From the NCBI GenBank assembly GCA_002269645.1, contig NIVC01002728.1, forward strand, positions 81,819 to 145,818: DNA of 64,000 bases. Reading direction: 5' to 3'. The stretch is from Macrostomum lignano. Taxonomy: Eukaryota. Numbering within the stretch: position 1 is the stretch's first letter; every line of letters begins with the position of its first letter. Positions 1-64,000 of this stretch are shown here, piece after piece. The notes beneath the pieces are model-generated. The model saw only the letters and a list, made by a program, of their open reading frames with translations. It made no database searches and had not been told where the DNA came from. The translations under genes were made by a program, and so were the position numbers.

Positions 1-262
1 ATCCTCAGTTGCTGGCCAGTCGCCCAGATCCTCAGTTGCTGGGCCAGTCGCCCAGATCCTCAGTTGCTGGGCAGCCAGCCTCCCAGATCCTCAGTTGCTG
101 GGCCAGCCTCCCAGATCCTCAGTTGCTGGGCCAGCCTCCCAGATGCTCAGTTGCTGGGCCACCCTCAGAGATCCTCAGTTGCTCGGCCACCCTCTCAGAT
201 GCTCAGTTTCTGGGCCACCAGCCTCCCAGATCCTCAGTTGCTGTGCCGGCTTTCCAGATCTT
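1..262. repeat. 28-bp tandem array (CCCAGATCCTCAGTTGCTGGGCCAGCCT)n in intron 1 of lectin-WSC paralog 1
   Basis: Direct repeats are visible. The same array lies at 22826-23033 in the equivalent intron of paralog 2. It explains the low-complexity ORFs at 9-406. Confidence 0.95.
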
Positions 263-725
263 CACTTTTTGCCGAAAATACACTACGGAGATAGATGTAG
301 GAAGTTTTCATTTATTTGGCACAAAAATTTTATTGCTTTTGATAGGAGGCAGACCCAATGTTCATCTTTCGAAATGTTGTGCATTTCTTATGGCTTAATT
401 TATTGATACATTTCATAAAACTTTTCGATTAGAAAATTAGCGAGTCTTTTTTATAAATTTTTTCTTAATAAAAAAGAAAGCATGTCTTTACGAAGTATGA
501 GACATGCAAATGAACGTAGAATAACAATTGAAAATTGAATCCTAACTATCAGAACGAAAAGTTTTATGAATCTCAATGCTAATGGAGCTATAAGAAAGTC
601 ACAACATGTCAAAAGATGAACATTGCGTCTTTCTTCTATCGAAAGCAATAACAAATATTGTGCTGAAAAAAATTAAAACCTCATATCTCTGTAAGGTATT
701 TTTCAGCGAAAAGTAGCCTTCAAAA
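263..725. mobile_element. AT-rich foldback/MITE-like element with long imperfect inverted arms
   Basis: ATTGCTTTTGATAGGAGGCAGACCCAATGTTCATC (~331-365) is mirrored by GATGAACATTGCGTCTTTCTTCTATCGAAAGCAAT (~615-649). A homologous copy lies at ~23034-23570 and a single arm at ~39010-39290. Confidence 0.7.
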
Positions 726-1146
726 CATTTTACATAGATTTCAAGTGTTGCGTCCTTCTGCTTTAGTAGTCCTTGGGCTCACCCTTCCAGATCCTTAGTT
801 AAAAAGTAATGCTTATTTAAAAGTAGTAAATAATTTTTACATGTAGCAACAACACTTGATCACGCTTCGCAGAGCGTCTGTATCTGGAAAATTGTGCTCA
901 GCGCTCCGACAGCGGCCACTGCAGTCTCGCTATTGACAACCAGATCATACAAGAGTGGACTCAGTGCTCGTCTACGGCTGTAGAGCCGCATCCGTGGTGG
1001 AGGGTAATGAATTGGATTCACTTATACTAACTTTGTCAAGAACTTTAGCCGAACTGTAACCTATAACTTCCAGGTTGAAACCCAATAGGGGAGGGGGCCA
1101 GCCTATTGGGGGGGGGGGGTTGGCCAACCCTCCACAATAGGGGAGG

Positions 1147-1273
1147 GTTGGCTATTTAATTTTCATGCTGAATGCATGAAGATTGGTCGCCCACCTCCGG
1201 CCCCTAGTCACCAGGGCCAGGTGCCAACGGTGTCGCCGTCAACTTGACAGAGCGGCAAACAAAGATGGCGACC
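1147..1273 (+). ncRNA. Candidate HDV-like self-cleaving ribozyme at the RTE 5' end (atypical L3)
   Basis: Manual pairing: P1 1147-1152/1223-1228, P2 1185-1191/1267-1273, P3 1193-1195/1220-1222, P1.1 CC1197-98/GG1229-30, P4 1235-38/1253-56, hairpin in J1/2. Not tested computationally. Confidence 0.4.
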
Positions 1274-4200
1274 CATAGAGGACGGCGGAGTGTGCACAGC
1301 TGTGAACGCCGACGCACACGCTTTAATGCCCAACGCAATGCACTGCGCACTGCTGCCCGCCAGCTCAAACAGGACTCGCGGCCTGCCCAGCAGGAGCCTG
1401 CTAGAGGACTGGACACATTATCCTCCCCAGTCCCCCGCACTGCACCCGCTAGCAGAACAATCGAGAAATTTGAAAGTCAAAACCAGCTTGATAACTGCAC
1501 AAGACTTGCTACCTTCAACGCTCGAACGCTCACTGCCTCCTGGAGACTGCATGAGCTAACCAAGCTGGCAAAGAGCATGAACATCTCCATTCTGGCTGTC
1601 CAAGAACACCGCAGGAGCACCGAAGAGTGCGTTGATCCAGGCCTTGGCTGGCAGTTCCGAGCCGCTCCAGCCTCAGCCCAGGGCTCTGGAGGCATCGGGT
1701 TTCTGCTGTCACCTGGTGCCTCAAGGGCCCTTCTGAATGTCAGCTTCCCAACCAACCGCCTCGGCATTGCCTCTTTTGCCACGAAGGACAGGCGCCTTCA
1801 TGTAATCTGCGTCTACGCCCCCACAGCTCCTCGCACAGCTGCTGATCCTACCGAGACTGAGTCAATGTATGACCACCTGGGATCACTCATCAACTCGGTC
1901 CCTGATCGCGACCTGCTTTTTGTGGCTGGAGACTTCAACGCGCCACTGTCCCCTGACGGCCGTCTGGTGAAGAACAACTGCGGCTCCACCAACACCAACT
2001 CGGACTTCCTGTCAACTTTCATTCACTCTCAAGACCTGATTGCAGCCAATGGTGTCATGCGGCAGCGGTACAACAAGCTACCCACCTTCTTCGGCCCAAA
2101 TGGACGGACCACCAGGCTGGACTGGATTTTGTTCCTATCGGCAATCAGGTCTTGACTGCGCAAAGTGGTCAATATCCGCCCCAGCTGCGTGAGGTCCGAC
2201 CATTCTCTGCTGGCCTGCGACATCGACTGCCGTTGGAAAAAGTTCAAGGCTGGCCCACCGCACCCCCTCTGGGCAGATCTGAGAAACCCAGACACGCGCA
2301 GTGCGTTCATTGAAAAGCTGCAAAATACTCCGGCCCTGAATGAATCGGCGGACGCCTTCACCAGAGCTGTTGAGAAAGCTGCCTCGACCCTACCAAAACG
2401 AACACCGCACCAGCCAAAAGCCGTCTGGGACTCCGACGAGGAGATCTCCATCGCTAGGCGCGACGTGCAAAGAACAACCGCAGTCTTTGGCCAAGACAGT
2501 GAGCAGGCTGAAACAGCCCGGGCCCAACTTCGCGACACGCATGCCCGGAGGACCGAAGCCTTTGTCCAGGAGGCTGTTGCTGAGATTCAACTAGCAACAG
2601 ACAACTGCCGGCACACAGCGGCCTGGCGCGCCATCAACCGCCTGACTGGCAGGAAGCAGAGGGCCAATGCCACTGTAGGTGCTGAGTCCATACACCATCG
2701 CAAAGCCCTGCTGGCCACTCACTACCACAATGTGCTCAACGCCCCACCACCCTCTGCTGATTTGCTACCGATCGAAAACTTTACCCCGGCTGAGCCCTCG
2801 ACTTTTAACCCCGGCCCGCTGACTGCCTACGAGGTGAACCGAGTGCTCAGAACCATGTGCCCCGACGCTGCCGCCGGAGTAGATGGCATTCCACCCAGGG
2901 TGCTCAAGCTGCCAGAGCTGACACAGGACATCACAGCTGTGCTCAACAAGCACTGTCCGCTTGGAGGCAACCCAGATGCTACTGCTGCTGACAACTGGCG
3001 CACCTCTAAGATCGTCTCCATCCCCAAGAAGGGCGCATCCACCAGTCTGGACAACCAACGCGGCATCGCTCTGGAATGCACTCTGGCTAAGCTGCTCAAT
3101 GCTATACTGCGTAATCGGCTGCTTCCTGGCCTCAACCAAATGATTCTGAGCCTCCAAAGTGGCTTCAGGCCCGGTCGCTCGACAACAGAGCAGATTGCAG
3201 CCTTTCGAGCAGTCGTCGAGGCCTGTAAAACTCACCAAAGAGCTGTGTCAATTGTCTTTGTGGACTTCCGCAAAGCTTTTGACTCAGTGTGCCGTCGAGC
3301 GATCGCGTGGCTGCTCGAGCACTATGGCGTCCCTCCGGCTCTTATCGTTGCAGTGATGGACCTCTACACCAACAGCAAAGCCTTTGTCCAAACCAGCGAT
3401 GGCCCAACTGAGGACTTCTGCACCAGCTCTGGAGTCCTCCAAGGTGACACGTTGGCTCCACTGCTCTTCATCCTTGTCGTCGACTACGTGCTGCGCCGAA
3501 GCCTCACAGAGGAGGACAGCTACCTGCTGGCGTCACGCCGGAGCTCCCGCCGCGGTGCTGCCCCTTTGCCCGCCCTCGCGTACGCCGACGACATCGCCCT
3601 GCTGTGCCGCAGTCCGGCTGCCGCCCAGAGAGCGCTCTTGAGACTCTATGAGGAGAGCGCCCGAGTCGGACTGCAAATCAACGCACGCAAGACGGAAGTG
3701 CTGCACGTGGGCACCGATGCAGCACCAATCCTGACCCTACCAGATGGACAAGTCATTTCTGCCTGCAGAGACTTCCGGTACCTGGGCTCCCTCGTGATGA
3801 GCCCTGACTCCATCATCGCCGACCGGAGGTCACAGGCCTGGCGCGCGGCTCATCTCCTCAGGGAGGTCTTCAGCTCAGCTGCCAACGACGACCTGAAGAT
3901 GCGCCTGTTCCGCGCTGCCGTAGAGCCAATCTTCCTGTACGGACTGGAGGCAGTGCCAATGACCGACTCGAGGTCTCGAGCCCTGGACGCTGCCTACCGA
4001 TCGCTGCTGCGGTTCGCCCTTGGCATCCATTACCCAGAGCGGCTGCCGATGGACCAGCTGATGGCGAGAGCCCGTGTGCCTCAGCTCAGTGCCACTCTCC
4101 AGCGGCGCCGGCTAATGCTCGTCGGCCACTGCCTCCGCAGCTACGGCAGAGGGGAGCAAAATCCCGCTGGCGCTAACCCTGCTGCATCAGCCAACCGAGC

Positions 4201-4369
4201 GTCTCCGACGGGGCCAAGGCCGGACCGCCACGCTGACCGCCACGCTTGAGTCTGACCTTCAAGCCATTAACCTGACCCCACAATCTGCCACAAACTGTCC
4301 TTCTCGTCTTTTCTGCGAGCGCGTGCGCGCAAGACGCCCACCATAATATCTTTGCGTCCTTATATATAT
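1147..4369 (+). mobile_element. Near full-length RTE-like non-LTR retrotransposon (single APE-RT ORF, ATG 1265 to ~4346) inside an intron
   Basis: APE motifs ATFNARTL, AVQEHR, YAPT, GDFNA, LDWI, SDH. RT motifs RGIAL, QSGFRPGRST, FVDFRKAFD, GVLQGDTLAP, YADD, YLGS. In-frame TGA at 2153-2155 and a +1 frameshift near 4165. (TA)n tail. TSD-like ATAGGGGAGG at 1137-1146 and 4370-4379, with another copy at 1085-1097. Confidence 0.95.
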
Positions 4370-4981
4370 ATAGGGGAGGGGGGAAGTATCCTTAGCCAAC
4401 AGAAGCACAAAAAAATGAATAGGACTCCTGGTCCCAGACCCTGGCTTTTGTAGACCATGTCTACTGCAGAAGTAAGATTGAGGCTCCGGAAGAGCCAGTC
4501 GCTTTTATATATTTAGCGAGCACCGTACGCAAGCCACAAAGACCCTCGAGGGTCTCTCATACATGTACGCAAACCAAAAGGGTAAAAGGAAAGGAAGGAA
4601 GGAACAGCAAGCAAGCAATGGGTGACGCATCGCGATAATGAACATTCCTACCCCACTTCCCCCAACCCCCTCTCACCAGAGCATATTCCCAGGCTAGCCA
4701 TGCAGTCCACTAAACAAAAAATACGTGGCTAGCCAGGTGGCTCCACCGTGGGTCCACCTTGGCTAGCCCTTGCACCCGTGGACTCGGGGAATCAAATGAG
4801 TGAGTCAGACAGTTTCCCACGCTAAAAATAGCTTGTTAACGGGACCCAGCCAGGCGGCTGTGGAGAAGCAGACGCCAGAACTCGTATTGGTTGGCAAGAT
4901 ACATGGCACTAATTCAAAAAAAAAAATTTTTTTTTGGCTCCATCGCGTGAGAACTAAATGCGAGAAGTAAGAGTCTTGCCA

Positions 4982-6080
4982 GGGCGCTAAAATTGGCGCC
5001 CAAAGGCTGAAATTGGCGCCGGTATATTAAAATCGGCGCCAAAAAGTAGCAAGCTGATATATGCTGCCACTTCTACGCCCGTTGGCACATTCCGGCGCTG
5101 ATTCGGCGATCCTGGCGCCAAATTGGGGATCCTGGCGCCAAATTGGGGATCCTGGCGCCAAATTTAGCTTCCGGCGCCAATTCGACCTTTCCCGCGCCAA
5201 TTTGAGCTCTCCAGCGCTAGTTTGAGCTTTCCAGGGCTAGTTTGGGTCCTCTCGAGCTGATTTCAGCATTCCAGCGCTGATTCGGCGATCCTGGCGCCAA
5301 ATTGGGGATCCTGGCGCCAAATTTAGCTTCCGGCGCCAATTCGAGCTTTCCCGCGCCAATTTGAGCTCTCCAGCGCTAGTTTGAGCTTTTCAGGGCTAGT
5401 TTGGGTCCTCTCGAGCAGATTTCAGCATTTTGGCGCTGATTCCGCGATCCTGGCGCCAATTTGGGGATCCTGGCGCCAAATTTAGCTTCCCGCGTCAATT
5501 TGAGCTTTCCCGCGCCAATTTGAGCTTTCCAGCGCTAGTTTGAGCTTTCCAGGGCTAGTTTGGGTCCTCTCGAGCTGATTTCAGCATTTCGGCCATTCTG
5601 GCGCCAATTTGGGGATCCTGGCGCCAAATTTAGCTTCCGGCGCCAATTTGAGCTTTCCCGCGCCAATTTGAGCTCTACAGCGCTAGTTTGAGCTTTCCAG
5701 GGCTAGTTTGGGTCCTCTCGAGCTGATTTCAGCATTTCGGCGATCCTGGCGCCAATTTGGGGATCCTGGCGCCAAATTTAGCTTCCGGCGCCAATTTGAG
5801 CTTTCCCGCGCCAATTTGAGCTCTCCAGCGCTAGTTTGAGCTTTCCAGGGCTAGTTTGGGTCCTCTCGAGCTGATTTCAGCATTTCGGCGATCCTGGCGC
5901 CAATTTGGGGATCCTGGCGCCAAATTTAGCTTCCGGCGCCAATTCGAGCTTTCCCGCGCCATTTGAGCTCTCCAGCGCTAGTTTGAGCTTTCCAGGGCTA
6001 GTTTGGGTCCTCTCGAGCTGATTTCAGCATTTTGGCGCTGATTCCGCGATCCTGGTGCCAATTTGGGGATCCTGGCGCCT
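4982..6080. repeat. 148-bp higher-order tandem repeat built from ~18-19-bp GGCGCCAA subunits, with a short inverted arm at 4982-5045
   Basis: GGGGATCCTGGCGCC recurs at 5611, 5759 and 5907 (period 148), about 7 units in total. The left arm carries AATTGGCGCC in the opposite orientation. Confidence 0.9.
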
Positions 6081-6811
6081 CGCTTTCACGCCTCGTTTCA
6101 CACTCTACACTGTACGTCATCACACTGGCTACAACAAATATCCACTTTTTAGATAGTACATTTTAAGATTGTTTAACATGTAGATCTAGCGGAAAAGTAG
6201 CTGTTTTCTCATTCATTATAGTTAATTGAATTAAATAATCTTACTTCATAGCTAACATCGGAAGTGATTTATAGGCGCTGACTACTTGAGATGGTAGTTT
6301 TTTAAAGAAACTAGAAGTACAAGCTATTAAGATAGAGCAGGCAATACATCGACTGAAACATAATTAGAGATAACTGTGCACACAGTCCGCATTGACCCAT
6401 GTACATTGGCATATTCATTGTGCTACAACCAACTAAACCCATTGCAAGGCTCACTTGGAAACGCCAGCTTACGTATCTAAAGTGGTAATTCACACCGCGC
6501 CTCTACCTGACGCGGCAATGCAAAGCGCTCTCAACCAATTTAACATTTATGCTGGCGGAAGAACTTGCTATAGTCATAATGCAGCAGCTTCATTCTCCAG
6601 TCGATCGTTTCCGTGCGACACGTTCACCGATTACATCGATTTGACCAGCGATAGAAAGGATTCCGTAATGTCCCTGTGCGAAGTGGAAGTCTATGGAAAG
6701 GCGCTTGCGTTCCAGGAACTCGAAAATGGAGCTGCGTAAGTTTGGAAAATTGCTCGCAAATACGTAAAATAGTGGACCATGGATGACTGTTTTTAGTATT
6801 AGCACATACTT

Positions 6812-8290
6812 TGTAGTATTGCGAAAATAATTGAGGCGTGAAACGCGGTGGTTCGTTTGCTTTAATTTTTCTTTAATTGTTTTCCGTGTGGAATCCATTC
6901 CGTGCTGTATATTTATATACGTGTTGATAGAACATTCCGCAATCCGGAAAGTTCGAGAAGCAGTTTCTAGAAAGGGGTGCGCGGGAGTTCAAAATACCAA
7001 ATATAGAAAGTGTGTGTTTACGCGGAAGTTTCGAGAATATAAGTATTGTACTTACTGTACGCTATCTTATAACGTATACACGCGTTGTTTAGTTGAACTT
7101 TCTAGAATATGAAGATTCAAGCATGTTATAGAATATTATAGAAAATAGAAATACGCTACAATACTTATAATATAGTGAATACACTACAATAGTTCCCCCG
7201 CCGGAGACGGAGTCTCAGAGGGGTACAAAATTTACTGGATAAATGTTTAGTTAACTATACGCGTAAACGGAATTTTTACAATGAAGTCTTGGATATGAAA
7301 CTACACGAGCATATTGTACGTGTGCATCCATATACTGTAAATGCGATAAATGGTAATGTACATGCATTGCGGAGGCTAGCTATATGAACAAGTCTATGTA
7401 CAAGTCAGAAGTAGAAAAAGTCTTTTCTGGGGTTGAAGTGCACTCGTCGTCCACTCCTGGTTCGAGTTGGCGTCTGCTGGGTATTGTCCTCACTGGCTGT
7501 TGTCGACGGTGTCGTCTGTTGAGTCGCCTCGTCCTTTTTCTCCCTTTCGTTTGTCGTCGTCTCGTCCTGAGGAGCCTCCCGAGGGTTTCGGCTGGTAGGT
7601 GGCGTTTGGACCGACTTCGGTTGCTGTAGGCTTGCAGAACGGCATGGCTTCAGACGGTCGATTGAGATTGCTTCCTCTTGTCCGGCTCGTGTCTCGACTA
7701 TGAAGAACTTGGATGTGTGCCGGACGACGGTGTAAGGTCCTGAGTATGGCGCTTCGAGCGGCTTTCGAACTCTATCTACCCGGATCCAGACTTTCTCGGC
7801 CGTCCAAAGGTCTTTCGGGGTGTAGGTCTTGTTAACGACTGGTTGCCGTGGCTGATGTTCAAGAAGTTGATCGAGGTTCAACTGGATCGTCGCGGGGTCT
7901 GAAGCGTTGACTAGGACTCGAGGAAGCATCGGATTTTCGCCTGTGAGCCTGGTGAATGGGCTGACACCTGCATCATCTGGTGCGATGTGCATCACAAGCA
8001 ATGCTAGAGGCAGGTTGTCAAGCCATGAAGCTCCTCGCGCTTTGAGCATGGTCTTGAGAGTTCGATGTGCTCTCTCCACTTTCCCGTTGCACTGTGGATG
8101 GTACGCCGTGGTGCTTAGCCTATCGAAACCAACAGCTGACGAGAGGATGAGGAAGAGCTCCGCTTCGAATTAGGTCCGCGATCCGTAAGGACGTAGAGTG
8201 GGACTCCAAAGCGCGAAATCCACGTTGTAATGAAGGCCGTTCCAATACTCTGCGCTGTGACTGTCTCGAGTGGCGCTGCTTCGAGCGAAT
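6812..8290 (-). mobile_element. 3' end of a Ty3/Gypsy LTR retrotransposon: integrase C-terminal half, PPT and 3' LTR (6812-7188)
   Basis: Minus strand reads WISRFGVP..LTDRG, YHPQCNGKVERAHRTLK, GPY, ISIDRLKP. Purine tract GGCGGGGGAAC precedes an LTR bounded by TGTAG...CTACA. Confidence 0.9.
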
Positions 8291-8430
8291 TCCGGTTGTT
8301 TCGCCCCCAAACCGTTTCGGCCAAGTACATTTCGCCCCTAGACCATTTCGCCCATAGTCCGTTTCGCCCATAGTCCGTTTCGCCCATAGACCAGTTCGGC
8401 AACGGGCGTTTCGGCCAAAATGGTGATTAT
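8291..8430. repeat. ~20-bp subrepeat array (TTTCGCCCATAGTCCG-like), probable MITE arm truncating the Gypsy integrase
   Basis: About 6 TTTCGSCC-containing units begin exactly where integrase similarity stops. Confidence 0.6.
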
Positions 8431-8557
8431 GTATTTTAGAGATACAGCCATACATGTATCTTTATTTCTTTTTTCAATGCTAATTTTTAGTTTTAATTTG
8501 TAATAAAATATGATCTGAATTGTTGCCACAACAATTGTGTTATTGCGTTATTGCGAT

Positions 8558-11500
8558 TTTTTTTTTTAGTAGTAGTAGTAGTAGTAGTAGTAAGTTGGCT
8601 CAGGCAAGAAGCCTGTTTGGCCAATATATTTCTATGTATTTAAGATTGCTTCAGGAATAGGAGACAATATTTTAGCACTAGTTATTTAATTATGATTAGT
8701 ACGAGTTTTGCAAAATGGTATTTGAAAGAACGCGGAAAAGTTATTAACGATACTTGGACGACTAACGAAGCGAAAGAAAAAGCAAGGAGTTAAAAAAAGT
8801 ATTGCAGTTAATAAAAGTAAAAACGAAAGAAAAATGAACAAAAACGAACTTCGAAGGGACTTTACGTTAAGCGAATGACGACGATTTAACTAGGTATTAG
8901 ATAGGAAACTAATTAAATACTAATTAAGTGCTAATTAAGTAGGAAATTAAAAATGGGAAAGGCGGATTTATTTCACTGCTGATATGTCTGTTTCAGTTTG
9001 CATAACTGTTTTAGCTATTCATGACTTCATATATTTTAGCTACACCAGTGAGCTCTTTTCTGACTCTTTTTTCATTTGTAGCATATCCTAACTTGTGTAC
9101 TTGCTTGTCATTTAGGAGGTACTGACAGAAGTATTTTTTTCTGAACTTTTCGGTTTGTGGACATTCGGTCAAGTAGTGTAGGATATCGGAACCATTTCTC
9201 GCTCCACACAGTCTACATGGTTCATGAGAGAAAATGTTGGGTGTAATTTCGCATTTCAGTTTTAGGAGGGTTGTTAGGAATTTTTTGTTTCTAAAAGTGC
9301 ATGGAAAGTAATCTGAAAGGTCAGGCCTGCAGATTTTTTTGTAGAGATAGGCGTTTTTATAGAGTTTAATATGTTGCTGATTCTCTAGCTTTTGGCTAAG
9401 TTCTCTTTCTCTGTGTATCTTGAGGTGCTTTTTCACTAGGTATTTCTCGTTATTAAAGCTTTGGGAAAGTTTATCTTCAGTTAGTGCTTTTAAGTCTATA
9501 CTTTCCAGTTTCTTTAGTATATTTGTTTTCCATGGATTTTTTTGGCTGGTGTTTGAGTAGAAAATTTCTAGTGTCGTTTGGCAAAGTTTTTGATGTCTAA
9601 TCTTCAGCCAGTAGGTAAGATAGGTTTTAGCAATTCGTTGGGAGATTGGAGTAAGCTCAAGTTCTGATGATATCACACTGTTGCTAGCAAATTTTGGTAG
9701 ATTGAGGAGATATTTGTAGAATTTCAGCTGAATGTTATCAATAGCTTTTGTTTCAGAAATGGTAGCCAGAGGGCCCCAGAGCTCACAGCCGTACGTGATA
9801 ACGGGGGTGACAAGCGCGTCGAATAGTCTGCGAATGAGTGTGATGTCCAGGGACGTATTTTTTACCTTGTGGAGTAGGGAAAACATAGCTGAATAACCCT
9901 GCTTAGTTTGATGTTCAATACATTTTTTAAAGCTGTTTTTTGGTTCAAAAATAATTCCCAGGTATTTAAATTCATTTACTTCCTCTATTTCTTGGTTGTC
10001 GTAGATTATTTTTGTAGCAAAACTTTCTGTGTCATTTTTTTGTCTGGTACTGCCCTGCATAATCTTTGTTTTGCTTGCATTAACTTTCAAGTAGTTTTGC
10101 TTGCAGTAATTTTCCATAGTTGTAAATGTGTCTTGAAGTTCATCTTTGTTTTTAGCTAGAATGGCTTGATCGTCCGCAAAGAGCAGGATGAGTGGGAAAG
10201 CAGATCTCGTAAGAGAGCGCCTAGCGCTAGAGAGTTCAAGATATTCAACAATGTCGTCAATATATAGTTCAAAAAGGATGGTAGAGAGAGGGTTACCTTG
10301 AAGAACACCTTTAGATATTGGGATTGGCTGGGTTTCATCATCATCATCATCTTTCTTTAGAATGAAACAGGCATTTTTATGCATGTTCTTGATAAGTTCT
10401 GTCATTTGACCTTTAATACCTTGGTTATCCGTTTTGTGCCAAAGGGTCGGTTGATTTAAGCTATCGAAGGCTTTTTCATAGTCAACAAAACCGATAAAGA
10501 GTTCATTTTTGTTGTAGATGGACTGGTTTATAATGTTGTAAAGATTAAAACATTGGTCGATTGTGCTGTGATTGGGCTTGAAACCGTATTGGTATTTTGA
10601 TATAAGATTGTTAGCGTATGCTAGGTTTTCAAGTCTGGATTTAATAATTTGGCAAAAGAGCTTGCCAAAAATTGGTTGAATGCAGATTCCTCTGTAATTG
10701 TTGGGGTCGGCACTGCTGCCTTTGTTTTTATAAATCGGATGAAGAGTATTTGTAATCCAACTAGTTGGAAAGGTTCCTTGTTTGAGTGCTTCGTTGAAAA
10801 GTGAGCATAGGAGGTCAGTAAGTTCGTTTTCAAGGTATTTGAGTGTTTCTACATATACTTTATCATGCCCAGGTGCTTTGTCGGTTTTGAGCTTTTTAAT
10901 ATGTTTTATAACTTCTTCTTTGGTGAATGGGGCATTGAAATCCTCTAAATTAGTCAGAATAGGGTTGTCAAGGTGAAGATTGTATGCTAGTCTAATGCTG
11001 CTGTCTTGTTCAGTTACAAGATTTTGAAAGTGTATGACAAATTTTTCGTCAATTGCTGCATTGTTATTGGGGTGGTTATGTGGTTTCAGTAATTGCCAAA
11101 GCTGTCTTGTATCATTTTGAATATAAGCCTGGTTGATCATGTTTTCTGCACACAGTATTGATTCATGTTTCCAAGAAATCAAGCTTTTTTCATATGTTTT
11201 TTTAAGCTGTATTTTGGATGCGAGGTTGCTACTTGTGGGGAACATCTTATATCTTCTGCTGGCATGCCTGGTGGCATTTCTCAGGTCTTTAAGAAATTGT
11301 GGCAATGCTGAACAGAGAGGGTTTTTTGTTTCTACTGTGATTTTACTTTGGATTTGCTGAACTTTCTTGCTTAAATTATGGATGAAAGCTGGGTTTTGCA
11401 TGTCGAGATTTGGGATTTTATTCTCCAGATCCTTTAGATCATCTGAGAAGCAATTGATATGTTTTTCTTGTTGTGGGGTGGGTTTATCTAGTTTTCTTAA

Positions 11501-11640
11501 TATCCGGAATTTTGTTCTTTGGTTATTGGTTGCTTGTTTTGTTTCTGTAATCTCTGCTGTGAATTTACATGATAATGAGAGTATAATTTGATTGTAGATT
11601 TTGTTTATTACGATTGAGAATTAAATTACGAGTTTTTTTA
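8558..11640 (-). mobile_element. 5'-truncated RTEX/Crack-like LINE with an uninterrupted 796-aa RT ORF (9011-11401)
   Basis: KAPGHD, YRGI, QYGFKPNHST, FVDYEKAFD, GVLQGNPLS, LFADD, FKYLGI, ITYGCELWG and a C-terminal CRLC...H...C motif. 3' tail is (TAC)n plus poly(A) at ~8558-8592. No APE motifs were seen. Clade assignment is tentative. Confidence 0.92.
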
Positions 11641-12029
11641 AAGTCATTCCTTTTCAAAAGTGCGTCAATTATTTAAACCAATTTGTACAATCAGAGGGTG
11701 AGAAAGGATTTCTCGGTCAATTAAAGCACAAAGCATAAAACCGTGATAAAGTATAAATGTAAAAATGCTGTATAAAATTAGTCATTTCAATCAAATTACA
11801 AAGTGTAAAACCCTGATCAAGTAAAGTAAAAACTGCTGTACATATGTAAGTCATTTCAATCTTCGGCTTCGGTTATGCAAGGAGAACGAAGGTAAATTAC
11901 CAGAAATAAAAGGATAAGATTAAAACTCTAAAAATGTTGTATAAAAGCACGAGAAACCTTGGGCAAGCTGAGTCCATGTCGGAGCAGATGTTAATGCGAA
12001 AACGAACCAGTTACTTAGCAAAAGTAACG

Positions 12030-12530
12030 GTAGAAGCGCCGGACAGAAATGTCGAGACCGAGGAACTCGTGATACCAGTGGAGTCCAGCTCATCTCAGAG
12101 TTTTTCCAGCTGCTCTTGCTGCCTTCGATATGTCCGCCTCCTCAGACGAAGCACCTTTCCTTCTGTGCTGGTTCCAGCCTGGCTGTAAGCGGAATTTGCT
12201 GACACTCACTGTCGATCAGTAGCAGGAGGCAGTAAAACTGAAGAAAACCGCGAGTGGCCTTTCGGTTCAGACGGTTGTGCCAACCTTCAGCATCGTTGTT
12301 TGTCCTGTACAGCTGGCGGTAAGATGACCATGACGCCGGTGGCCACATTGAGCTCCTAATCCATGTTTCCTGGATGTAGGACATCCAATGCTGCAGTCCT
12401 TGGCTGGTGTTGCCATCCCCCGCATCCACCACAGTTGATGGCATGCTGACGACTACTTACAATTTTTTCACACAATAGACATAAATCACTACTAGCTGCA
12501 TCCATATAGTCCACAGAGTTGCTGAGATCT
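12030..12530 (-). mobile_element. Internally deleted MULE/MuDR-like DNA transposon remnant
   Basis: A PHD-like start (CLLCEKIVSSRQHAINCGGCGGWQH) is joined directly to a transposase C-terminus (YIQETWI...W..Y....RTNNDAEGWHNRLN), followed by a frameshifted basic tail with a stop. Confidence 0.75.
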
Positions 12531-12877
12531 ATAGTTTCGTAAACTAGCAATATTGTGCCCCCCTTCGGGGCGGCCGTTAAAAAGAGACAAAATTTAGTTA
12601 CTTGAATTGATTGAATGAATTCGAAAATATGCTTTAAAAGCTACGAAAAGTTAGCATATCATACTAACTTACAATCAGTTATCAAAAAATGCAAGCCATG
12701 CAATGCAATGCCATTTGTCGATAGAATTACTATTATTATCTTCGCCCCCCGTTGGGGGACATCTGGATAGAATCTCTGTTCTCTACAAGTAACAAAAAGA
12801 CAGCCAAATAAAGCCTTAACAAAGACAATAGACAAACTGCTTAAGTAAATTGGAAAGCAAAAAGAAATCATCCCAAG

Positions 12878-13175
12878 TAAGCAAGCATCCCCCAGATTGC
12901 AAGCATCCCCCAGATAGCAAGCATTCCCCAGATAGCAAGCATCCCCCAGATAGCAAGCATCCCCCAGATAGCAAGCATCCCCCAAATAGCAAGCATCCCC
13001 CAGATAGCAAGCATCCCCCAGATAGTAAGCATCCCCCAGATAGCAAGCATCCCCCAGATAGCAAGCATCCCCCAAATAGCAAGCACCCCCAGATAGCAAG
13101 CATCCCCCCTCCCAGATAGCAAGCATCCCCCAGATAGCAAGCATCCCCAAATAGTAAGCATCCACCAGACAATAA
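12878..13175. repeat. 18-bp tandem array (GCAAGCATCCCCCAGATA)n
   Basis: About 16 units. Source of the KHPPDS and GDACYL pseudo-ORFs. Confidence 0.95.
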
Positions 13176-13224
13176 GTAGCTAGTGCAACAATTTCCTTAG
13201 CTCTATAGTGGCTCCTTTAAAATT

Positions 13225-14193
13225 GGCATGACGCTTACTTTTACGTTTGAAATTGTGTATCTTTTATGTTTGACATGGTGGCTCTTTAATGTTTGACATG
13301 GTGGCTCTTTTATGTTTGACATGATGGCTCTTTAATGCTCTACATGGTGGCTTTTTTATTTTCGACATTGTGGCTCTTTAATGTTTGGCATGATGGCTCT
13401 TTGATGTTTGACATGGAGTCACGAATATACTTGACATGGTGACTCGTTAATGTTAGACATGGTGGCTCTTTAATGTTTGGCATGATGGCTCTTTGATGTT
13501 TGACATGGAGTCACGAATATACTTGACATGGTGACTCGTTAATGTTAGACATTGTGGCTCTTTAATGTTTGGCATGATGGCTCATTGATGTTTGACATGG
13601 AGTCACAAATATACTTGACATAGTGACTCGTTAATGTTAGACATGGTGGCTCTTTAATGTTTGACCTGGTGGCACCTTAATGTCTGTAATGATGGCTCTT
13701 TAATGTTTGAAATGGTGGCTCTTTAATATTTGACATGGTGGCTCTTTAATGTTCGACATGGTGGCTTTTTAATGTTCGACATGGTGCCTCCTTAATGTTT
13801 GACATGGTGGTCCTTTTATGTTTGACATGGTGGCTCTTTTATGTTTGACATGATGGCTCTTTAATGTTTGACATGGAGTCACATATATGTTGGACATGGT
13901 GGCTCTTTAATGTTCGACATGGTGGCTCTTTAATGTTTGACATTGTGGCTCTTTTATGGTTGACATGGTGGCTCTTTTATGTTCGACATGGGGGCTCTTC
14001 TATGTTTGGCATGGTGGCTCTTTGATGTTCGACATGGTGGCTCTTTTATGTTTGGCATGGTGGCTCTTTTATGTTCGACATGGTGGCTCTTTAATGTTAG
14101 ACATGGTGGCTGTTTAATTTTAACATGGTGGCTCTTTAATGCTCGACATGGTGGCTTTTTAATGTCCGACATGGTGCCTCTGTAATGTTTGAC
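13225..14193. repeat. 23-bp tandem array (GACATGGTGGCTCTTTAATGTTT)n
   Basis: GACATGG recurs at 13272 and 13295; about 40 diverged units with local higher-order blocks. Confidence 0.95.
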
Positions 14194-14550
14194 AAGTCTA
14201 TGGAAAGCCTCTGACCTTCCAAGGGTTGGATAGCGGAGAGGCGTGAGTTAAACGAGCTTGATCATCTGTGGCTAAGGTGGTTAATTTAGGCGAGCTTGAT
14301 TTTTTAGATTGGCATATTCAAAATGGGCAGATTCAGAATAGCAGATTCAGAATAGCAGATTCAGAATGGCAGATTCAGAATGGCAGATTCAGAATGGCAG
14401 ATTCATAATTGGTAGGTTCAGAATGTCAGATTCAGAATGGCAGATTCAGAATGGACAGGTTCAAAATGAGCAGGTTCAGAACGGGCAGGTTCAGAATGGC
14501 AGATTCAGAATGGGCAGATTCAGAATGGCAGATTAGAAATGGCAGAGTCA
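14194..14550 (+). pseudogene. Orphan duplicate of the last 49 bp of paralog-3 exon 3, its donor site and the start of intron 3 (14-bp array)
   Basis: 14194-14242 matches 34951-34999 with one silent change. GTGAGT donor and the following ~70 bp are nearly identical, then (GATTCAGAATGGCA)n at ~14315-14550. Confidence 0.9.
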
Positions 14551-14559
14551 GACTGTATA

Positions 14560-15300
14560 CTGAACCTGTCAAACTGATTGCCTCATGAGTCACTTTTCTA
14601 GGTATGTGTAGGAGAGAGAGGCCTGGGAGAGACAAGGGCTCGATTTGGTAAAAGATTGACTCGATTCTGTTGGGTGGGTCCTCTGGCCCCATTCGTATTG
14701 GCTAATTTGACGAATTGGCAAATCTACTTGCATGGGTTAAATTATTGAATATGGTCAGATTTGAAGAATTTGGAGGATGAATCGAGATGTAAAGTTGGCA
14801 ACAACGACACTGATTCACCACACCTAAAAGATGACTGCTAGGAGCTTCGGAAATAAGACTACTGTACACAGCAGCATCAACAAAAGGTATTAAATTGTCA
14901 ATCGAAATTGACCCGTAGATGTACGATTTTGCATGGTTCGCAGTGTTCATATGTGCATCGAAATATTTTGTTTCTTGCAAACTGCTCCTATGGGGAGGTG
15001 GATGACGTAATCAAGATAGGTTTTTGGTTGGAGGAGGCTCAATATATGGGTCCGTACTGTGAAAATATCTGTTTGTACACTGAAATTGGAGAGGGAGGGT
15101 CGGAATTCCTTGACAGTTAGAAATGGTAAGGTCAGAGAGACAGGGACGAGTGGTTCTGTTCGATATGGGTCTGTGCTGTGAAGACGAGTCTAATGAGAAT
15201 TGGGTGTTGGGTGTTTTGCCAATTTCAGTATACTAAACTTGTCTAACTGATTGTCTCATAAGCCACTTTTCTCAGTGGGTTCAGAAGGAGAGAGAGAGTT
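14560..15300. repeat. Unclassified dispersed repeat, homologous to 17722-18400
   Basis: Shared blocks such as ATCTGTTTGTACACT.AAA.TGG.GAG.G.GGGTCGGAA and ACAGGGACGAGTGGTTC. An internal motif ATATRGGGTCTGTGCTG recurs ~115 bp apart in both copies. Confidence 0.7.
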
Positions 15301-15479
15301 TGGGAGAGACAGTTTAAATTTCAATTGAAATCAACGGGCCGCTTTACCGACTGTATATGTTAAAATTATTATAGCTAGGTTTATACAAACTGTACGTTTT
15401 AACCCAATATTCAAGAATAATCCCTTCCCTGACTTCTTGAGGGGCATTACACGTACCAAATACACACATTTGAATGATG

Positions 15480-16495
15480 AAACAGCATTTTGACGATTAA
15501 TTTGTAAAAATTATGGTTTCTGCTGATGAAGTGATTGATTTTGTTCAAGAAAGTCTGCATTTTAATGTTAAAAAGATTAAAAACTGTGAAAATTGGCCTT
15601 TTTAAACGAAAATGTGCAATTTATAGTAATTTAGCTTTCAATGAAAATGTCTTGGGTGGAATTCCAACTTGGGCAGGGGTGTGCATATGGAGATCAGTGT
15701 GTGACTCATTCCTGCTCGAAAGCTGTCTCTTGCCAACTTTGAAATCAGCATTTGGACAAATTAGCGGGTGAAATCATGGTTTTTGGGATGAAACTACAAA
15801 GTTTGATCAATTCGCATTTCGCATTTTAACGTTAGAAAATAATAAAACTGTGAAAATTGGCCTTTATTAAACCAAAGAATGAGAAATTCTAAGAATTAGC
15901 TTTAAAAAACCATAGCTTTAGTGGAAATTGGACGGCTCGGGTAATCCGTGTGCGATTATAATTCCTGCTCAAAGCTGTCTCAGAGTTCCAGAAGTAGCAT
16001 TTGTGATCATTTTGTGTTAAAATTGTGGTTTTTAGTGATGAAACTACTGATTTTGATCAATAAAGTCTGCATTTTAATGTAAAAAATGCGTAAAAACTGT
16101 GAAAAATTGTATTTTCTTATGAAAAATGCTCATTTCTAGCAATTTAGGCTTCAATAGCCATTTCTTTGGTTGATTCTGGGCTGGCTTGGCTTGTGGATGT
16201 TCGTGCGGGGTTCATTCTTGCTTCAAAGCTGTCTAAGGTCAAGTTGAAAACGACATTTGGACAAATTAGCTGTTGAAGTAGCTATGGTTTCTAATGATGA
16301 AACTACTGATTTGGATCAATAAAGTCTACATTTTAACGTTAAAATCGTTAAAAACTGTGAAAATTGTATTTTTTTATGAAAAATGCTCATTTCTAGTCAT
16401 TTAGCTTTCAAAATAACCAAATTTCTTGTTTAAAATTCCAACTTGACTTTGTATATGGAGAGGTCAGTGCATGATTCATTCCTGCTTCGAACAGA
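15480..16495. repeat. Diverged ~260-bp tandem repeat, 4 copies
   Basis: AAAACTGTGAAAA(A)TT recurs near 15581, 15844, 16093 and 16352. Confidence 0.85.
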
Positions 16496-16516
16496 TTAAA
16501 CCATCTCAGGACCAAG

Positions 16517-17721
16517 TGTAGTGTGAGCATCTTTTGCGATAGCCTTGTATTCTATTAGTTAGGTTTTGCATTATTGTTATTGAATTGTTATTTTGCTTTA
16601 GTTTAGTCATGCGTTTTTGGTGTACTTTTTTCTTGTTAGTTAGGGTTTATTTTGCGTAAACAGGCTAGAAGTCAGACGCCAATTCTGTGACTCAGCGGAG
16701 GGTGGAGTTCTCTGCGAACCCCAGCTTTGCGCGGTCAGCCAATCAGAACCGGCCTGGACCCTGGCACGCGGCAAGTTCCAGTTCTACCCGGCGCCGCGGG
16801 CACAGTGCAATTCGGCTTAAGCAAGCGGCCGGCCAGACGACCACCGCCCGGCTTGAGGGGGGAATTTCGAGGGGTTGTGACTCTGACTATATATGAAAGT
16901 GTGTTTGGCAATCAGATCTCACTTTTTCCCTTCTCTTTCCTGCTCCGTCCCCGGTTTTGGTTTGTGTTCCAGCTTCCCGGCCGGTGGCCTGTTCCCTTTG
17001 GTTCGCGCTTTGAGGCGTTTTGATTTCGTCACCCCGGTCCATACTTTGTTCCCCGCCCAACCGCTTCAGTCTTGTGGCGTAACGTCTACGGCAAATTCCT
17101 TTCTGAAGTCGTCGCTGTCAAGCGCGGTAAGATAGAGACTGTCGGATCTGATCAAGTACGCGGCCTCGACCCCGAGGGCCTCAGTGTCACACTGAAGGGC
17201 AGTGCCGATAGAATTTAGTCGGTACTCCGTTGAACGGTCGGTTCGGCAGGGCTCTCGTTCGAGTGTAGGTTCTGGTTTAGGCCAGGGGTTAGGAGTCTTC
17301 TCCGTGGTCGTGTTCGGTTCTTCTTCCTCTTCTTCTTCAGCTGAGATGTGCTTGCCAGTTGCGTAATCTAATTATTATTATTATTAACCGTTATCGTCGT
17401 TTTGTCAACTCTAGTTATCTGCGCCGCTTTGAATTTGAATCTTGTAACTTGAAGAAATCAAATTAAATCGTCTAGCCAATTATCAGTTTGTATCATATAG
17501 GATCATCACTCTCTAAATCTTTCGGTTTGTGTTCCCTCGTGTTCTTTCTTTTCTTGTACTGTACCTGCGGCTATTGGAGAAAGACTGGTAGGACTCGCCG
17601 ACCGGCGATAGGCGATTAGGATTAATAGCTTTAAAATCTCCGAACGCTCCAAGTAGGTTTGTCTAGGGCCTAAATAATTGCTTACCGTGCATGCTATTTA
17701 TCTAATTGCCTATTCATCACA
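16517..17721 (+). mobile_element. Probable solo LTR (~1.2 kb)
   Basis: TGT...ACA ends with CAAG on both flanks, an internal CCAAT box (~16738) and a TATA-like motif (~16888), and no coding capacity. Confidence 0.55.
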
Positions 17722-18400
17722 CAAGTCTGAAAGCTTGAAGTAAATAAGGGCAGGAGAGGCGTGGCGGAGGTAGAATTGCATATTTAAATATGTGGACTTC
17801 ACTACTTCTAGTATAACGCAAGGGTAAGAGACAATATGCAAAAGTGTTAGAATCAAGTATAATATCAGAATTGCATTGCGGTGGAGACACTGATTCATAG
17901 GCTGTGTACATTGACAGATGCAGGGGTATTGGGTCGATGCAGGTGGAGGTTGACTCGGATTTGCTCAGATTCGCGGGGTTGATATGTGCATTAAAAGTTA
18001 GTTTCTTGCTAACTGGGGCGGCATGGATGACGTAATTGGAGAAGAGGGGTTTTGCTGAATGAGGTTTAATATAGGGTCTGTGCTGTGAAAAGATCTGTTT
18101 GTACACTAAAAATGGGGAGAGGGGTCGGAAATCCGGCAATTTAGAAGGGTGACAGAGAGAACAGGGACGAGTGGTTCAATTCGATTTGCTATATAGGGTC
18201 TGCTGACCATTGAAGGGTGGCTGTTTTCGAACAGTCTTGGGGTTGATTTTGAATATGGCCGGAGATAAAGGGTGATTCAACATGCAACAAATTCGATTCC
18301 ATGGTGTACACCAGCGTCAGTGGCATATTTTGCGGATTAAAGCGCGACAAGGGGTCTTGTATCATCCGCCCTGTCAAATAGATATATTGTATAAAACATT
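17722..18400. repeat. Second copy of the unclassified dispersed repeat (see 14560-15300)
   Basis: Nucleotide similarity blocks as listed for 14560-15300. Confidence 0.7.
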
Positions 18401-18472
18401 GCTTTCACAGTCTTGAATTTAGAGGCCAACTAAATAAATATATACGTATCAAAGCTCGGCCGGCTTTTTGTG

Positions 18473-18509
<37 letters not shown>

Positions 18510-19464
18510 GTCTTTTGAAAACTTATTTGACTCGGGGAGAGGCGTTGGGAATGACGGAATGACGTATTTGTCCTGGAGTGGTGACGAGGGCTGAATTCTA
18601 GAGGGATGAAGTATGGAAGGAGTGGATATAACAGTGTGGACAGCGATTTTTGGCTGACTCATGCCTCCTCTGCCAAGTTTGGGGGGGGGGTGGGCGACGG
18701 TTTCTGCGTACTGTTTGCTTTTTGAGGGTCAGCAGAATATGAAGAGTTAATTCTTGGATGTGCGGGCCACTTTGCAAATTTTGGAGTATAATATGGGTGG
18801 GTGGGCGCTTCTGCATGTTCTCTGTTTCAACTATATATAAATGAAAATAAACATGATATCAGCTTGTGAATGAAAAAAAAAATTATATGAAAAATTATTT
18901 TCATATAAAATTATTTTCATTTTGAAAAATAAAAAAAAATTTTTTTAATGAAAAATTAAAAAAATTATGAATGAAAAAATTTTCAGTAAGAATCTCGACT
19001 TGTAAACTTTACTAACGGTAGTATAGCGTAATCAGTTACATTTGGTTTTGGGTAATTGACATATGAATATGCATACATGACTCATTTGGCAGTAGGTGAG
19101 GTTGTACAGTTGGCGCGCACACACCGACCCACCTCTGCAATACATATACTGCGCTGTACACGTAACAATTAGTGTTTCGAGTTGGAATTGTACATATAAT
19201 CTTGTGGGGTTGACGATTCAAATACGCAAGAGCGGAGGCCGTCGTGTAGATTGGGGATTCATGTAGACACTGTACATATACAATTTGAGATAGATAAGGA
19301 TTAATGCAGTACATGGGATAAATGTACATATACGAGTACATATTGCTATGTATATCACGCTTAGGATAGCGTTTTCATATACTACTTACTTCATTTTCAG
19401 ATAGTAGTATAATTTGCGTTTTTTGCGTCAAAATTCTGAAAACCCAGCTCTATCTACGCGTTAC

Positions 19465-19955
19465 GTAGTACCGGACGTTTCGTCAACCGGCATTTCGTCA
19501 ACCGGCATTTCGTCAACCGGCATTTCGTCAACCGGCATTTCGTCAACCGGCATTTCGTCAACCGGCATTTCGTCAACCGGCATTTCGTCAACCGGCATTT
19601 CGTCAACCGGCATTTCGTCAACCGGCATTTCGTCAACCGGCATTTCGTCAACCGGCATTTCGTCCACCGGCATTTCGTCAACCGGCATTTTGTCAAACAG
19701 AAATTACGGCAACTTAGCAAATTATAGCTGATTACTATTATAGCTGCACCAGCCAGAGAAGGCAATGAGTTGGTAATGCATGCGATTTCAAATTTGTTTA
19801 AAACGTGTACAATTCTTGGAAAGTAAATTTTCGTAGAAACGTTCGTTCCTCAATGGTGTCGCAATACTCGTACCATGGTGCGTGGATTGAATCGAATGTC
19901 CGGTTGCCGTAATGTCTCGTTGACGAAATACCAGTTGACGAAACGTCTTGGAACC
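19465..19955. mobile_element. MITE-like element whose left-arm 15-bp subrepeat (CGTCAACCGGCATTT) expanded to ~14 copies
   Basis: Left arm GACGTTTCGTCAACCGGCATTTCGTCAAC; right arm GTTGACGAAATACCAGTTGACGAAACGTC (~19919-19947) is its inverted counterpart. Confidence 0.8.
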
Positions 19956-20079
19956 AAATGATTGCACTATCCATACGTTGCGTACACTGTGCATGTACAT
20001 GTAACTGCATCCAAGGGCGTAAAAAACATTAATTAAGTACTTATAAGTCACCCTTGACATGAATGGTATAGCTAATTTC

Positions 20080-20082
<3 letters not shown>

Positions 20083-20128
<46 letters not shown>
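20083..20128. repeat. (AT)n microsatellite (another at ~18476-18507)
   Basis: Direct observation. Confidence 0.95.
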
Positions 20129-20132
<4 letters not shown>

Positions 20133-22515
20133 ACCTACGGAGGCATACATGTATGACAGCAGCGTCGATTGTACAAATTATATAATTTACTCGTTTTACA
20201 CGTACCTCTCTTCACCCTTGTCTGCATATACGAGTGTACGCTCTCTAGATAGGTTTGCCGGTACGAGACATGATCTCGTAATTCTGCAAGATCATGATGA
20301 GATCGACTAGTTCATGAGCCTCACAGCAGAATTTACATGTAATTAGACAAAAATTGCTCAATCTCGCATTTACATGTATAATTAATTGTGCTTCCGGCAA
20401 TATCGAGAGTGGAACCGTTTCTCTCAGATTTGCAGTTCCTGCAGCAACTATACTTTTACTGCATTGTGCGATTAACATGGCGACGCACAAAAACTTTTTG
20501 CAGTCGTCTATAAATAAATAAGCGCCCAGCAGAAGTGTAAAAATACAGTATAATTTTTGCTAAAAATCGGCTGAAATTTGGCGTAGGTAAGTACTTACAT
20601 AAATTAAATTTACACTGCATCGACATCGTACGAATACTGCATGGCCGCGTCTGCCCAGACGACGAAACGTTTGTAGATAAATGCTTGTACTCGTATATAT
20701 CCATATACATGTACGTGAGCTACATGCATACGCGAGTATAGCTACAAGTACAAGTAACTCGATAATACTTTTATCTGCCTAAGCCAACGCAATAATTACA
20801 TACATAATGATGAAAGACTGACAGCAGATGTCCTATGTCATGCATTTAATTACTCGGGCCAATATTTAAGTTTGGTGAACTTTCAAGCATAGTAGTGTTA
20901 AATTACAAATAATTTAGGCTCTTTGTGTTATAAAGTGGAGAACTTCAAGTAAGAAGCTTTCGATTATTTTGAAATTGCATCAAGGATCTGCTGTAGCTGT
21001 AACATCCCCACGCGCACTCAATGAACCGGTAATCTGTGTTCTGTCAGACAATAAATACACAGGCACAGCCGCCTTCCACTCCTTCACATTTTTGAGTGGC
21101 TAACCAACACTCGCAAACACCAGCCGGAGTTGCTCGCTACAGTAGCTTTGTGCGAACTTTGATCTTGTATACGGGGTCAGGATCAAGCGAGTCAATTTAT
21201 CAAACCAGAGCAGTTTAGTTATCAAAAACGTTTTCAGTTTAGTGTATAAACCATTTTCCGTTCAATTTAAAAAACTCGCATTCTTCGGGTTCCTCGAACA
21301 TCTCCTCGGTGCTCATTCTTCTTCTTATTTGTTATATTCTTTTAAAGATGAATTCAGTGTACGCACTCAGTTCAAAGAGGGATGCCATATAGAGAGCACA
21401 GACAGTTGCTGTATTTTTTGTTAGCTTGAAAAGTGTCCGATAAAGGGGTCCGCTCTGTTACAGTACACTAGAAAAAATGCGCACCAACAATACGAGCTAT
21501 TGTGCAGAAATTGAATGCAGCATGCCGAAATTGAATAGGAACTCTGCATGCATGAGCAAGTTTTATCCATAGACAGAATGAACGCCCTTACTACAAAGAA
21601 AGGATATCCGATTGCCGAAATTGAATGGATCCATACCGAATTCATATGACGGTTGAAGTAGCTAAATTTGGAAGGATGAAATTAAATGTCATTTTTCCGA
21701 AACAGAATGCGAGTTTTGTTGACATTGAACAGAAAAAAGTGTACTAGCAGTCAGAACTTGCTAAGGGCGAGGAAACGGAGGGTGAAAGAAAGGAACGCAA
21801 AGCATCTTCCTTTAAAGTCTTACGCGTGGGCTTGACTTGACTTGGCTCCGCGGGCATCCGGATACAGCGAGGAGGCGTTGCCGCCCATTCTGCTAACCCC
21901 TGGCGACCACAGGCAGCTGCAGTGCTGCGGTGTCGCGCATGGAGACCCGGTGGTGCCAATGTCCACAGCGTGGTCCCCCTCTTGAGAGTCCAGAAGTTGA
22001 TGGTCGCTCACCCGCAGTAGCCCATAGGTAGTGTGGACGAGTTGGCTGAATTCTCGGAACTGAAAACGTCGTAAGGGCTGGGTTTGAGCCGAGTTAGGTG
22101 AGCCTGTCTTGAGTAATGACCGCGCATTTAAAGATGGCTTGCTCCATATTCTCAACTCAGGCGGAGATACAGAAAGCGAATTCCCTCGCCTAGAGGGGAT
22201 ATTTCCAAGCAGAGCTCTGCAGAGGGCGGGGGGGGGGAGGCGGAGACAGCCGCGCGGGAAACTGCCGTCAGTCGGGGGTGTTAGCCCAACTAGCTCGTAC
22301 TTACAAGAGAGCTGATACTTTATTTGCAAATATCGATCGATCAGTCCATCAATCTTTCATTTGAATATCATGGCGCCTATTTCTGATCTATTTCTTTCAA
22401 AAATGCCCATGTCTATGGCCAAGCCTACACGCCGCTCATTCAGCCAAGGCATTTCGATTTTCAGATACACACTTTGATTGTAACACATGCACTGAAGTTC
22501 AACGGACATTGAAAA

Positions 22516-25500
22516 ATGCATCACGGTGGTTGGATGAGACTGTTAAGTCTTCGCATGCCAGGATCGCTGCTTCTACAACTTCTGTTACTGCTATTTTCCT
22601 GCGAAATCCATGCAACACTTGAACGTGGTACATTTGTGTCACGGGAAGAATATTATCGTAGAATTAATGCAGATAACACAAACGAAGGTAAGATTCACAC
22701 GTTGATCTAGCTAATTAAATTCACATTTCCTATCTGTTCCAATGTATACGCTATGGCACTAATGAGAGCATTTTGATACTAAAATTGTTTGTCCAACTGT
22801 CTGGCTCTGTTGCACAATAAGACTTATCAGATCCTCAGTTGCTTGGCCAGCCTCCCAGATCCTCAGTTGTTGGGCCAGCCTCCCAGATCCTCAGTTGCTG
22901 GGCCAGCCTCCCAGATCCTCAGTTGCTGGGCCAGCCTCCCAGATCCTCAGTTGCTGGGCCAGCCTCCCAGAGTGTCAGTTGCTGGGCCAGCCTCCCAGAT
23001 CCTCAGTTGCCGGGCCAGCCTCCCAGATCCTCACTTTCGCCGAAAATACACTACGGAGATAGGAAGTTTTCATTTATTCGGAACAAAAATTGTTATTTCT
23101 TTCGATAGGAGGCAGACCCAATGTTCATCTTTTGATATGTTGTACATTTCTTATAGCTCTATTGATATTGATCCTAAAGCTTCTTGTTTATAAAATTAGG
23201 ATTCTATGTTATTTTTTCATTCTACGTACATTATCTGGACCTAAAAATCATAAAAATGCACAGCTAGAATCTTTGGTTTTATGATTATCATCTCTGTTAC
23301 ACAAATTGTTACACAATCAGCTAGGAATAACAAAATATATTCATAAAATCCACGAGCTAAGCCGTGCCTTTTTCTTTTCAATGGTTTTTAGGTACAGGAC
23401 ATGCAATTGTACGTAGAATAAGAAATTAACACAGAATAAAAAAGCAAAAATCAAAATAGTAAAAAGGATGAACATTGGGTCCGTCTCCTATCGAAAGCAA
23501 TAACAACTTTTGTGCTAAAAAAACGAAAATTTCCAATTTCAGTCAGTGTTTTGTTCGGCGAAAAGTGGCCTTCAAAACATTTTACATAGATTTCCACAGA
23601 GGCCCACCCTCCAGATCCTTGGGTAAAAAGTAATGATTAATTAAAAGTAGTAAATATTTTGTACATGTAGCAAAACCACTTGATCGCGCTTTGCAGAGCG
23701 TCTGTATCTGGAGAATTGCGCTCAGAGCTCGGACACTGGCCACTGCAGTCTCGCTATTGACAACCAGATCATACAAGAGTGGACTCAGTGCTCGTCTACG
23801 GCTTCAGAGACGCAACCTTGGTGGAATGTAATAAATTTAATTATAGTTAGCCTATGCGTGTTGAAACGGGTTGAAACGCACGGCATCCCGCGCGCTGCGA
23901 TTATCTATGGCCGACTTCCATAAGTAAAAAGCCTCGTATGCATATAAGTATCTAGTTAATGTTTCTACAACTTGTAGATTTTGAATCAGGGGTCGGCAAA
24001 CTTTTTTACCGTAAGGCCCAGATAGAGAACCTAGCGCATGACTGTGGGCTAGAGGATGGGACAGAGGAGAGACAATTGAGAAGAGAAATAGGAGAAAAGA
24101 GAAGAGGGAATAAAAGAGACGAGAGGAGAGAAGAGATAAAGTAGGAGAGAAGAGAGGAGAGGAGAGAAGGAGAGGAGAGGAGAGGAGAGGAGAGGAGAGG
24201 AGAGGAGAGGAGTGGAGAAGAGAGGAGAGGAAAGGAGAGGAGAGGAGAGGAGAGGAGAGGAGAGGAGAGGAGAGGAGAGGAGAGGAGAGGAGAGGAGAGG
24301 AGAGGAGAGGAGAGGAGAGGAGAGGAGTGGGAGAAGAGAGGAGAGGAAAGGAGAGGAGAGGAGAGGAGAGGAGAGGAGAGGAGAGGAGAGGAAAGGAGAG
24401 GAGAGGAGAGGAGAGGAGAGGAGAGGAGAAGAGAGAGGTGACAGAGGAGAGCAGAGAAGAGACACAAACCCTGAGCATTGCTACTGTGAAGCTTCAAAGG
24501 ACCCGAGGGCCGGAGTTGGCCGACCCCAGCTCTAAATAATGCTTAGTATTATCAGTTACTTTTTCAATTCGCAAAATAAGGAGTTTTGGCCATAGAAAAT
24601 TTTTTAGATTTTGTTCTTTCTTTTTTTTCTTTGTCTAGAGTGCTGGTGTGCTCAGCGCCCCCTCGACCCCGCTTTCTTTTGACTTTGCCATAGACATTTT
24701 CAGCGGGCCGTGAAACCAACTGAATGCATTGGAGTAAATGGGATATTACCATAGACAGTCTCAACGGGCCGTAAAACGCGGTTTCACGCCCGCTAACTAC
24801 GAGTATAACACTAATATGGATGGGCCGCATCGGGGAGAAACGAGCTGACACTCCTCGGTGTCATAGCTCGTTTCTGCCCTCTGCAGCCCATCAATATTGG
24901 TATATTATACTGTCCGTCAAAAGTTCCGGAACCCTTGCTACGATGTCTTCTAGCGGACATAATTTCAGTCCGTTTCAATTGTAACTTGATTCAAATGAAA
25001 GCTGCGGATCTCAGCTCGATGATGTGGTCAAGAAAAAGTTTATTCGAAGGAGCGCGTGTGAACAGGCCAGTGTTATGTACATAAAGGTTAGAGAAAAAAA
25101 GTGAGGAAAAGACAAACAATCAATTGTCTATGGTTGCTGAGTCTATGGAGCAAACAAGTACAAGTACAAGTTATTAAGATAGAACAGGCAATTCATCTAC
25201 ATAAGAGATACCTGCGCACACCATCCGCATTGACTCATGTACTATACATTGGCTTCATTGTGCTACACCCAACAAAACCCATTTCCAGGCTTTCTTGGAA
25301 ACGCCAGCTTACGTATCTAAAGTGGTAATTCACACCGCGCCTCTACCTGACGCGGCAATGCAAAGCGCTCTCAACCAATTTATCATTTATGCTGGCGGAA
25401 CAGCTTGCTACAGGCATAATGCAGCTGCTTCATTCTCCAGTCGATCGTTTCCGTGCGACGTGTTCACCGATTTCATCGAGTTGAGCAGCGATAGAAAGGA

Positions 25501-27887
25501 TGCCGTAATGTCCCTTTGCGAAGTTGAAGTCTATGGAAAGGCGCTTGCGTTCCAGGAACTCGAAAATGGAGCTGCGTAAGTTTAGGGAATTGCTCACGAT
25601 TCCGTGAAATAGTGGACTATGGACGACTAAAGTGCACGCCATACACTGGCAACTGGCAAGACAGAAAAATTCCAAGTATTGTTCCATTCTAAGTCGGATA
25701 TTTCACTCATGCAGTTTTTAGGATTAGCACATATACTCAGCAACATTGAAAAGTCGCCTCTCTATTGGCCTGTGAGAAATTTCTCTTAGACTATTCTGAA
25801 ATAAAAGATGCGAGAAACTGATCGGGGTAGCTTTAATCCGTCCAACAAAACCCATGCACACCGCTCCCCCCACGTCATTCCTCAACTCAAGTCTGCCGCG
25901 ACGTAGCTAAGTTGCTTTCTTTCTTTCTTAGCTAAGAGTTTCTTTGAGTTTGATTCACATTCACACTATAGAGCTTTTTTCAAGAAATTCTACTGAAGAT
26001 GGGGAAGCACGTAAATGACATGAAAGTTTATGTTGTTCCTATCTACCTCGTACCTAGTGTATTTTTCTCTCTAGTCTGCTTTTCTTTATAAAATTCGCAT
26101 ATAGTGGGACGTCTACCTGTTGTAAAGTTGATGGATATGGCGATGAATAAATATTTATGTACAGCCTTTTGATCGCAGATCAGTATTAAATAGTTAGTGT
26201 TTTAACGGTTCCTTGTTTTGGCTGTTTATATACATTTTCAACTTCGAATTTCTCAAAAGTGTGAATTCGACGAAGTGAGTGAAATGTGTCACTTTGTATT
26301 TACTTGGAGCTTTGGGCGCTGTGTATTGAAAATGTAAAAATTCACACACAGCGGAAATGGGAATGAAGATCAACAAAAAAAAACTGAAGAACCGTCACCT
26401 AAGTAAGTCAAGGCTAGTCGAAATGAAAAGTTTGTAGTATTTTGACACGAAGCATCAATCCAAAATGTCCGTGTCCATCATATACTCGTAGCACTAGGAT
26501 TAGCTGCGTGCATGCCTGACGAATTCGAAGTTGAAAAGGTATTTACACTACTTAGCTTAACAATACTACACCTTTTCACGTTCAGTTTTGATCAAAGTCG
26601 GGTTCTAAAAAACTAGCGAAAATTCTATTCATGCTGGGGAAACGCTTGCGGAAAATCAATAAAAAAATGCCAATTCAAAACAGACAGAGTTTGTTTTTAA
26701 AGATTATGCATTCGAACAAAAAATGAACACAACTTTTAGTGAATAAGTATATAGGATCGAATCTATTAGTACATGTACATTAGTACATTAGTACATTTGA
26801 TGCAGAATGAGAATTATCACTCTTCATAGTTTATAATTTCAACGATTTGCTTTCTAAGATTTGTCGTCTATTTGAAACAGTAGACACCCGCAATAATCTT
26901 TTTAGCGAAATCGCGTTAAACTATTGCTCATCATCAGTCGACTGGCAGTTAAACATCTGTAAGCATGCTTTTGACCGCAACTTTGCCGTATTCAATGGCG
27001 AACATGGTAAAAAGTGCCTTGACATCCCGAGCGACAAATCTGCAGAAGAAGCTTGGATGCGCGCCTACTTCAAAGAGTCGGCCCTTGTAAAACACGTCAA
27101 GCTCTTCAACCGGATGGACAAATGCTGTAAAAATAGTCTGAACCACTTTACTCTTCACATTAATTACTATAAATGCTTAGACCACAATGATGCAAATCCA
27201 TTTGTTACGAAGATCTTTAACTGCACGCGGTTCGGCAATCACGTGCAAGTGGTCTCGGTACCCGGTGCGGGCCTACATCTGTGCCAATTGCAGGTTTTCG
27301 GCTACTCAACATTGCTGCGTCCGAAAGAGCTACAAAGTGAGTTCTGCTTTACAAGTAGCTCGTGTTTTGCGTGTGTCGCAGAGTATGGTGCGGATCCACA
27401 ACTGGACTCTCGGGGCTTGGGAAAAGCGCCTTTACAGGGTAGAGACCTCTTACAGAAAAGTGTCAACTTATTTAAGGTTGACCAGCCAAACTGCAGTCTC
27501 AGTGATGGCAAACAAGCGCAGACATTTACATTTATTCAGTATTTAATTAATTAAGTAAAACAAAGTTTTTATTTGTATTTTATGATATCCAAACCAACTT
27601 CCCAATCAGAATATATAGGGTGCTACAAGGACAATCCAAAGCAGCCGGACCTTGAGCAATTGGTATCGCTAACGTTTATGTCGATTTCAAAATGCCATAG
27701 GATGTGTAAACGCCTAAACAAGCTCTATTTTGGACTGCAAAATGGTCGATTGTGCTATTGCGGCAACAAGTTTGGCAGATATGGCGAAGCAAAGGAACCG
27801 AAAGCCTGCGATAAACGGTGCATCTATAGCAAGTCCAAACGGTGCGGCGGTCACTATCAGAATAGCGTCTACGAGATTATTCTGTAA
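22516..27887 (+). CDS. Secreted protein, signal peptide - F-type-lectin-like x2 - WSC (paralog 2), 432 aa
   Basis: Exons 22516-22687, 23697-23827, 25289-25575, 26906-27336, 27610-27887 total 1299 nt, with GT-AG introns of phase 1,0,2,1. Signal LLLQLLLLLFSCEIHA (start could be ATG 22516, 22534 or 22555). FTLD hallmarks LAID, PWW, LCEVEVYG, FNRMDKCC, LCQLQVFG. WSC hallmarks YIGCYKD, C..MC, YFGLQNG..CYCG, C...C, CGG. Confidence 0.9.
22826..23033. repeat. 28-bp tandem array, same family as 1-262
   Basis: CCCAGATCC recurs at 22882 and 22910. Confidence 0.95.
24040..24450. repeat. (GGAGA)n pentanucleotide microsatellite in intron 2 of paralog 2
   Basis: Direct observation. Source of the LSSPL and EERRG ORFs. 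Confidence 0.97.
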
Positions 27888-28073
27888 ATTAGCAGCTATA
27901 ATTTTTTTCCTCTATTTTGATTTTTGAGAGTGTGTCGGTCCTGAACAGAAGAGTACCAAGCTAACATAGAGAGCCAATATAGCTAATATAGCCAATATTA
28001 GCCAATATAGCCAATAGAGCCAAATCATCGGGCTCCTAATTTTCGACCATAGACAAATGTGTCCGACTGGAAA

Positions 28074-28215
28074 TGGATTTGTATTGAATATATATAGAGA
28101 TGGTAATCATGATACCACTCGCGATCCCACAATGCAATATATATAATAGAGTATACAATATATTTATATTGTATCAGAATTACCATCTCTATATATAAAT
28201 TCATTCCAAATCCAT
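28074..28215. mobile_element. Small palindromic MITE-like element
   Basis: TGGATTTG..TATATAGAGATGGTAAT is mirrored by ATTACCATCTCTATATA..CAAATCCA. Confidence 0.6.
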
Positions 28216-28825
28216 AGATATATAGTAGCTCGTGTTTATATATATGCGAGTTATTTGAAAGTAACTAGCTGGTTATGAGCGTGCCACAGAGAATGGGTTT
28301 CGACTTCTGCTTTAATAGTAGTATTGGCTCTCTATGTTAGATCCTGATACTATTTGTCCGGACAGTGCTGTTTTGTATTGGAGGCAAAACAAACATGTAA
28401 TTAGAACACGAGACAGCTATAGATTAGCAGAAAATGCTTTACTGTTATTATATAATTAGCATTTTCTTATTGGACCTTATAAGAGTGCGGTCATTTTTTA
28501 ATTTAAATTCCGTCTTTATCTGTCTTGTCCTGCCTTCATGTACGTGTATTTATAGTGCTCATTATCATTAAAACTAAAAATCCTTTGTGACTAAGCACCA
28601 TAGTCAGTTAAATATATATGTAAATTTCTTCCCTAAGAGTTTTTCTCTGGGTAACACCTCGTAAATGTAATTTCATTTTCTAGTAGTACATATATACTGT
28701 ATGTCTGAATGACTGAAAGTACACAAAAGCTTGGTGATCTCTGAGTTCTTTGTAAGGTTTTTAAAATTAGTAAATTAAAACAAGGCGTTAGTTTCTTATG
28801 TTTTTTGTTGATAATATTAAAAATT

Positions 28826-29128
28826 GATTACACCTGCCCTAATTAGCTAAAACCTAATGGGCAGATGTGCAACCAACAGCTCAGCCGCAGCTATTGCGCG
28901 GCGCATCTGAAGGCTGCGTACGGCTGTTCAGTCCAAGGACTGGGGATCGCCACACAAACCCTCAATTAGCCCAGTTAATGCTGGAGCCCATTTTACTGCT
29001 AGATGAACTAAGGCAATGCAGAGTTAAGTGTCTTACTTAAGGATACAAATTGTTCCAGTGGGATCAGGAATCGAACCCCCGACCTTCAAGTCGTGAGTCC
29101 TACGCTCTGACCACTAGGCTACAACCCC
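28826..29128 (-). mobile_element. tRNA-derived CORE-like SINE, family A
   Basis: Minus strand shows an A box (TAGCCTAGTGG), a B box (GGTTCGATTCC), a CORE-like TCCTT.AG.AAGACACTTAACTC...GTAAAATGGG block and an AT-rich tail. Five copies in the window. Confidence 0.85.
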
Positions 29129-29578
29129 CATTTCATTAAAGACTAGCTTGTAATAATATAGACAGGTGATTCAGTTGAACAGTTTGAAATTTGAAACCGT
29201 GTCTAAAGTACATAGATTAATTGTTAATTTAGAGTACGGGCGTTCTCTGATCTCACAGATTTTATACAGGAGTATAGCTGCACTTGGAATTTTACAAATA
29301 TGAAAAATCACCAATTCTGTAGGCGATTGATATTTTCAGCCAAGTAAATAATACAAGTGTCGCTAAAATTGATTAAAACTATGCTAGCTATTTAAAATTT
29401 AGCGGGTCTCCGGTTTTGACAGTTTAATATACCCACGTACATGTACAAGTACATGTACGAGTAGCTAGAAAGAGAGTTTTTGGAGTCATTTACATGTAAG
29501 TATAGAGGATCTGAGTTGTTGTAGAATATATATAGATATCTTCAATAGTACCCAGATATTTAGAACTCTACAGAATTG

Positions 29579-32500
29579 CCCAGTGGCAAAGCCGAGCTCG
29601 GTCCGAGCTCGGGCCGACGTCGGCCACTCGGCATTCGATCGGCCATACTAAAGTCGGCCAGCCGACGTCGGCCAGCCGACGTCGGCCCGAACTCGGTAGA
29701 ACCTCGGGGTGCCGCGCCGTTAACCGATTAAAAGTTTTAATCAATTAAGCAGAATTTACCTACGCTAATGAATTCGATATGATTAAAAAAGAACACCGCA
29801 TAAATATAGATGAATAATTTACACTGAAAAAGTGACTCTTTTGCAATAAACAAAAACAACGCAATAATACAGCACTTTTGATCCACCAAAGTGGTGTAAT
29901 GTGCTTTTTACACATACTAATTGTGTTTTTACTGAATTAGTTTCCTCGTTGAGTAGGTGATTTGACTTTTATGGATTTATTCTCCTTCGAGACGACCATG
30001 AAGTGCATGCGTTATAGGTACGGAAAATTCGAAGTACTGGATTTTAACAATTATATATATGAGTAATTTACCAGATAAAAGAACATAGCTTCGTTAGTAA
30101 AAATATAAATAAATAATTAACTGCTTTAGAATTTACTCAAGGCGTAATTATTGCTTATTTTTTGCCATTCATTTGAATATATTGCTCCCGTGCAGGTCAA
30201 GTCAATTGTAAACAGTGTTTGGCTCTTTTTAACGTGGCAATTCATTTAGCTTCTTAGTTATTATTTTTATTACACGTTCTTTGGAAGCATTTAGATGTTT
30301 CGGCAAAAATTCCAGAGACATACTTAGTCTTACAGTTAAGCCGTAACTAATTGAACTATAGCTACACTGTAATGCAATGTAAACTTGCTTTTTTTGGGTT
30401 TAATGAAGATTTGCTTACAATTTATGAATAGGCGTATGAAATATGTTTTCATTAATGATAATTAGACATATTACGATGGCAATTCACCAGCTATTTTCAG
30501 AATGGCCATCAAATAGTTATCTAGGAGTTAAAAGTGAATAAATATCTACAAAAAGCATATTTTCATGATAAAATGTTGAAAAGTATAGGATTGCAATAGG
30601 AGTTACCATAACTTAACTGTAGGAATGATATCTAGCTTAGGTCATAAATCCTGTGATTTGAAAAGTCTAAAATGGCCTAAATAAAGCCAGATTTTTAGGC
30701 TCCTATGATATTTTTATCCCTACTATATTAGGTCTAGCTTCTTATTTTTTATTTGTCTATGGCAATGCCATCATGAATTACATACAATCAGTTAATTTAA
30801 GACATTGTTTATGTACTATAGGCCAGGATATAATGCCAATTGTGCATTTTATGGCAGGCAATTTAATGTAATTTTGCTATATATGCCAATTTTTTACTCT
30901 TTTGAATAGATTCATAGTATTCATATTAAACTATATTGTTTTTCTAATGACTTTTTAGTATAACTATAGTATACTTATTTTACTATTATAGGTTTTTACT
31001 TTATTTTTGCACCATAGACTAGATATTGATGCTATTTTTATATACTAGGGCCCTATGCCATATTTGGCATCAGTTTTGCACTGCAAAGTTTTGCACATCA
31101 ATTTTTTTACTTTTTCATCATATGGCTTCAATTCTAACCCCCTTGATGTTCTAGATACAACACTTTGAGAAAATGGGGCGAGATTCTAAGCCTCCCCACA
31201 AGCGATCCAGAAGCAGCAGCACGACACCCATGCCCATGACCACCACATTGAGATGGGCAACGCAGTCGTTGCGAGGGACTTTGCTGCTGATGGCAGCTGG
31301 AAGCCTGCTGTTCTGAACGACTGCTCCAGGGCTGTGTCTCTCTTGCCAGTTTGACGATGGTCGAGAGGTCCATCGGCAGATCAATCAAGTGCCTGCGCGG
31401 CGCCTTCCAAAGTTGAGCAACCGCTATGTGCCGAGGTGCCTGACGATCAACCAGAGGCTCCTGCGGAGACGCCTGGCCAGGCGCCAGAGTTGAGCTCTGC
31501 GGCGCCACTTTGACGTTCGACCAGGGCAAGAGCTTAACCTGACCGGCTGCGCTACCAGTGACTATGGACTGTTCCTCTATGGACTGTGAACTGATTTGCG
31601 TCTTTTATTCCCGTTTTTATCTAACGCTTAATCTTTGTGGGGAGGAGTGTGGTGACTTGACTGAGCAAATTGTTGTTTGTTTTGTTAGCTTGTTTTTACT
31701 CCGTGTTTTGAGGTGGTGTTTTACCAGTTTCGCTGCGTGCTCCCTTCTGCGATATTTCGCTGTACATTCTTATGTGCGCTCTGCATTCTGGCCGCTCTTG
31801 CTCTCCACCCTTAAGCCTCTTACACCCAATGTATCGTGCTCAATATTTACAATATAAATTGCAGTCGCTTTCCTCGTATCAAGCGTCTCGTTCTACAATC
31901 TAAAGTGAAGTCTTTACAGTTTATTATGTTAATAAATGCTCAACCAAATCCGTATCGCAACCCTTAACTCAACCTCTGTTTTCAGCTGTTTAGCTACTTT
32001 TTCTCTGTTTTCTTGCTTATTAGTTTGAAAGTTAATCTTGTATCATTATTAGCATTTGATAATACACTAGTGTGCTTGTGGTGGATTTACTGTTGCGGTG
32101 TTCTTTTAATTCAATTATTTTAAGTTCTAAATCGTTGTCTTATTTCACAATCATTTAATCCTGAACATGGTTGTTGGTTGTATATTTGTTGGGTCAGAGA
32201 ACTGAGTCTGGTGGATATGTATCTAATTCCGAGGGGAAATCAATTAACTAGTTATACTAGAGGCTCACCATAACTAGGCTCATATACGAGCGTACATTAA
32301 CACTGCAATGCACTAACATGCTAGGAATGACATGGGATCTTTAACTCGATGGTTTCAATTCGTGTCATGTCGTTTTCCCATTCACCTTTTCTTTTTCATG
32401 TAATACCGAATTGTACATGTACAGTAAAATTATATAGAAAGTGAAAGTGGCACCTACATGTAGTCAATCTGTAAGAAGCAATATAAGCTTTATAATGAGC

Positions 32501-32655
32501 TAAATAGAAAGTATAGTGCAAAGCTACTCGGCATTACCGCGGTCAGCCGACCTCGGCCCGAGGTCGTCGGCCCGAGCTAGAACCGCCGTCAACCCGCCGA
32601 GCTCGGCCCGATCTCGGCGGACCGAGCTCGGGCCGAGCTCGGCTTTGCCACTGGG
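29579..32655. mobile_element. Non-autonomous TIR DNA transposon (3.08 kb), possibly CMC/EnSpm-like
   Basis: 41-bp TIRs starting CCCAGTGGCAAAGCCGAGCTCGG match at 38/41. Subterminal palindromes CCGAGCTCGG and GCCGACGTCGGC. TG on both flanks (possible 2-bp TSD). AT-rich interior with no transposase ORF. Confidence 0.85.
31147..31897. mobile_element. GC-richer insert inside the TIR element, possible solo LTR
   Basis: Abrupt composition shift with TGT...ACA ends. No convincing TSD. Confidence 0.35.
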
Positions 32656-32774
32656 TGAATAAATTAGATAAGGAGGCTTGATACAGTACCTTGTACCAAG
32701 GACCACTAGGAACACTTTGTTATATTAGGACGTTATCCTAGTAGTCCTTGCCTTGTACATGTCTTATTGAGTCT

Positions 32775-33058
32775 TCGCAGCAGGAGACCGAAGGTCGGGG
32801 GTTCGATTCTCATCCCACTTGGAACAATTTGGGTCCTTAAGCAAGAGACTTAACTCTGCATTGCTTCTGTTCACCCTGCTGTAAAATTGGTGCCAGCATT
32901 TGCTGGGGTAATTGAGGATGCGTGTGGCGACCCCCCCCCCCACAGTCCTTGGACTGAACAGCCGTACGCAGCCTTCAGATGCACCGTGAATAGCTGCGGC
33001 TGAGGTGACGGCTGCATATCTGCTATTTAGGGCAGGTGTAATAAATAATTATTATAAT
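32775..33058 (+). mobile_element. SINE family A copy, ~230 bp upstream of the paralog 3 ATG
   Basis: B box GGTTCGATTC, CORE-like block and tail GGGCAGGTGTAATAAATAAT. Confidence 0.85.
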
Positions 33059-33290
33059 ACATTTCTTAAATTAGTTTTGGTTATTGGTCGTGCTGACGTC
33101 ACGTATACTTTTTATATTAATTTACATTCCCTCTGTTTAAATAAAAGGGACCCCTAAGTAACAAAAGATATATATCTATGGTGCAAAACGCCATCAAAAA
33201 TGCTTACATTCTATTTAAAAAAATTCACACTGACTCTTGACTGCCTTTTAGTTGTTTCACAAAAAATTAAGCTAATAAACAGTTGGGGCA

Positions 33291-36200
33291 ATGCATTTAA
33301 AATGGTTTTCAAGTCTACCAGATCGAAATTGCGTATTTCTGGCACTGCTACTACAGATTTTATTTTCAACCAATGTTGTGGGGCTTCAACTCTTTAAAAC
33401 TCGGCAAGTGATGTACCGCATGCTTGGATACGACAACTTCAATGAAGGTGAGTAGCTAAAGCCATGGAGACTTAGTGCTCTTTTTAAGCAACCTATTGTG
33501 AGGATCGGTATCATTACAGAATCTCATGATGAAATCTTCCTTTATTACAGAATCTCATGATGAAATCTTCCTTTATTACAGAATCTCATGATGAAGTCTT
33601 CCTTTATTACAGAATCTCATGATGAAGGCATCCTTTATTACAGAATCTCATGATGAAGGCATCCTTTATTACAGAATCTCATGATGAAGGCATCCTTTAT
33701 TACAGAATCTCATGATGAAGGCATCCTTTATTACAGAATCTCATGATGAAGGCATCCTTTATTACAGAATCTCATGATGAAAGCATCAACTCAGATTTTC
33801 AGACAAATCTATCCTCTTGGATCTAGTGCACTCTTAACCGTATTTGCAGATTTACAACAGTAAATCTGGACTTGCGTATCTGCAATTTACATTGAATTGC
33901 TTCCAGAACGCCTACACCTGGAGCGCTGTCGCCAGAGCTCCTCATCCGGGAACTGCAATCTGGCTATTGACGGCAGCATTGTTCAAGAATGGACTCAATG
34001 CGTCTCGACTGTACCTGAGCTCAGTAGCTTTTGGAAGGTGAGTTCAATTCTACTCATTGTTATTGCAATTATTGATAAGTGGGATTGATATGCATTCCAA
34101 CTGATATTAGAAATATATAGTCAACTATATCAGCATCCTATTTGAGCCATGGCATCTCAACAACTCCCCAATGAGCCATGGCATCTCAGCAACTCCACAT
34201 TGAGCCAATTGGCATCTCAGCAACTCCACATTGAGCCAACTGGTATCTTAGCAACTCATCCATTGAGCTAATTATCATCTCAGCAACTCCCAATGAGCCA
34301 ACTGGTATCTGAGCAACTCCCCCATTGAGCCAATTGGCATCTCAGCAACTCCACATTGAGCCAATTAGCATCTCAGCAACTCCCCAATGAGCCATGGCAT
34401 CTCAGCAACTCACTCATTGAGTCATAGCATCTCAGCAACTACCCCATTGAGCTAATTATCATCTCAGCAACTCCACATTGAGCCATGGCATCAGGCGCTG
34501 CTGCAGTAGTTCACCGCTCAAGGCCGCTAAGAAGAGGCCATATTGTTATCGTGAAGTTTCAAAGGGCCCTCGGGCTGGATAGAGAGGATTTTCGAGGTGG
34601 AGTTCACGGGTCTAGACAATAACTGGGCAAACAATTTACTCCCCACTTCACTTTTACTCGTGCAGTCTTTAGAGAACTGACACGTCAATAGTTATTATTT
34701 TCTCCGCTTAAGGCCGAACTTGAGACGCCTTCTTACATCGCTCGAGTTGTCATTCACACGGCGAAGCTGCCAGACGAGGCGATGCTCAACGCCATGCACG
34801 ATTTCGGCATATACGCCGGTGACACCACCTGCTATCGGCACATTTCGTCACAGTCGTTCATCACTCGATCGTTTCCTTGCGACGCAATGGCAGACAGAAT
34901 TTTAATTCGAAGCTTCCGTGTCAACAGCATCATGTCATTGTGCGAAATCGAAGTCTATGGAAAGCCTCTGACTTTCCAAGGGTTGGATAGCGGAGAGGCG
35001 TGAGTTAAAAACGAGCTTGATCATCTGTGGCTAAGGTGGTTAATTTAGGCGAGCTTGAGTCTTTAGATTGGCATATTCAGAATGGCAGATTCAGAATGGC
35101 AAATTCAGAATGGCAGATTCAGAATGGCAAATTCAGAATGGCAGGTTCAGAATGGCAGATTCAGAATGGCAGATTCAGAATGGCAGATTTAGGGCAGATT
35201 CAGAATGGCAGATTCAGAATGGCAGATTTAGGGCAGATTCAGAATGGCAGATTCAGAATGGCAGGTTCAAAATGGCAGATTCAGAATGGCAGATTCAGAA
35301 TGGCAGATTCAGAATGGCAGATTCATAATTGGTAAGGTTCAGAATGTCAGATTCAGAATGGCAGATTCATAATTGGTAGGTTCAGAATGTCAGATTCAGA
35401 ATGGCAGATTCAGAATGGGTAGGTTCAGAATGAGCAGGTTCAGAACGGGCAGGTTCAGAATGGCAGATTAGGAATGGGCAGATTCAGAATGGCAGATTAG
35501 GAATGGCAGATTCAGAATGGCAGATTCAGAATGGGCAGGTTCAGAATGAGCAGGTTCAGAATGAGCAGGTTCAGAACGGGCAGGTTCAGAATGGCAGATT
35601 AGGAATGGGCAGGTTCAGAATGGCAGATTAGGAATGGGCAGATTCAGAATGGCAGATTAGGAATGGCAGATTCAGAATGGCAGATTAGGAATGGCAGATT
35701 TAGAATGGCAGATTCAGAATGGGCAAGTTCAGAATGGGTAGGTTCAGAATAGCAGATTCAGAATGGGCAAATTCAGAATGGCAGACTCAGAATAGGTAGA
35801 TTCAGAATGGCAGATTCAGAATGGCAGATTCAGAATGGCAGATTCAGAATGGCAGATTCAGAATGGCAGATTTAGAATGGCAGATTCAGAATGGCAGATT
35901 CAGAATGGCGGGTTCAGAATGGCAGGTTCAGAATAGGCAGATTCAGAATGGCAGGTTCAGAATGGCGGGTTCATAATATACTTCTGAACAAATTTTTCTA
36001 AACCAATTCAAGAGAGATTGGCTTCTCAGGTTGCTTAATGAGCTCATCGGCGGAGAACAGCAAATGCGAAGACGCCACCGACCGGAATTTCGCCGTTTTC
36101 CATGGCCAGAGCGGCAAAAAGTGTGCATTGACTCTGCCGGGAGAAGAGGAGTACTCGCGGTCCTGGTTGTCCGTTTATTTAATGACGCCGACGCTAATTA

Positions 36201-36942
36201 AACACGTGAAAGTTTACAATCGGATGGACAAGTGCTGCAACAATTTGCTAAATAAATTTGCCATCCTAGTTAATTCAGCTAGCTGCGCTGTACACGAGTC
36301 TATTGAACCGTTTATAAGCAAGGTATTTCGATGCACTCGATTTGGCAACAATGTCAAACTGGAGAGCCGAGTGTTGAAATCGGCCATCACAGTGTGCCAA
36401 ATACAGGTGTTTGGCTACAAAACGCTCTTGTATCCCGACGTGAGGCATGGTGAGTCCAACGTTTTGCTGTGTCTGCTTCAAAACAGTGATTGCTCTATGC
36501 TATGCATGTATAATGAAGCTAAAGCCCCTGGTGCCCCTGGTGCTAAAGTCCCTGGTGCTAAAGCCCCTGGTGCTGCTGTAGCATGCAGGTTTATAACAAT
36601 TCTAACTACGCCTATGAAGATGTCTGATAAAAAGCACTGATCTGAAACCCTTCTGCAATATCCCCAGAGCATAAAGGATGCTTTCATGACGATCCGGATA
36701 ACCCGGAAATGGAACAAGTCATCAGCTACTCGTTTATGGAACCAAGAAAATGCCACCGAATGTGCAAACGCCTAAACAAGCTCTACTTCGGCTTGCAAAA
36801 TGGTCGAGCCTGCCTTTGCGGCAACAAGTACGGCCGGTATGGCAGCGCCGCAATAGAAAAGTGCAATCTCGGATGCGTGAGCGACGGAGGCATGGCCTGC
36901 GGAGGACGGAACTTCACCACAGTCTATGAGATTCTCGTGTGA
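33291..36942 (+). CDS. Secreted protein, signal peptide - F-type-lectin-like x2 - WSC (paralog 3), 428 aa
   Basis: Exons 33291-33447, 33907-34037, 34713-34999, 36013-36449, 36668-36942 total 1287 nt, with the same intron positions and phases as paralog 2. N-terminus MHLKWFSSLPDRNCVFLALLLQILFSTNVVG; motifs LAIDG, LCEIEVYG, YNRMDKCC, GCFHDD...LQNG.ACLCG. The acceptor at 36013 is weak and was chosen by phase and homology. Confidence 0.88.
33512..33787. repeat. 31-bp tandem array x9 (TATTACAGAATCTCATGATGAAGGCATCCTT) in intron 1 of paralog 3
   Basis: Period measured between 33543 and 33574. Confidence 0.95.
34140..34490. repeat. ~30-bp tandem array (GAGCCA..GGCATCTCAGCAACTCC.CATT) in intron 2 of paralog 3
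   Basis: About 11 diverged units. Confidence 0.9.
35068..35968. repeat. 14-bp tandem array (GATTCAGAATGGCA)n filling intron 3 of paralog 3
   Basis: About 60 units occupying ~900 of 1013 intron bp. Confidence 0.97.
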
Positions 36943-37289
36943 ACAGTTGCGGAACACAAAAGGGAACTGTTTGTACTATTAACAAACAATTTTTTCTTTG
37001 TAGGAAAGACATATTTTTGGCAATTTTTCTACCTCTACCTGTTTTTTTTACTGCAAACAAAAATTTAGGACTCTAGGCTTGTCTAACACGTTAGTTTAGT
37101 TTAAGCCGCGTCAACAGTTCAATATACACGTATCGATTGACCCAGCCCTTGCGCGCAGGGGACACGTCCTGTGCAGATTTCAAATTTGGTTGCTTTTTTA
37201 GTTTTACGCTCTTATCCCTCAAAATATGATAGCATTGAAATTGAGCTATAAACAACAACAGCAAACTACAGCAACCCTGGACAAGCCAA

Positions 37290-38615
37290 GTAGGGTTGCT
37301 GTCAAAAGCAGAGTTGCGCAGAATAGCGAGTCCGCGAGGATCAGAAATCTCAGCGGCTCTTAGAAGCAGGACGAAACGAAACGCAGACTTCCCGCCTGAC
37401 CAAGCCGCCGCGGCCCTTGAAGGGAGAGCAGCAGCACGTCTTGAAGCGGCTCAGGGCAGCACTGCTCTGCTCGGATGATGTCGCCAACCAGTTATAGGCA
37501 CCGGATGCACCGCAGCTGGCTGGGTCAGGAGAGCTGAGCCCGTCAGTACAGCTCGTCATTGCTTGTGTTGGTGGTGACGGTCGGCGAGTAGTGGACGCCC
37601 AAGGCGGCTCTCAGAAGTCCAGCATGAGCCGCGTCGATCAGTGTCCAGCTCAGTCAGTGTCCACGTTTCAACGTTGTAAAGGTGGACGGTTTCTATGACG
37701 GCCTGGAACAGCCGCCCTCTCAGCCGATCCGGCAGCGCGGGGCTCTGCAGGACAGTCTGCAAGGTGCGGACTGCGCCCCAGTCAAGCGCACTGCGCCGTG
37801 CCATGTCGTCCGTGATGCTTGGCCTGCCCGTTCGTGCAGCGGCAGGCGATCTCAGCTGGGAGGTCCGTCGGCACGGTCAGCACCATTGTCTTTTTGGTGT
37901 TTTTGGACAGTCCGATCATAACGGCCGCCGCCGTCAGCTGGTCTAGCAGGCGTTGAGCTCCTTCGGCTGAGCTGGACAGCAGCGCTAGGTCGTCCGCGTA
38001 CGCTTAGACGGAGAGTTGCTTCTCAAGGTGTCGCGCCTGCTTGTTCTGCGGCAGAGCAAAGATCCGTGGGAGTCGTCAGGGAGGCCGATGCGCAGTGCCC
38101 AATCCAGGACCTGGACGAACAGAAATATGTCGCAGGTGCCTCCTTATAGAATGCCGGAGGATATGTCGAAAAGTCGGAATTAGAGGCCGCTTGGCGTCAT
38201 AACTGCCGCCCTAGTCTCATGGTACAGAGCCATTACAGCCGTGATACACGCGCAGGATGTTTGCGATGACCCGCGTCGACACCGAGTCAAAGGCTTTCAG
38301 GAAGTCCACGAAGATGCAGATGATGGCTGACTGGCGGACGCGGGCCTTTTCTAAATTTGGATCACCGTGCCTCTGCTTGTCCGGAATCTGTTTTGCTCGA
38401 GCTGGAGGAACGGGTCCAGCACCGGCTGCAGCCGCGACAGCAGAACCCTGTTGAGCAGCGCCGTGCAGGACATTAGTGAAATCCCGCGATGCTCTTTGAT
38501 CTTGACGGTACCTACTGGTTTCTTTGGGATCCTGGCGATATGCGCAGTCTGCTACTCGACAGCAGGGGCGGGGCCCCCTACAGCTGGCACGAAGTCCATC
38601 ACTTCCGTGACTTCT
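37290..38615 (-). mobile_element. Degenerate RTE-like LINE fragment (RT to C-terminus)
   Basis: Minus-strand remnants IPKK..HRGISLM, FVDFLKAFDSV, YADDLAL, LFQAVIETV.LYNVETWTL, LLLSLQGPRRLGQ, with many stops and frameshifts. Confidence 0.9.
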
Positions 38616-38624
38616 AACATCACA

Positions 38625-38755
38625 CGACATGTGTGATACGTGTGATAACGTGTGATACGTGTGATAACATGTGATACGTGTGATAATGTGTGATAACGTG
38701 TGATACGTGTGATAGCATGTGATACGTGTGACACGCGTGATATGAGTGATACGTT
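38625..38755. repeat. ~10-bp tandem array (GTGTGATAC / GTGTGATAAC)
   Basis: Direct observation. Confidence 0.9.
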
Positions 38756-38832
38756 TGAGCTATATAAACTGTATAAAATCATAATATCAAATTAATAATA
38801 AAGGCATCCTAGTTCTATAATATGATAATGAT

Positions 38833-38975
38833 AGATTACACCCACTTGCCCTAATGGTCAGATGTGCAACCGACAGCTCAGCCGCAGCTATTGCGCGGCG
38901 CATCTGAAGGCTGCGTACGGCTGTTCAGTCCAAGGACTGGGGGGGGGGGTTCCACACACACCCTCAAGTACCCCA
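38833..38975 (-). mobile_element. SINE family A, 3' half only
   Basis: CAGATGTGCAACC.ACAGCTCAGCCGCAGCTATTGCGCGGCGCATCTGAAGGC matches 28862 onward. Confidence 0.85.
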
Positions 38976-39700
38976 TTTACTCACTAATTAGAAATGAATT
39001 CATAAAACCTGCAATGAGTCGAGCCGTGACATGCATTTTTATAATATTTAGGTACAGGAATTTACGTAGAAAAAAATTAATCTACATGCAAAATCCGAGT
39101 TTCCTAAACAAAAAGATTTATGAATATCAATAGAGCTATATAAGAAAGACACAACATATCAAACGACGGACATTGGGTCTGCTTCCTATCGAAAGTAATT
39201 TTTGTGCTGAAAAAATGGAAACTACCTTTCTGAGTAGTGTGTACTTTTCAAGAAAACCTGCCTCCTAAAATTCTCCACGAAACGTAGTTTGACCCCTGCT
39301 TCTAGTTGAGTAGTTCTGCATTACAAATTGTACTAATTAAAATAATTAATTTATCGTAAGCTGCAGCTAACTATATAGTTACAAAAAGGCTATCGGACCA
39401 ATCTGTGTATTTATTAATTTAACAAAAAAGACAAAAACTTGGCTGTTAATTGAAATGACACAACTTAATAAAGATATGTCAGCTAAATACACTTAAATAC
39501 AATTATGGTTCAAAATGACTAATGACTATCACCTATTTATTAATTATTCTAGCAAAAGAACATTAGCTAAGTCAAGAATAGAAAACTAATGTAAATAAAT
39601 AAATATACGTACAAATATAAATAAAAATCTTTACTTTCTACTTAAAGTAGACTACCGAAGTCCTGTATTTCATAGTTGTAGTTTCCTAGACAACAAACTA

Positions 39701-42700
39701 TTACAGCAGTTCAAATACAAGATTCCGATTATCGCCGCCGCAATACTGCAGATGCCGGCCTTCGCAGGGCATGCCGCACTCGGAGTCCGGGACTTTGCCG
39801 TGCTTTCCGAATTTGCTGCCGCACCAGCACTGCATCCCGCCTTGAATGCCGAAGTAGCGTTTGCCCAGTCTGCGGCAGATTCTGTCGCATTTGTTCACCT
39901 CCATGGCCGACAGCGACACTGGGTCTTTGAAGTCGCTTAGGTCCGGATCCTTTGGGCTGTCTTTGAAGCAGCCTTTATACTCTGCGAAATTGGGAATGTT
40001 AGGTGAGTCAGTGAGTAAGAGCAAGTGTGACAGTGAGTCAGAACAGGTTCTTCAGGTGAGTCACAGTAGCTGTGTCAGGTGAGTCAGAGTAGCTGTGTCA
40101 GGTGAGTCAGAGTAGAGCTGCGTCAGGTGAGTCAGAGTAGCTGTGTCAGGTGAGTCAGAGTAGAGCTGTGTCAGGTGAGTCAGAGTAGCTGTGTCAGGTG
40201 AGTCAGAGTAGCTGTGTCAGGTGAGTCAGAGTATCCGTGTCAGGTGAGTCAGAGTATCCGTGTCAGGTGAGTCAGAGTATCCGTGTCAGGTGAGTCAGAG
40301 TATCTGTGTCAGGTGAGTCAAAGTAGAGCTGTGTCAGGTGAGTCAGCTTAGCTGTGTCAGGTGAGTCAGTAGCTTCGTCAGGCGAGTCAGAGTAGCTGTG
40401 TCAGGCGAGTCAGAGTAGCTGTGTCAGGCGAGTCAGAGTAGCTGTGTCTGGTGATTCAGAGTAGAGCTGTGTCAGGTGAGTCATAGGAGCTGTGTCAGGT
40501 GAGTCAGGGTAGAGCTGTGTCAGGTGAGTCAGGGTAGCTGTGTTGGGTGAGTCAGAGTAGCTGTGTCAGGTGAGTCAGAGTATCCGTGTCAGGTGAGTCA
40601 AAGTATCCGTGTCAGGTGAGTCAGAGTATCCGTGTCAGGTGAGTCAAAGTATCCGTGTCAGGTGAGTCAGAGTATCCGTGTCAGGTGAGTCAGAGTATCC
40701 GTGTCAGGCGAGTCAGAGTAGCTGTGTCAGGCGAGTCAGAGTAGCTGTGTCAGGCGAGTCACAGTAGCTGTATCAGGTGATTCAGAGTAGAGCTGTGTCA
40801 GGTGAGTCAGAGTAGCTGTGTCAGGTGAGTCAGAGTAGAGCTGCGTCAGGTGAGTCATAGTAGCTGTGTCAGGTGAGTCAGGGTAGAGCTGTGTCAGGTG
40901 AGTCATAGGAGCTGTGTCAGGTGAGTCAGAGCTGTGTCAGGTGAGTCAGAGCTGTGTCAGGTGAGTCATAGTAGCTGTGTCAGGTGAGTCAGGGTAGCTG
41001 TGTTGGGTGAGTCAGAGTAGCTGTGTCAGGTGAGTCAGAGTATCCGTGTCAGGTGAGTCAGGGTAGCTGTGTTGGCTGAGTCAGAGTAGCTGTGTTGGGT
41101 GAGTCAGAGTATCCGTGTCAGGTGAGTCAAAGTATCCGTGTCAGGTGAGTCAGAGTATCCGTGTCAGGTGAGTCAGATTATCTGTGTCAGGTGAGTCAGT
41201 AGCTTCGTCAGGCGAGTCAGAGTAGCTGTGTCAGGTGAGTCAGTAGCTTCGTCAGGCGAGTCAGAGTAGCTGTGTCAGGCGAGTCAGAGTAGCTGTGTCA
41301 GGCGAGTCAGAGTAGCTGTGTCAGGCGAGTCAGAGTAGCTGTGTCAGGCGAGTCAGAGTAGCTGTGTCAGGCGAGTCAGAGTAGCTGTGTCAGGTGATTC
41401 AGAGTAGAGCTGTGTCAGGTGAGTCATAGGAGCTGTGTCAGGTGAGTCAGGGTAGAGCTGTGTCAGGTGAGTCATAGTAGCTGTGTCAGGTGAGTCAGGG
41501 TAGAGCTGTGTCAGGTGAGTCAAAGGAGCTGTGTCAGGTGAGTCAGAGCTGTGTCAGGTGAGTCAGGGTAGCTGTGTCAGGTGAGTCAGAGTAGCTGTGT
41601 CAGGTGAGTCAGAGTATCCGTGTCAGGTGAGTCAGGGTAGCTGTGTTGGCTGAGTCAGAGTAGCTGTGTTGGGTGAGTCAGAGTATCCGTGTCAGGTGAG
41701 TCAGAGTATCCGTGTCAGGTGAGTCAGAGTATCCGTGTCAGGTGAGTCAGATAATCTGTGTCAGGTGAGTCAGTAGCTTCGTCAGGCGAGTCAGAGTAGC
41801 TGTGTCAGGTGAGTCAGTAGCTTCGTCAGGCGAGTCAGAGTAGCTGTGTCAGGTGAGTCAGTAGCTTCGTCAGGCGAGTCAGAGTAGCTGTGTCAGGTGA
41901 GTCAGTAGCTTCGTCAGGCGAGTCAGAGTAGCTGTGTCAGGTGATTCAGAGTAGAGCTGTGTCAGGTGAGTCAGAGTATCTGTGTCAGGTGAGTCAGAGT
42001 AGAGCTGTGTCAGGTGAGTCAGGGTAGACGCCAGGTCAGGTCTTCAGTCATTATTCATCTACAATGCTCGTAGAACTACGAGTATTTGGCGATGTGCCTA
42101 GAAAAATCCCCCTTTTTACCCCTCAACTGCTCCGGTGTCAAGGCAGCGGTGTGACCGAGAACTTGCACTTCGCAAAGAGTCACGCGACCTGTTTTGCTCA
42201 TGTGTTGAACCCGCACATTGCTGCCAAATAAGTTGCACCGAAATGACTTAATATTGAACGTAGCTGGACTGTTGTATCTGCAAATGAATATCAATTTTTT
42301 TAAGTTTAACTTTTCATTTCAAGGGCCCAGTTTGAATTCAGATAAAAATTTAGTAAGCAAAACGCCAGAGACACTAATAGACACAGAGAAGCTCAAAAGT
42401 GACGCGTTCATACTATGAGACACCTGTCCATCACATGAGACACCTGCTTTTCTCACCTAAGATATCTGTCTAAGATAAGACACCTGCTAATCACAGTAAC
42501 ACCACTTGTTCATCACACGGGACACCTATATATCACGTGAGATACCTGTCTACCTCATGAGACCCCTGTCCATCTAAGATAAGACACCTGTCTACCTCAT
42601 GAGACATCTGTTTATCTAACCTAAGACACCTGTCCATCACATCAGACACCTGTCCATCACATCAGACACCTGTCCATCACATCAGACACCTGTCCATCAC

Positions 42701-44825
42701 ATCAGACACCTGTCCATCACATCAGACACCTGTCCATCACATCAGACACCTGTCCATCACATCAGACACCTGTCCATCACATCAGACACCTGTCCATCAC
42801 TGTGACGTTGCTAGTTTAAATGGTCCCGCAAAAGGGCCGTTGGACTATAGTTTCCCTTGCAATTTCTCATTTTGATTTCTCCGATAGTTTATTGTAACGT
42901 TTACTTATAGTAGCGTGCAAATAATCTGTATCAACTGCTATTTCACTGTGTATTTGGTAGGCCTTGCGCCCGTCTGTGAATTTTGGCACGATCGATAATT
43001 TCAAGTTCTCTCGCCAGCCAATGAAAACTCTCCGTGTTTTACGCTACCCCCTTTTGCGCTCTTTATTAACCCCCGCCTGGCGGCGGGCTGGGGGCCTCCT
43101 CACTTCGCGGTTCTTGTTTTCCTTCTCCTGCCTTCTATCTGCCTCCTTATCTCTCGCCACGGCTCCTCTGTCTGGGCCAGCCTGTTTACACTGCCTGCCA
43201 CTGTCTGCCACGGCTAACGCCAATCTCACCACTACGCATCTGCCTCTTCTGTGCTCATCGCCGCTACTCACCACGTTGCATCGCCTTGCATCACTCGCCT
43301 ACCACTCGACTACAATTTCTAATTCACCTTCAATTCAAAACCATTGTTGCAGCCGCCAGTGTCCCAAAAGCACAATAAGTTCTGTATTAGCATTAACCAA
43401 ATTTGAATATTGATCTCAACAATAAAACAACTACGGCAGTTACCTGCCTTGTATGCCAAGTGCTCCGCTACACAATCCGCTTATCAAGACTTACTCGATT
43501 CATTTTGGGACTACGACTTACGACAACTCTCGTAAAACGGCCCTTCTAAGGGTCATAGCCTCTACGCCAATAACGTGACAATCACATCAGACACCTGTCC
43601 ATCACATCAGACACCTGTCCATCACATCAGACACCTGTCCATCACATCAGACACCTGTCCATCACATCAGACACCTGTCCATCACATCAGACACCTGTCC
43701 ATCACATCAGACACCTGTCCATCACATCAGACACCTGTCCATCACATCAGACACCTGTCCATCACATCAGACACCTGTCCATCACATCAGACACCTGTCC
43801 ATCACATCAGACACCTGTCCATCACATCAGACACCTGGCACCCGACTCACCTGCCGCACCGCTGCGCGCTAACGGTGACCGCGAAATTGGTCAAATCCTG
43901 CTGACAACAGTCGATCCGATTGTAAAGAATAACTTGCTGCACTATCGCTGGCAGCTTAAATGATGTGGACCACCATTCGTACTCTCCCAGCTGGCTCATG
44001 GCGCAGTAGCCTTTGTTAGCATGCTGATGCTGGGAGTTCCCGTCCACCGCGAACCAACAGTTGTTAGTACCCTTGACACTGCTCTGATCGCAATCGGAAA
44101 GCTCTATTTTCCTGAAATATTACACAGTAGAATAAATATTCCTGGTCAGGCATCTGGGATCCAGCATCTGAGATTTGGGATTTGGATTTGGGATTTGGAT
44201 TTGGGATCTGGGATCTAGGATCTGGGATCTAGGATCTGGGATCTAGGATCTGGGATCTAGGATCTGGGATCTAGGATCTGGGATCTAGGATCTGGGATCT
44301 AGGATCTGGGATCTAGGATCTGGGATCTAGGATCTGGGATCTAGGATCTGGGATCTAGGATCTGGGATCTAGGATCTGGGATCTAGGATCTGGGATCTAG
44401 GATCTGGGATCTAGGATCTGGGATCTAGGATCTGGGATCTAGGATCTGGGATCTAGGATCTGGGATCTAGGATCTGGGATCTAGGATCTGGGATCTAGGA
44501 TCTGGGATCTAGGATCTGGGATCTAGGATCTGGGATCTAGGATCTGGGTAATCACGATACTTACGGAGGCGGATACTGCAGTATGGTCGGAAATGACAGC
44601 GTGGCACCTCTCACTTGCACGTCGCACACAACAATTGCCGCATCCTCCATTGTGCTCTTGATCTCTATATAGCTTGTCAGGATATCGCAGGGAAAGGTTT
44701 TAGTCAGAAATGACGTGTTAGATAAGTGCGTGTAGCAGACCTCACCACCGCCGCTGATTGTGAACTCCATCAGGCCGTCCTGTAAGCGAAATACAAAACG
44801 CTTTATGTTCTCTATGTATCTTGAG

Positions 44826-44866
<41 letters not shown>

Positions 44867-45688
44867 GTTTTACAAACCTTCATCCCGAGTCGTCTCCAGT
44901 CCGAGTTGATGATTCTCACGCTAGACACGTAGGCCGGGTTCTCAAGGTAGCCCTTCCAGCTAGCTTTGTTTTCGGTGTCCGTGTGGGCGCACTGGCTGAA
45001 CTCGTCGCTAACAGAGTCGTCGATGGCCATGACGCAGGCGTCTGTGTTGCTGCTCTGCTCGCAGCTGCTGAAGTGCAGCTTGGCTAAATGGATTCGTAAA
45101 TAAAAAAGCATTGCACAGTTATTAAAAACATTGAAATTCTACAAAAGTATCCCCAAGGTGAAATATCCCCAGGGTGAAATATCTTCAAGGTGAAATATCC
45201 CCAAGGTGAAATATCCCCAGGGTGAAATATCCTCAAGGTGAAATATCCCCAAGATGAAATATCCTTAAGGTGAAATATCCTCAAGGTGAAATATCCTCAA
45301 GGTAAAATATCCCCAAGGTGAAAAATATCCACAAGATGAAGCATCCTCAAGGTGAAATATCCTCGGGTAAAAATATCCCAGAGGCGCAATATCCTCGATG
45401 TAAAATACTCAAACGGTGAGACAGCCGGAATGTTACCCAGAATCCTCAAGGACAAATGTCATCGGAGTGTGGAAAACCAAGTTCAAAGCCAAGAGCCATA
45501 AACAATAAAATCATGAATTGTACATGTTAAGAAGGCAAAGTTGATAAAAAAACAAAGAGCTCACCCTCTCCTGTCCTGCCTCCCACCATGGCGATCACTT
45601 TTTTTCTACTCTTGTAGATTCGAGTGCCAGCTGGAGCTTGAGTCAGGCTGCTCAAAATCAGGGCCGCAACGAGCCATTTTAGTTGCAT
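39701..45688 (-). CDS. Secreted protein, signal peptide - F-type-lectin-like x2 - WSC (paralog 4), 414 aa
   Basis: Exons 45688-45565, 45083-44878, 44779-44565, 44111-43851, 42277-42120, 39981-39701 total 1245 nt, all GT-AG with compatible phases. Signal MQLKWLVAALILSSLTQA; motifs MAIDD, CAHT, VCDVQVRG, FAVDGN, EWW, YNRIDCC, LCEVQVLG, YKGCFKD..YFGIQGG.QCWCG..CGG. Confidence 0.9.
40030..42025. repeat. 2-kb ~23-bp tandem array (GTGTCAGGTGAGTCAGAGTAGCT)n filling the last intron of paralog 4
   Basis: Roughly 85 units of 21-25 bp with higher-order blocks, in a 2138-bp intron. Confidence 0.97.
42413..43837. repeat. 20-bp tandem array (ATCACATCAGACACCTGTCC)n, split by a solo LTR
   Basis: Units at 42413-42800 (diverged toward the left end) and 43581-43837. 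Confidence 0.95.
42801..43580. mobile_element. Solo LTR (780 bp) with a 5-bp TSD
   Basis: Ends TGTGACGTT...AACGTGACA; ATCAC duplicated at 42796-42800 and 43581-43585. Confidence 0.88.
44150..44548. repeat. 14-bp array (GGGATCTAGGATCT)n filling intron 3 of paralog 4
   Basis: About 25 near-perfect units, each made of two 7-bp halves. Confidence 0.97.
45148..45400. repeat. 16-bp array (CCCCAAGGTGAAATAT)n in intron 1 of paralog 4
   Basis: Direct observation. A (GA)n run lies at 44830-44862 in intron 2. Confidence 0.9.
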
Positions 45689-45989
45689 TACAACGATTAT
45701 AACTGACTGATCCTAGGCTTCGTTTGGAGAGCTCGAAATTTCGATTTCAAACTTCGAATAAAAAAAGGCAATGATTATTTCCTGGGTGCTCTAGTCTCAG
45801 TTAGTTCACTTGTTGTTGTCAGTTCAAACTATGTATGTTCGAGATATGCAGCACAACTATCGGCCATAGACAAAACTAAATCGTTTGATTTTGAGTAGAA
45901 AATCATAAATCAATAAAATTGTTACGTGTTCAAAGTGCATTGGACTTTCAGCATTAGCTGAGTCTGGTACTCTTGTTCTCAACTCTGGC

Positions 45990-46535
45990 AAAACCTGTTC
46001 GCAACCCTGAAAACACCTGTTCGCAACCCTGAAAACACCTGTTCTCAACCCTGAAAACACCTGTTCTCAACTCGAACAACACCTGTTCTCAACTCTGACA
46101 ACACCTGTTCTCAACTCTGACAACACCTGTTCTCAACTCTGGCAACACCTGTTCTTAACTCTGACAACACCTGTTCTTAACTCTGGCAACACCTGTTCTC
46201 AACTCTGGCAACACCTGTTCTCAACTCTGGCAACACCTTTTCTCAACTCTGGCCACACCTGTTCTCAACTCTGGCAACATCTGTTCTCAACTCTGGCAAC
46301 ACCTGTTCTCAACTCTGGCAACACCTGTTCTCAACTCTGGCAACACCTGTTCTCAACTCTGGCAACACCTGTTCTCAACTCTGGCAACACCTGTTCTCAA
46401 CTCTGGCAACACCTGTTCTCAACTCTGGCAACACCTGTTCTCAACTCTGGCAACATCTGTTCTCAACTCTGGCAACACCTGTTCTCAACTCTGGCAACAC
46501 CTGTTCTCAACTCTGGCAACACCTGTTCTCAACTC
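45990..46535. repeat. 22-bp array (AACACCTGTTCTCAACTCTGGC)n starting ~300 bp upstream of the paralog 4 ATG
   Basis: Period measured between 46321 and 46343; about 24 units. Confidence 0.95.
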
Positions 46536-46807
46536 TTCAAAAATCCTCACTGAAAATTTTAGAACGTTACAAAAGCAAACAGAAACTTTTAGACGCTGCG
46601 ACAATCCCATCAACTGCATTCCTTTAGTCTGCATTGTAATGATAATTAATTTATGAATGCATGCCAACTCAGAGAACTTTAGAAAGCTTTGAACCAAACT
46701 TTGATCATAAGAGACCCAGATGGATTGTCTCAGAGCCTCTTGTACACTTGATCCACCAACTATCAAATGGAGTCGGTTTTTTTCAGAATCCTGTTTAATT
46801 CAATAAT

Positions 46808-47105
46808 AATTGATTACACTGATGCCCAATGGCATGGGCAGATGTGCAACCGACAGCTCAGCCGAAGCCATTGTGCGGCGCATCTGAAGGCTGAGTACGG
46901 CTGTTCAGTCCAAGGACTGGGGGGGGGTCGCCACACACACCCTCAATTACCCCAGCTAATGCTGGCACCCATTTTACAGCTGGGTGAACTGAAGCAATGC
47001 AGAGTTAAGTGTCTTGCTCAAGGACACAAATTGTTCCAGTGGGATCGGGAATCGAACCCCCAACCTTCAAGTCGTGAGTCCGATGCTCTAACCGCTAGAC
47101 TACAA
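46808..47105 (-). mobile_element. SINE family A copy
   Basis: Minus strand TAGTCTAGCGG (A box), GGTTCGATTCC (B box), GTGTCCTTGAGCAAGACACTTAACTC and CTGTAAAATGGG. Confidence 0.9.
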
Positions 47106-47839
47106 TTACAAGGTTTAATTCAGGTCGCGTCTTAAATAAGCAGAGCACTAAAATATTTAACTTAGACATGTCAAAGCTCGACCTACTCCCAGCTCAAGCT
47201 CAAGCTATTCTACAGGTTCTAACCTCAGGAATAAAGTCAACCGCAGGCAGTTCTGTCCGAGGGCTACTCGCAATGTGTTTAAATCAATTCAGTAGATGCT
47301 CACTTTGATGGTCACTCTGATTCTTACCTGAGAGCTGAGACTTCATGATTTAAAAGCTCTACTATAATCTCGGTGAACTAAGGTAAAATCGGTAAAATCA
47401 ACTAAGGTCTTGGCCCCTAACAACTATCTCGCAGTTAAAACAAAATTCAAAAAACCTCAGCTATTGAACTTATCGATTTTTTTACCTGGTGCAGATATAT
47501 GTCAGCTCTTTAAAACACTGGTTCGCAATCAACGATCACCAAAGCTGACATGCCTAAAACAAGATGTGCTTTAGTGAACTCTTTACAACCCTTTTTTACC
47601 TTACTATGAATTAGCAATAAATAAATAGAAAAGGATCATGTCTTTTATTTTGCGTGTTTGCTATGCCAAAATAATTAAAACTTTCAAACTGATATCACGC
47701 GAGGAAGCTAATAATCGTATATATTTATTGTATTAACTTTCCAACCCACATTTAGAAAAGCACCATGCACCAAAAGTCTGGGATAAGTTAAGCAGTCATG
47801 AGTCAGAACTGTCTGCTGAACAATACGAGCGCGGTAAGC

Positions 47840-49211
47840 TCAATAGCACTTGAACTTCATCAGAGTGCGCCGCATTGGAACGTATTTCCCGTTCACAGCG
47901 AAGCTGTTGTACGTTGGATTGTGAGTGATCTTTCTGTCGGTGGTGTAGGCTCCGTTCAGGTTTACATGGTGGCACGAGCCGTACCACCAACCACCGTAGC
48001 CAAACCTTCGAGAGCACGAATGCCTGTAGCTGTCGTGATCTCTGTCGAATGTGCTGAACCTCTTCTCTTTGTGGTAGAGAAACCCGTTGCCCAGTGCTGA
48101 CCGGCCGACCTGCTGTCCGACGCGAAGGCGGTACTGCTGCTCAGGACCGAGCACTTGGAACATTCTGAACTCGGCTTTGTACTTCTTGCCTTTTAAGCTC
48201 TGAGCCTCGATTCTCAACCGGCACCGCGAAGTCAAGGCGTAGCCGTTCTTTTCACCAGTTTTCGTCATCTCCGACAGACGGTCCAAGCCTGTGGGTTGGA
48301 AATACAGAATAGTTAACCCCCCATTTAGGTATTTACGCAATTACTTCGTCACTGTAAAAAGCCGGTTCGCAATTTGTCAGAAAGGACTGAAAGTTACTTT
48401 GACCAACTGGAAGTTATTTTGACTAACTGGAAGCTACTTTGACTAACTGGAAGTTACTTTGACCAGGTATCTGAAGTTTTTTAGCTCCGCTTCTGCTCAA
48501 CTCACCCATCCAGTAGTTGGAGCTGGGATTTCCGAATCCCTTCACATAGGAGTCCCAGTTCTGAGCGAACGAGAGGCTGCCGTCGACCCGCCTCTGAAAC
48601 ACGATCCAGCGGTGCCGGTTGCACCTCAGCCTCGGCAGGTTGGCGCTGCTCCTGCCGCCGAACCTCACCGGACTGCTGCCGACTCTGCCGAACGCTTCGA
48701 ACTGCAGTGCCCGACCGATGTCTGATGGGTTGCTCACGAGCTCGTCTCTGAGGTACCGGCACCTGCGGAACGAGCTGCACAGGAAGATGAGGTCGGCCCT
48801 CCTGCCCGAGTTTTTTACCCTCGCCATCACGGAGAGCCCGGACTGTCGGCTTGACAAGCCTTGATCCGCCTTCACATTCAGCCCGATGATTGACACGCGG
48901 CCGACTTTCTTCGACGAGCCCTTGCGCGATCGGAGCGTGTTTGCATCGATGCGAACTGACAGAGTCAGCTGGTACTTCATGTAAACCCGGCTGAATTTCA
49001 GAGCACTGCATGAGGACTGGAAAGCAACTCTCGGCTCGGCAACGCGAACGCCATCGATTTCAAAGACGTCCAACTTCGATCCTTTGAATTTGGTGGTGCC
49101 GACTCGAGCGAAGCTGCCGACATCCATGTAACCCGACTGTCCGTTGATATCCGCAGATGTGCAGCAGGCGAGAGCCAGCAGAAGGCCGGTGATCAGAGTC
49201 CAGGACTGCAT
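47840..49211 (-). CDS. Secreted fibrinogen-related domain (FReD) protein, ficolin/tachylectin-5-like C-terminus, 384 aa
   Basis: Exons 49211-48506 and 48288-47840 total 1155 nt with a phase-1 GT-AG intron. Signal MQSWTLITGLLLALACCTSA; motifs WIVFQRRVDGSLSF..NWDSYVKGFG...NYWMGLDRL, YRL, FSTFDRDHD, GGWWYGSCHHVNLNG. Confidence 0.93.
48385..48465. repeat. 20-bp repeat x4 (GACTAACTGGAAGTTACTTT) in the FReD intron
   Basis: Direct observation. Confidence 0.85.
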
Positions 49212-49288
49212 TTTGGCCGCAAGTTAAGCTAGTTAGAGTTATTGACTGAGTTCTGACCGAGGCGATGAGGGCCGCTGCAGGATTAGGG

Positions 49289-49298
49289 TTATATATAA
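49289..49298 (-). promoter_or_regulatory. Possible TATA box of the FReD gene
   Basis: TTATATATAA about 80 bp upstream of the ATG at 49211, in a locally GC-richer context. Position-based inference only. Confidence 0.45.
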
Positions 49299-52200
49299 CC
49301 GATTGATAAGGCTCTTAGAGGATCCCCACCTCCTCCAAATCGCCTGAAGTTGTCGAAACCGCCCTTCGGCTCAAAGCTTTTCTGAACAGGTGCGAAGCGT
49401 TTGAATCGGTTTCTGTCCGACAATATTTTTGGTCCGCCTTAGCAGCTGTTTGACAAAAATTTTCGAGGACTGCAATAACCCAAGAAAGTAACGCTTGAGA
49501 GTGTCTGAGCTACCGCTTAGCACATTTTTTGCGGGGTAATGGTGTTGGAAATATTTCCTATTGAGCAGTAATGCGTCGAATATCTAAATAGGGAACTGAC
49601 GAGAAATTTTGGAATCCCAGAACCTAAGCGATCGATTGTAAATGCCTCACTGAGAAACGAGCTTTATTGGGCGTTTTCCGCTTTCGTTTGAATATCTGCT
49701 GGACTGAAGGCGAAGATAATCGAGAGTGAAGACGACTCAAAATTTGCCTGACATAAGTCTCACTGACTTTGCAGTAGCGTATCGTTCTTTATTCAAATAG
49801 TTTTGAATATCGATAGTAATATACGAAGCAATTATTATTTATAAGGTAGTCACTTGTTATTCCAACTTGCCTAAAGAATCTATTGCAATTGTGAAAGTGT
49901 ATATATTTTAGGGTCCAATTGGTAAGGGAAATCAAAAAGTTCTGAACTAGGTTAATTTGCTACAATAAAATCAACGTGACTCCTCTTTGTTCAAAGCAAG
50001 CCTAATCTAATTTTTCCTCTTTTTCCTTTATTTTCTCAAAGTTTCTCGAAAATTCATCTCATTTGATAAGAATCCAGCGCATCGTGGTGATGGGTTTCGA
50101 CCTTTCGGCCCCCTTGTGGGGAAGCCTTCGGGCCTCAGGTCTCAGCAATAAATCAATTAGAGTCCTGGCCCCCCACTCCTGTCAGATGGTCAGCCCCATG
50201 GTAGCTTGATCGTGTGGCGAGCAGTCTAGGTCCTATAGCTAAGAGAGGGACAGCGAGAGACAAGCAGGGAGAATTTTGAAGGTAGAAATTAGTTAATCTG
50301 CAGATTAGCTAACCCGCTGCCACCAGCCTGGCTCGTCCTGGCTCACCACACCGGGACTCTCGAAATCGGGCTTCCGACTAGAAGGGGTTTGCACATACCT
50401 GCCAACTAGTGTCTTTTTGCTGTCTATCTCGAAGTCACAGCCGATGATAAGGGACACTGCTGGGACTAGATCGCATTGGCCATGCAGGTACAGAGGGGAC
50501 TTGTGTAGGGGATTCTTGCAGTGGCGAGACAATGGGATAGCTACATGTACTATTACATTGTTGAATACGAAGAATTGTACTTTTGGCCTTCAACGCGCCA
50601 ACTAGCCTCTCTTAGCGCTGATGATAGGCTAACTCGAACATCAGAGACCGCATGATTCATCACCCGAGCCACTTGGCTAACCTAGAGTGCACAGAGTACA
50701 TCTCTGGAGCCGATTATGCACTATTGGCAATTTCGCTAACTGATTTGATAGATTGATCGACTGAGAACTGCCTTGCCATTGGTCCACTGTGACCGGCGCC
50801 TACTAGCTTAGCTATTCATCTGAGCCATCGGCGAACAAAGAAATAAAACCGATAAAAATAACTGTTAGATCTAACCTTCTCCTTAGATCACTTCACACTT
50901 CAGATTGAATTGGAGTTTTAGACTACTAATAGTATTATTAAGTGATTTCTGCCTCGATAACAGCACTGCTGAACAAAATGAGCAAAAGTGTGCGCCTAAT
51001 CCAGCTACTGAAACAGGGGACAGATAAGGAATCACCCAATCAAGCAAGTCTAGGCAGCCTCTCACCCAACCAATCAGAAACTCATCAGCCGGAGACCAGG
51101 TAATCCACAGTGACCGAATCGGCTCGATGCTTCGCAGCTGTAGACTCGGGATGATGCTGTCACAGTCTTCGCAGATAGCTAGCAGGTGATGGTCTTAACT
51201 TTGATGTTCGCTGCTGGTGACCGGGGGACTCGTCCTTGATGATGATGAGGGGGAAGTCGCAATCCGGGGATCAAGAAACGACGGTCAGGCTCCGGGAACC
51301 AGAAATGTCGGGAAGGTTCCTCCGCGGGAGAGCCGGTTGTGGGTCCGGGCGGACCAAAAACACCGGTTTAAATAGCCGCCAACTGGACCGCAGATTGTTA
51401 TAATGGAACACGTCGATTCTGATTGGCTGAGCTGATTTGTTAAAATCAGCGTCGAATTTTCTGATTGGCTAAGCTTGTTGCCACCCAAAGTCACGTGACC
51501 GGGAGATCCTATCAGTTCCCACAGGGTCGTAAAAACATGACAGGTGCGGCCATAAATCAGTCCAAATCGCAACAAAATGATTTATGACTTTTCGCGTAGA
51601 ATTGACAAAAATGAATGAAAAAGTATACATTAGAAAGCTCTCATTAAATAGAAAGTGAAGATAATGAAGAGAAATCACTAATCGCTAATCCCAAAGTACT
51701 TTTAGGGGTAAAACGCATAGCTGTCAAAGCTGTCACACGCTTGAGTGAACACGACAATAGACCTCACAAATCTTGATGGCCTGTCAAAATGATGAGAAAA
51801 AAAGCTATCATTCGCATCCTCTCAGACCATCTGGCGCCCGCCTCAACACTGAGTGAGGCGCAGGTGGCTGTCAGACCAGCTTTGAAAGCGATGATTTATG
51901 ACCCAAAAAGCTGCGCCTATGTTATTATGACTACTAGTATGACCAAACATTATATCTAGTATAGATTCTATGACAATTCGCAGAAACAGGATAAAAATGC
52001 CCATTGCCTACTGTTAGTAGGCTAGTAAGTTTAGAGCCCATGTGCTAGCGCGGGATTTGGAAAAAAGTGCGTCCTCATCAGGGGAATAAAAACAAGTAAA
52101 AACATTGGTGACGAAAATCAAGAAGAGATAGAGGTGAAACTGAGCAAGCGTGGACAGATTAAATTATTCAATCAATTGAAACAAATTAAATCAAATTAAT

Positions 52201-52388
52201 CTTATCCTTCCTATATATTAAAAATATATTTGAACCAAAGAAATCTATGGCTAATACTCAATTTAGACGCAACCATAACATATGGCACTGCAAAATCAAC
52301 ATGCACATGTCTTGTTAAAATATAAGCATGCTGTGCTGACTTCGTTCATATGTAACGAGGTCTGCTCAGCATTGAAGCAACTGACATC

Positions 52389-53233
52389 ATGAAAACGCTG
52401 CTACTTCTGCTGGTAAATACTCCGTCAAAATGGTTCACCTGTTCCACTTTTGCGTTCGGCTTCTCCTACTTTATCCTAACAAGTCGCTGTAAGCATTATT
52501 TATGATATTCATAAATGTGTTTTCTGTTGTTAACTACAGATTTGTTAACTACAAATAATAAAGCCTTGTTATTTGTTCAGCTTCCACAGATGCTGCCGTA
52601 CTATTTAGAGGTCAGCGCAACCTCCTTCAACCGGTTGGTCCTTCTCAGTTGGTGCTCATGCCCGATGGGAACGGCTCTAACAACATAGTAGCTTATAATG
52701 CTCGCCACCCTCCACGTAACTCGAATAGAATTCAAAGTGACGATTCGAACCCCGCAGTCTGTGAGGTCACTCGGTCAGACGGCAGCTTGCATTACGTTGT
52801 CTGCAAGCAGTCTTCAAGCTATGGAGACTCGTTCTGTTGCGGCAGACGGCCAGCTCAGTACTGCTGCAGCTCCGAAAGCAAAAATCGAAGGAAGTCGGAC
52901 AATTCTCAATCTGGTTTGATCGAAAGAATTGGCGTGTTCGCCATCGGTTTAGTCTGCTCCCTGCTGTTCTCCTGCTGTCTCTGCCTTATAGTCTGTCTGT
53001 GCATTGTGCAGCCGAAATGGCGTCAACGAACAGCGGTTGGCGCCATGCAGAGACGCACCGGTGGATCCGAGAAAAGCGGCTCTTCGGTGGCGTCTCAGAA
53101 AACTCTGTCGTCCATGCCGTCTCGTCCGGCGTCTCCGTCCCCGCCGCCGATGCAGCCTCCGCGGCAGCCTCAGATACCGCTTTCGCTGCAACTGCCTCCG
53201 CCGCCGCCGCCTTACTCACCTCCTGCTCAATAG
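52389..53233 (+). CDS. Shisa-like (6-Cys) single-pass membrane protein with a PPxY tail, ~250 aa
   Basis: Exons 52389-52488 and 52581-53233 (alternative acceptor 52590), phase 1. Pattern C-x13-C-x10-CC-x7-CC, TM segment IGVFAIGLVCSLLFSCCLCLIVCLCIV, Pro-rich tail ending PPPPPYSPPAQ. Exon 1 is less certain. Confidence 0.85.
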
Positions 53234-54206
53234 CGGTAGCTGAATCAGTAGCAGCTTGTCAATGCGCACAAGCTTGATCTTTCAATTTACAGGTAAGAGA
53301 TAAACAAAATCGAATTATTTTATAAGAAAGAGCATTATGACTAAGGCTGTGGCCATTAAAAGGACAAGACAATTCATGTAGCTGAATGAAATTCATGTAA
53401 CTCAAAACCAAAAGCATGAGCAATAGGCGAAAATTTGAAAAAAAAATTTCTGACCTAAAGTAAAAAGTAGTCCGTTTTTCTGTTTAAGCTATTTGAATTT
53501 AGAAAACGGTCTTAATTTAAACGATCTTAATTAAAAAAGGCCTGCTATCTTCTAAATTCTTCTGAATTTCGATTACAAAAAGACATAAGCCAACCTCGGA
53601 AATCTTTTAGGGGCTCTCCCTGGGTACTCCCTTCATGGCATGAGTGCTCCCTTTAATGCAGGGGTGCTCTCTGAAAGGGACGAGAGCTGTTTAAATCTCA
53701 TTAATTCGATTATTTACTTGCTTTACTAACGAAAGACGCCACGCATGTTTCAGTTATTCTTCCGCTCTGCATTCGGCAATCGGAAAGCACTTGAAATTGC
53801 AACAAAAATACGTCCAAGGTCTTTGAAGTGAATTGCAGCAAGCCGCGTTTGTGGCGCCAACCAAACAGTAACAATAGAAAAATACCTGTAACATGAAATC
53901 AACATTCGTTCCCTGTCTACTCTGCGTGTACTAAAACACAAAAAGTCCACTACGGACAGAGTTACACCGTAATAATGTCGCTATTTGTGTAATATTTTCT
54001 CCGTATCTTCACATGCGCAAGCATCATGCGCTACACATTGAAATATGCTGTAAAGAATATCATTTCTTTCGTTTAATAAACTTCTTTTAAGCACAGAAAT
54101 ATCTTCTTAAAGGAGTCAGCGGGAACGGGCAGAATTCCTTCAGCGCCGTCACATCAACGTTGCACAATGGTGACCACAACCATGCTGCAAGTATTATCGA
54201 TATTAA

Positions 54207-54573
54207 AGGGGGACCGTAGCCCAGCGGTCTAGCGCAGGCTCTGATGTGCCAGCGACCCAGGCTCGATTCCAAGTGCAGTCACATTAATTTGGGGCTGAAT
54301 TGGAATCTCGGCTTGGCTCTGCTCGTGCAATTAACGGCCTTGAGAGCCAACCCCCCAAGGCGCAGTGAAGTGTACATGCCTAACGATAATATAAAGTTAG
54401 GGCCGCTGTACACTCCTGTGTGAGTGTGTGCCTGCGTACGTATCCGCGCGCTTGTGTGCCTGCTCAGGGGAGTCGGCGGAATGGGGTAGTAATGCCTCTC
54501 GCCGGTTGTGTGTTGATGTCGCTTGAAGTGCGCCAGGGTGCACACAACCCCCCCTGCCTCTAATAAAAATAAC
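54207..54573 (+). mobile_element. tRNA-derived SINE, family B (367 bp), with a 12-bp TSD
   Basis: A box TAGCCCAGCGG, B box GGCTCGATTCC, tail TAATAAAAATAAC. TATCGATATTAA duplicated at 54195-54206 and 54574-54585. Confidence 0.85.
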
Positions 54574-54594
54574 TATCGATATTAACAATAATTG

Positions 54595-55130
54595 AATATT
54601 AATTAATTACACCTGCCCCAATGGGCAGATAAGCAGCCAAAGCTCAGCCGCAGCTATTTGCGTGGCGCATCTGAAGGCGGTTCGCCCGCGGCGACGACAG
54701 CCCGCTCGGACTGGCCGTTCTGCACCCGCCGACCGAACGGTTCCGCCGCGGCCAAGGGCGGACCCAGACGCTCGGAGAGACACTTGTTGCCGACCTGGAG
54801 GCAATTGGACTGACCCCCCAGACTGCTGCGACCTGCCCTGCCCCTCTTTTTCGCAATCTTGTGCGCGCTATCGCCCCCTGACCCAAGCGTCGTTTTAATG
54901 TAATGTAATGTAATCTGAAGGCTGCGTATGGCTGTTCAGTCAAAGGACTGGGGGCCGTCACACACAGCCTCAGTTACCCCAGCTAATGCTGGCATCATTT
55001 TACAGCTGGGTGAACTGAAATAATGCAAAGTTAAGTGTCTTGCTCAAGGACACAAATTGTTCTGAGTAGGTCGAGAATCGAACCCAAGACCTTCCAGTCG
55101 CGAGTCCGACGCTCTAACCACTAGGCTACA
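54595..55130 (-). mobile_element. SINE family A copy interrupted by an RTE 3' fragment
   Basis: Family-A sequence lies on both sides of 54679-54912. Confidence 0.88.
54679..54912 (+). mobile_element. 5'-truncated RTE 3' end with a (TAATG)n tail and a 10-bp TSD
   Basis: Encodes PLGLAVLHPPTERFRRGQGRTQTL..DLEAIGLTPQTAATCP, homologous to the frame-corrected C-terminus of the 1147-4369 element. ATCTGAAGGC at 54669-54678 and 54913-54922. Confidence 0.92.
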
Positions 55131-55368
55131 GCAAAAAATATGATTAACCATGAATTATAATTTTGTTTATAAGATTCGGTTCTCACAAAACCCACCTTTC
55201 TAATCATTTTCAAGATTATTCCATAGACAAAAGTTTCCACTGTTAAAGAAGACCTGTTTTGCTTTTGTTAAAGAAGAATTACGAATAGCTATTAAATACA
55301 AAGTCGTATAAGTCTGAAAAACGATTTTTTCACGCTTAAAAGACGCCACTTGCTCCCAGCTAAACGAC

Positions 55369-57987
55369 ATGAGCAGTTCTGCAACAAGCAGATTAGCGAC
55401 TGTATTTATTATTTTGTTTATTGGAATTATTTTTGAGGTACAAAACTGTAAGTAAATCTGACAATAACTTTTTCTGATATGATAAAAATAGAGCAAAATT
55501 TAGAAAGGAGACCTGTGAATACAGTTTGTCGATTTAATTCAATTTAAAGCTGTGCTTTAAAGTATTTTAAGTTGATTATTATGCAGTGCACACTCCATGC
55601 CAAAATCAATTTATAGCCTATTTATATGATTACAGGTTCATCTTTTTCGTCTAAATTGGGGATGCGCACAAAAATAGGTGGAGGATATAAAGGGTAATTT
55701 GTTAGAAAATTGTTTAAAACCTATTTCTTCACATAAAACTTGTTATAAATCAAACGTGACACACAATTATGTTTCAGTGGAATCCGTGGCAAAGAGAATG
55801 ACTTCAAGTTCGATAGTATCTTCATACCGCAAAAATTGCTCTACTTATTCAAACACGCCCCCAGTGGCCTTACCTCCAAATACAGCCCATATCGGACAGA
55901 TTTAAACTTTGGCCAAGTCGCAGTTTGCTTCGGTGATCGCTTGGCATTACTGAAAAGTTACAACATGTTTGTTTGTCCGGAATCCGATGATGGTTCCAAG
56001 GCGAGCTCGTACGCTGACTTGGTTGCCAGGCCGGGTTCCAAGTCTTATTGCTGCGGCCCAGCTGGCAATCAGAAGTGCTGCTCAAAAGACGAGTTTACAG
56101 TCAAGAAGACGGCGTTGAACCCACCACTAGGAGGCAGCGCAAGCCCAACGGCAGCCACCGCAAGTTCAATTGCTATCACTGCAACAAATCAGAGAATTCA
56201 GAACACTACTATTGCATCAGGCAAAGAAAAAAAGTCCGATAAAAAATCTGAAAAATCCAAGGGCCTATCCAAAACAATGATAGCCATTATCTGCGGCAGT
56301 GTTTCAGCTGGCGTTATCCTGATTGGTCTGCTGATTTTCTGCATCGTCTGTTGTCGTGGAAATAAGAAACCGAAAAATGCTTTTCCGGTAAGCATGTTTT
56401 GCAGTTACTTATTATAATCGTTCTAATGATGAGTCTCGCACAGTAGTAAAAAATCAGGGACAAATTGGTTAAGCTGAGATTTGCGACTTGTTTTACTGTC
56501 GAGACTCATATTTATAGTCACTCAAAATAGAAACGCATCGATCGTTAGCTCATCAACAGTGACGCAACCCAGTGGCGCCACAATAAGATACATTAGTTTA
56601 GTTCTATGCGAAAGCTGTGGTCGATATGTGGGCTAAAGATTTCACTACTGCCAATATACCGACTCCTTTGCTCTTGGAGGTCTCGAAAAATGATTTAGGT
56701 TCATTAGCCCGTATTCTCTGAAAGCTATGGCTTGTAGTTAAAAATCTTGGGCAAACCCAAGTTAAAAAATCCTGTTTAACAAAAGTTGTTTTGCTGCGTT
56801 AAGCATTAAAACCATTAATTCACGTTGGTTTTTAAATTAAAATGAGTGCAACTAAAGGTGAAAGATACGGCCAACTGGCTTTCTAAGCTTTATTTTCTGG
56901 TCACTAGATGTCTAGAAAGTCATTGACAAGCATTATGCTACCCATTGACACGTATGCAGAATGTGTGCTATTGTCCGTATTAGCGTGTTATTGACCATAG
57001 ACAAAGCATTAGTTTAACGAGTTAGTGAGTTGAGTTATTAACGTTAATAAATTAAAAACAACAAAAACAACATAACCAACTTTTGACACGGGAATCCTGG
57101 CAGAAAATTCACGTCGGGGAAAAGCAATGATATTAGGGGTAAGGAATAGAAGTGTCTCAAGCAAAGTGTGACAAGCAGTCATGAAACCTTGCGAGGGTTA
57201 TGTGCGCTAGTTTTAATTACGGCCAAAGACATGTCTTTGTTGCAGAAGCAAAGCGAACGTCACAAAAAGAGCGATCGATCGTCAGAAGGCTTTCTAGACA
57301 CAAGGTGCATCATAGAGGCTAAAGAATAAGGAATTTTGTTAGACATTGTACATTGTGTCAGACATAGTGTCAGACATGTGTCAGACATAGTGTCAGACAT
57401 GTGTCAGACATAGTGTCAGACATTGTTAGATTTTTTTAGACATGGTGGAAGGAGAAAATCCTGAGGGACAGTGAAGCGGGAAAAAGAGTAAAATATGGAG
57501 ATATGACATAAAATAATAACAAAGGTTACAATACGTCTTTAATTTATGCTGGAACCCAACCTGATGAAACTTTCAAACACTGACTCGCTGACATCAGGCG
57601 AATCAACAGTATGGCACCAATCAAAAGCCTACAGCTTACGGAGGTTACCCTCAGCAGCATTCGACGCCTTACTCCTATGCTCCGTCATCATATCAAGCAG
57701 AGTCAATGCAGCAGCAGTACCTACCGCCTGCGGCTCCATTTCAATCACAACCGATGCAGCAGCAGAAGCAGTACCTTCCGCCACCACCACCACCACCACC
57801 ACCGCCTCAACCGCTGCATTCAACGCCGCCGGCGCCGCCACCACCTCCACCGTCGCCTCCACCGCTGCATTTAAAGCCACCGGCGCCGCCACCGCCGCTA
57901 CCAACGCCGCCACCGTCACTACCGCCGTCTTTATCGCCACCACCACCACCCCCACATTCACCTCCGCCACCGCCGTCACAGTACTGA
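55369..57987 (+). CDS. Shisa-like (6-Cys) single-pass membrane protein with a polyproline tail, 378 aa
   Basis: Exons 55369-55447, 55636-55693, 55778-56387, 57598-57987 total 1137 nt, phases 1,2,0. Signal ...LATVFIILFIGIIF; pattern C-x15-C(FVCPE)-x24-CC-x7-CC; Ser/Thr-rich stalk; TM IAIICGSVSAGVILIGLLIFCIVCC; tail rich in Q/Y/P. The two small 5' exons are inferred from splice sites and phase only. Confidence 0.85.
57348..57425. repeat. Short ~12-bp array (TGTCAGACATAG / TGTCAGACATG)
   Basis: Direct observation. Confidence 0.8.
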
Positions 57988-58559
57988 ACGAGTCTGGAAG
58001 CGCTGCTATAAAAACTTTTACTCAGTTTGAATACATAAAAAAGTGCCATACTTTATTGTAAGCCTTGCTGAATTAACAGTTGAAGTATTTCGTAAACCTT
58101 CCGATGAAGATTCATCGTTGGCAGCTAATCCAGCTAAATATATCGGGATAGTTGCCTGACTTATACAATCTTATTCCATACTACAGCTGTGTTGCAATAT
58201 TTTATGAGAGATTAGGCAGTGTTTTTCAAAAAATTGATGACAATTAAAAAACAATAGTTTAATACCGTACATAAAAATATGCAGCGCATGTGCCCTTCTG
58301 TTTGCAGGGAGCGATGCACTTTGGGGCTTGCTGGGGGGGGGGTTGGCGAGCGTGGCAGGGTCTGGTTTGCGCCCGGGTTTTTTGACTCAAATAAATCGAG
58401 AACCACCCAAAAGGATAAACGCGCATCTGATAACTCGGGTTGCCTAGCGTCATGACGCCGGGAAAGTGGACCCTATACATTATATTTTCCTATACTTCAA
58501 TTATATTGTCCCACTGTATAAGCACCATATAATGTCACAACATCTCTAGGAGCAACGCT

Positions 58560-59465
58560 ACTTCTGAGCGTCACCTCACCAGAACGAGCAAATTCGTACT
58601 CAGAGCGTCATAACGCCTGTCAGTAGTAGTATCGCATTGGCAGAGCGTCACAACGCCTGCTGGTACCACCGTATAGCACTTGGGCTGCATGGGCACCCGA
58701 ACCAACCTGCTGCATGGCTGCATGGTCACTACATAACCGATACTTAAGTCGGCCTGGGTCAATGTATCAAGAAGTTTGCTAAGGGTCGAAAATCTAAACA
58801 GGCCACATCGAAGGAGCCTTTGAAAATGCTCTCTTTAACTCCTTCAGAAACTCCTTTTCCAGCAGGAATGTGAAGCACAGTATCGTTTGCTTGATTGACT
58901 TAATGATCCGCAACAGGTTTTCGACTTCCACGCTTATATGGGCCGCTAACTGCACCTGAGCGAGGATAAAAGGCGGTTTCGAAGGCGCCGTGCTCACCCC
59001 ACTTCTGTGTAACCTCGTTATGGACGAGCTCCTGACGGCTGAAATTCCCAGCGGTATCACCTGGGCGGGGGACGCAGATGACGTCGCTTCTCTCGACAGC
59101 GAATTCTATCCTGCTACTCGGTGTGCAATTTGATGCAGCAATTCGCCAACAAGGACGTAGTGACTGAACCACATAACATGACGTAAAAATCAGCGTCAAA
59201 AAGACAGTTGTCATCTTCAAAAAGCGCGTTCGTGCAATGGAGATGCAAAACCTCACTGTTTATGGTAGACACACTGTTTATGACCTACCTTGACAAAATC
59301 ATCTTGCGAGCAAAGCGCTGCTTCGCCCAAGTGCGTAGAGCCATCGGGCTGACCAAGGGCCTCTCCCCAAAAATGGTTTGTTGAATTTACACCGGCATCA
59401 TCCGACTGAGCATTACCTACGCGAGTTTCAACCATGATCTAGAGCAGAAGACCGCTTTGGAGCGC
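58560..59465 (+). mobile_element. Degenerate R1/LOA-like LINE RT fragment
   Basis: Plus-strand remnants IEGAFENA, GAVLTPLLCNLVMDELL, (Y)ADDVA and [26 protein letters not shown], with stops and frameshifts. Confidence 0.8.
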
Positions 59466-59469
59466 CTGT

Positions 59470-62400
59470 TGTGTTGCTACTCTATGCGTTTGCGTAATTG
59501 TGTGTATATTCGATGTACACCTGTTAGCTATCGATCGCATTATAACATATGATATATAAGTGAGAGCGCGGTGAGTTTGAGAGCTTAAGAGTTTCGCCTA
59601 CAAATTTTCAGACTGGCTGACTTTTTCATTATACAACATTGGCGTCGCAAGCTAAAGCCAGCACCCACCCCAATTAGCCGGGGCTGAAGTCAGTCTGAGT
59701 GAAGTGACTGCAAAACACACGCAAGCCAACACAAGTTGCTACAACAGCGCCAAACTCCAAAAGTGCAAACAAAAATGGCAAGTGACAATGCCTCAACAGA
59801 AGCCCTGCGGATCAGCGTATCGCCGCCCGATCAGTTCCTGCCGCAGCCAGGGCGACCGACGAGGCCGTGGAAAGAGTGGAAGTCTCTGTTTGACAATTGC
59901 CTGCTGGCGGCCGGTTACGACACTCTGCCGGAGGCGAGGAGGCGTCCGCTGCTGCTGCACTGCCTGGGCGCTGAAGGCCAGTGAGTCTTCACCGCGGTGG
60001 CGGCAACGAGGACTCCGGTTCCAACAGGAATCACTGCGAAAATCGCGATTCTGGACGAGCAGTTCGGGGTCAAAGTCAACGTGGTAGCGAGCGCCACAAG
60101 TTTCCACAGCGCAGTCAACGTCCGGGTGAAAAGATTGCGGACTTGTGGCGGCCCTGTATGCTCTAGCTGGCTCATGTGAGTTCCCCGACATGATGGAAGA
60201 AATGATTCGGGACCAGATCGTGGAGAAGGTCAGCGACAGGCGAATTCGATAGCACCTGCTGATTGAGGACGGTCTGACCCTGCAGAAGGCCATGACTCTG
60301 AGCCAGCAGTGGGAGACCAGCATCGCTGAGGCCAGCGTGATCGAGATGGGAGGCGCAGCTGCTTCCGGAGCCCAGCTGGGAGAAGAGGTGAAGAAAGTCC
60401 GACTGCAACCCGACAGGAAAAACGGAGGTCAGAAGCGATCAGCGGATCGCGAGCTCTGCTCGAAGTGCGGAGGCGGACACACCAGCCGGACTCGCTGTCC
60501 AGCTGAAGGCAAGATGTGCCATGTCTGCGGTCGGGCCGGTCGCAGGGAGCCAAAGTCGCCGAGATCGTGGACGATAGCGACCACACCGTGTACACAGTGC
60601 GCGGTGCTGCCAGCCCTGACATCCGCTGCCGGCTGAAGGCGCAGGGCACCTGGCTGAATCTGCTCGAGGACTCGGGAGCCAAGGTGTCCATCCTGTCGGA
60701 AAGGACCTTCAGAAAGCTCGGAAACCGGGTGCCACTGCAGCCATCGACCAAGAAGCTCATCGCGTACAACGGCGAGGCGATCGGTGTAATGGGCGAGGCA
60801 GTGCTGTCCGTTAACTACCGAGACCTCTACCGAGTTCACTAAGCTCGATTTGAACTCGTCGTACTTGCAGCTGGAACTGGCGGAAGACCGGCGGGACCTA
60901 ACAGCCTTCATCACGGAGAAAGGCCTGTACCGGTACAAACGCGTCTGCTACGGCCTTAACAGCGCTCCAGCAGCCTTTCAGAAGGTGCTTAGTAAGATTC
61001 TCCACGGCTGTTTGAGGACGCTGCACTACGTTGATGATACCGTGGTGCACGCTGCCAACGAGACGGAACACCGGCGGCGGCTCACGGCAGTGCTGGACGA
61101 CTGCTCACCCATGGCGTTACGCTCAACACCGCTAAGTGCCAGTAGGCTACAGAGTCCGTGCAGTTTCTGGGCTACATCGTCTCGGCTAGAGGCCTTCAGC
61201 CGATGCAGTCCAATGTGGAAGCCATCGAAGCGGTGCCAGAGCCTCAGAACACCAAGGCGGTGGCCTCATTTCTCGGAATGGTAAAGTTTACTCGAACTTC
61301 CTACACAACCTATCCGACATCGCCTAGCCGCTGCTGCAGCTACTTTGCAAGGACCAGCCTTGGAAATGGACAGCGGACTGTCAGAGGGCCTTGTGGAGGC
61401 TTAAGAAGATGGTAGTGTCTCCAACGTGCCTGCGATTCTTCTGTCCCGACGACAAGATAATCGTGGCCTGCGGCAGCTCTGCGCACGCTCTGGGTGCCGT
61501 GTTAATGCAAGCGTTCGCAAGCCAGTCGCTTTCGCGTCGAGGACTCTGTCGGCGACCAAGTGCAAGTACTCCGCGTCAGAAAGAGAAGCGCTCGCATGCA
61601 TCTTCGCCTGCGAGCGTTGGCACTACTTCCTGTTCGGCGGCAGATTCGAACTGTACACCGACCACCAGGCTCTGACGACGCTGCTGACGGCTCAGGGCTG
61701 CCACTGACCTTTGCGGCTGCACCGATAGGCCGACCGCCTGCTCGCGTACGACTTCCAAGTGTGCCACGTTCCCGGTAAGAAAAACGTCGTGCCCGACTTT
61801 TTGTCACGCCATGGCGCTTTCGGAGAAGATTGCGCTGAAGATCCGAACGAGCACCAGGTGAATGCCGTATTGTTATCGGGCGCGCTGGAGTTTGTCAGCG
61901 CAAGCGAGCTGGCCGAGGCATCCCTGCAGGACCCGGTAATAAGCGAAGTGATAACCCTGACGCTCCAGGGGTGGCCGAGCTCCATCAGCATCTGCGGCCG
62001 GAGCTGCAGCCGTACTGGAGGATCTGAACGCAGTTGACGGCCTGGAATGACGGCAAGTGCCTGGCAACGGCACTCGAGCGGTGATCCCCGCATCCCTGAG
62101 GGAGATGACGCTAAAGCTGGCGCACTTCGGGCACCTCGGCGTGAGCAGAATGAAGCAGCACTGTCGGGACGCCGTCTGGTGGCCGCAAATCGACCAGCAA
62201 ATTGAGGAGTTCGTGCGGCACTGCGAAGCCTGTCTGCTAAGCGAGAAGAATTTCAAGCCATCCAAGACGGTTCTGACCCGACGAAGTGGCCGACGCGTCC
62301 ATGGGAGGAGCTTCAGCTAGACATCTTTGGGGAGCTGCACTCGCTCCGAACTCCTGCCGCTTCATCCTGGTGCTGTACGACTTGCACTCAAAGTGGCCGG

Positions 62401-63451
62401 AGGCTGCCTGCATGTCAACCATCACAAGCGCTGATGTCATCAACGCCTTGACAACGTGGTGCCGAAGAGTATCAACACAGATGGAGGCCCTCAGTTCGTG
62501 TCCGGTGATTTCGAGGATTTTCTCCGGCGCTGTGGCATCCAGCATCGGCAGTCGCCGCACTACCACCCTCAGGGCAACGCGGCGGTGGAGCGTTTCAACC
62601 GGTTTCTCAAGGACGGCCTTAAGACGCACGTGGAGGAGGGCTACGGCTTCAAGGACGCGGTGAAGGCACTGCTATGGTCGTACAGAGCCACCCCGCATGC
62701 ATTGACTGGAATTTCCGGCAGAGCTGATGACAGGCCAGAAGATCAGCACTCCCCAAGGACGGCAGCGCGGCACAGACTAGCGGCCGGCGGCATCAAGCGG
62801 AAACAGCAGCGAGTTTTAAACCAGCTCAACTCGACCAGGAAACTCCCGCCGACTTTCATGGTTGGCGACTGGGTTGCGGGTGAAGCGGCCGTTCACCCGC
62901 GGCAAGCTAAGCAGCCGCCTGTCCGAGCCTCGTGAGATCTCCCTGATCGCGAGCGCCACCACCGTCATCCTCAATGATGGCTCCCACTGGCACGTCGAAA
63001 ATTGCGTTCGAGTGCCGCGGCCTGCTGGAGCGCTGCCCGCGACGGCTTCGAGCGCAGCTGCGACTCCGGCAGTGGCGGCGGCGGAGGCGGCAAAGCCAGC
63101 GCGGCCGCAGCAGACAGCCCAGACTGCGGTTCGAGTGAGCACGAGGACGCGAGCGCCTCCACAGTGGTACGGGGAAATTGTGACGCACTAACTGATTTAT
63201 TAGTGACTGTTAACTGACATTCTCACGAACGCTGCGTATTTGAAGCCAAATTAGTTGTTCTCAGATTAATATTGCGATTTAATGCTCAGCGAAATACTCT
63301 GTGCGATGATCTGCTTTTATTCCTTCGAGGCTCAGTCATGCACTTTTATTCCTTGTTCAATATTTCGACGATTTCGGTTTTCGTTATTCCGCTCATTGGA
63401 AGGGAAGGTGAACTTTGTATTGGTACTCTATGCATGTGCGTAATTGTGTGT
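59470..63451 (+). mobile_element. Degenerate Ty3/Gypsy LTR retrotransposon (gag, protease, RT, RNase H, integrase)
   Basis: 5' LTR ~59470-59638, then PBS-like TGGCGTC. gag from ATG 59775 (LLHCLGAEGQ); DSGA protease; KLDL..SYLQ and YVDD RT; ALGAVL, YS..EREAL, TDHQAL RNase H; H-x-GHLG...C..C, TDGGPQF and ERFNR integrase. PPT ~63397-63410. The 3' LTR start (63416-63451) matches the 5' LTR at 32/36. Many frameshifts and stops. Confidence 0.93.
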
Positions 63452-64000
63452 GATATAACCACCCTTGTCGTCTGTCCGCTCCGCTGGGAGACGAACGCAT
63501 GACCAGAGGGGCAATGACCGTAGGCTGCCTTTGACCGGGCAATTACCTGACGGACCTCCAGCACCAGACGCTTTCGTGACCAGAGGGCCAAGGACCCACA
63601 TGGACCCCACCTGTAGCCAAGGTGCAATAGTTGGTCACTCGGTCACAGCATGACGAGTGGCTGCCACCATCTATGTGACCTGGCGCACCTAAATCTTACT
63701 ACCAGACCTCTCGAGGCTAGAGCCCCGCCTGGATTGGTTACCAGGGGATTTAGGCTAACAGGGGAGACACATGCATCGAGTACAGGGACTCTGCTTGGGG
63801 CATGATCGGGAACTCTGGGCTCAATCTAGAGGATTTCTCAGCAGGGGATCCTTTGTGGCTGTGAGCGAGGCTGACTTGCGGCTTTAATTACTAAGAGTAG
63901 TGTGAGGCGAACATGTACTGTCTTTAGTTTAGATTGCTCAGGGCGAAGGGACGCATCAGCATGGGGTTGCAACCTTCCTACCGCCATTTCTGTGCCAAGA
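63452..64000. mobile_element. Unrelated sequence, probably another LTR, interrupting the Gypsy 3' LTR and running off the window
   Basis: LTR-LTR similarity stops abruptly at TGTGATATAACC. Non-coding and GC-richer. Confidence 0.45.

Follow-up and report, generated by a model that had tools for sequence, protein, structure and literature searches.

A Macrostomum lignano gene cluster encoding predicted secreted proteins with two F-type lectin domains and a C-terminal WSC domain

A 64,000-nucleotide stretch of the Macrostomum lignano genome (hereafter the window) contains a cluster of three complete genes, one truncated copy and one exon relic, whose products combine two F-type lectin domains (FTLDs) with a WSC domain. 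The cluster raises the question of whether such proteins pair two glycan-binding modules, as a preliminary description had proposed, and what they might bind.

Gene models and database records

The open reading frame listing of the window contains only fragments, and manual splicing was therefore needed. The models of g2, g3 and g4 were assembled by hand from ORF fragments at GT-AG, phase-consistent junctions (Table 1). All introns are GT-AG, all junctions are phase-consistent, and there are no internal stops. The g2 and g3 genes (plus strand, five exons each) encode proteins of 432 and 428 aa, and g4 (minus strand, six exons) encodes a protein of 414 aa, with coding sequences of 1245–1299 nt. 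This independent reconstruction yields the same three protein lengths as the preliminary description, and reproduces both its fragmentary ORF track and its phase-consistent splicing. The cluster starts with a truncated g2-like copy (g1; position 873 is the first base of its exon 2) and what is left of a truncated g3-like one, followed by g2 and g3 in forward orientation and g4 in reverse orientation (ATG at 45688). Paralogous exons match one another within the window with tblastn E-values of 1e-9 to 1e-40, and the WSC exons match Pfam with E-values of 1e-17 to 1e-19, which excludes chance. A fibrinogen-related lectin-type gene adjoins the cluster.

GenBank and UniProt already hold all three proteins (Mlig008416, Mlig025061 and Mlig006795) as transcript-derived entries named "hypothetical" or "WSC domain-containing". 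Specifically, the g3 model is identical to PAA55627.1, while the g2 and g4 models match BOX15_Mlig008416g2 and BOX15_Mlig006795g2, respectively, at ~100% identity and 100% coverage. Gene annotation of M. lignano is transcript-derived (PMC5730564), and g2, g3 and g4 are, according to this annotation, transcribed. In these transcript-derived models, the FTLD and WSC exons are joined. In the full text and supplements of published M. lignano studies, searches by gene ID found neither the IDs of the cluster nor any binding, localisation or expression data for its genes.

Table 1. Exons and exon remnants of the cluster, with positions in the window
Feature	Content	Position	Strand	Evidence
g1 exon 2 (truncated, g2-like)	FTLD1 N-terminal part	873..1003	+	80% DNA identity to g2 exon-2 region; intact ORF, AG acceptor, GT donor
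g1 exon 3	FTLD1 C-terminal part, end of gene	6449..6735	+	ORF peptide (6455-6736) 90% identical to g2 counterpart
Exon relic	Last ~50 nt of g3-like exon 3, donor, start of intron-3 repeat	14194..14243	+	14194-14555 is 89% identical to g3 34951-35302
g2 exon 1	Putative signal peptide and leader	22516..22687	+	Gene model; N-terminus of database twin P0008 agrees
g2 exon 2	FTLD1 N-terminal part	23697..23827	+	Gene model
g2 exon 3	FTLD1 C-terminal part	25289..25575	+	Gene model
g2 exon 4	FTLD2, whole	26906..27336	+	Gene model; PF22633
g2 exon 5	WSC domain and stop codon	27610..27887	+	Gene model; Pfam WSC E 4e-17
g3 exon 1	Putative signal peptide and leader	33291..33447	+	Gene model; protein identical to PAA55627.1
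g3 exon 2	FTLD1 N-terminal part	33907..34037	+	Gene model
g3 exon 3	FTLD1 C-terminal part	34713..34999	+	Gene model
g3 exon 4	FTLD2, whole	36013..36449	+	Gene model; Pfam search
g3 exon 5	WSC domain and stop codon	36668..36942	+	Gene model; WSC 49.7 bits
g4 exon 1	Putative signal peptide, basic leader	45565..45688	-	Gene model; agrees with P0001
g4 exon 2	FTLD1 N-terminal two thirds; intron position unlike g2 and g3	44878..45083	-	Gene model
g4 exon 3	FTLD1 C-terminal part	44565..44779	-	Gene model
g4 exon 4	FTLD2 N-terminal part (AVDGN, NRIDCC)	43851..44111	-	Gene model
g4 exon 5	FTLD2 C-terminal part	42120..42277	-	Gene model
g4 exon 6	WSC domain and stop codon	39701..39981	-	Gene model; Pfam WSC E 3e-19

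Two F-type lectin domains and a WSC domain

The proteins of g2, g3 and g4 share one layout, composed of a putative signal peptide, a short leader, two FTLDs and a C-terminal WSC domain. Pfam, a PDB profile search and the predicted fold confirm this architecture, and the signal peptide was identified by inspection. Specifically, the putative h-regions (WLVAALILSSL, CVFLALLLQILF and SLLLQLLLLLF) each precede small residues at −1 and −3. All three proteins stop directly after the WSC domain, and no membrane anchor was seen on inspection. The leader, previously described as short and basic, is clearly basic in g4 only (six K/R versus one D/E), but neutral in g3 and slightly acidic in g2. In the mature part, 22 of 22 cysteines are kept, against an identity of only about 36% among the paralogs.

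With single exons, Pfam matches (F5_F8_type_C_2) all stayed below threshold; it was the full-length proteins, together with the PDB profile search, that settled the FTLD assignment. At a Pfam gathering cutoff of 27.8 bits, used for both PF22633 and WSC, the full-length proteins score 39.0 (g4), 29.6 (g2) and, just below the cutoff, 27.3 bits (g3) against PF22633. The family profile matches FBP32 (3cqo, E 1.5e-12), Sm-hPAF (2.6e-7), SpX-3 (4e-5) and AAA (8e-5) in the PDB, and all other non-WSC matches are F-type lectins, save weak ones at E above 0.03. FTLD1 is weaker (g4 FTLD1 against FBP32, E 0.008) and is tied to FTLD2 through matches within the window (E 1e-9 to 1e-10). By sequence, both domains upstream of the WSC domain are F-type lectin domains. 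In an AF2 model of the 414-aa protein built from a 34-sequence alignment (pLDDT 83.9; 50.6 with a 3-sequence alignment), they are predicted to adopt the F-type jelly-roll β-barrel fold. FBP32 (3cqo) is the top Foldseek match of this model against the PDB (E 9.7e-16, 313 columns), spanning both domains, and single-FTLD matches (1k12, 2j1r, 2j1t, 2j22, 4gwi and 3lei) have TMt of 0.65–0.78, rmsd of 2.7–4.1 Å and 16–24% identity. A discoidin/CBM32 assignment was rejected; such proteins are among the Foldseek matches but at lower identity, and none was found by the sequence search.

The best match in both sequence and structure, MsaFBP32 of striped bass (3cqo), carries two tandem FTLDs in one secreted polypeptide, the arrangement predicted for the flatworm proteins. 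Its NRxDCC and LCEVxVxG features recur in the flatworm domains, as does, in two of the six, the Ca-site AxDG. However, both FBP32 domains retain the H/R/R fucose triad and no WSC domain accompanies them, whereas the flatworm proteins have lost the triad, carry a C-terminal WSC domain, and have gained one more N-terminal disulfide pair per FTLD. FBP32-type binary tandem lectins have two functional fucose sites and form trimers; the flatworm proteins would share the tandem arrangement but not such sites.

The fucose-binding motif of F-type lectins, HX24RXDX4(R/K) (PMC5712786), is absent from all six FTLDs of g2, g3 and g4. In g4 FTLD1 the triad reads H/S/R, with the His present, NS replacing NR, and the last R present, while in FTLD1 of g2 and g3 an S occupies the His position and HTA stands where NRx is expected. 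In FTLD2 the triad reads M/R/D (g4), L/R/L (g3) and L-or-D/R/S (g2); all three proteins retain R-x-D-CC, and D, L and S, respectively, stand in for the last basic residue. The cation motif h2DGx is intact in g4 FTLD2 (AVDGN) and g3 FTLD1 (AIDGS), and deviates in the other four domains (AIDDS, AIDNQ, ATDRN and AFDRN). With the motif missing throughout, fucose binding cannot be assumed, and the premise that the FTLDs bring it is not transferable to these proteins; the proposal of two glycan-binding modules is thus unproven for the FTLD part. The preliminary description leaned towards canonical fucose-binding lectins acting as innate-immune receptors, like fish FBP32 and eel AAA, with the WSC domain adding a second sugar specificity. 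The FBP32-like sequence and predicted fold of the tandem, the two intact Ca sites and the neighbouring fibrinogen-related gene are in its favour, but the failure of the fucose motif in every domain makes it improbable.

The C-terminal module is solidly assigned by sequence as a WSC domain. PF01822 scores are 57.8, 49.7 (g3) and 64.7 bits, all above the cutoff and covering model positions 1–82 or 2–82, and the eight WSC cysteines (Cys 326, 353, 357, 373, 375, 390, 394 and 402 in the 414-aa numbering) are kept in all three paralogs. The WSC domain is also the most conserved module, with 43–45% identity between g4 and g2/g3 compared with 31–38% for the FTLDs. The best-scoring solved relative is the WSC domain of Kremen-1 (family profile, E 3.5e-13), and the flatworm module resembles Kremen-1 and fungal WSC domains in its ~82 residues, eight cysteines and Pfam scores of 50–65 bits. 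The context differs: the WSC domain of Kremen lies between kringle and CUB in a membrane receptor, and fungal WSC domains are part of wall sensors or enzymes, whereas that of the flatworm forms the C-terminus of an FTLD protein predicted to be soluble. The Kremen WSC domain binds a protein, Dkk, rather than sugar, and a glycan ligand for the flatworm WSC domain is therefore an assumption.

The cluster proteins could be protein-binding extracellular adaptors, with a Kremen-like WSC domain (Dkk binding or virus receptor) and degenerate FTLDs acting as discoidin-like binders of protein or lipid. The Kremen-1 match, the loss of the sugar triad, and the discoidin and neuropilin b-domains among the structural neighbours in Foldseek would fit. 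We consider this unlikely, as discoidin/CBM32 proteins match at lower identity than F-type lectins, FTLD-specific features (NRxDCC, LCEVxVxG, QSS and AxDG) are retained, and no binding partner is known.

The reading that we favour, at slightly better than even confidence, is that the cluster encodes secreted, soluble, multivalent, lectin-like binders and evolves by birth and death. The WSC domain would be the main ligand-binding or anchoring module; other WSC domains suggest, by analogy, a polysaccharide such as β-glucan as its likely ligand. The FTLD pair, FBP32-like, would form a rigid scaffold, possibly oligomerising, with a sugar specificity that is altered (non-fucose) or lost; the degenerate FTLDs may bind nothing. 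Together, the modules could cross-link or coat glycan-bearing surfaces, such as those of microbes, food diatoms, mucus or gametes. The roles in microbe recognition, mucus or adhesion put forward in the preliminary description are conjectural.

Copy turnover between homeologous contigs

Both the truncated gene and the exon relic of the preliminary description are real. The two g1 exons are intact, with AG and GT sites, and exon 1 would fall left of the window edge. Homology of g1 to g2 ends at 6788, and between 6788 and 22500 there is no similarity to FTLD2 or WSC exons, only retroelement ORFs and satellites; a continuation of g1 downstream was rejected on this basis. The relic encodes a peptide ending in VYGKPLTFQGLDSGEA, followed by a GTGAGT donor. 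On the homeologous contig (L001), a whole exon 1–3 copy is kept at the relic position; by this comparison, a g3-like copy still in L001 has been deleted in the window, and the relic is its trace. The different copy content of the homeologous contig supports the birth-and-death evolution proposed earlier, for which duplication and truncation are visible within the cluster. The family would gain and lose copies through tandem duplication, truncation within intron 3, and deletion.

Between homeologs, one codon differs in the g2 exons, while flanking DNA is 2–3% diverged. In g3, seven synonymous and two nonsynonymous changes give an omega of 0.08 (from nine substitutions only), and g3 is, on these counts, under purifying selection between the homeologous copies. 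In g1 versus g2, dN/dS is 0.61, and the conserved QSS motif is changed to QRS in g1.

These data bear on whether the cluster is a decaying, non-functional set of expressed pseudogenes. Truncation or near deletion of two of the five copies, the omega of g1 and the loss of sugar-binding residues are what decay would leave. In the three full copies, however, ORFs and splice sites are intact on each of two homeologous contigs, further full-length near-identical copies are listed on other contigs, and the complete cysteine conservation, the low omega of g3 and the transcript-derived annotation argue against decay, which we regard as highly implausible.

Relatives and possible roles

FTLD–WSC proteins are encoded at at least four other M. 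lignano loci: Mlig024563 (434 aa, F-F-W), Mlig031442 (521 aa), A0A1I8GQJ8 (F-F-F-W) and A0A1I8J2B5 (W-F-W). They use the domain vocabulary of the cluster but map to separate loci, and identity is about 33%. Mlig024563 and the family profile align end to end (E 1e-100 for the cluster representative), and A0A1I8GQJ8 looks, by eye, nearer to a canonical FTLD (H...NRLDCCSDRL). Outside M. lignano, no close orthologs were found in the databases searched. Pfam detects WSC and FTLD together in predicted proteins of the hemichordate Glandiceps talaboti (XP_077989192) and the crinoid Anneissia japonica (XP_033112682), but these have the reversed order (W-F5 and W-W-F) and other sizes, and were probably assembled independently. 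The F-F-W order at about 414–434 aa occurs only in M. lignano among the best 150 of 8,722 representative matches, a scope that may miss rarer F+W proteins in other taxa. The earlier claim of a lineage-specific family thus appears to stand for this order and size, but not for the FTLD–WSC combination as such.

Among proteins of innate immunity and fertilisation, F-type lectins are a textbook example of domain shuffling. In mosaic F-type lectins such as Drosophila furrowed/CG9095, Xenopus PXN-FTLD and sea urchin SpCRL, FTLDs are likewise shuffled with other extracellular modules. The partners reviewed are CTLD, pentraxin, CCP, TM and FA58C, WSC not being among them, and the basic triad of CG9095 is degenerate too (PMC5712786). 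Our literature search on F-type lectins paired with WSC, or on F-type lectins in Platyhelminthes, found no paper describing the architecture. The preliminary description was right, in this sense, not to recognise a characterised family, but the proteins were already recorded in databases and have relatives at the further loci. The cluster proteins are FTLD–WSC mosaic F-type lectins, already annotated and unstudied.

A further possibility is that they are reproductive secretions (prostate/seminal-fluid, female-tract or egg-coat proteins); their fast evolution under sexual selection would then account for the lineage-specific expansion and turnover. Among the M. lignano transcripts of an in situ hybridisation screen for prostate-limited (seminal-fluid) candidates, many encode WSC-domain proteins and some encode proteins like ficolin or angiopoietin (Weber 2018 Table S1). 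Furthermore, resemblance to WSCD2 is seen in Mlig-pro46 and in several further candidates (PMC6953679), and RNA815_80.4, with two WSC domains, is required for a prostate-gland antibody staining (PMC4490696). The high divergence of the paralogs and the lack of close orthologs in the databases searched point the same way. However, no identifier or annotation ties g2, g3 or g4 to the published candidate lists searched, the listed WSC transcripts (264–1111 nt) are all shorter than the coding sequences of the cluster, and none carries an FTLD-type annotation; lectin or FTLD terms were not found in Weber 2018. Selection on g3 between homeologs is, in addition, purifying rather than diversifying. This reading is rather unlikely.

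Also unlikely, and speculative, is a proposal that the proteins are a Macrostomum-specific class of secreted lectins whose FTLDs were adapted to a ligand other than fucose. They would take part in an interaction that evolves rapidly, for example as proteins of seminal fluid or gamete coats, next to the numerous WSC proteins in the prostate secretome, or in the recognition of β-glucan-rich diatom prey. If true, the F-type fold and a WSC module would here be functionally paired for the first time.

As annotation of the genes already exists and the architecture recombines known modules in an unsurprising way, the value of the finding is incremental. The cluster is a clean, small example of birth-and-death evolution between homeologous chromosomes of a recent polyploid. 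M. lignano is genetically tractable, with working RNAi and transgenesis, and its WSC-fused, triad-less FTLD branch offers a cheap system in which to ask what degenerate FTLDs bind. The cluster may also reveal a role of animal WSC domains outside Kremen, polycystin and WSCD proteins.

Gene models and encoded proteins

The ORF listing of the window contains only fragments, two of which are strong WSC domains (Pfam E 4e-17 and 3e-19), while several others (~95-200 aa) are mutually similar and give weak F5_F8_type_C_2 matches in Pfam. Searching the window with the ORF pieces by tblastn yielded four colinear sets, and gene models were assembled from exon junctions read directly in the DNA. In the models of the three complete genes (g2, g3 and g4), all introns are GT-AG and all phases match. 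These independently assembled models reproduce the protein lengths claimed in the preliminary description, the end points of which are exon 2 of g1, a truncated g2-like copy, and the ATG of g4.

Coordinates of the cluster and of other features of the window
Feature	Position	Strand	Description
g1 exon 2	873-1003	+	intact, splice sites kept
g1 exon 3	6449-6735	+	intact, splice sites kept
g2	22516-27887	+	5 exons, 432 aa
g3	33291-36942	+	5 exons, 428 aa
g4	45688-39701	-	6 exons, 414 aa
Relic	14194-14243	+	last ~50 nt of g3-like exon 3, donor, intron-3 14-bp satellite
LINE-like element	1244-4249	+	non-LTR retrotransposon in g1 intron, endonuclease + RT, GC about 59%
Reverse-transcriptase ORF and nearby integrase-like ORFs	7405-8455; 9011-11401	-	RT ORF 796 aa, AT-rich (RVT_1, E 1e-30)
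28-bp tandem repeat	1-264; 22828-23033		upstream of g1 exon 2; g2 intron 1
Minisatellites	13238-14194; 35065-35977; 40052-42027; 43581-43837; 44152-44548; 45974-46536		cluster introns and spacers
FReD gene	47840-49211	-	fibrinogen-related (ficolin-like)
~194-aa ORFs	52649-53233; 55836-56417	+	two, paralogous-looking
LTR-retrotransposon remnant	59700-63200	both	GC-rich (about 58%)

The g3 model is identical to GenBank PAA55627.1 (BOX15_Mlig025061g3) of Macrostomum lignano, and the g4 and g2 models align end to end with BOX15_Mlig006795g2 and BOX15_Mlig008416g2 of the same species (~100% identity, one residue differing in each); all three are already in databases, as uncharacterised entries. For assembly Mlig_3_7, the genes in GenBank were annotated from a genome-guided RNA-seq transcriptome, using StringTie/TACO, mapped de novo transcripts and TransDecoder ORFs (PMC5730564). 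Because this annotation is RNA-seq-derived, the joins between exons for the F-type lectin-like domains (FTLDs) and the WSC exons are transcript-supported at annotation level.

The N-termini of the three proteins have classic hydrophobic cores and the chains stop right after WSC, from which the proteins are predicted to be secreted. The proposed basic leader is indeed basic in g4, but not in g2 and g3. Intron positions differ among the paralogs in both FTLDs. Specifically, FTLD1 of g2 and g3 is split after 'PWWN/SFWK' (23827/25289; 34037/34713) and FTLD2 lies in a single exon, whereas in g4 FTLD1 is split ~26 codons further on (44878/44779) and FTLD2 is also split (43851/42277), which suggests that introns were gained, lost or slid while the family was still young.

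Although identity among the paralogs is only about 36%, they share all 22 cysteines of the mature part (6 in FTLD1, 8 in FTLD2, 8 in WSC). WSC is the best-conserved module, with 43-45% identity between g4 and g2/g3 as compared with 31-38% for the FTLDs. The same three genes are present on NIVC01001769.1, a homeologous or allelic contig (loci L001 and L002). Between the window and L001, g3 shows 7 synonymous and 2 nonsynonymous differences (omega 0.08), and the g2 exons differ in one codon, the DNA around them being 93.6-99.2% identical.

Domain assignment and binding-site motifs

The WSC domains of the three proteins score 49.7-64.7 bits against Pfam PF01822 (cutoff 27.8), conserve all eight cysteines, and have the Kremen-1 WSC as best solved relative (E 3.5e-13, profile search of PDB); judged by sequence, the assignment is unambiguous.

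Both upstream domains, described beforehand as FTLD-like, proved to be F-type by PDB profile search and predicted fold. A profile of the three paralogs matches FBP32 (3cqo) in PDB at E 1.5e-12 over two stretches, and also matches S. mitis lectinolysin, the S. pneumoniae SpX modules and eel agglutinin; other than WSC matches and weak matches at E > 0.03, everything that this search returned is an F-type lectin. FTLD1 is more diverged: that of g4 matches FBP32 at E 0.008, and FTLD1 is tied to FTLD2 by intra-window matches (E 1e-9 to 1e-10). AF2 modelling gave pLDDT 50.6 from an alignment of 3 sequences, and pLDDT 83.9 with pTM 0.71 from one of 34 sequences. Foldseek against PDB placed FBP32 first for the 34-sequence model (E 9.7e-16, 313 columns across both FTLDs), with single FTLDs aligning at TMt 0.65-0.78 and rmsd 2.7-4.1 Å. 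Discoidin and CBM32 folds rank after F-type lectins, with lower identity.

In F-type lectins, the fucose motif is defined as HX24RXDX4(R/K) and the cation motif as h2DGx (PMC5712786). The corresponding residues were read by aligning the domains with FBP32 and AAA in HMMER and the paralogs with one another, and the full fucose triad is present in none of the six FTLDs of g2, g3 and g4. In FTLD1, g4 keeps the His and the final basic R but has NS in place of NR, while g2 and g3 have S at the His position, HTA in place of NRx and no final basic residue. In FTLD2, N-R-x-D-C-C is kept in all three, while the His and final basic positions are occupied, respectively, by M and D in g4, L and L in g3, and L or D and S in g2. 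Just two of the six domains preserve the cation motif (AVDGN and AIDGS). The domains have an F-type fold, but binding of fucose in the canonical way cannot be taken for granted. Comparable degeneration is reported for Drosophila CG9095 and some oyster isoforms (PMC5712786).

Distribution and turnover of the family

Searched exhaustively with HMMER, 1.84 billion cluster representatives yielded 8,722 matches at E<=1e-3, most of them WSC-only or FTLD-only proteins. The best 150 (down to about 138 bits) were classified with family-built domain HMMs, named by cluster look-up and checked with Pfam. Among these 150, FTLD and WSC co-occur in many M. lignano proteins, including Mlig024563 (F-F-W, 434 aa; F, FTLD; W, WSC), Mlig031442 (521 aa), A0A1I8GQJ8 (F-F-F-W), A0A1I8J2B5 (W-F-W), A0A1I8J1D5 (W-F-W-F-W-F), A0A1I8FQQ2 and A0A1I8FL15, and outside this species in only Glandiceps talaboti (W-F5), Anneissia japonica (W-W-F) and one environmental sequence (W-F4). 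The proposed lineage specificity thus holds within the best 150 for the F-F-W order, found only in M. lignano, but not for the pairing itself, which is wider.

Only exons 2 and 3 of g1 lie inside the window, exon 1 being expected beyond its left edge. Similarity between g1 and g2 stops 50 bp into intron 3, and tblastn of the window found no FTLD2 or WSC exon after g1 exon 3. Relative to g2, omega is 0.61 and a conserved QSS motif has become QRS. The 796-aa RVT_1 ORF, together with nearby ORFs that have no Pfam match and are integrase-like by eye, occupies the place expected for the g1 3' exons (7405-8455 and 9011-11401). The LINE in the g1 intron has long open ORFs (Exo_endo_phos endonuclease, 303 aa; RVT_1, 694 aa) and may have been recently active.

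The relic, with its intron-3 satellite, adjoins a 23-bp satellite array. At the matching position, L001 carries an un-annotated g3-like copy with exons 1-3 intact, of which exon 3 is identical (100%) to that of the window g3 and exon 1 differs from that of g3 at 18/157 nt. The truncated g1 and g3-like copies both break inside intron 3 (6735-6788; 14243-14555; L001 564-2478) and keep the signal-peptide and FTLD1 exons (for g1, exons 2-3 inside the window). The identical exon 3, diverged exon 1 and intron-3 breaks suggest gene conversion or a recombination hotspot. With two intron-3 truncations and copies that differ between homeologs, the family has therefore undergone duplication, truncation twice and change of content, which supports the birth-and-death evolution proposed for it.

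The window is eukaryotic and patchy in base composition (35-59% GC), with LINE- and LTR-type ORFs and abundant minisatellites. The minisatellites crowd the introns and spacers of the cluster, taking up for instance the last intron of g4 (23 bp x 86 copies) and g3 intron 3 (14 bp x 64 copies, AGAATGGCAGATTC), and are the source of most length differences between window and homeolog. The 28-bp repeat (CAGATCCTCAGTTGCTGGGCCAGCCTCC), at equivalent places in g1 and g2, gives long spurious ORFs (LGQPPRSSVAGPASQILSC...). The LTR-retrotransposon remnant retains pieces of RVT_1 and of an integrase (rve), spread over several disrupted frames. The ~194-aa ORFs, which are rich in Cys towards the N-terminus (..SYGDSFCCG..CCS.. 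and ..KSYCCGPAGNQKCCS..), contain a single hydrophobic segment each and have a tail rich in Pro, may encode small single-pass membrane proteins; the second has a sub-threshold Shisa_N match (E 5e-4).

Gene neighbourhood and possible roles

The FReD gene immediately adjoins g4 on the same strand. It has an N-terminal exon with a signal-like start (MQSWTLITGLLLALACC...) and a Fibrinogen_C domain split across two ORFs (E 1e-21 and 6e-11), and is annotated on the homeologous contig as a 384-aa protein. In an in situ hybridisation screen of M. lignano, prostate-limited seminal-fluid candidates include many WSC proteins and some ficolin-like ones; angiopoietin-like transcripts also occur among the prostate-specific candidates. 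Because ficolin- and angiopoietin-like transcripts are found there, the neighbourhood of g4 and the FReD gene may be a lectin-type secretory cluster. Nothing ties g2, g3 or g4 to the prostate candidate lists, and no expression data for their gene IDs were found in the literature or in supplements of M. lignano papers. A reproductive role is possible, as are immune and protein-binding roles.

The preliminary description was correct on the anatomy of cluster and proteins, and its caution on function was appropriate. Our literature search found no paper combining 'F-type lectin' and 'WSC', and a review of F-type lectins names CTLD, pentraxin, CCP, TM and FA58C as FTLD partners, WSC not being named (PMC5712786). 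In contrast to the mosaic lectins of that review, with their other partner domains, the flatworm FTLDs are joined to WSC. Transcribed and under constraint, the genes of the cluster encode a Macrostomum-expanded family of predicted secreted FTLD-FTLD-WSC proteins whose FTLDs are without the fucose triad. Among mosaic F-type lectins, a class already known, this family is a new variant with WSC. Most likely, these proteins would serve as soluble multivalent binders of glycans or matrix; binding would fall to the conserved WSC, and the two FTLDs would form either a scaffold or a module with changed specificity.
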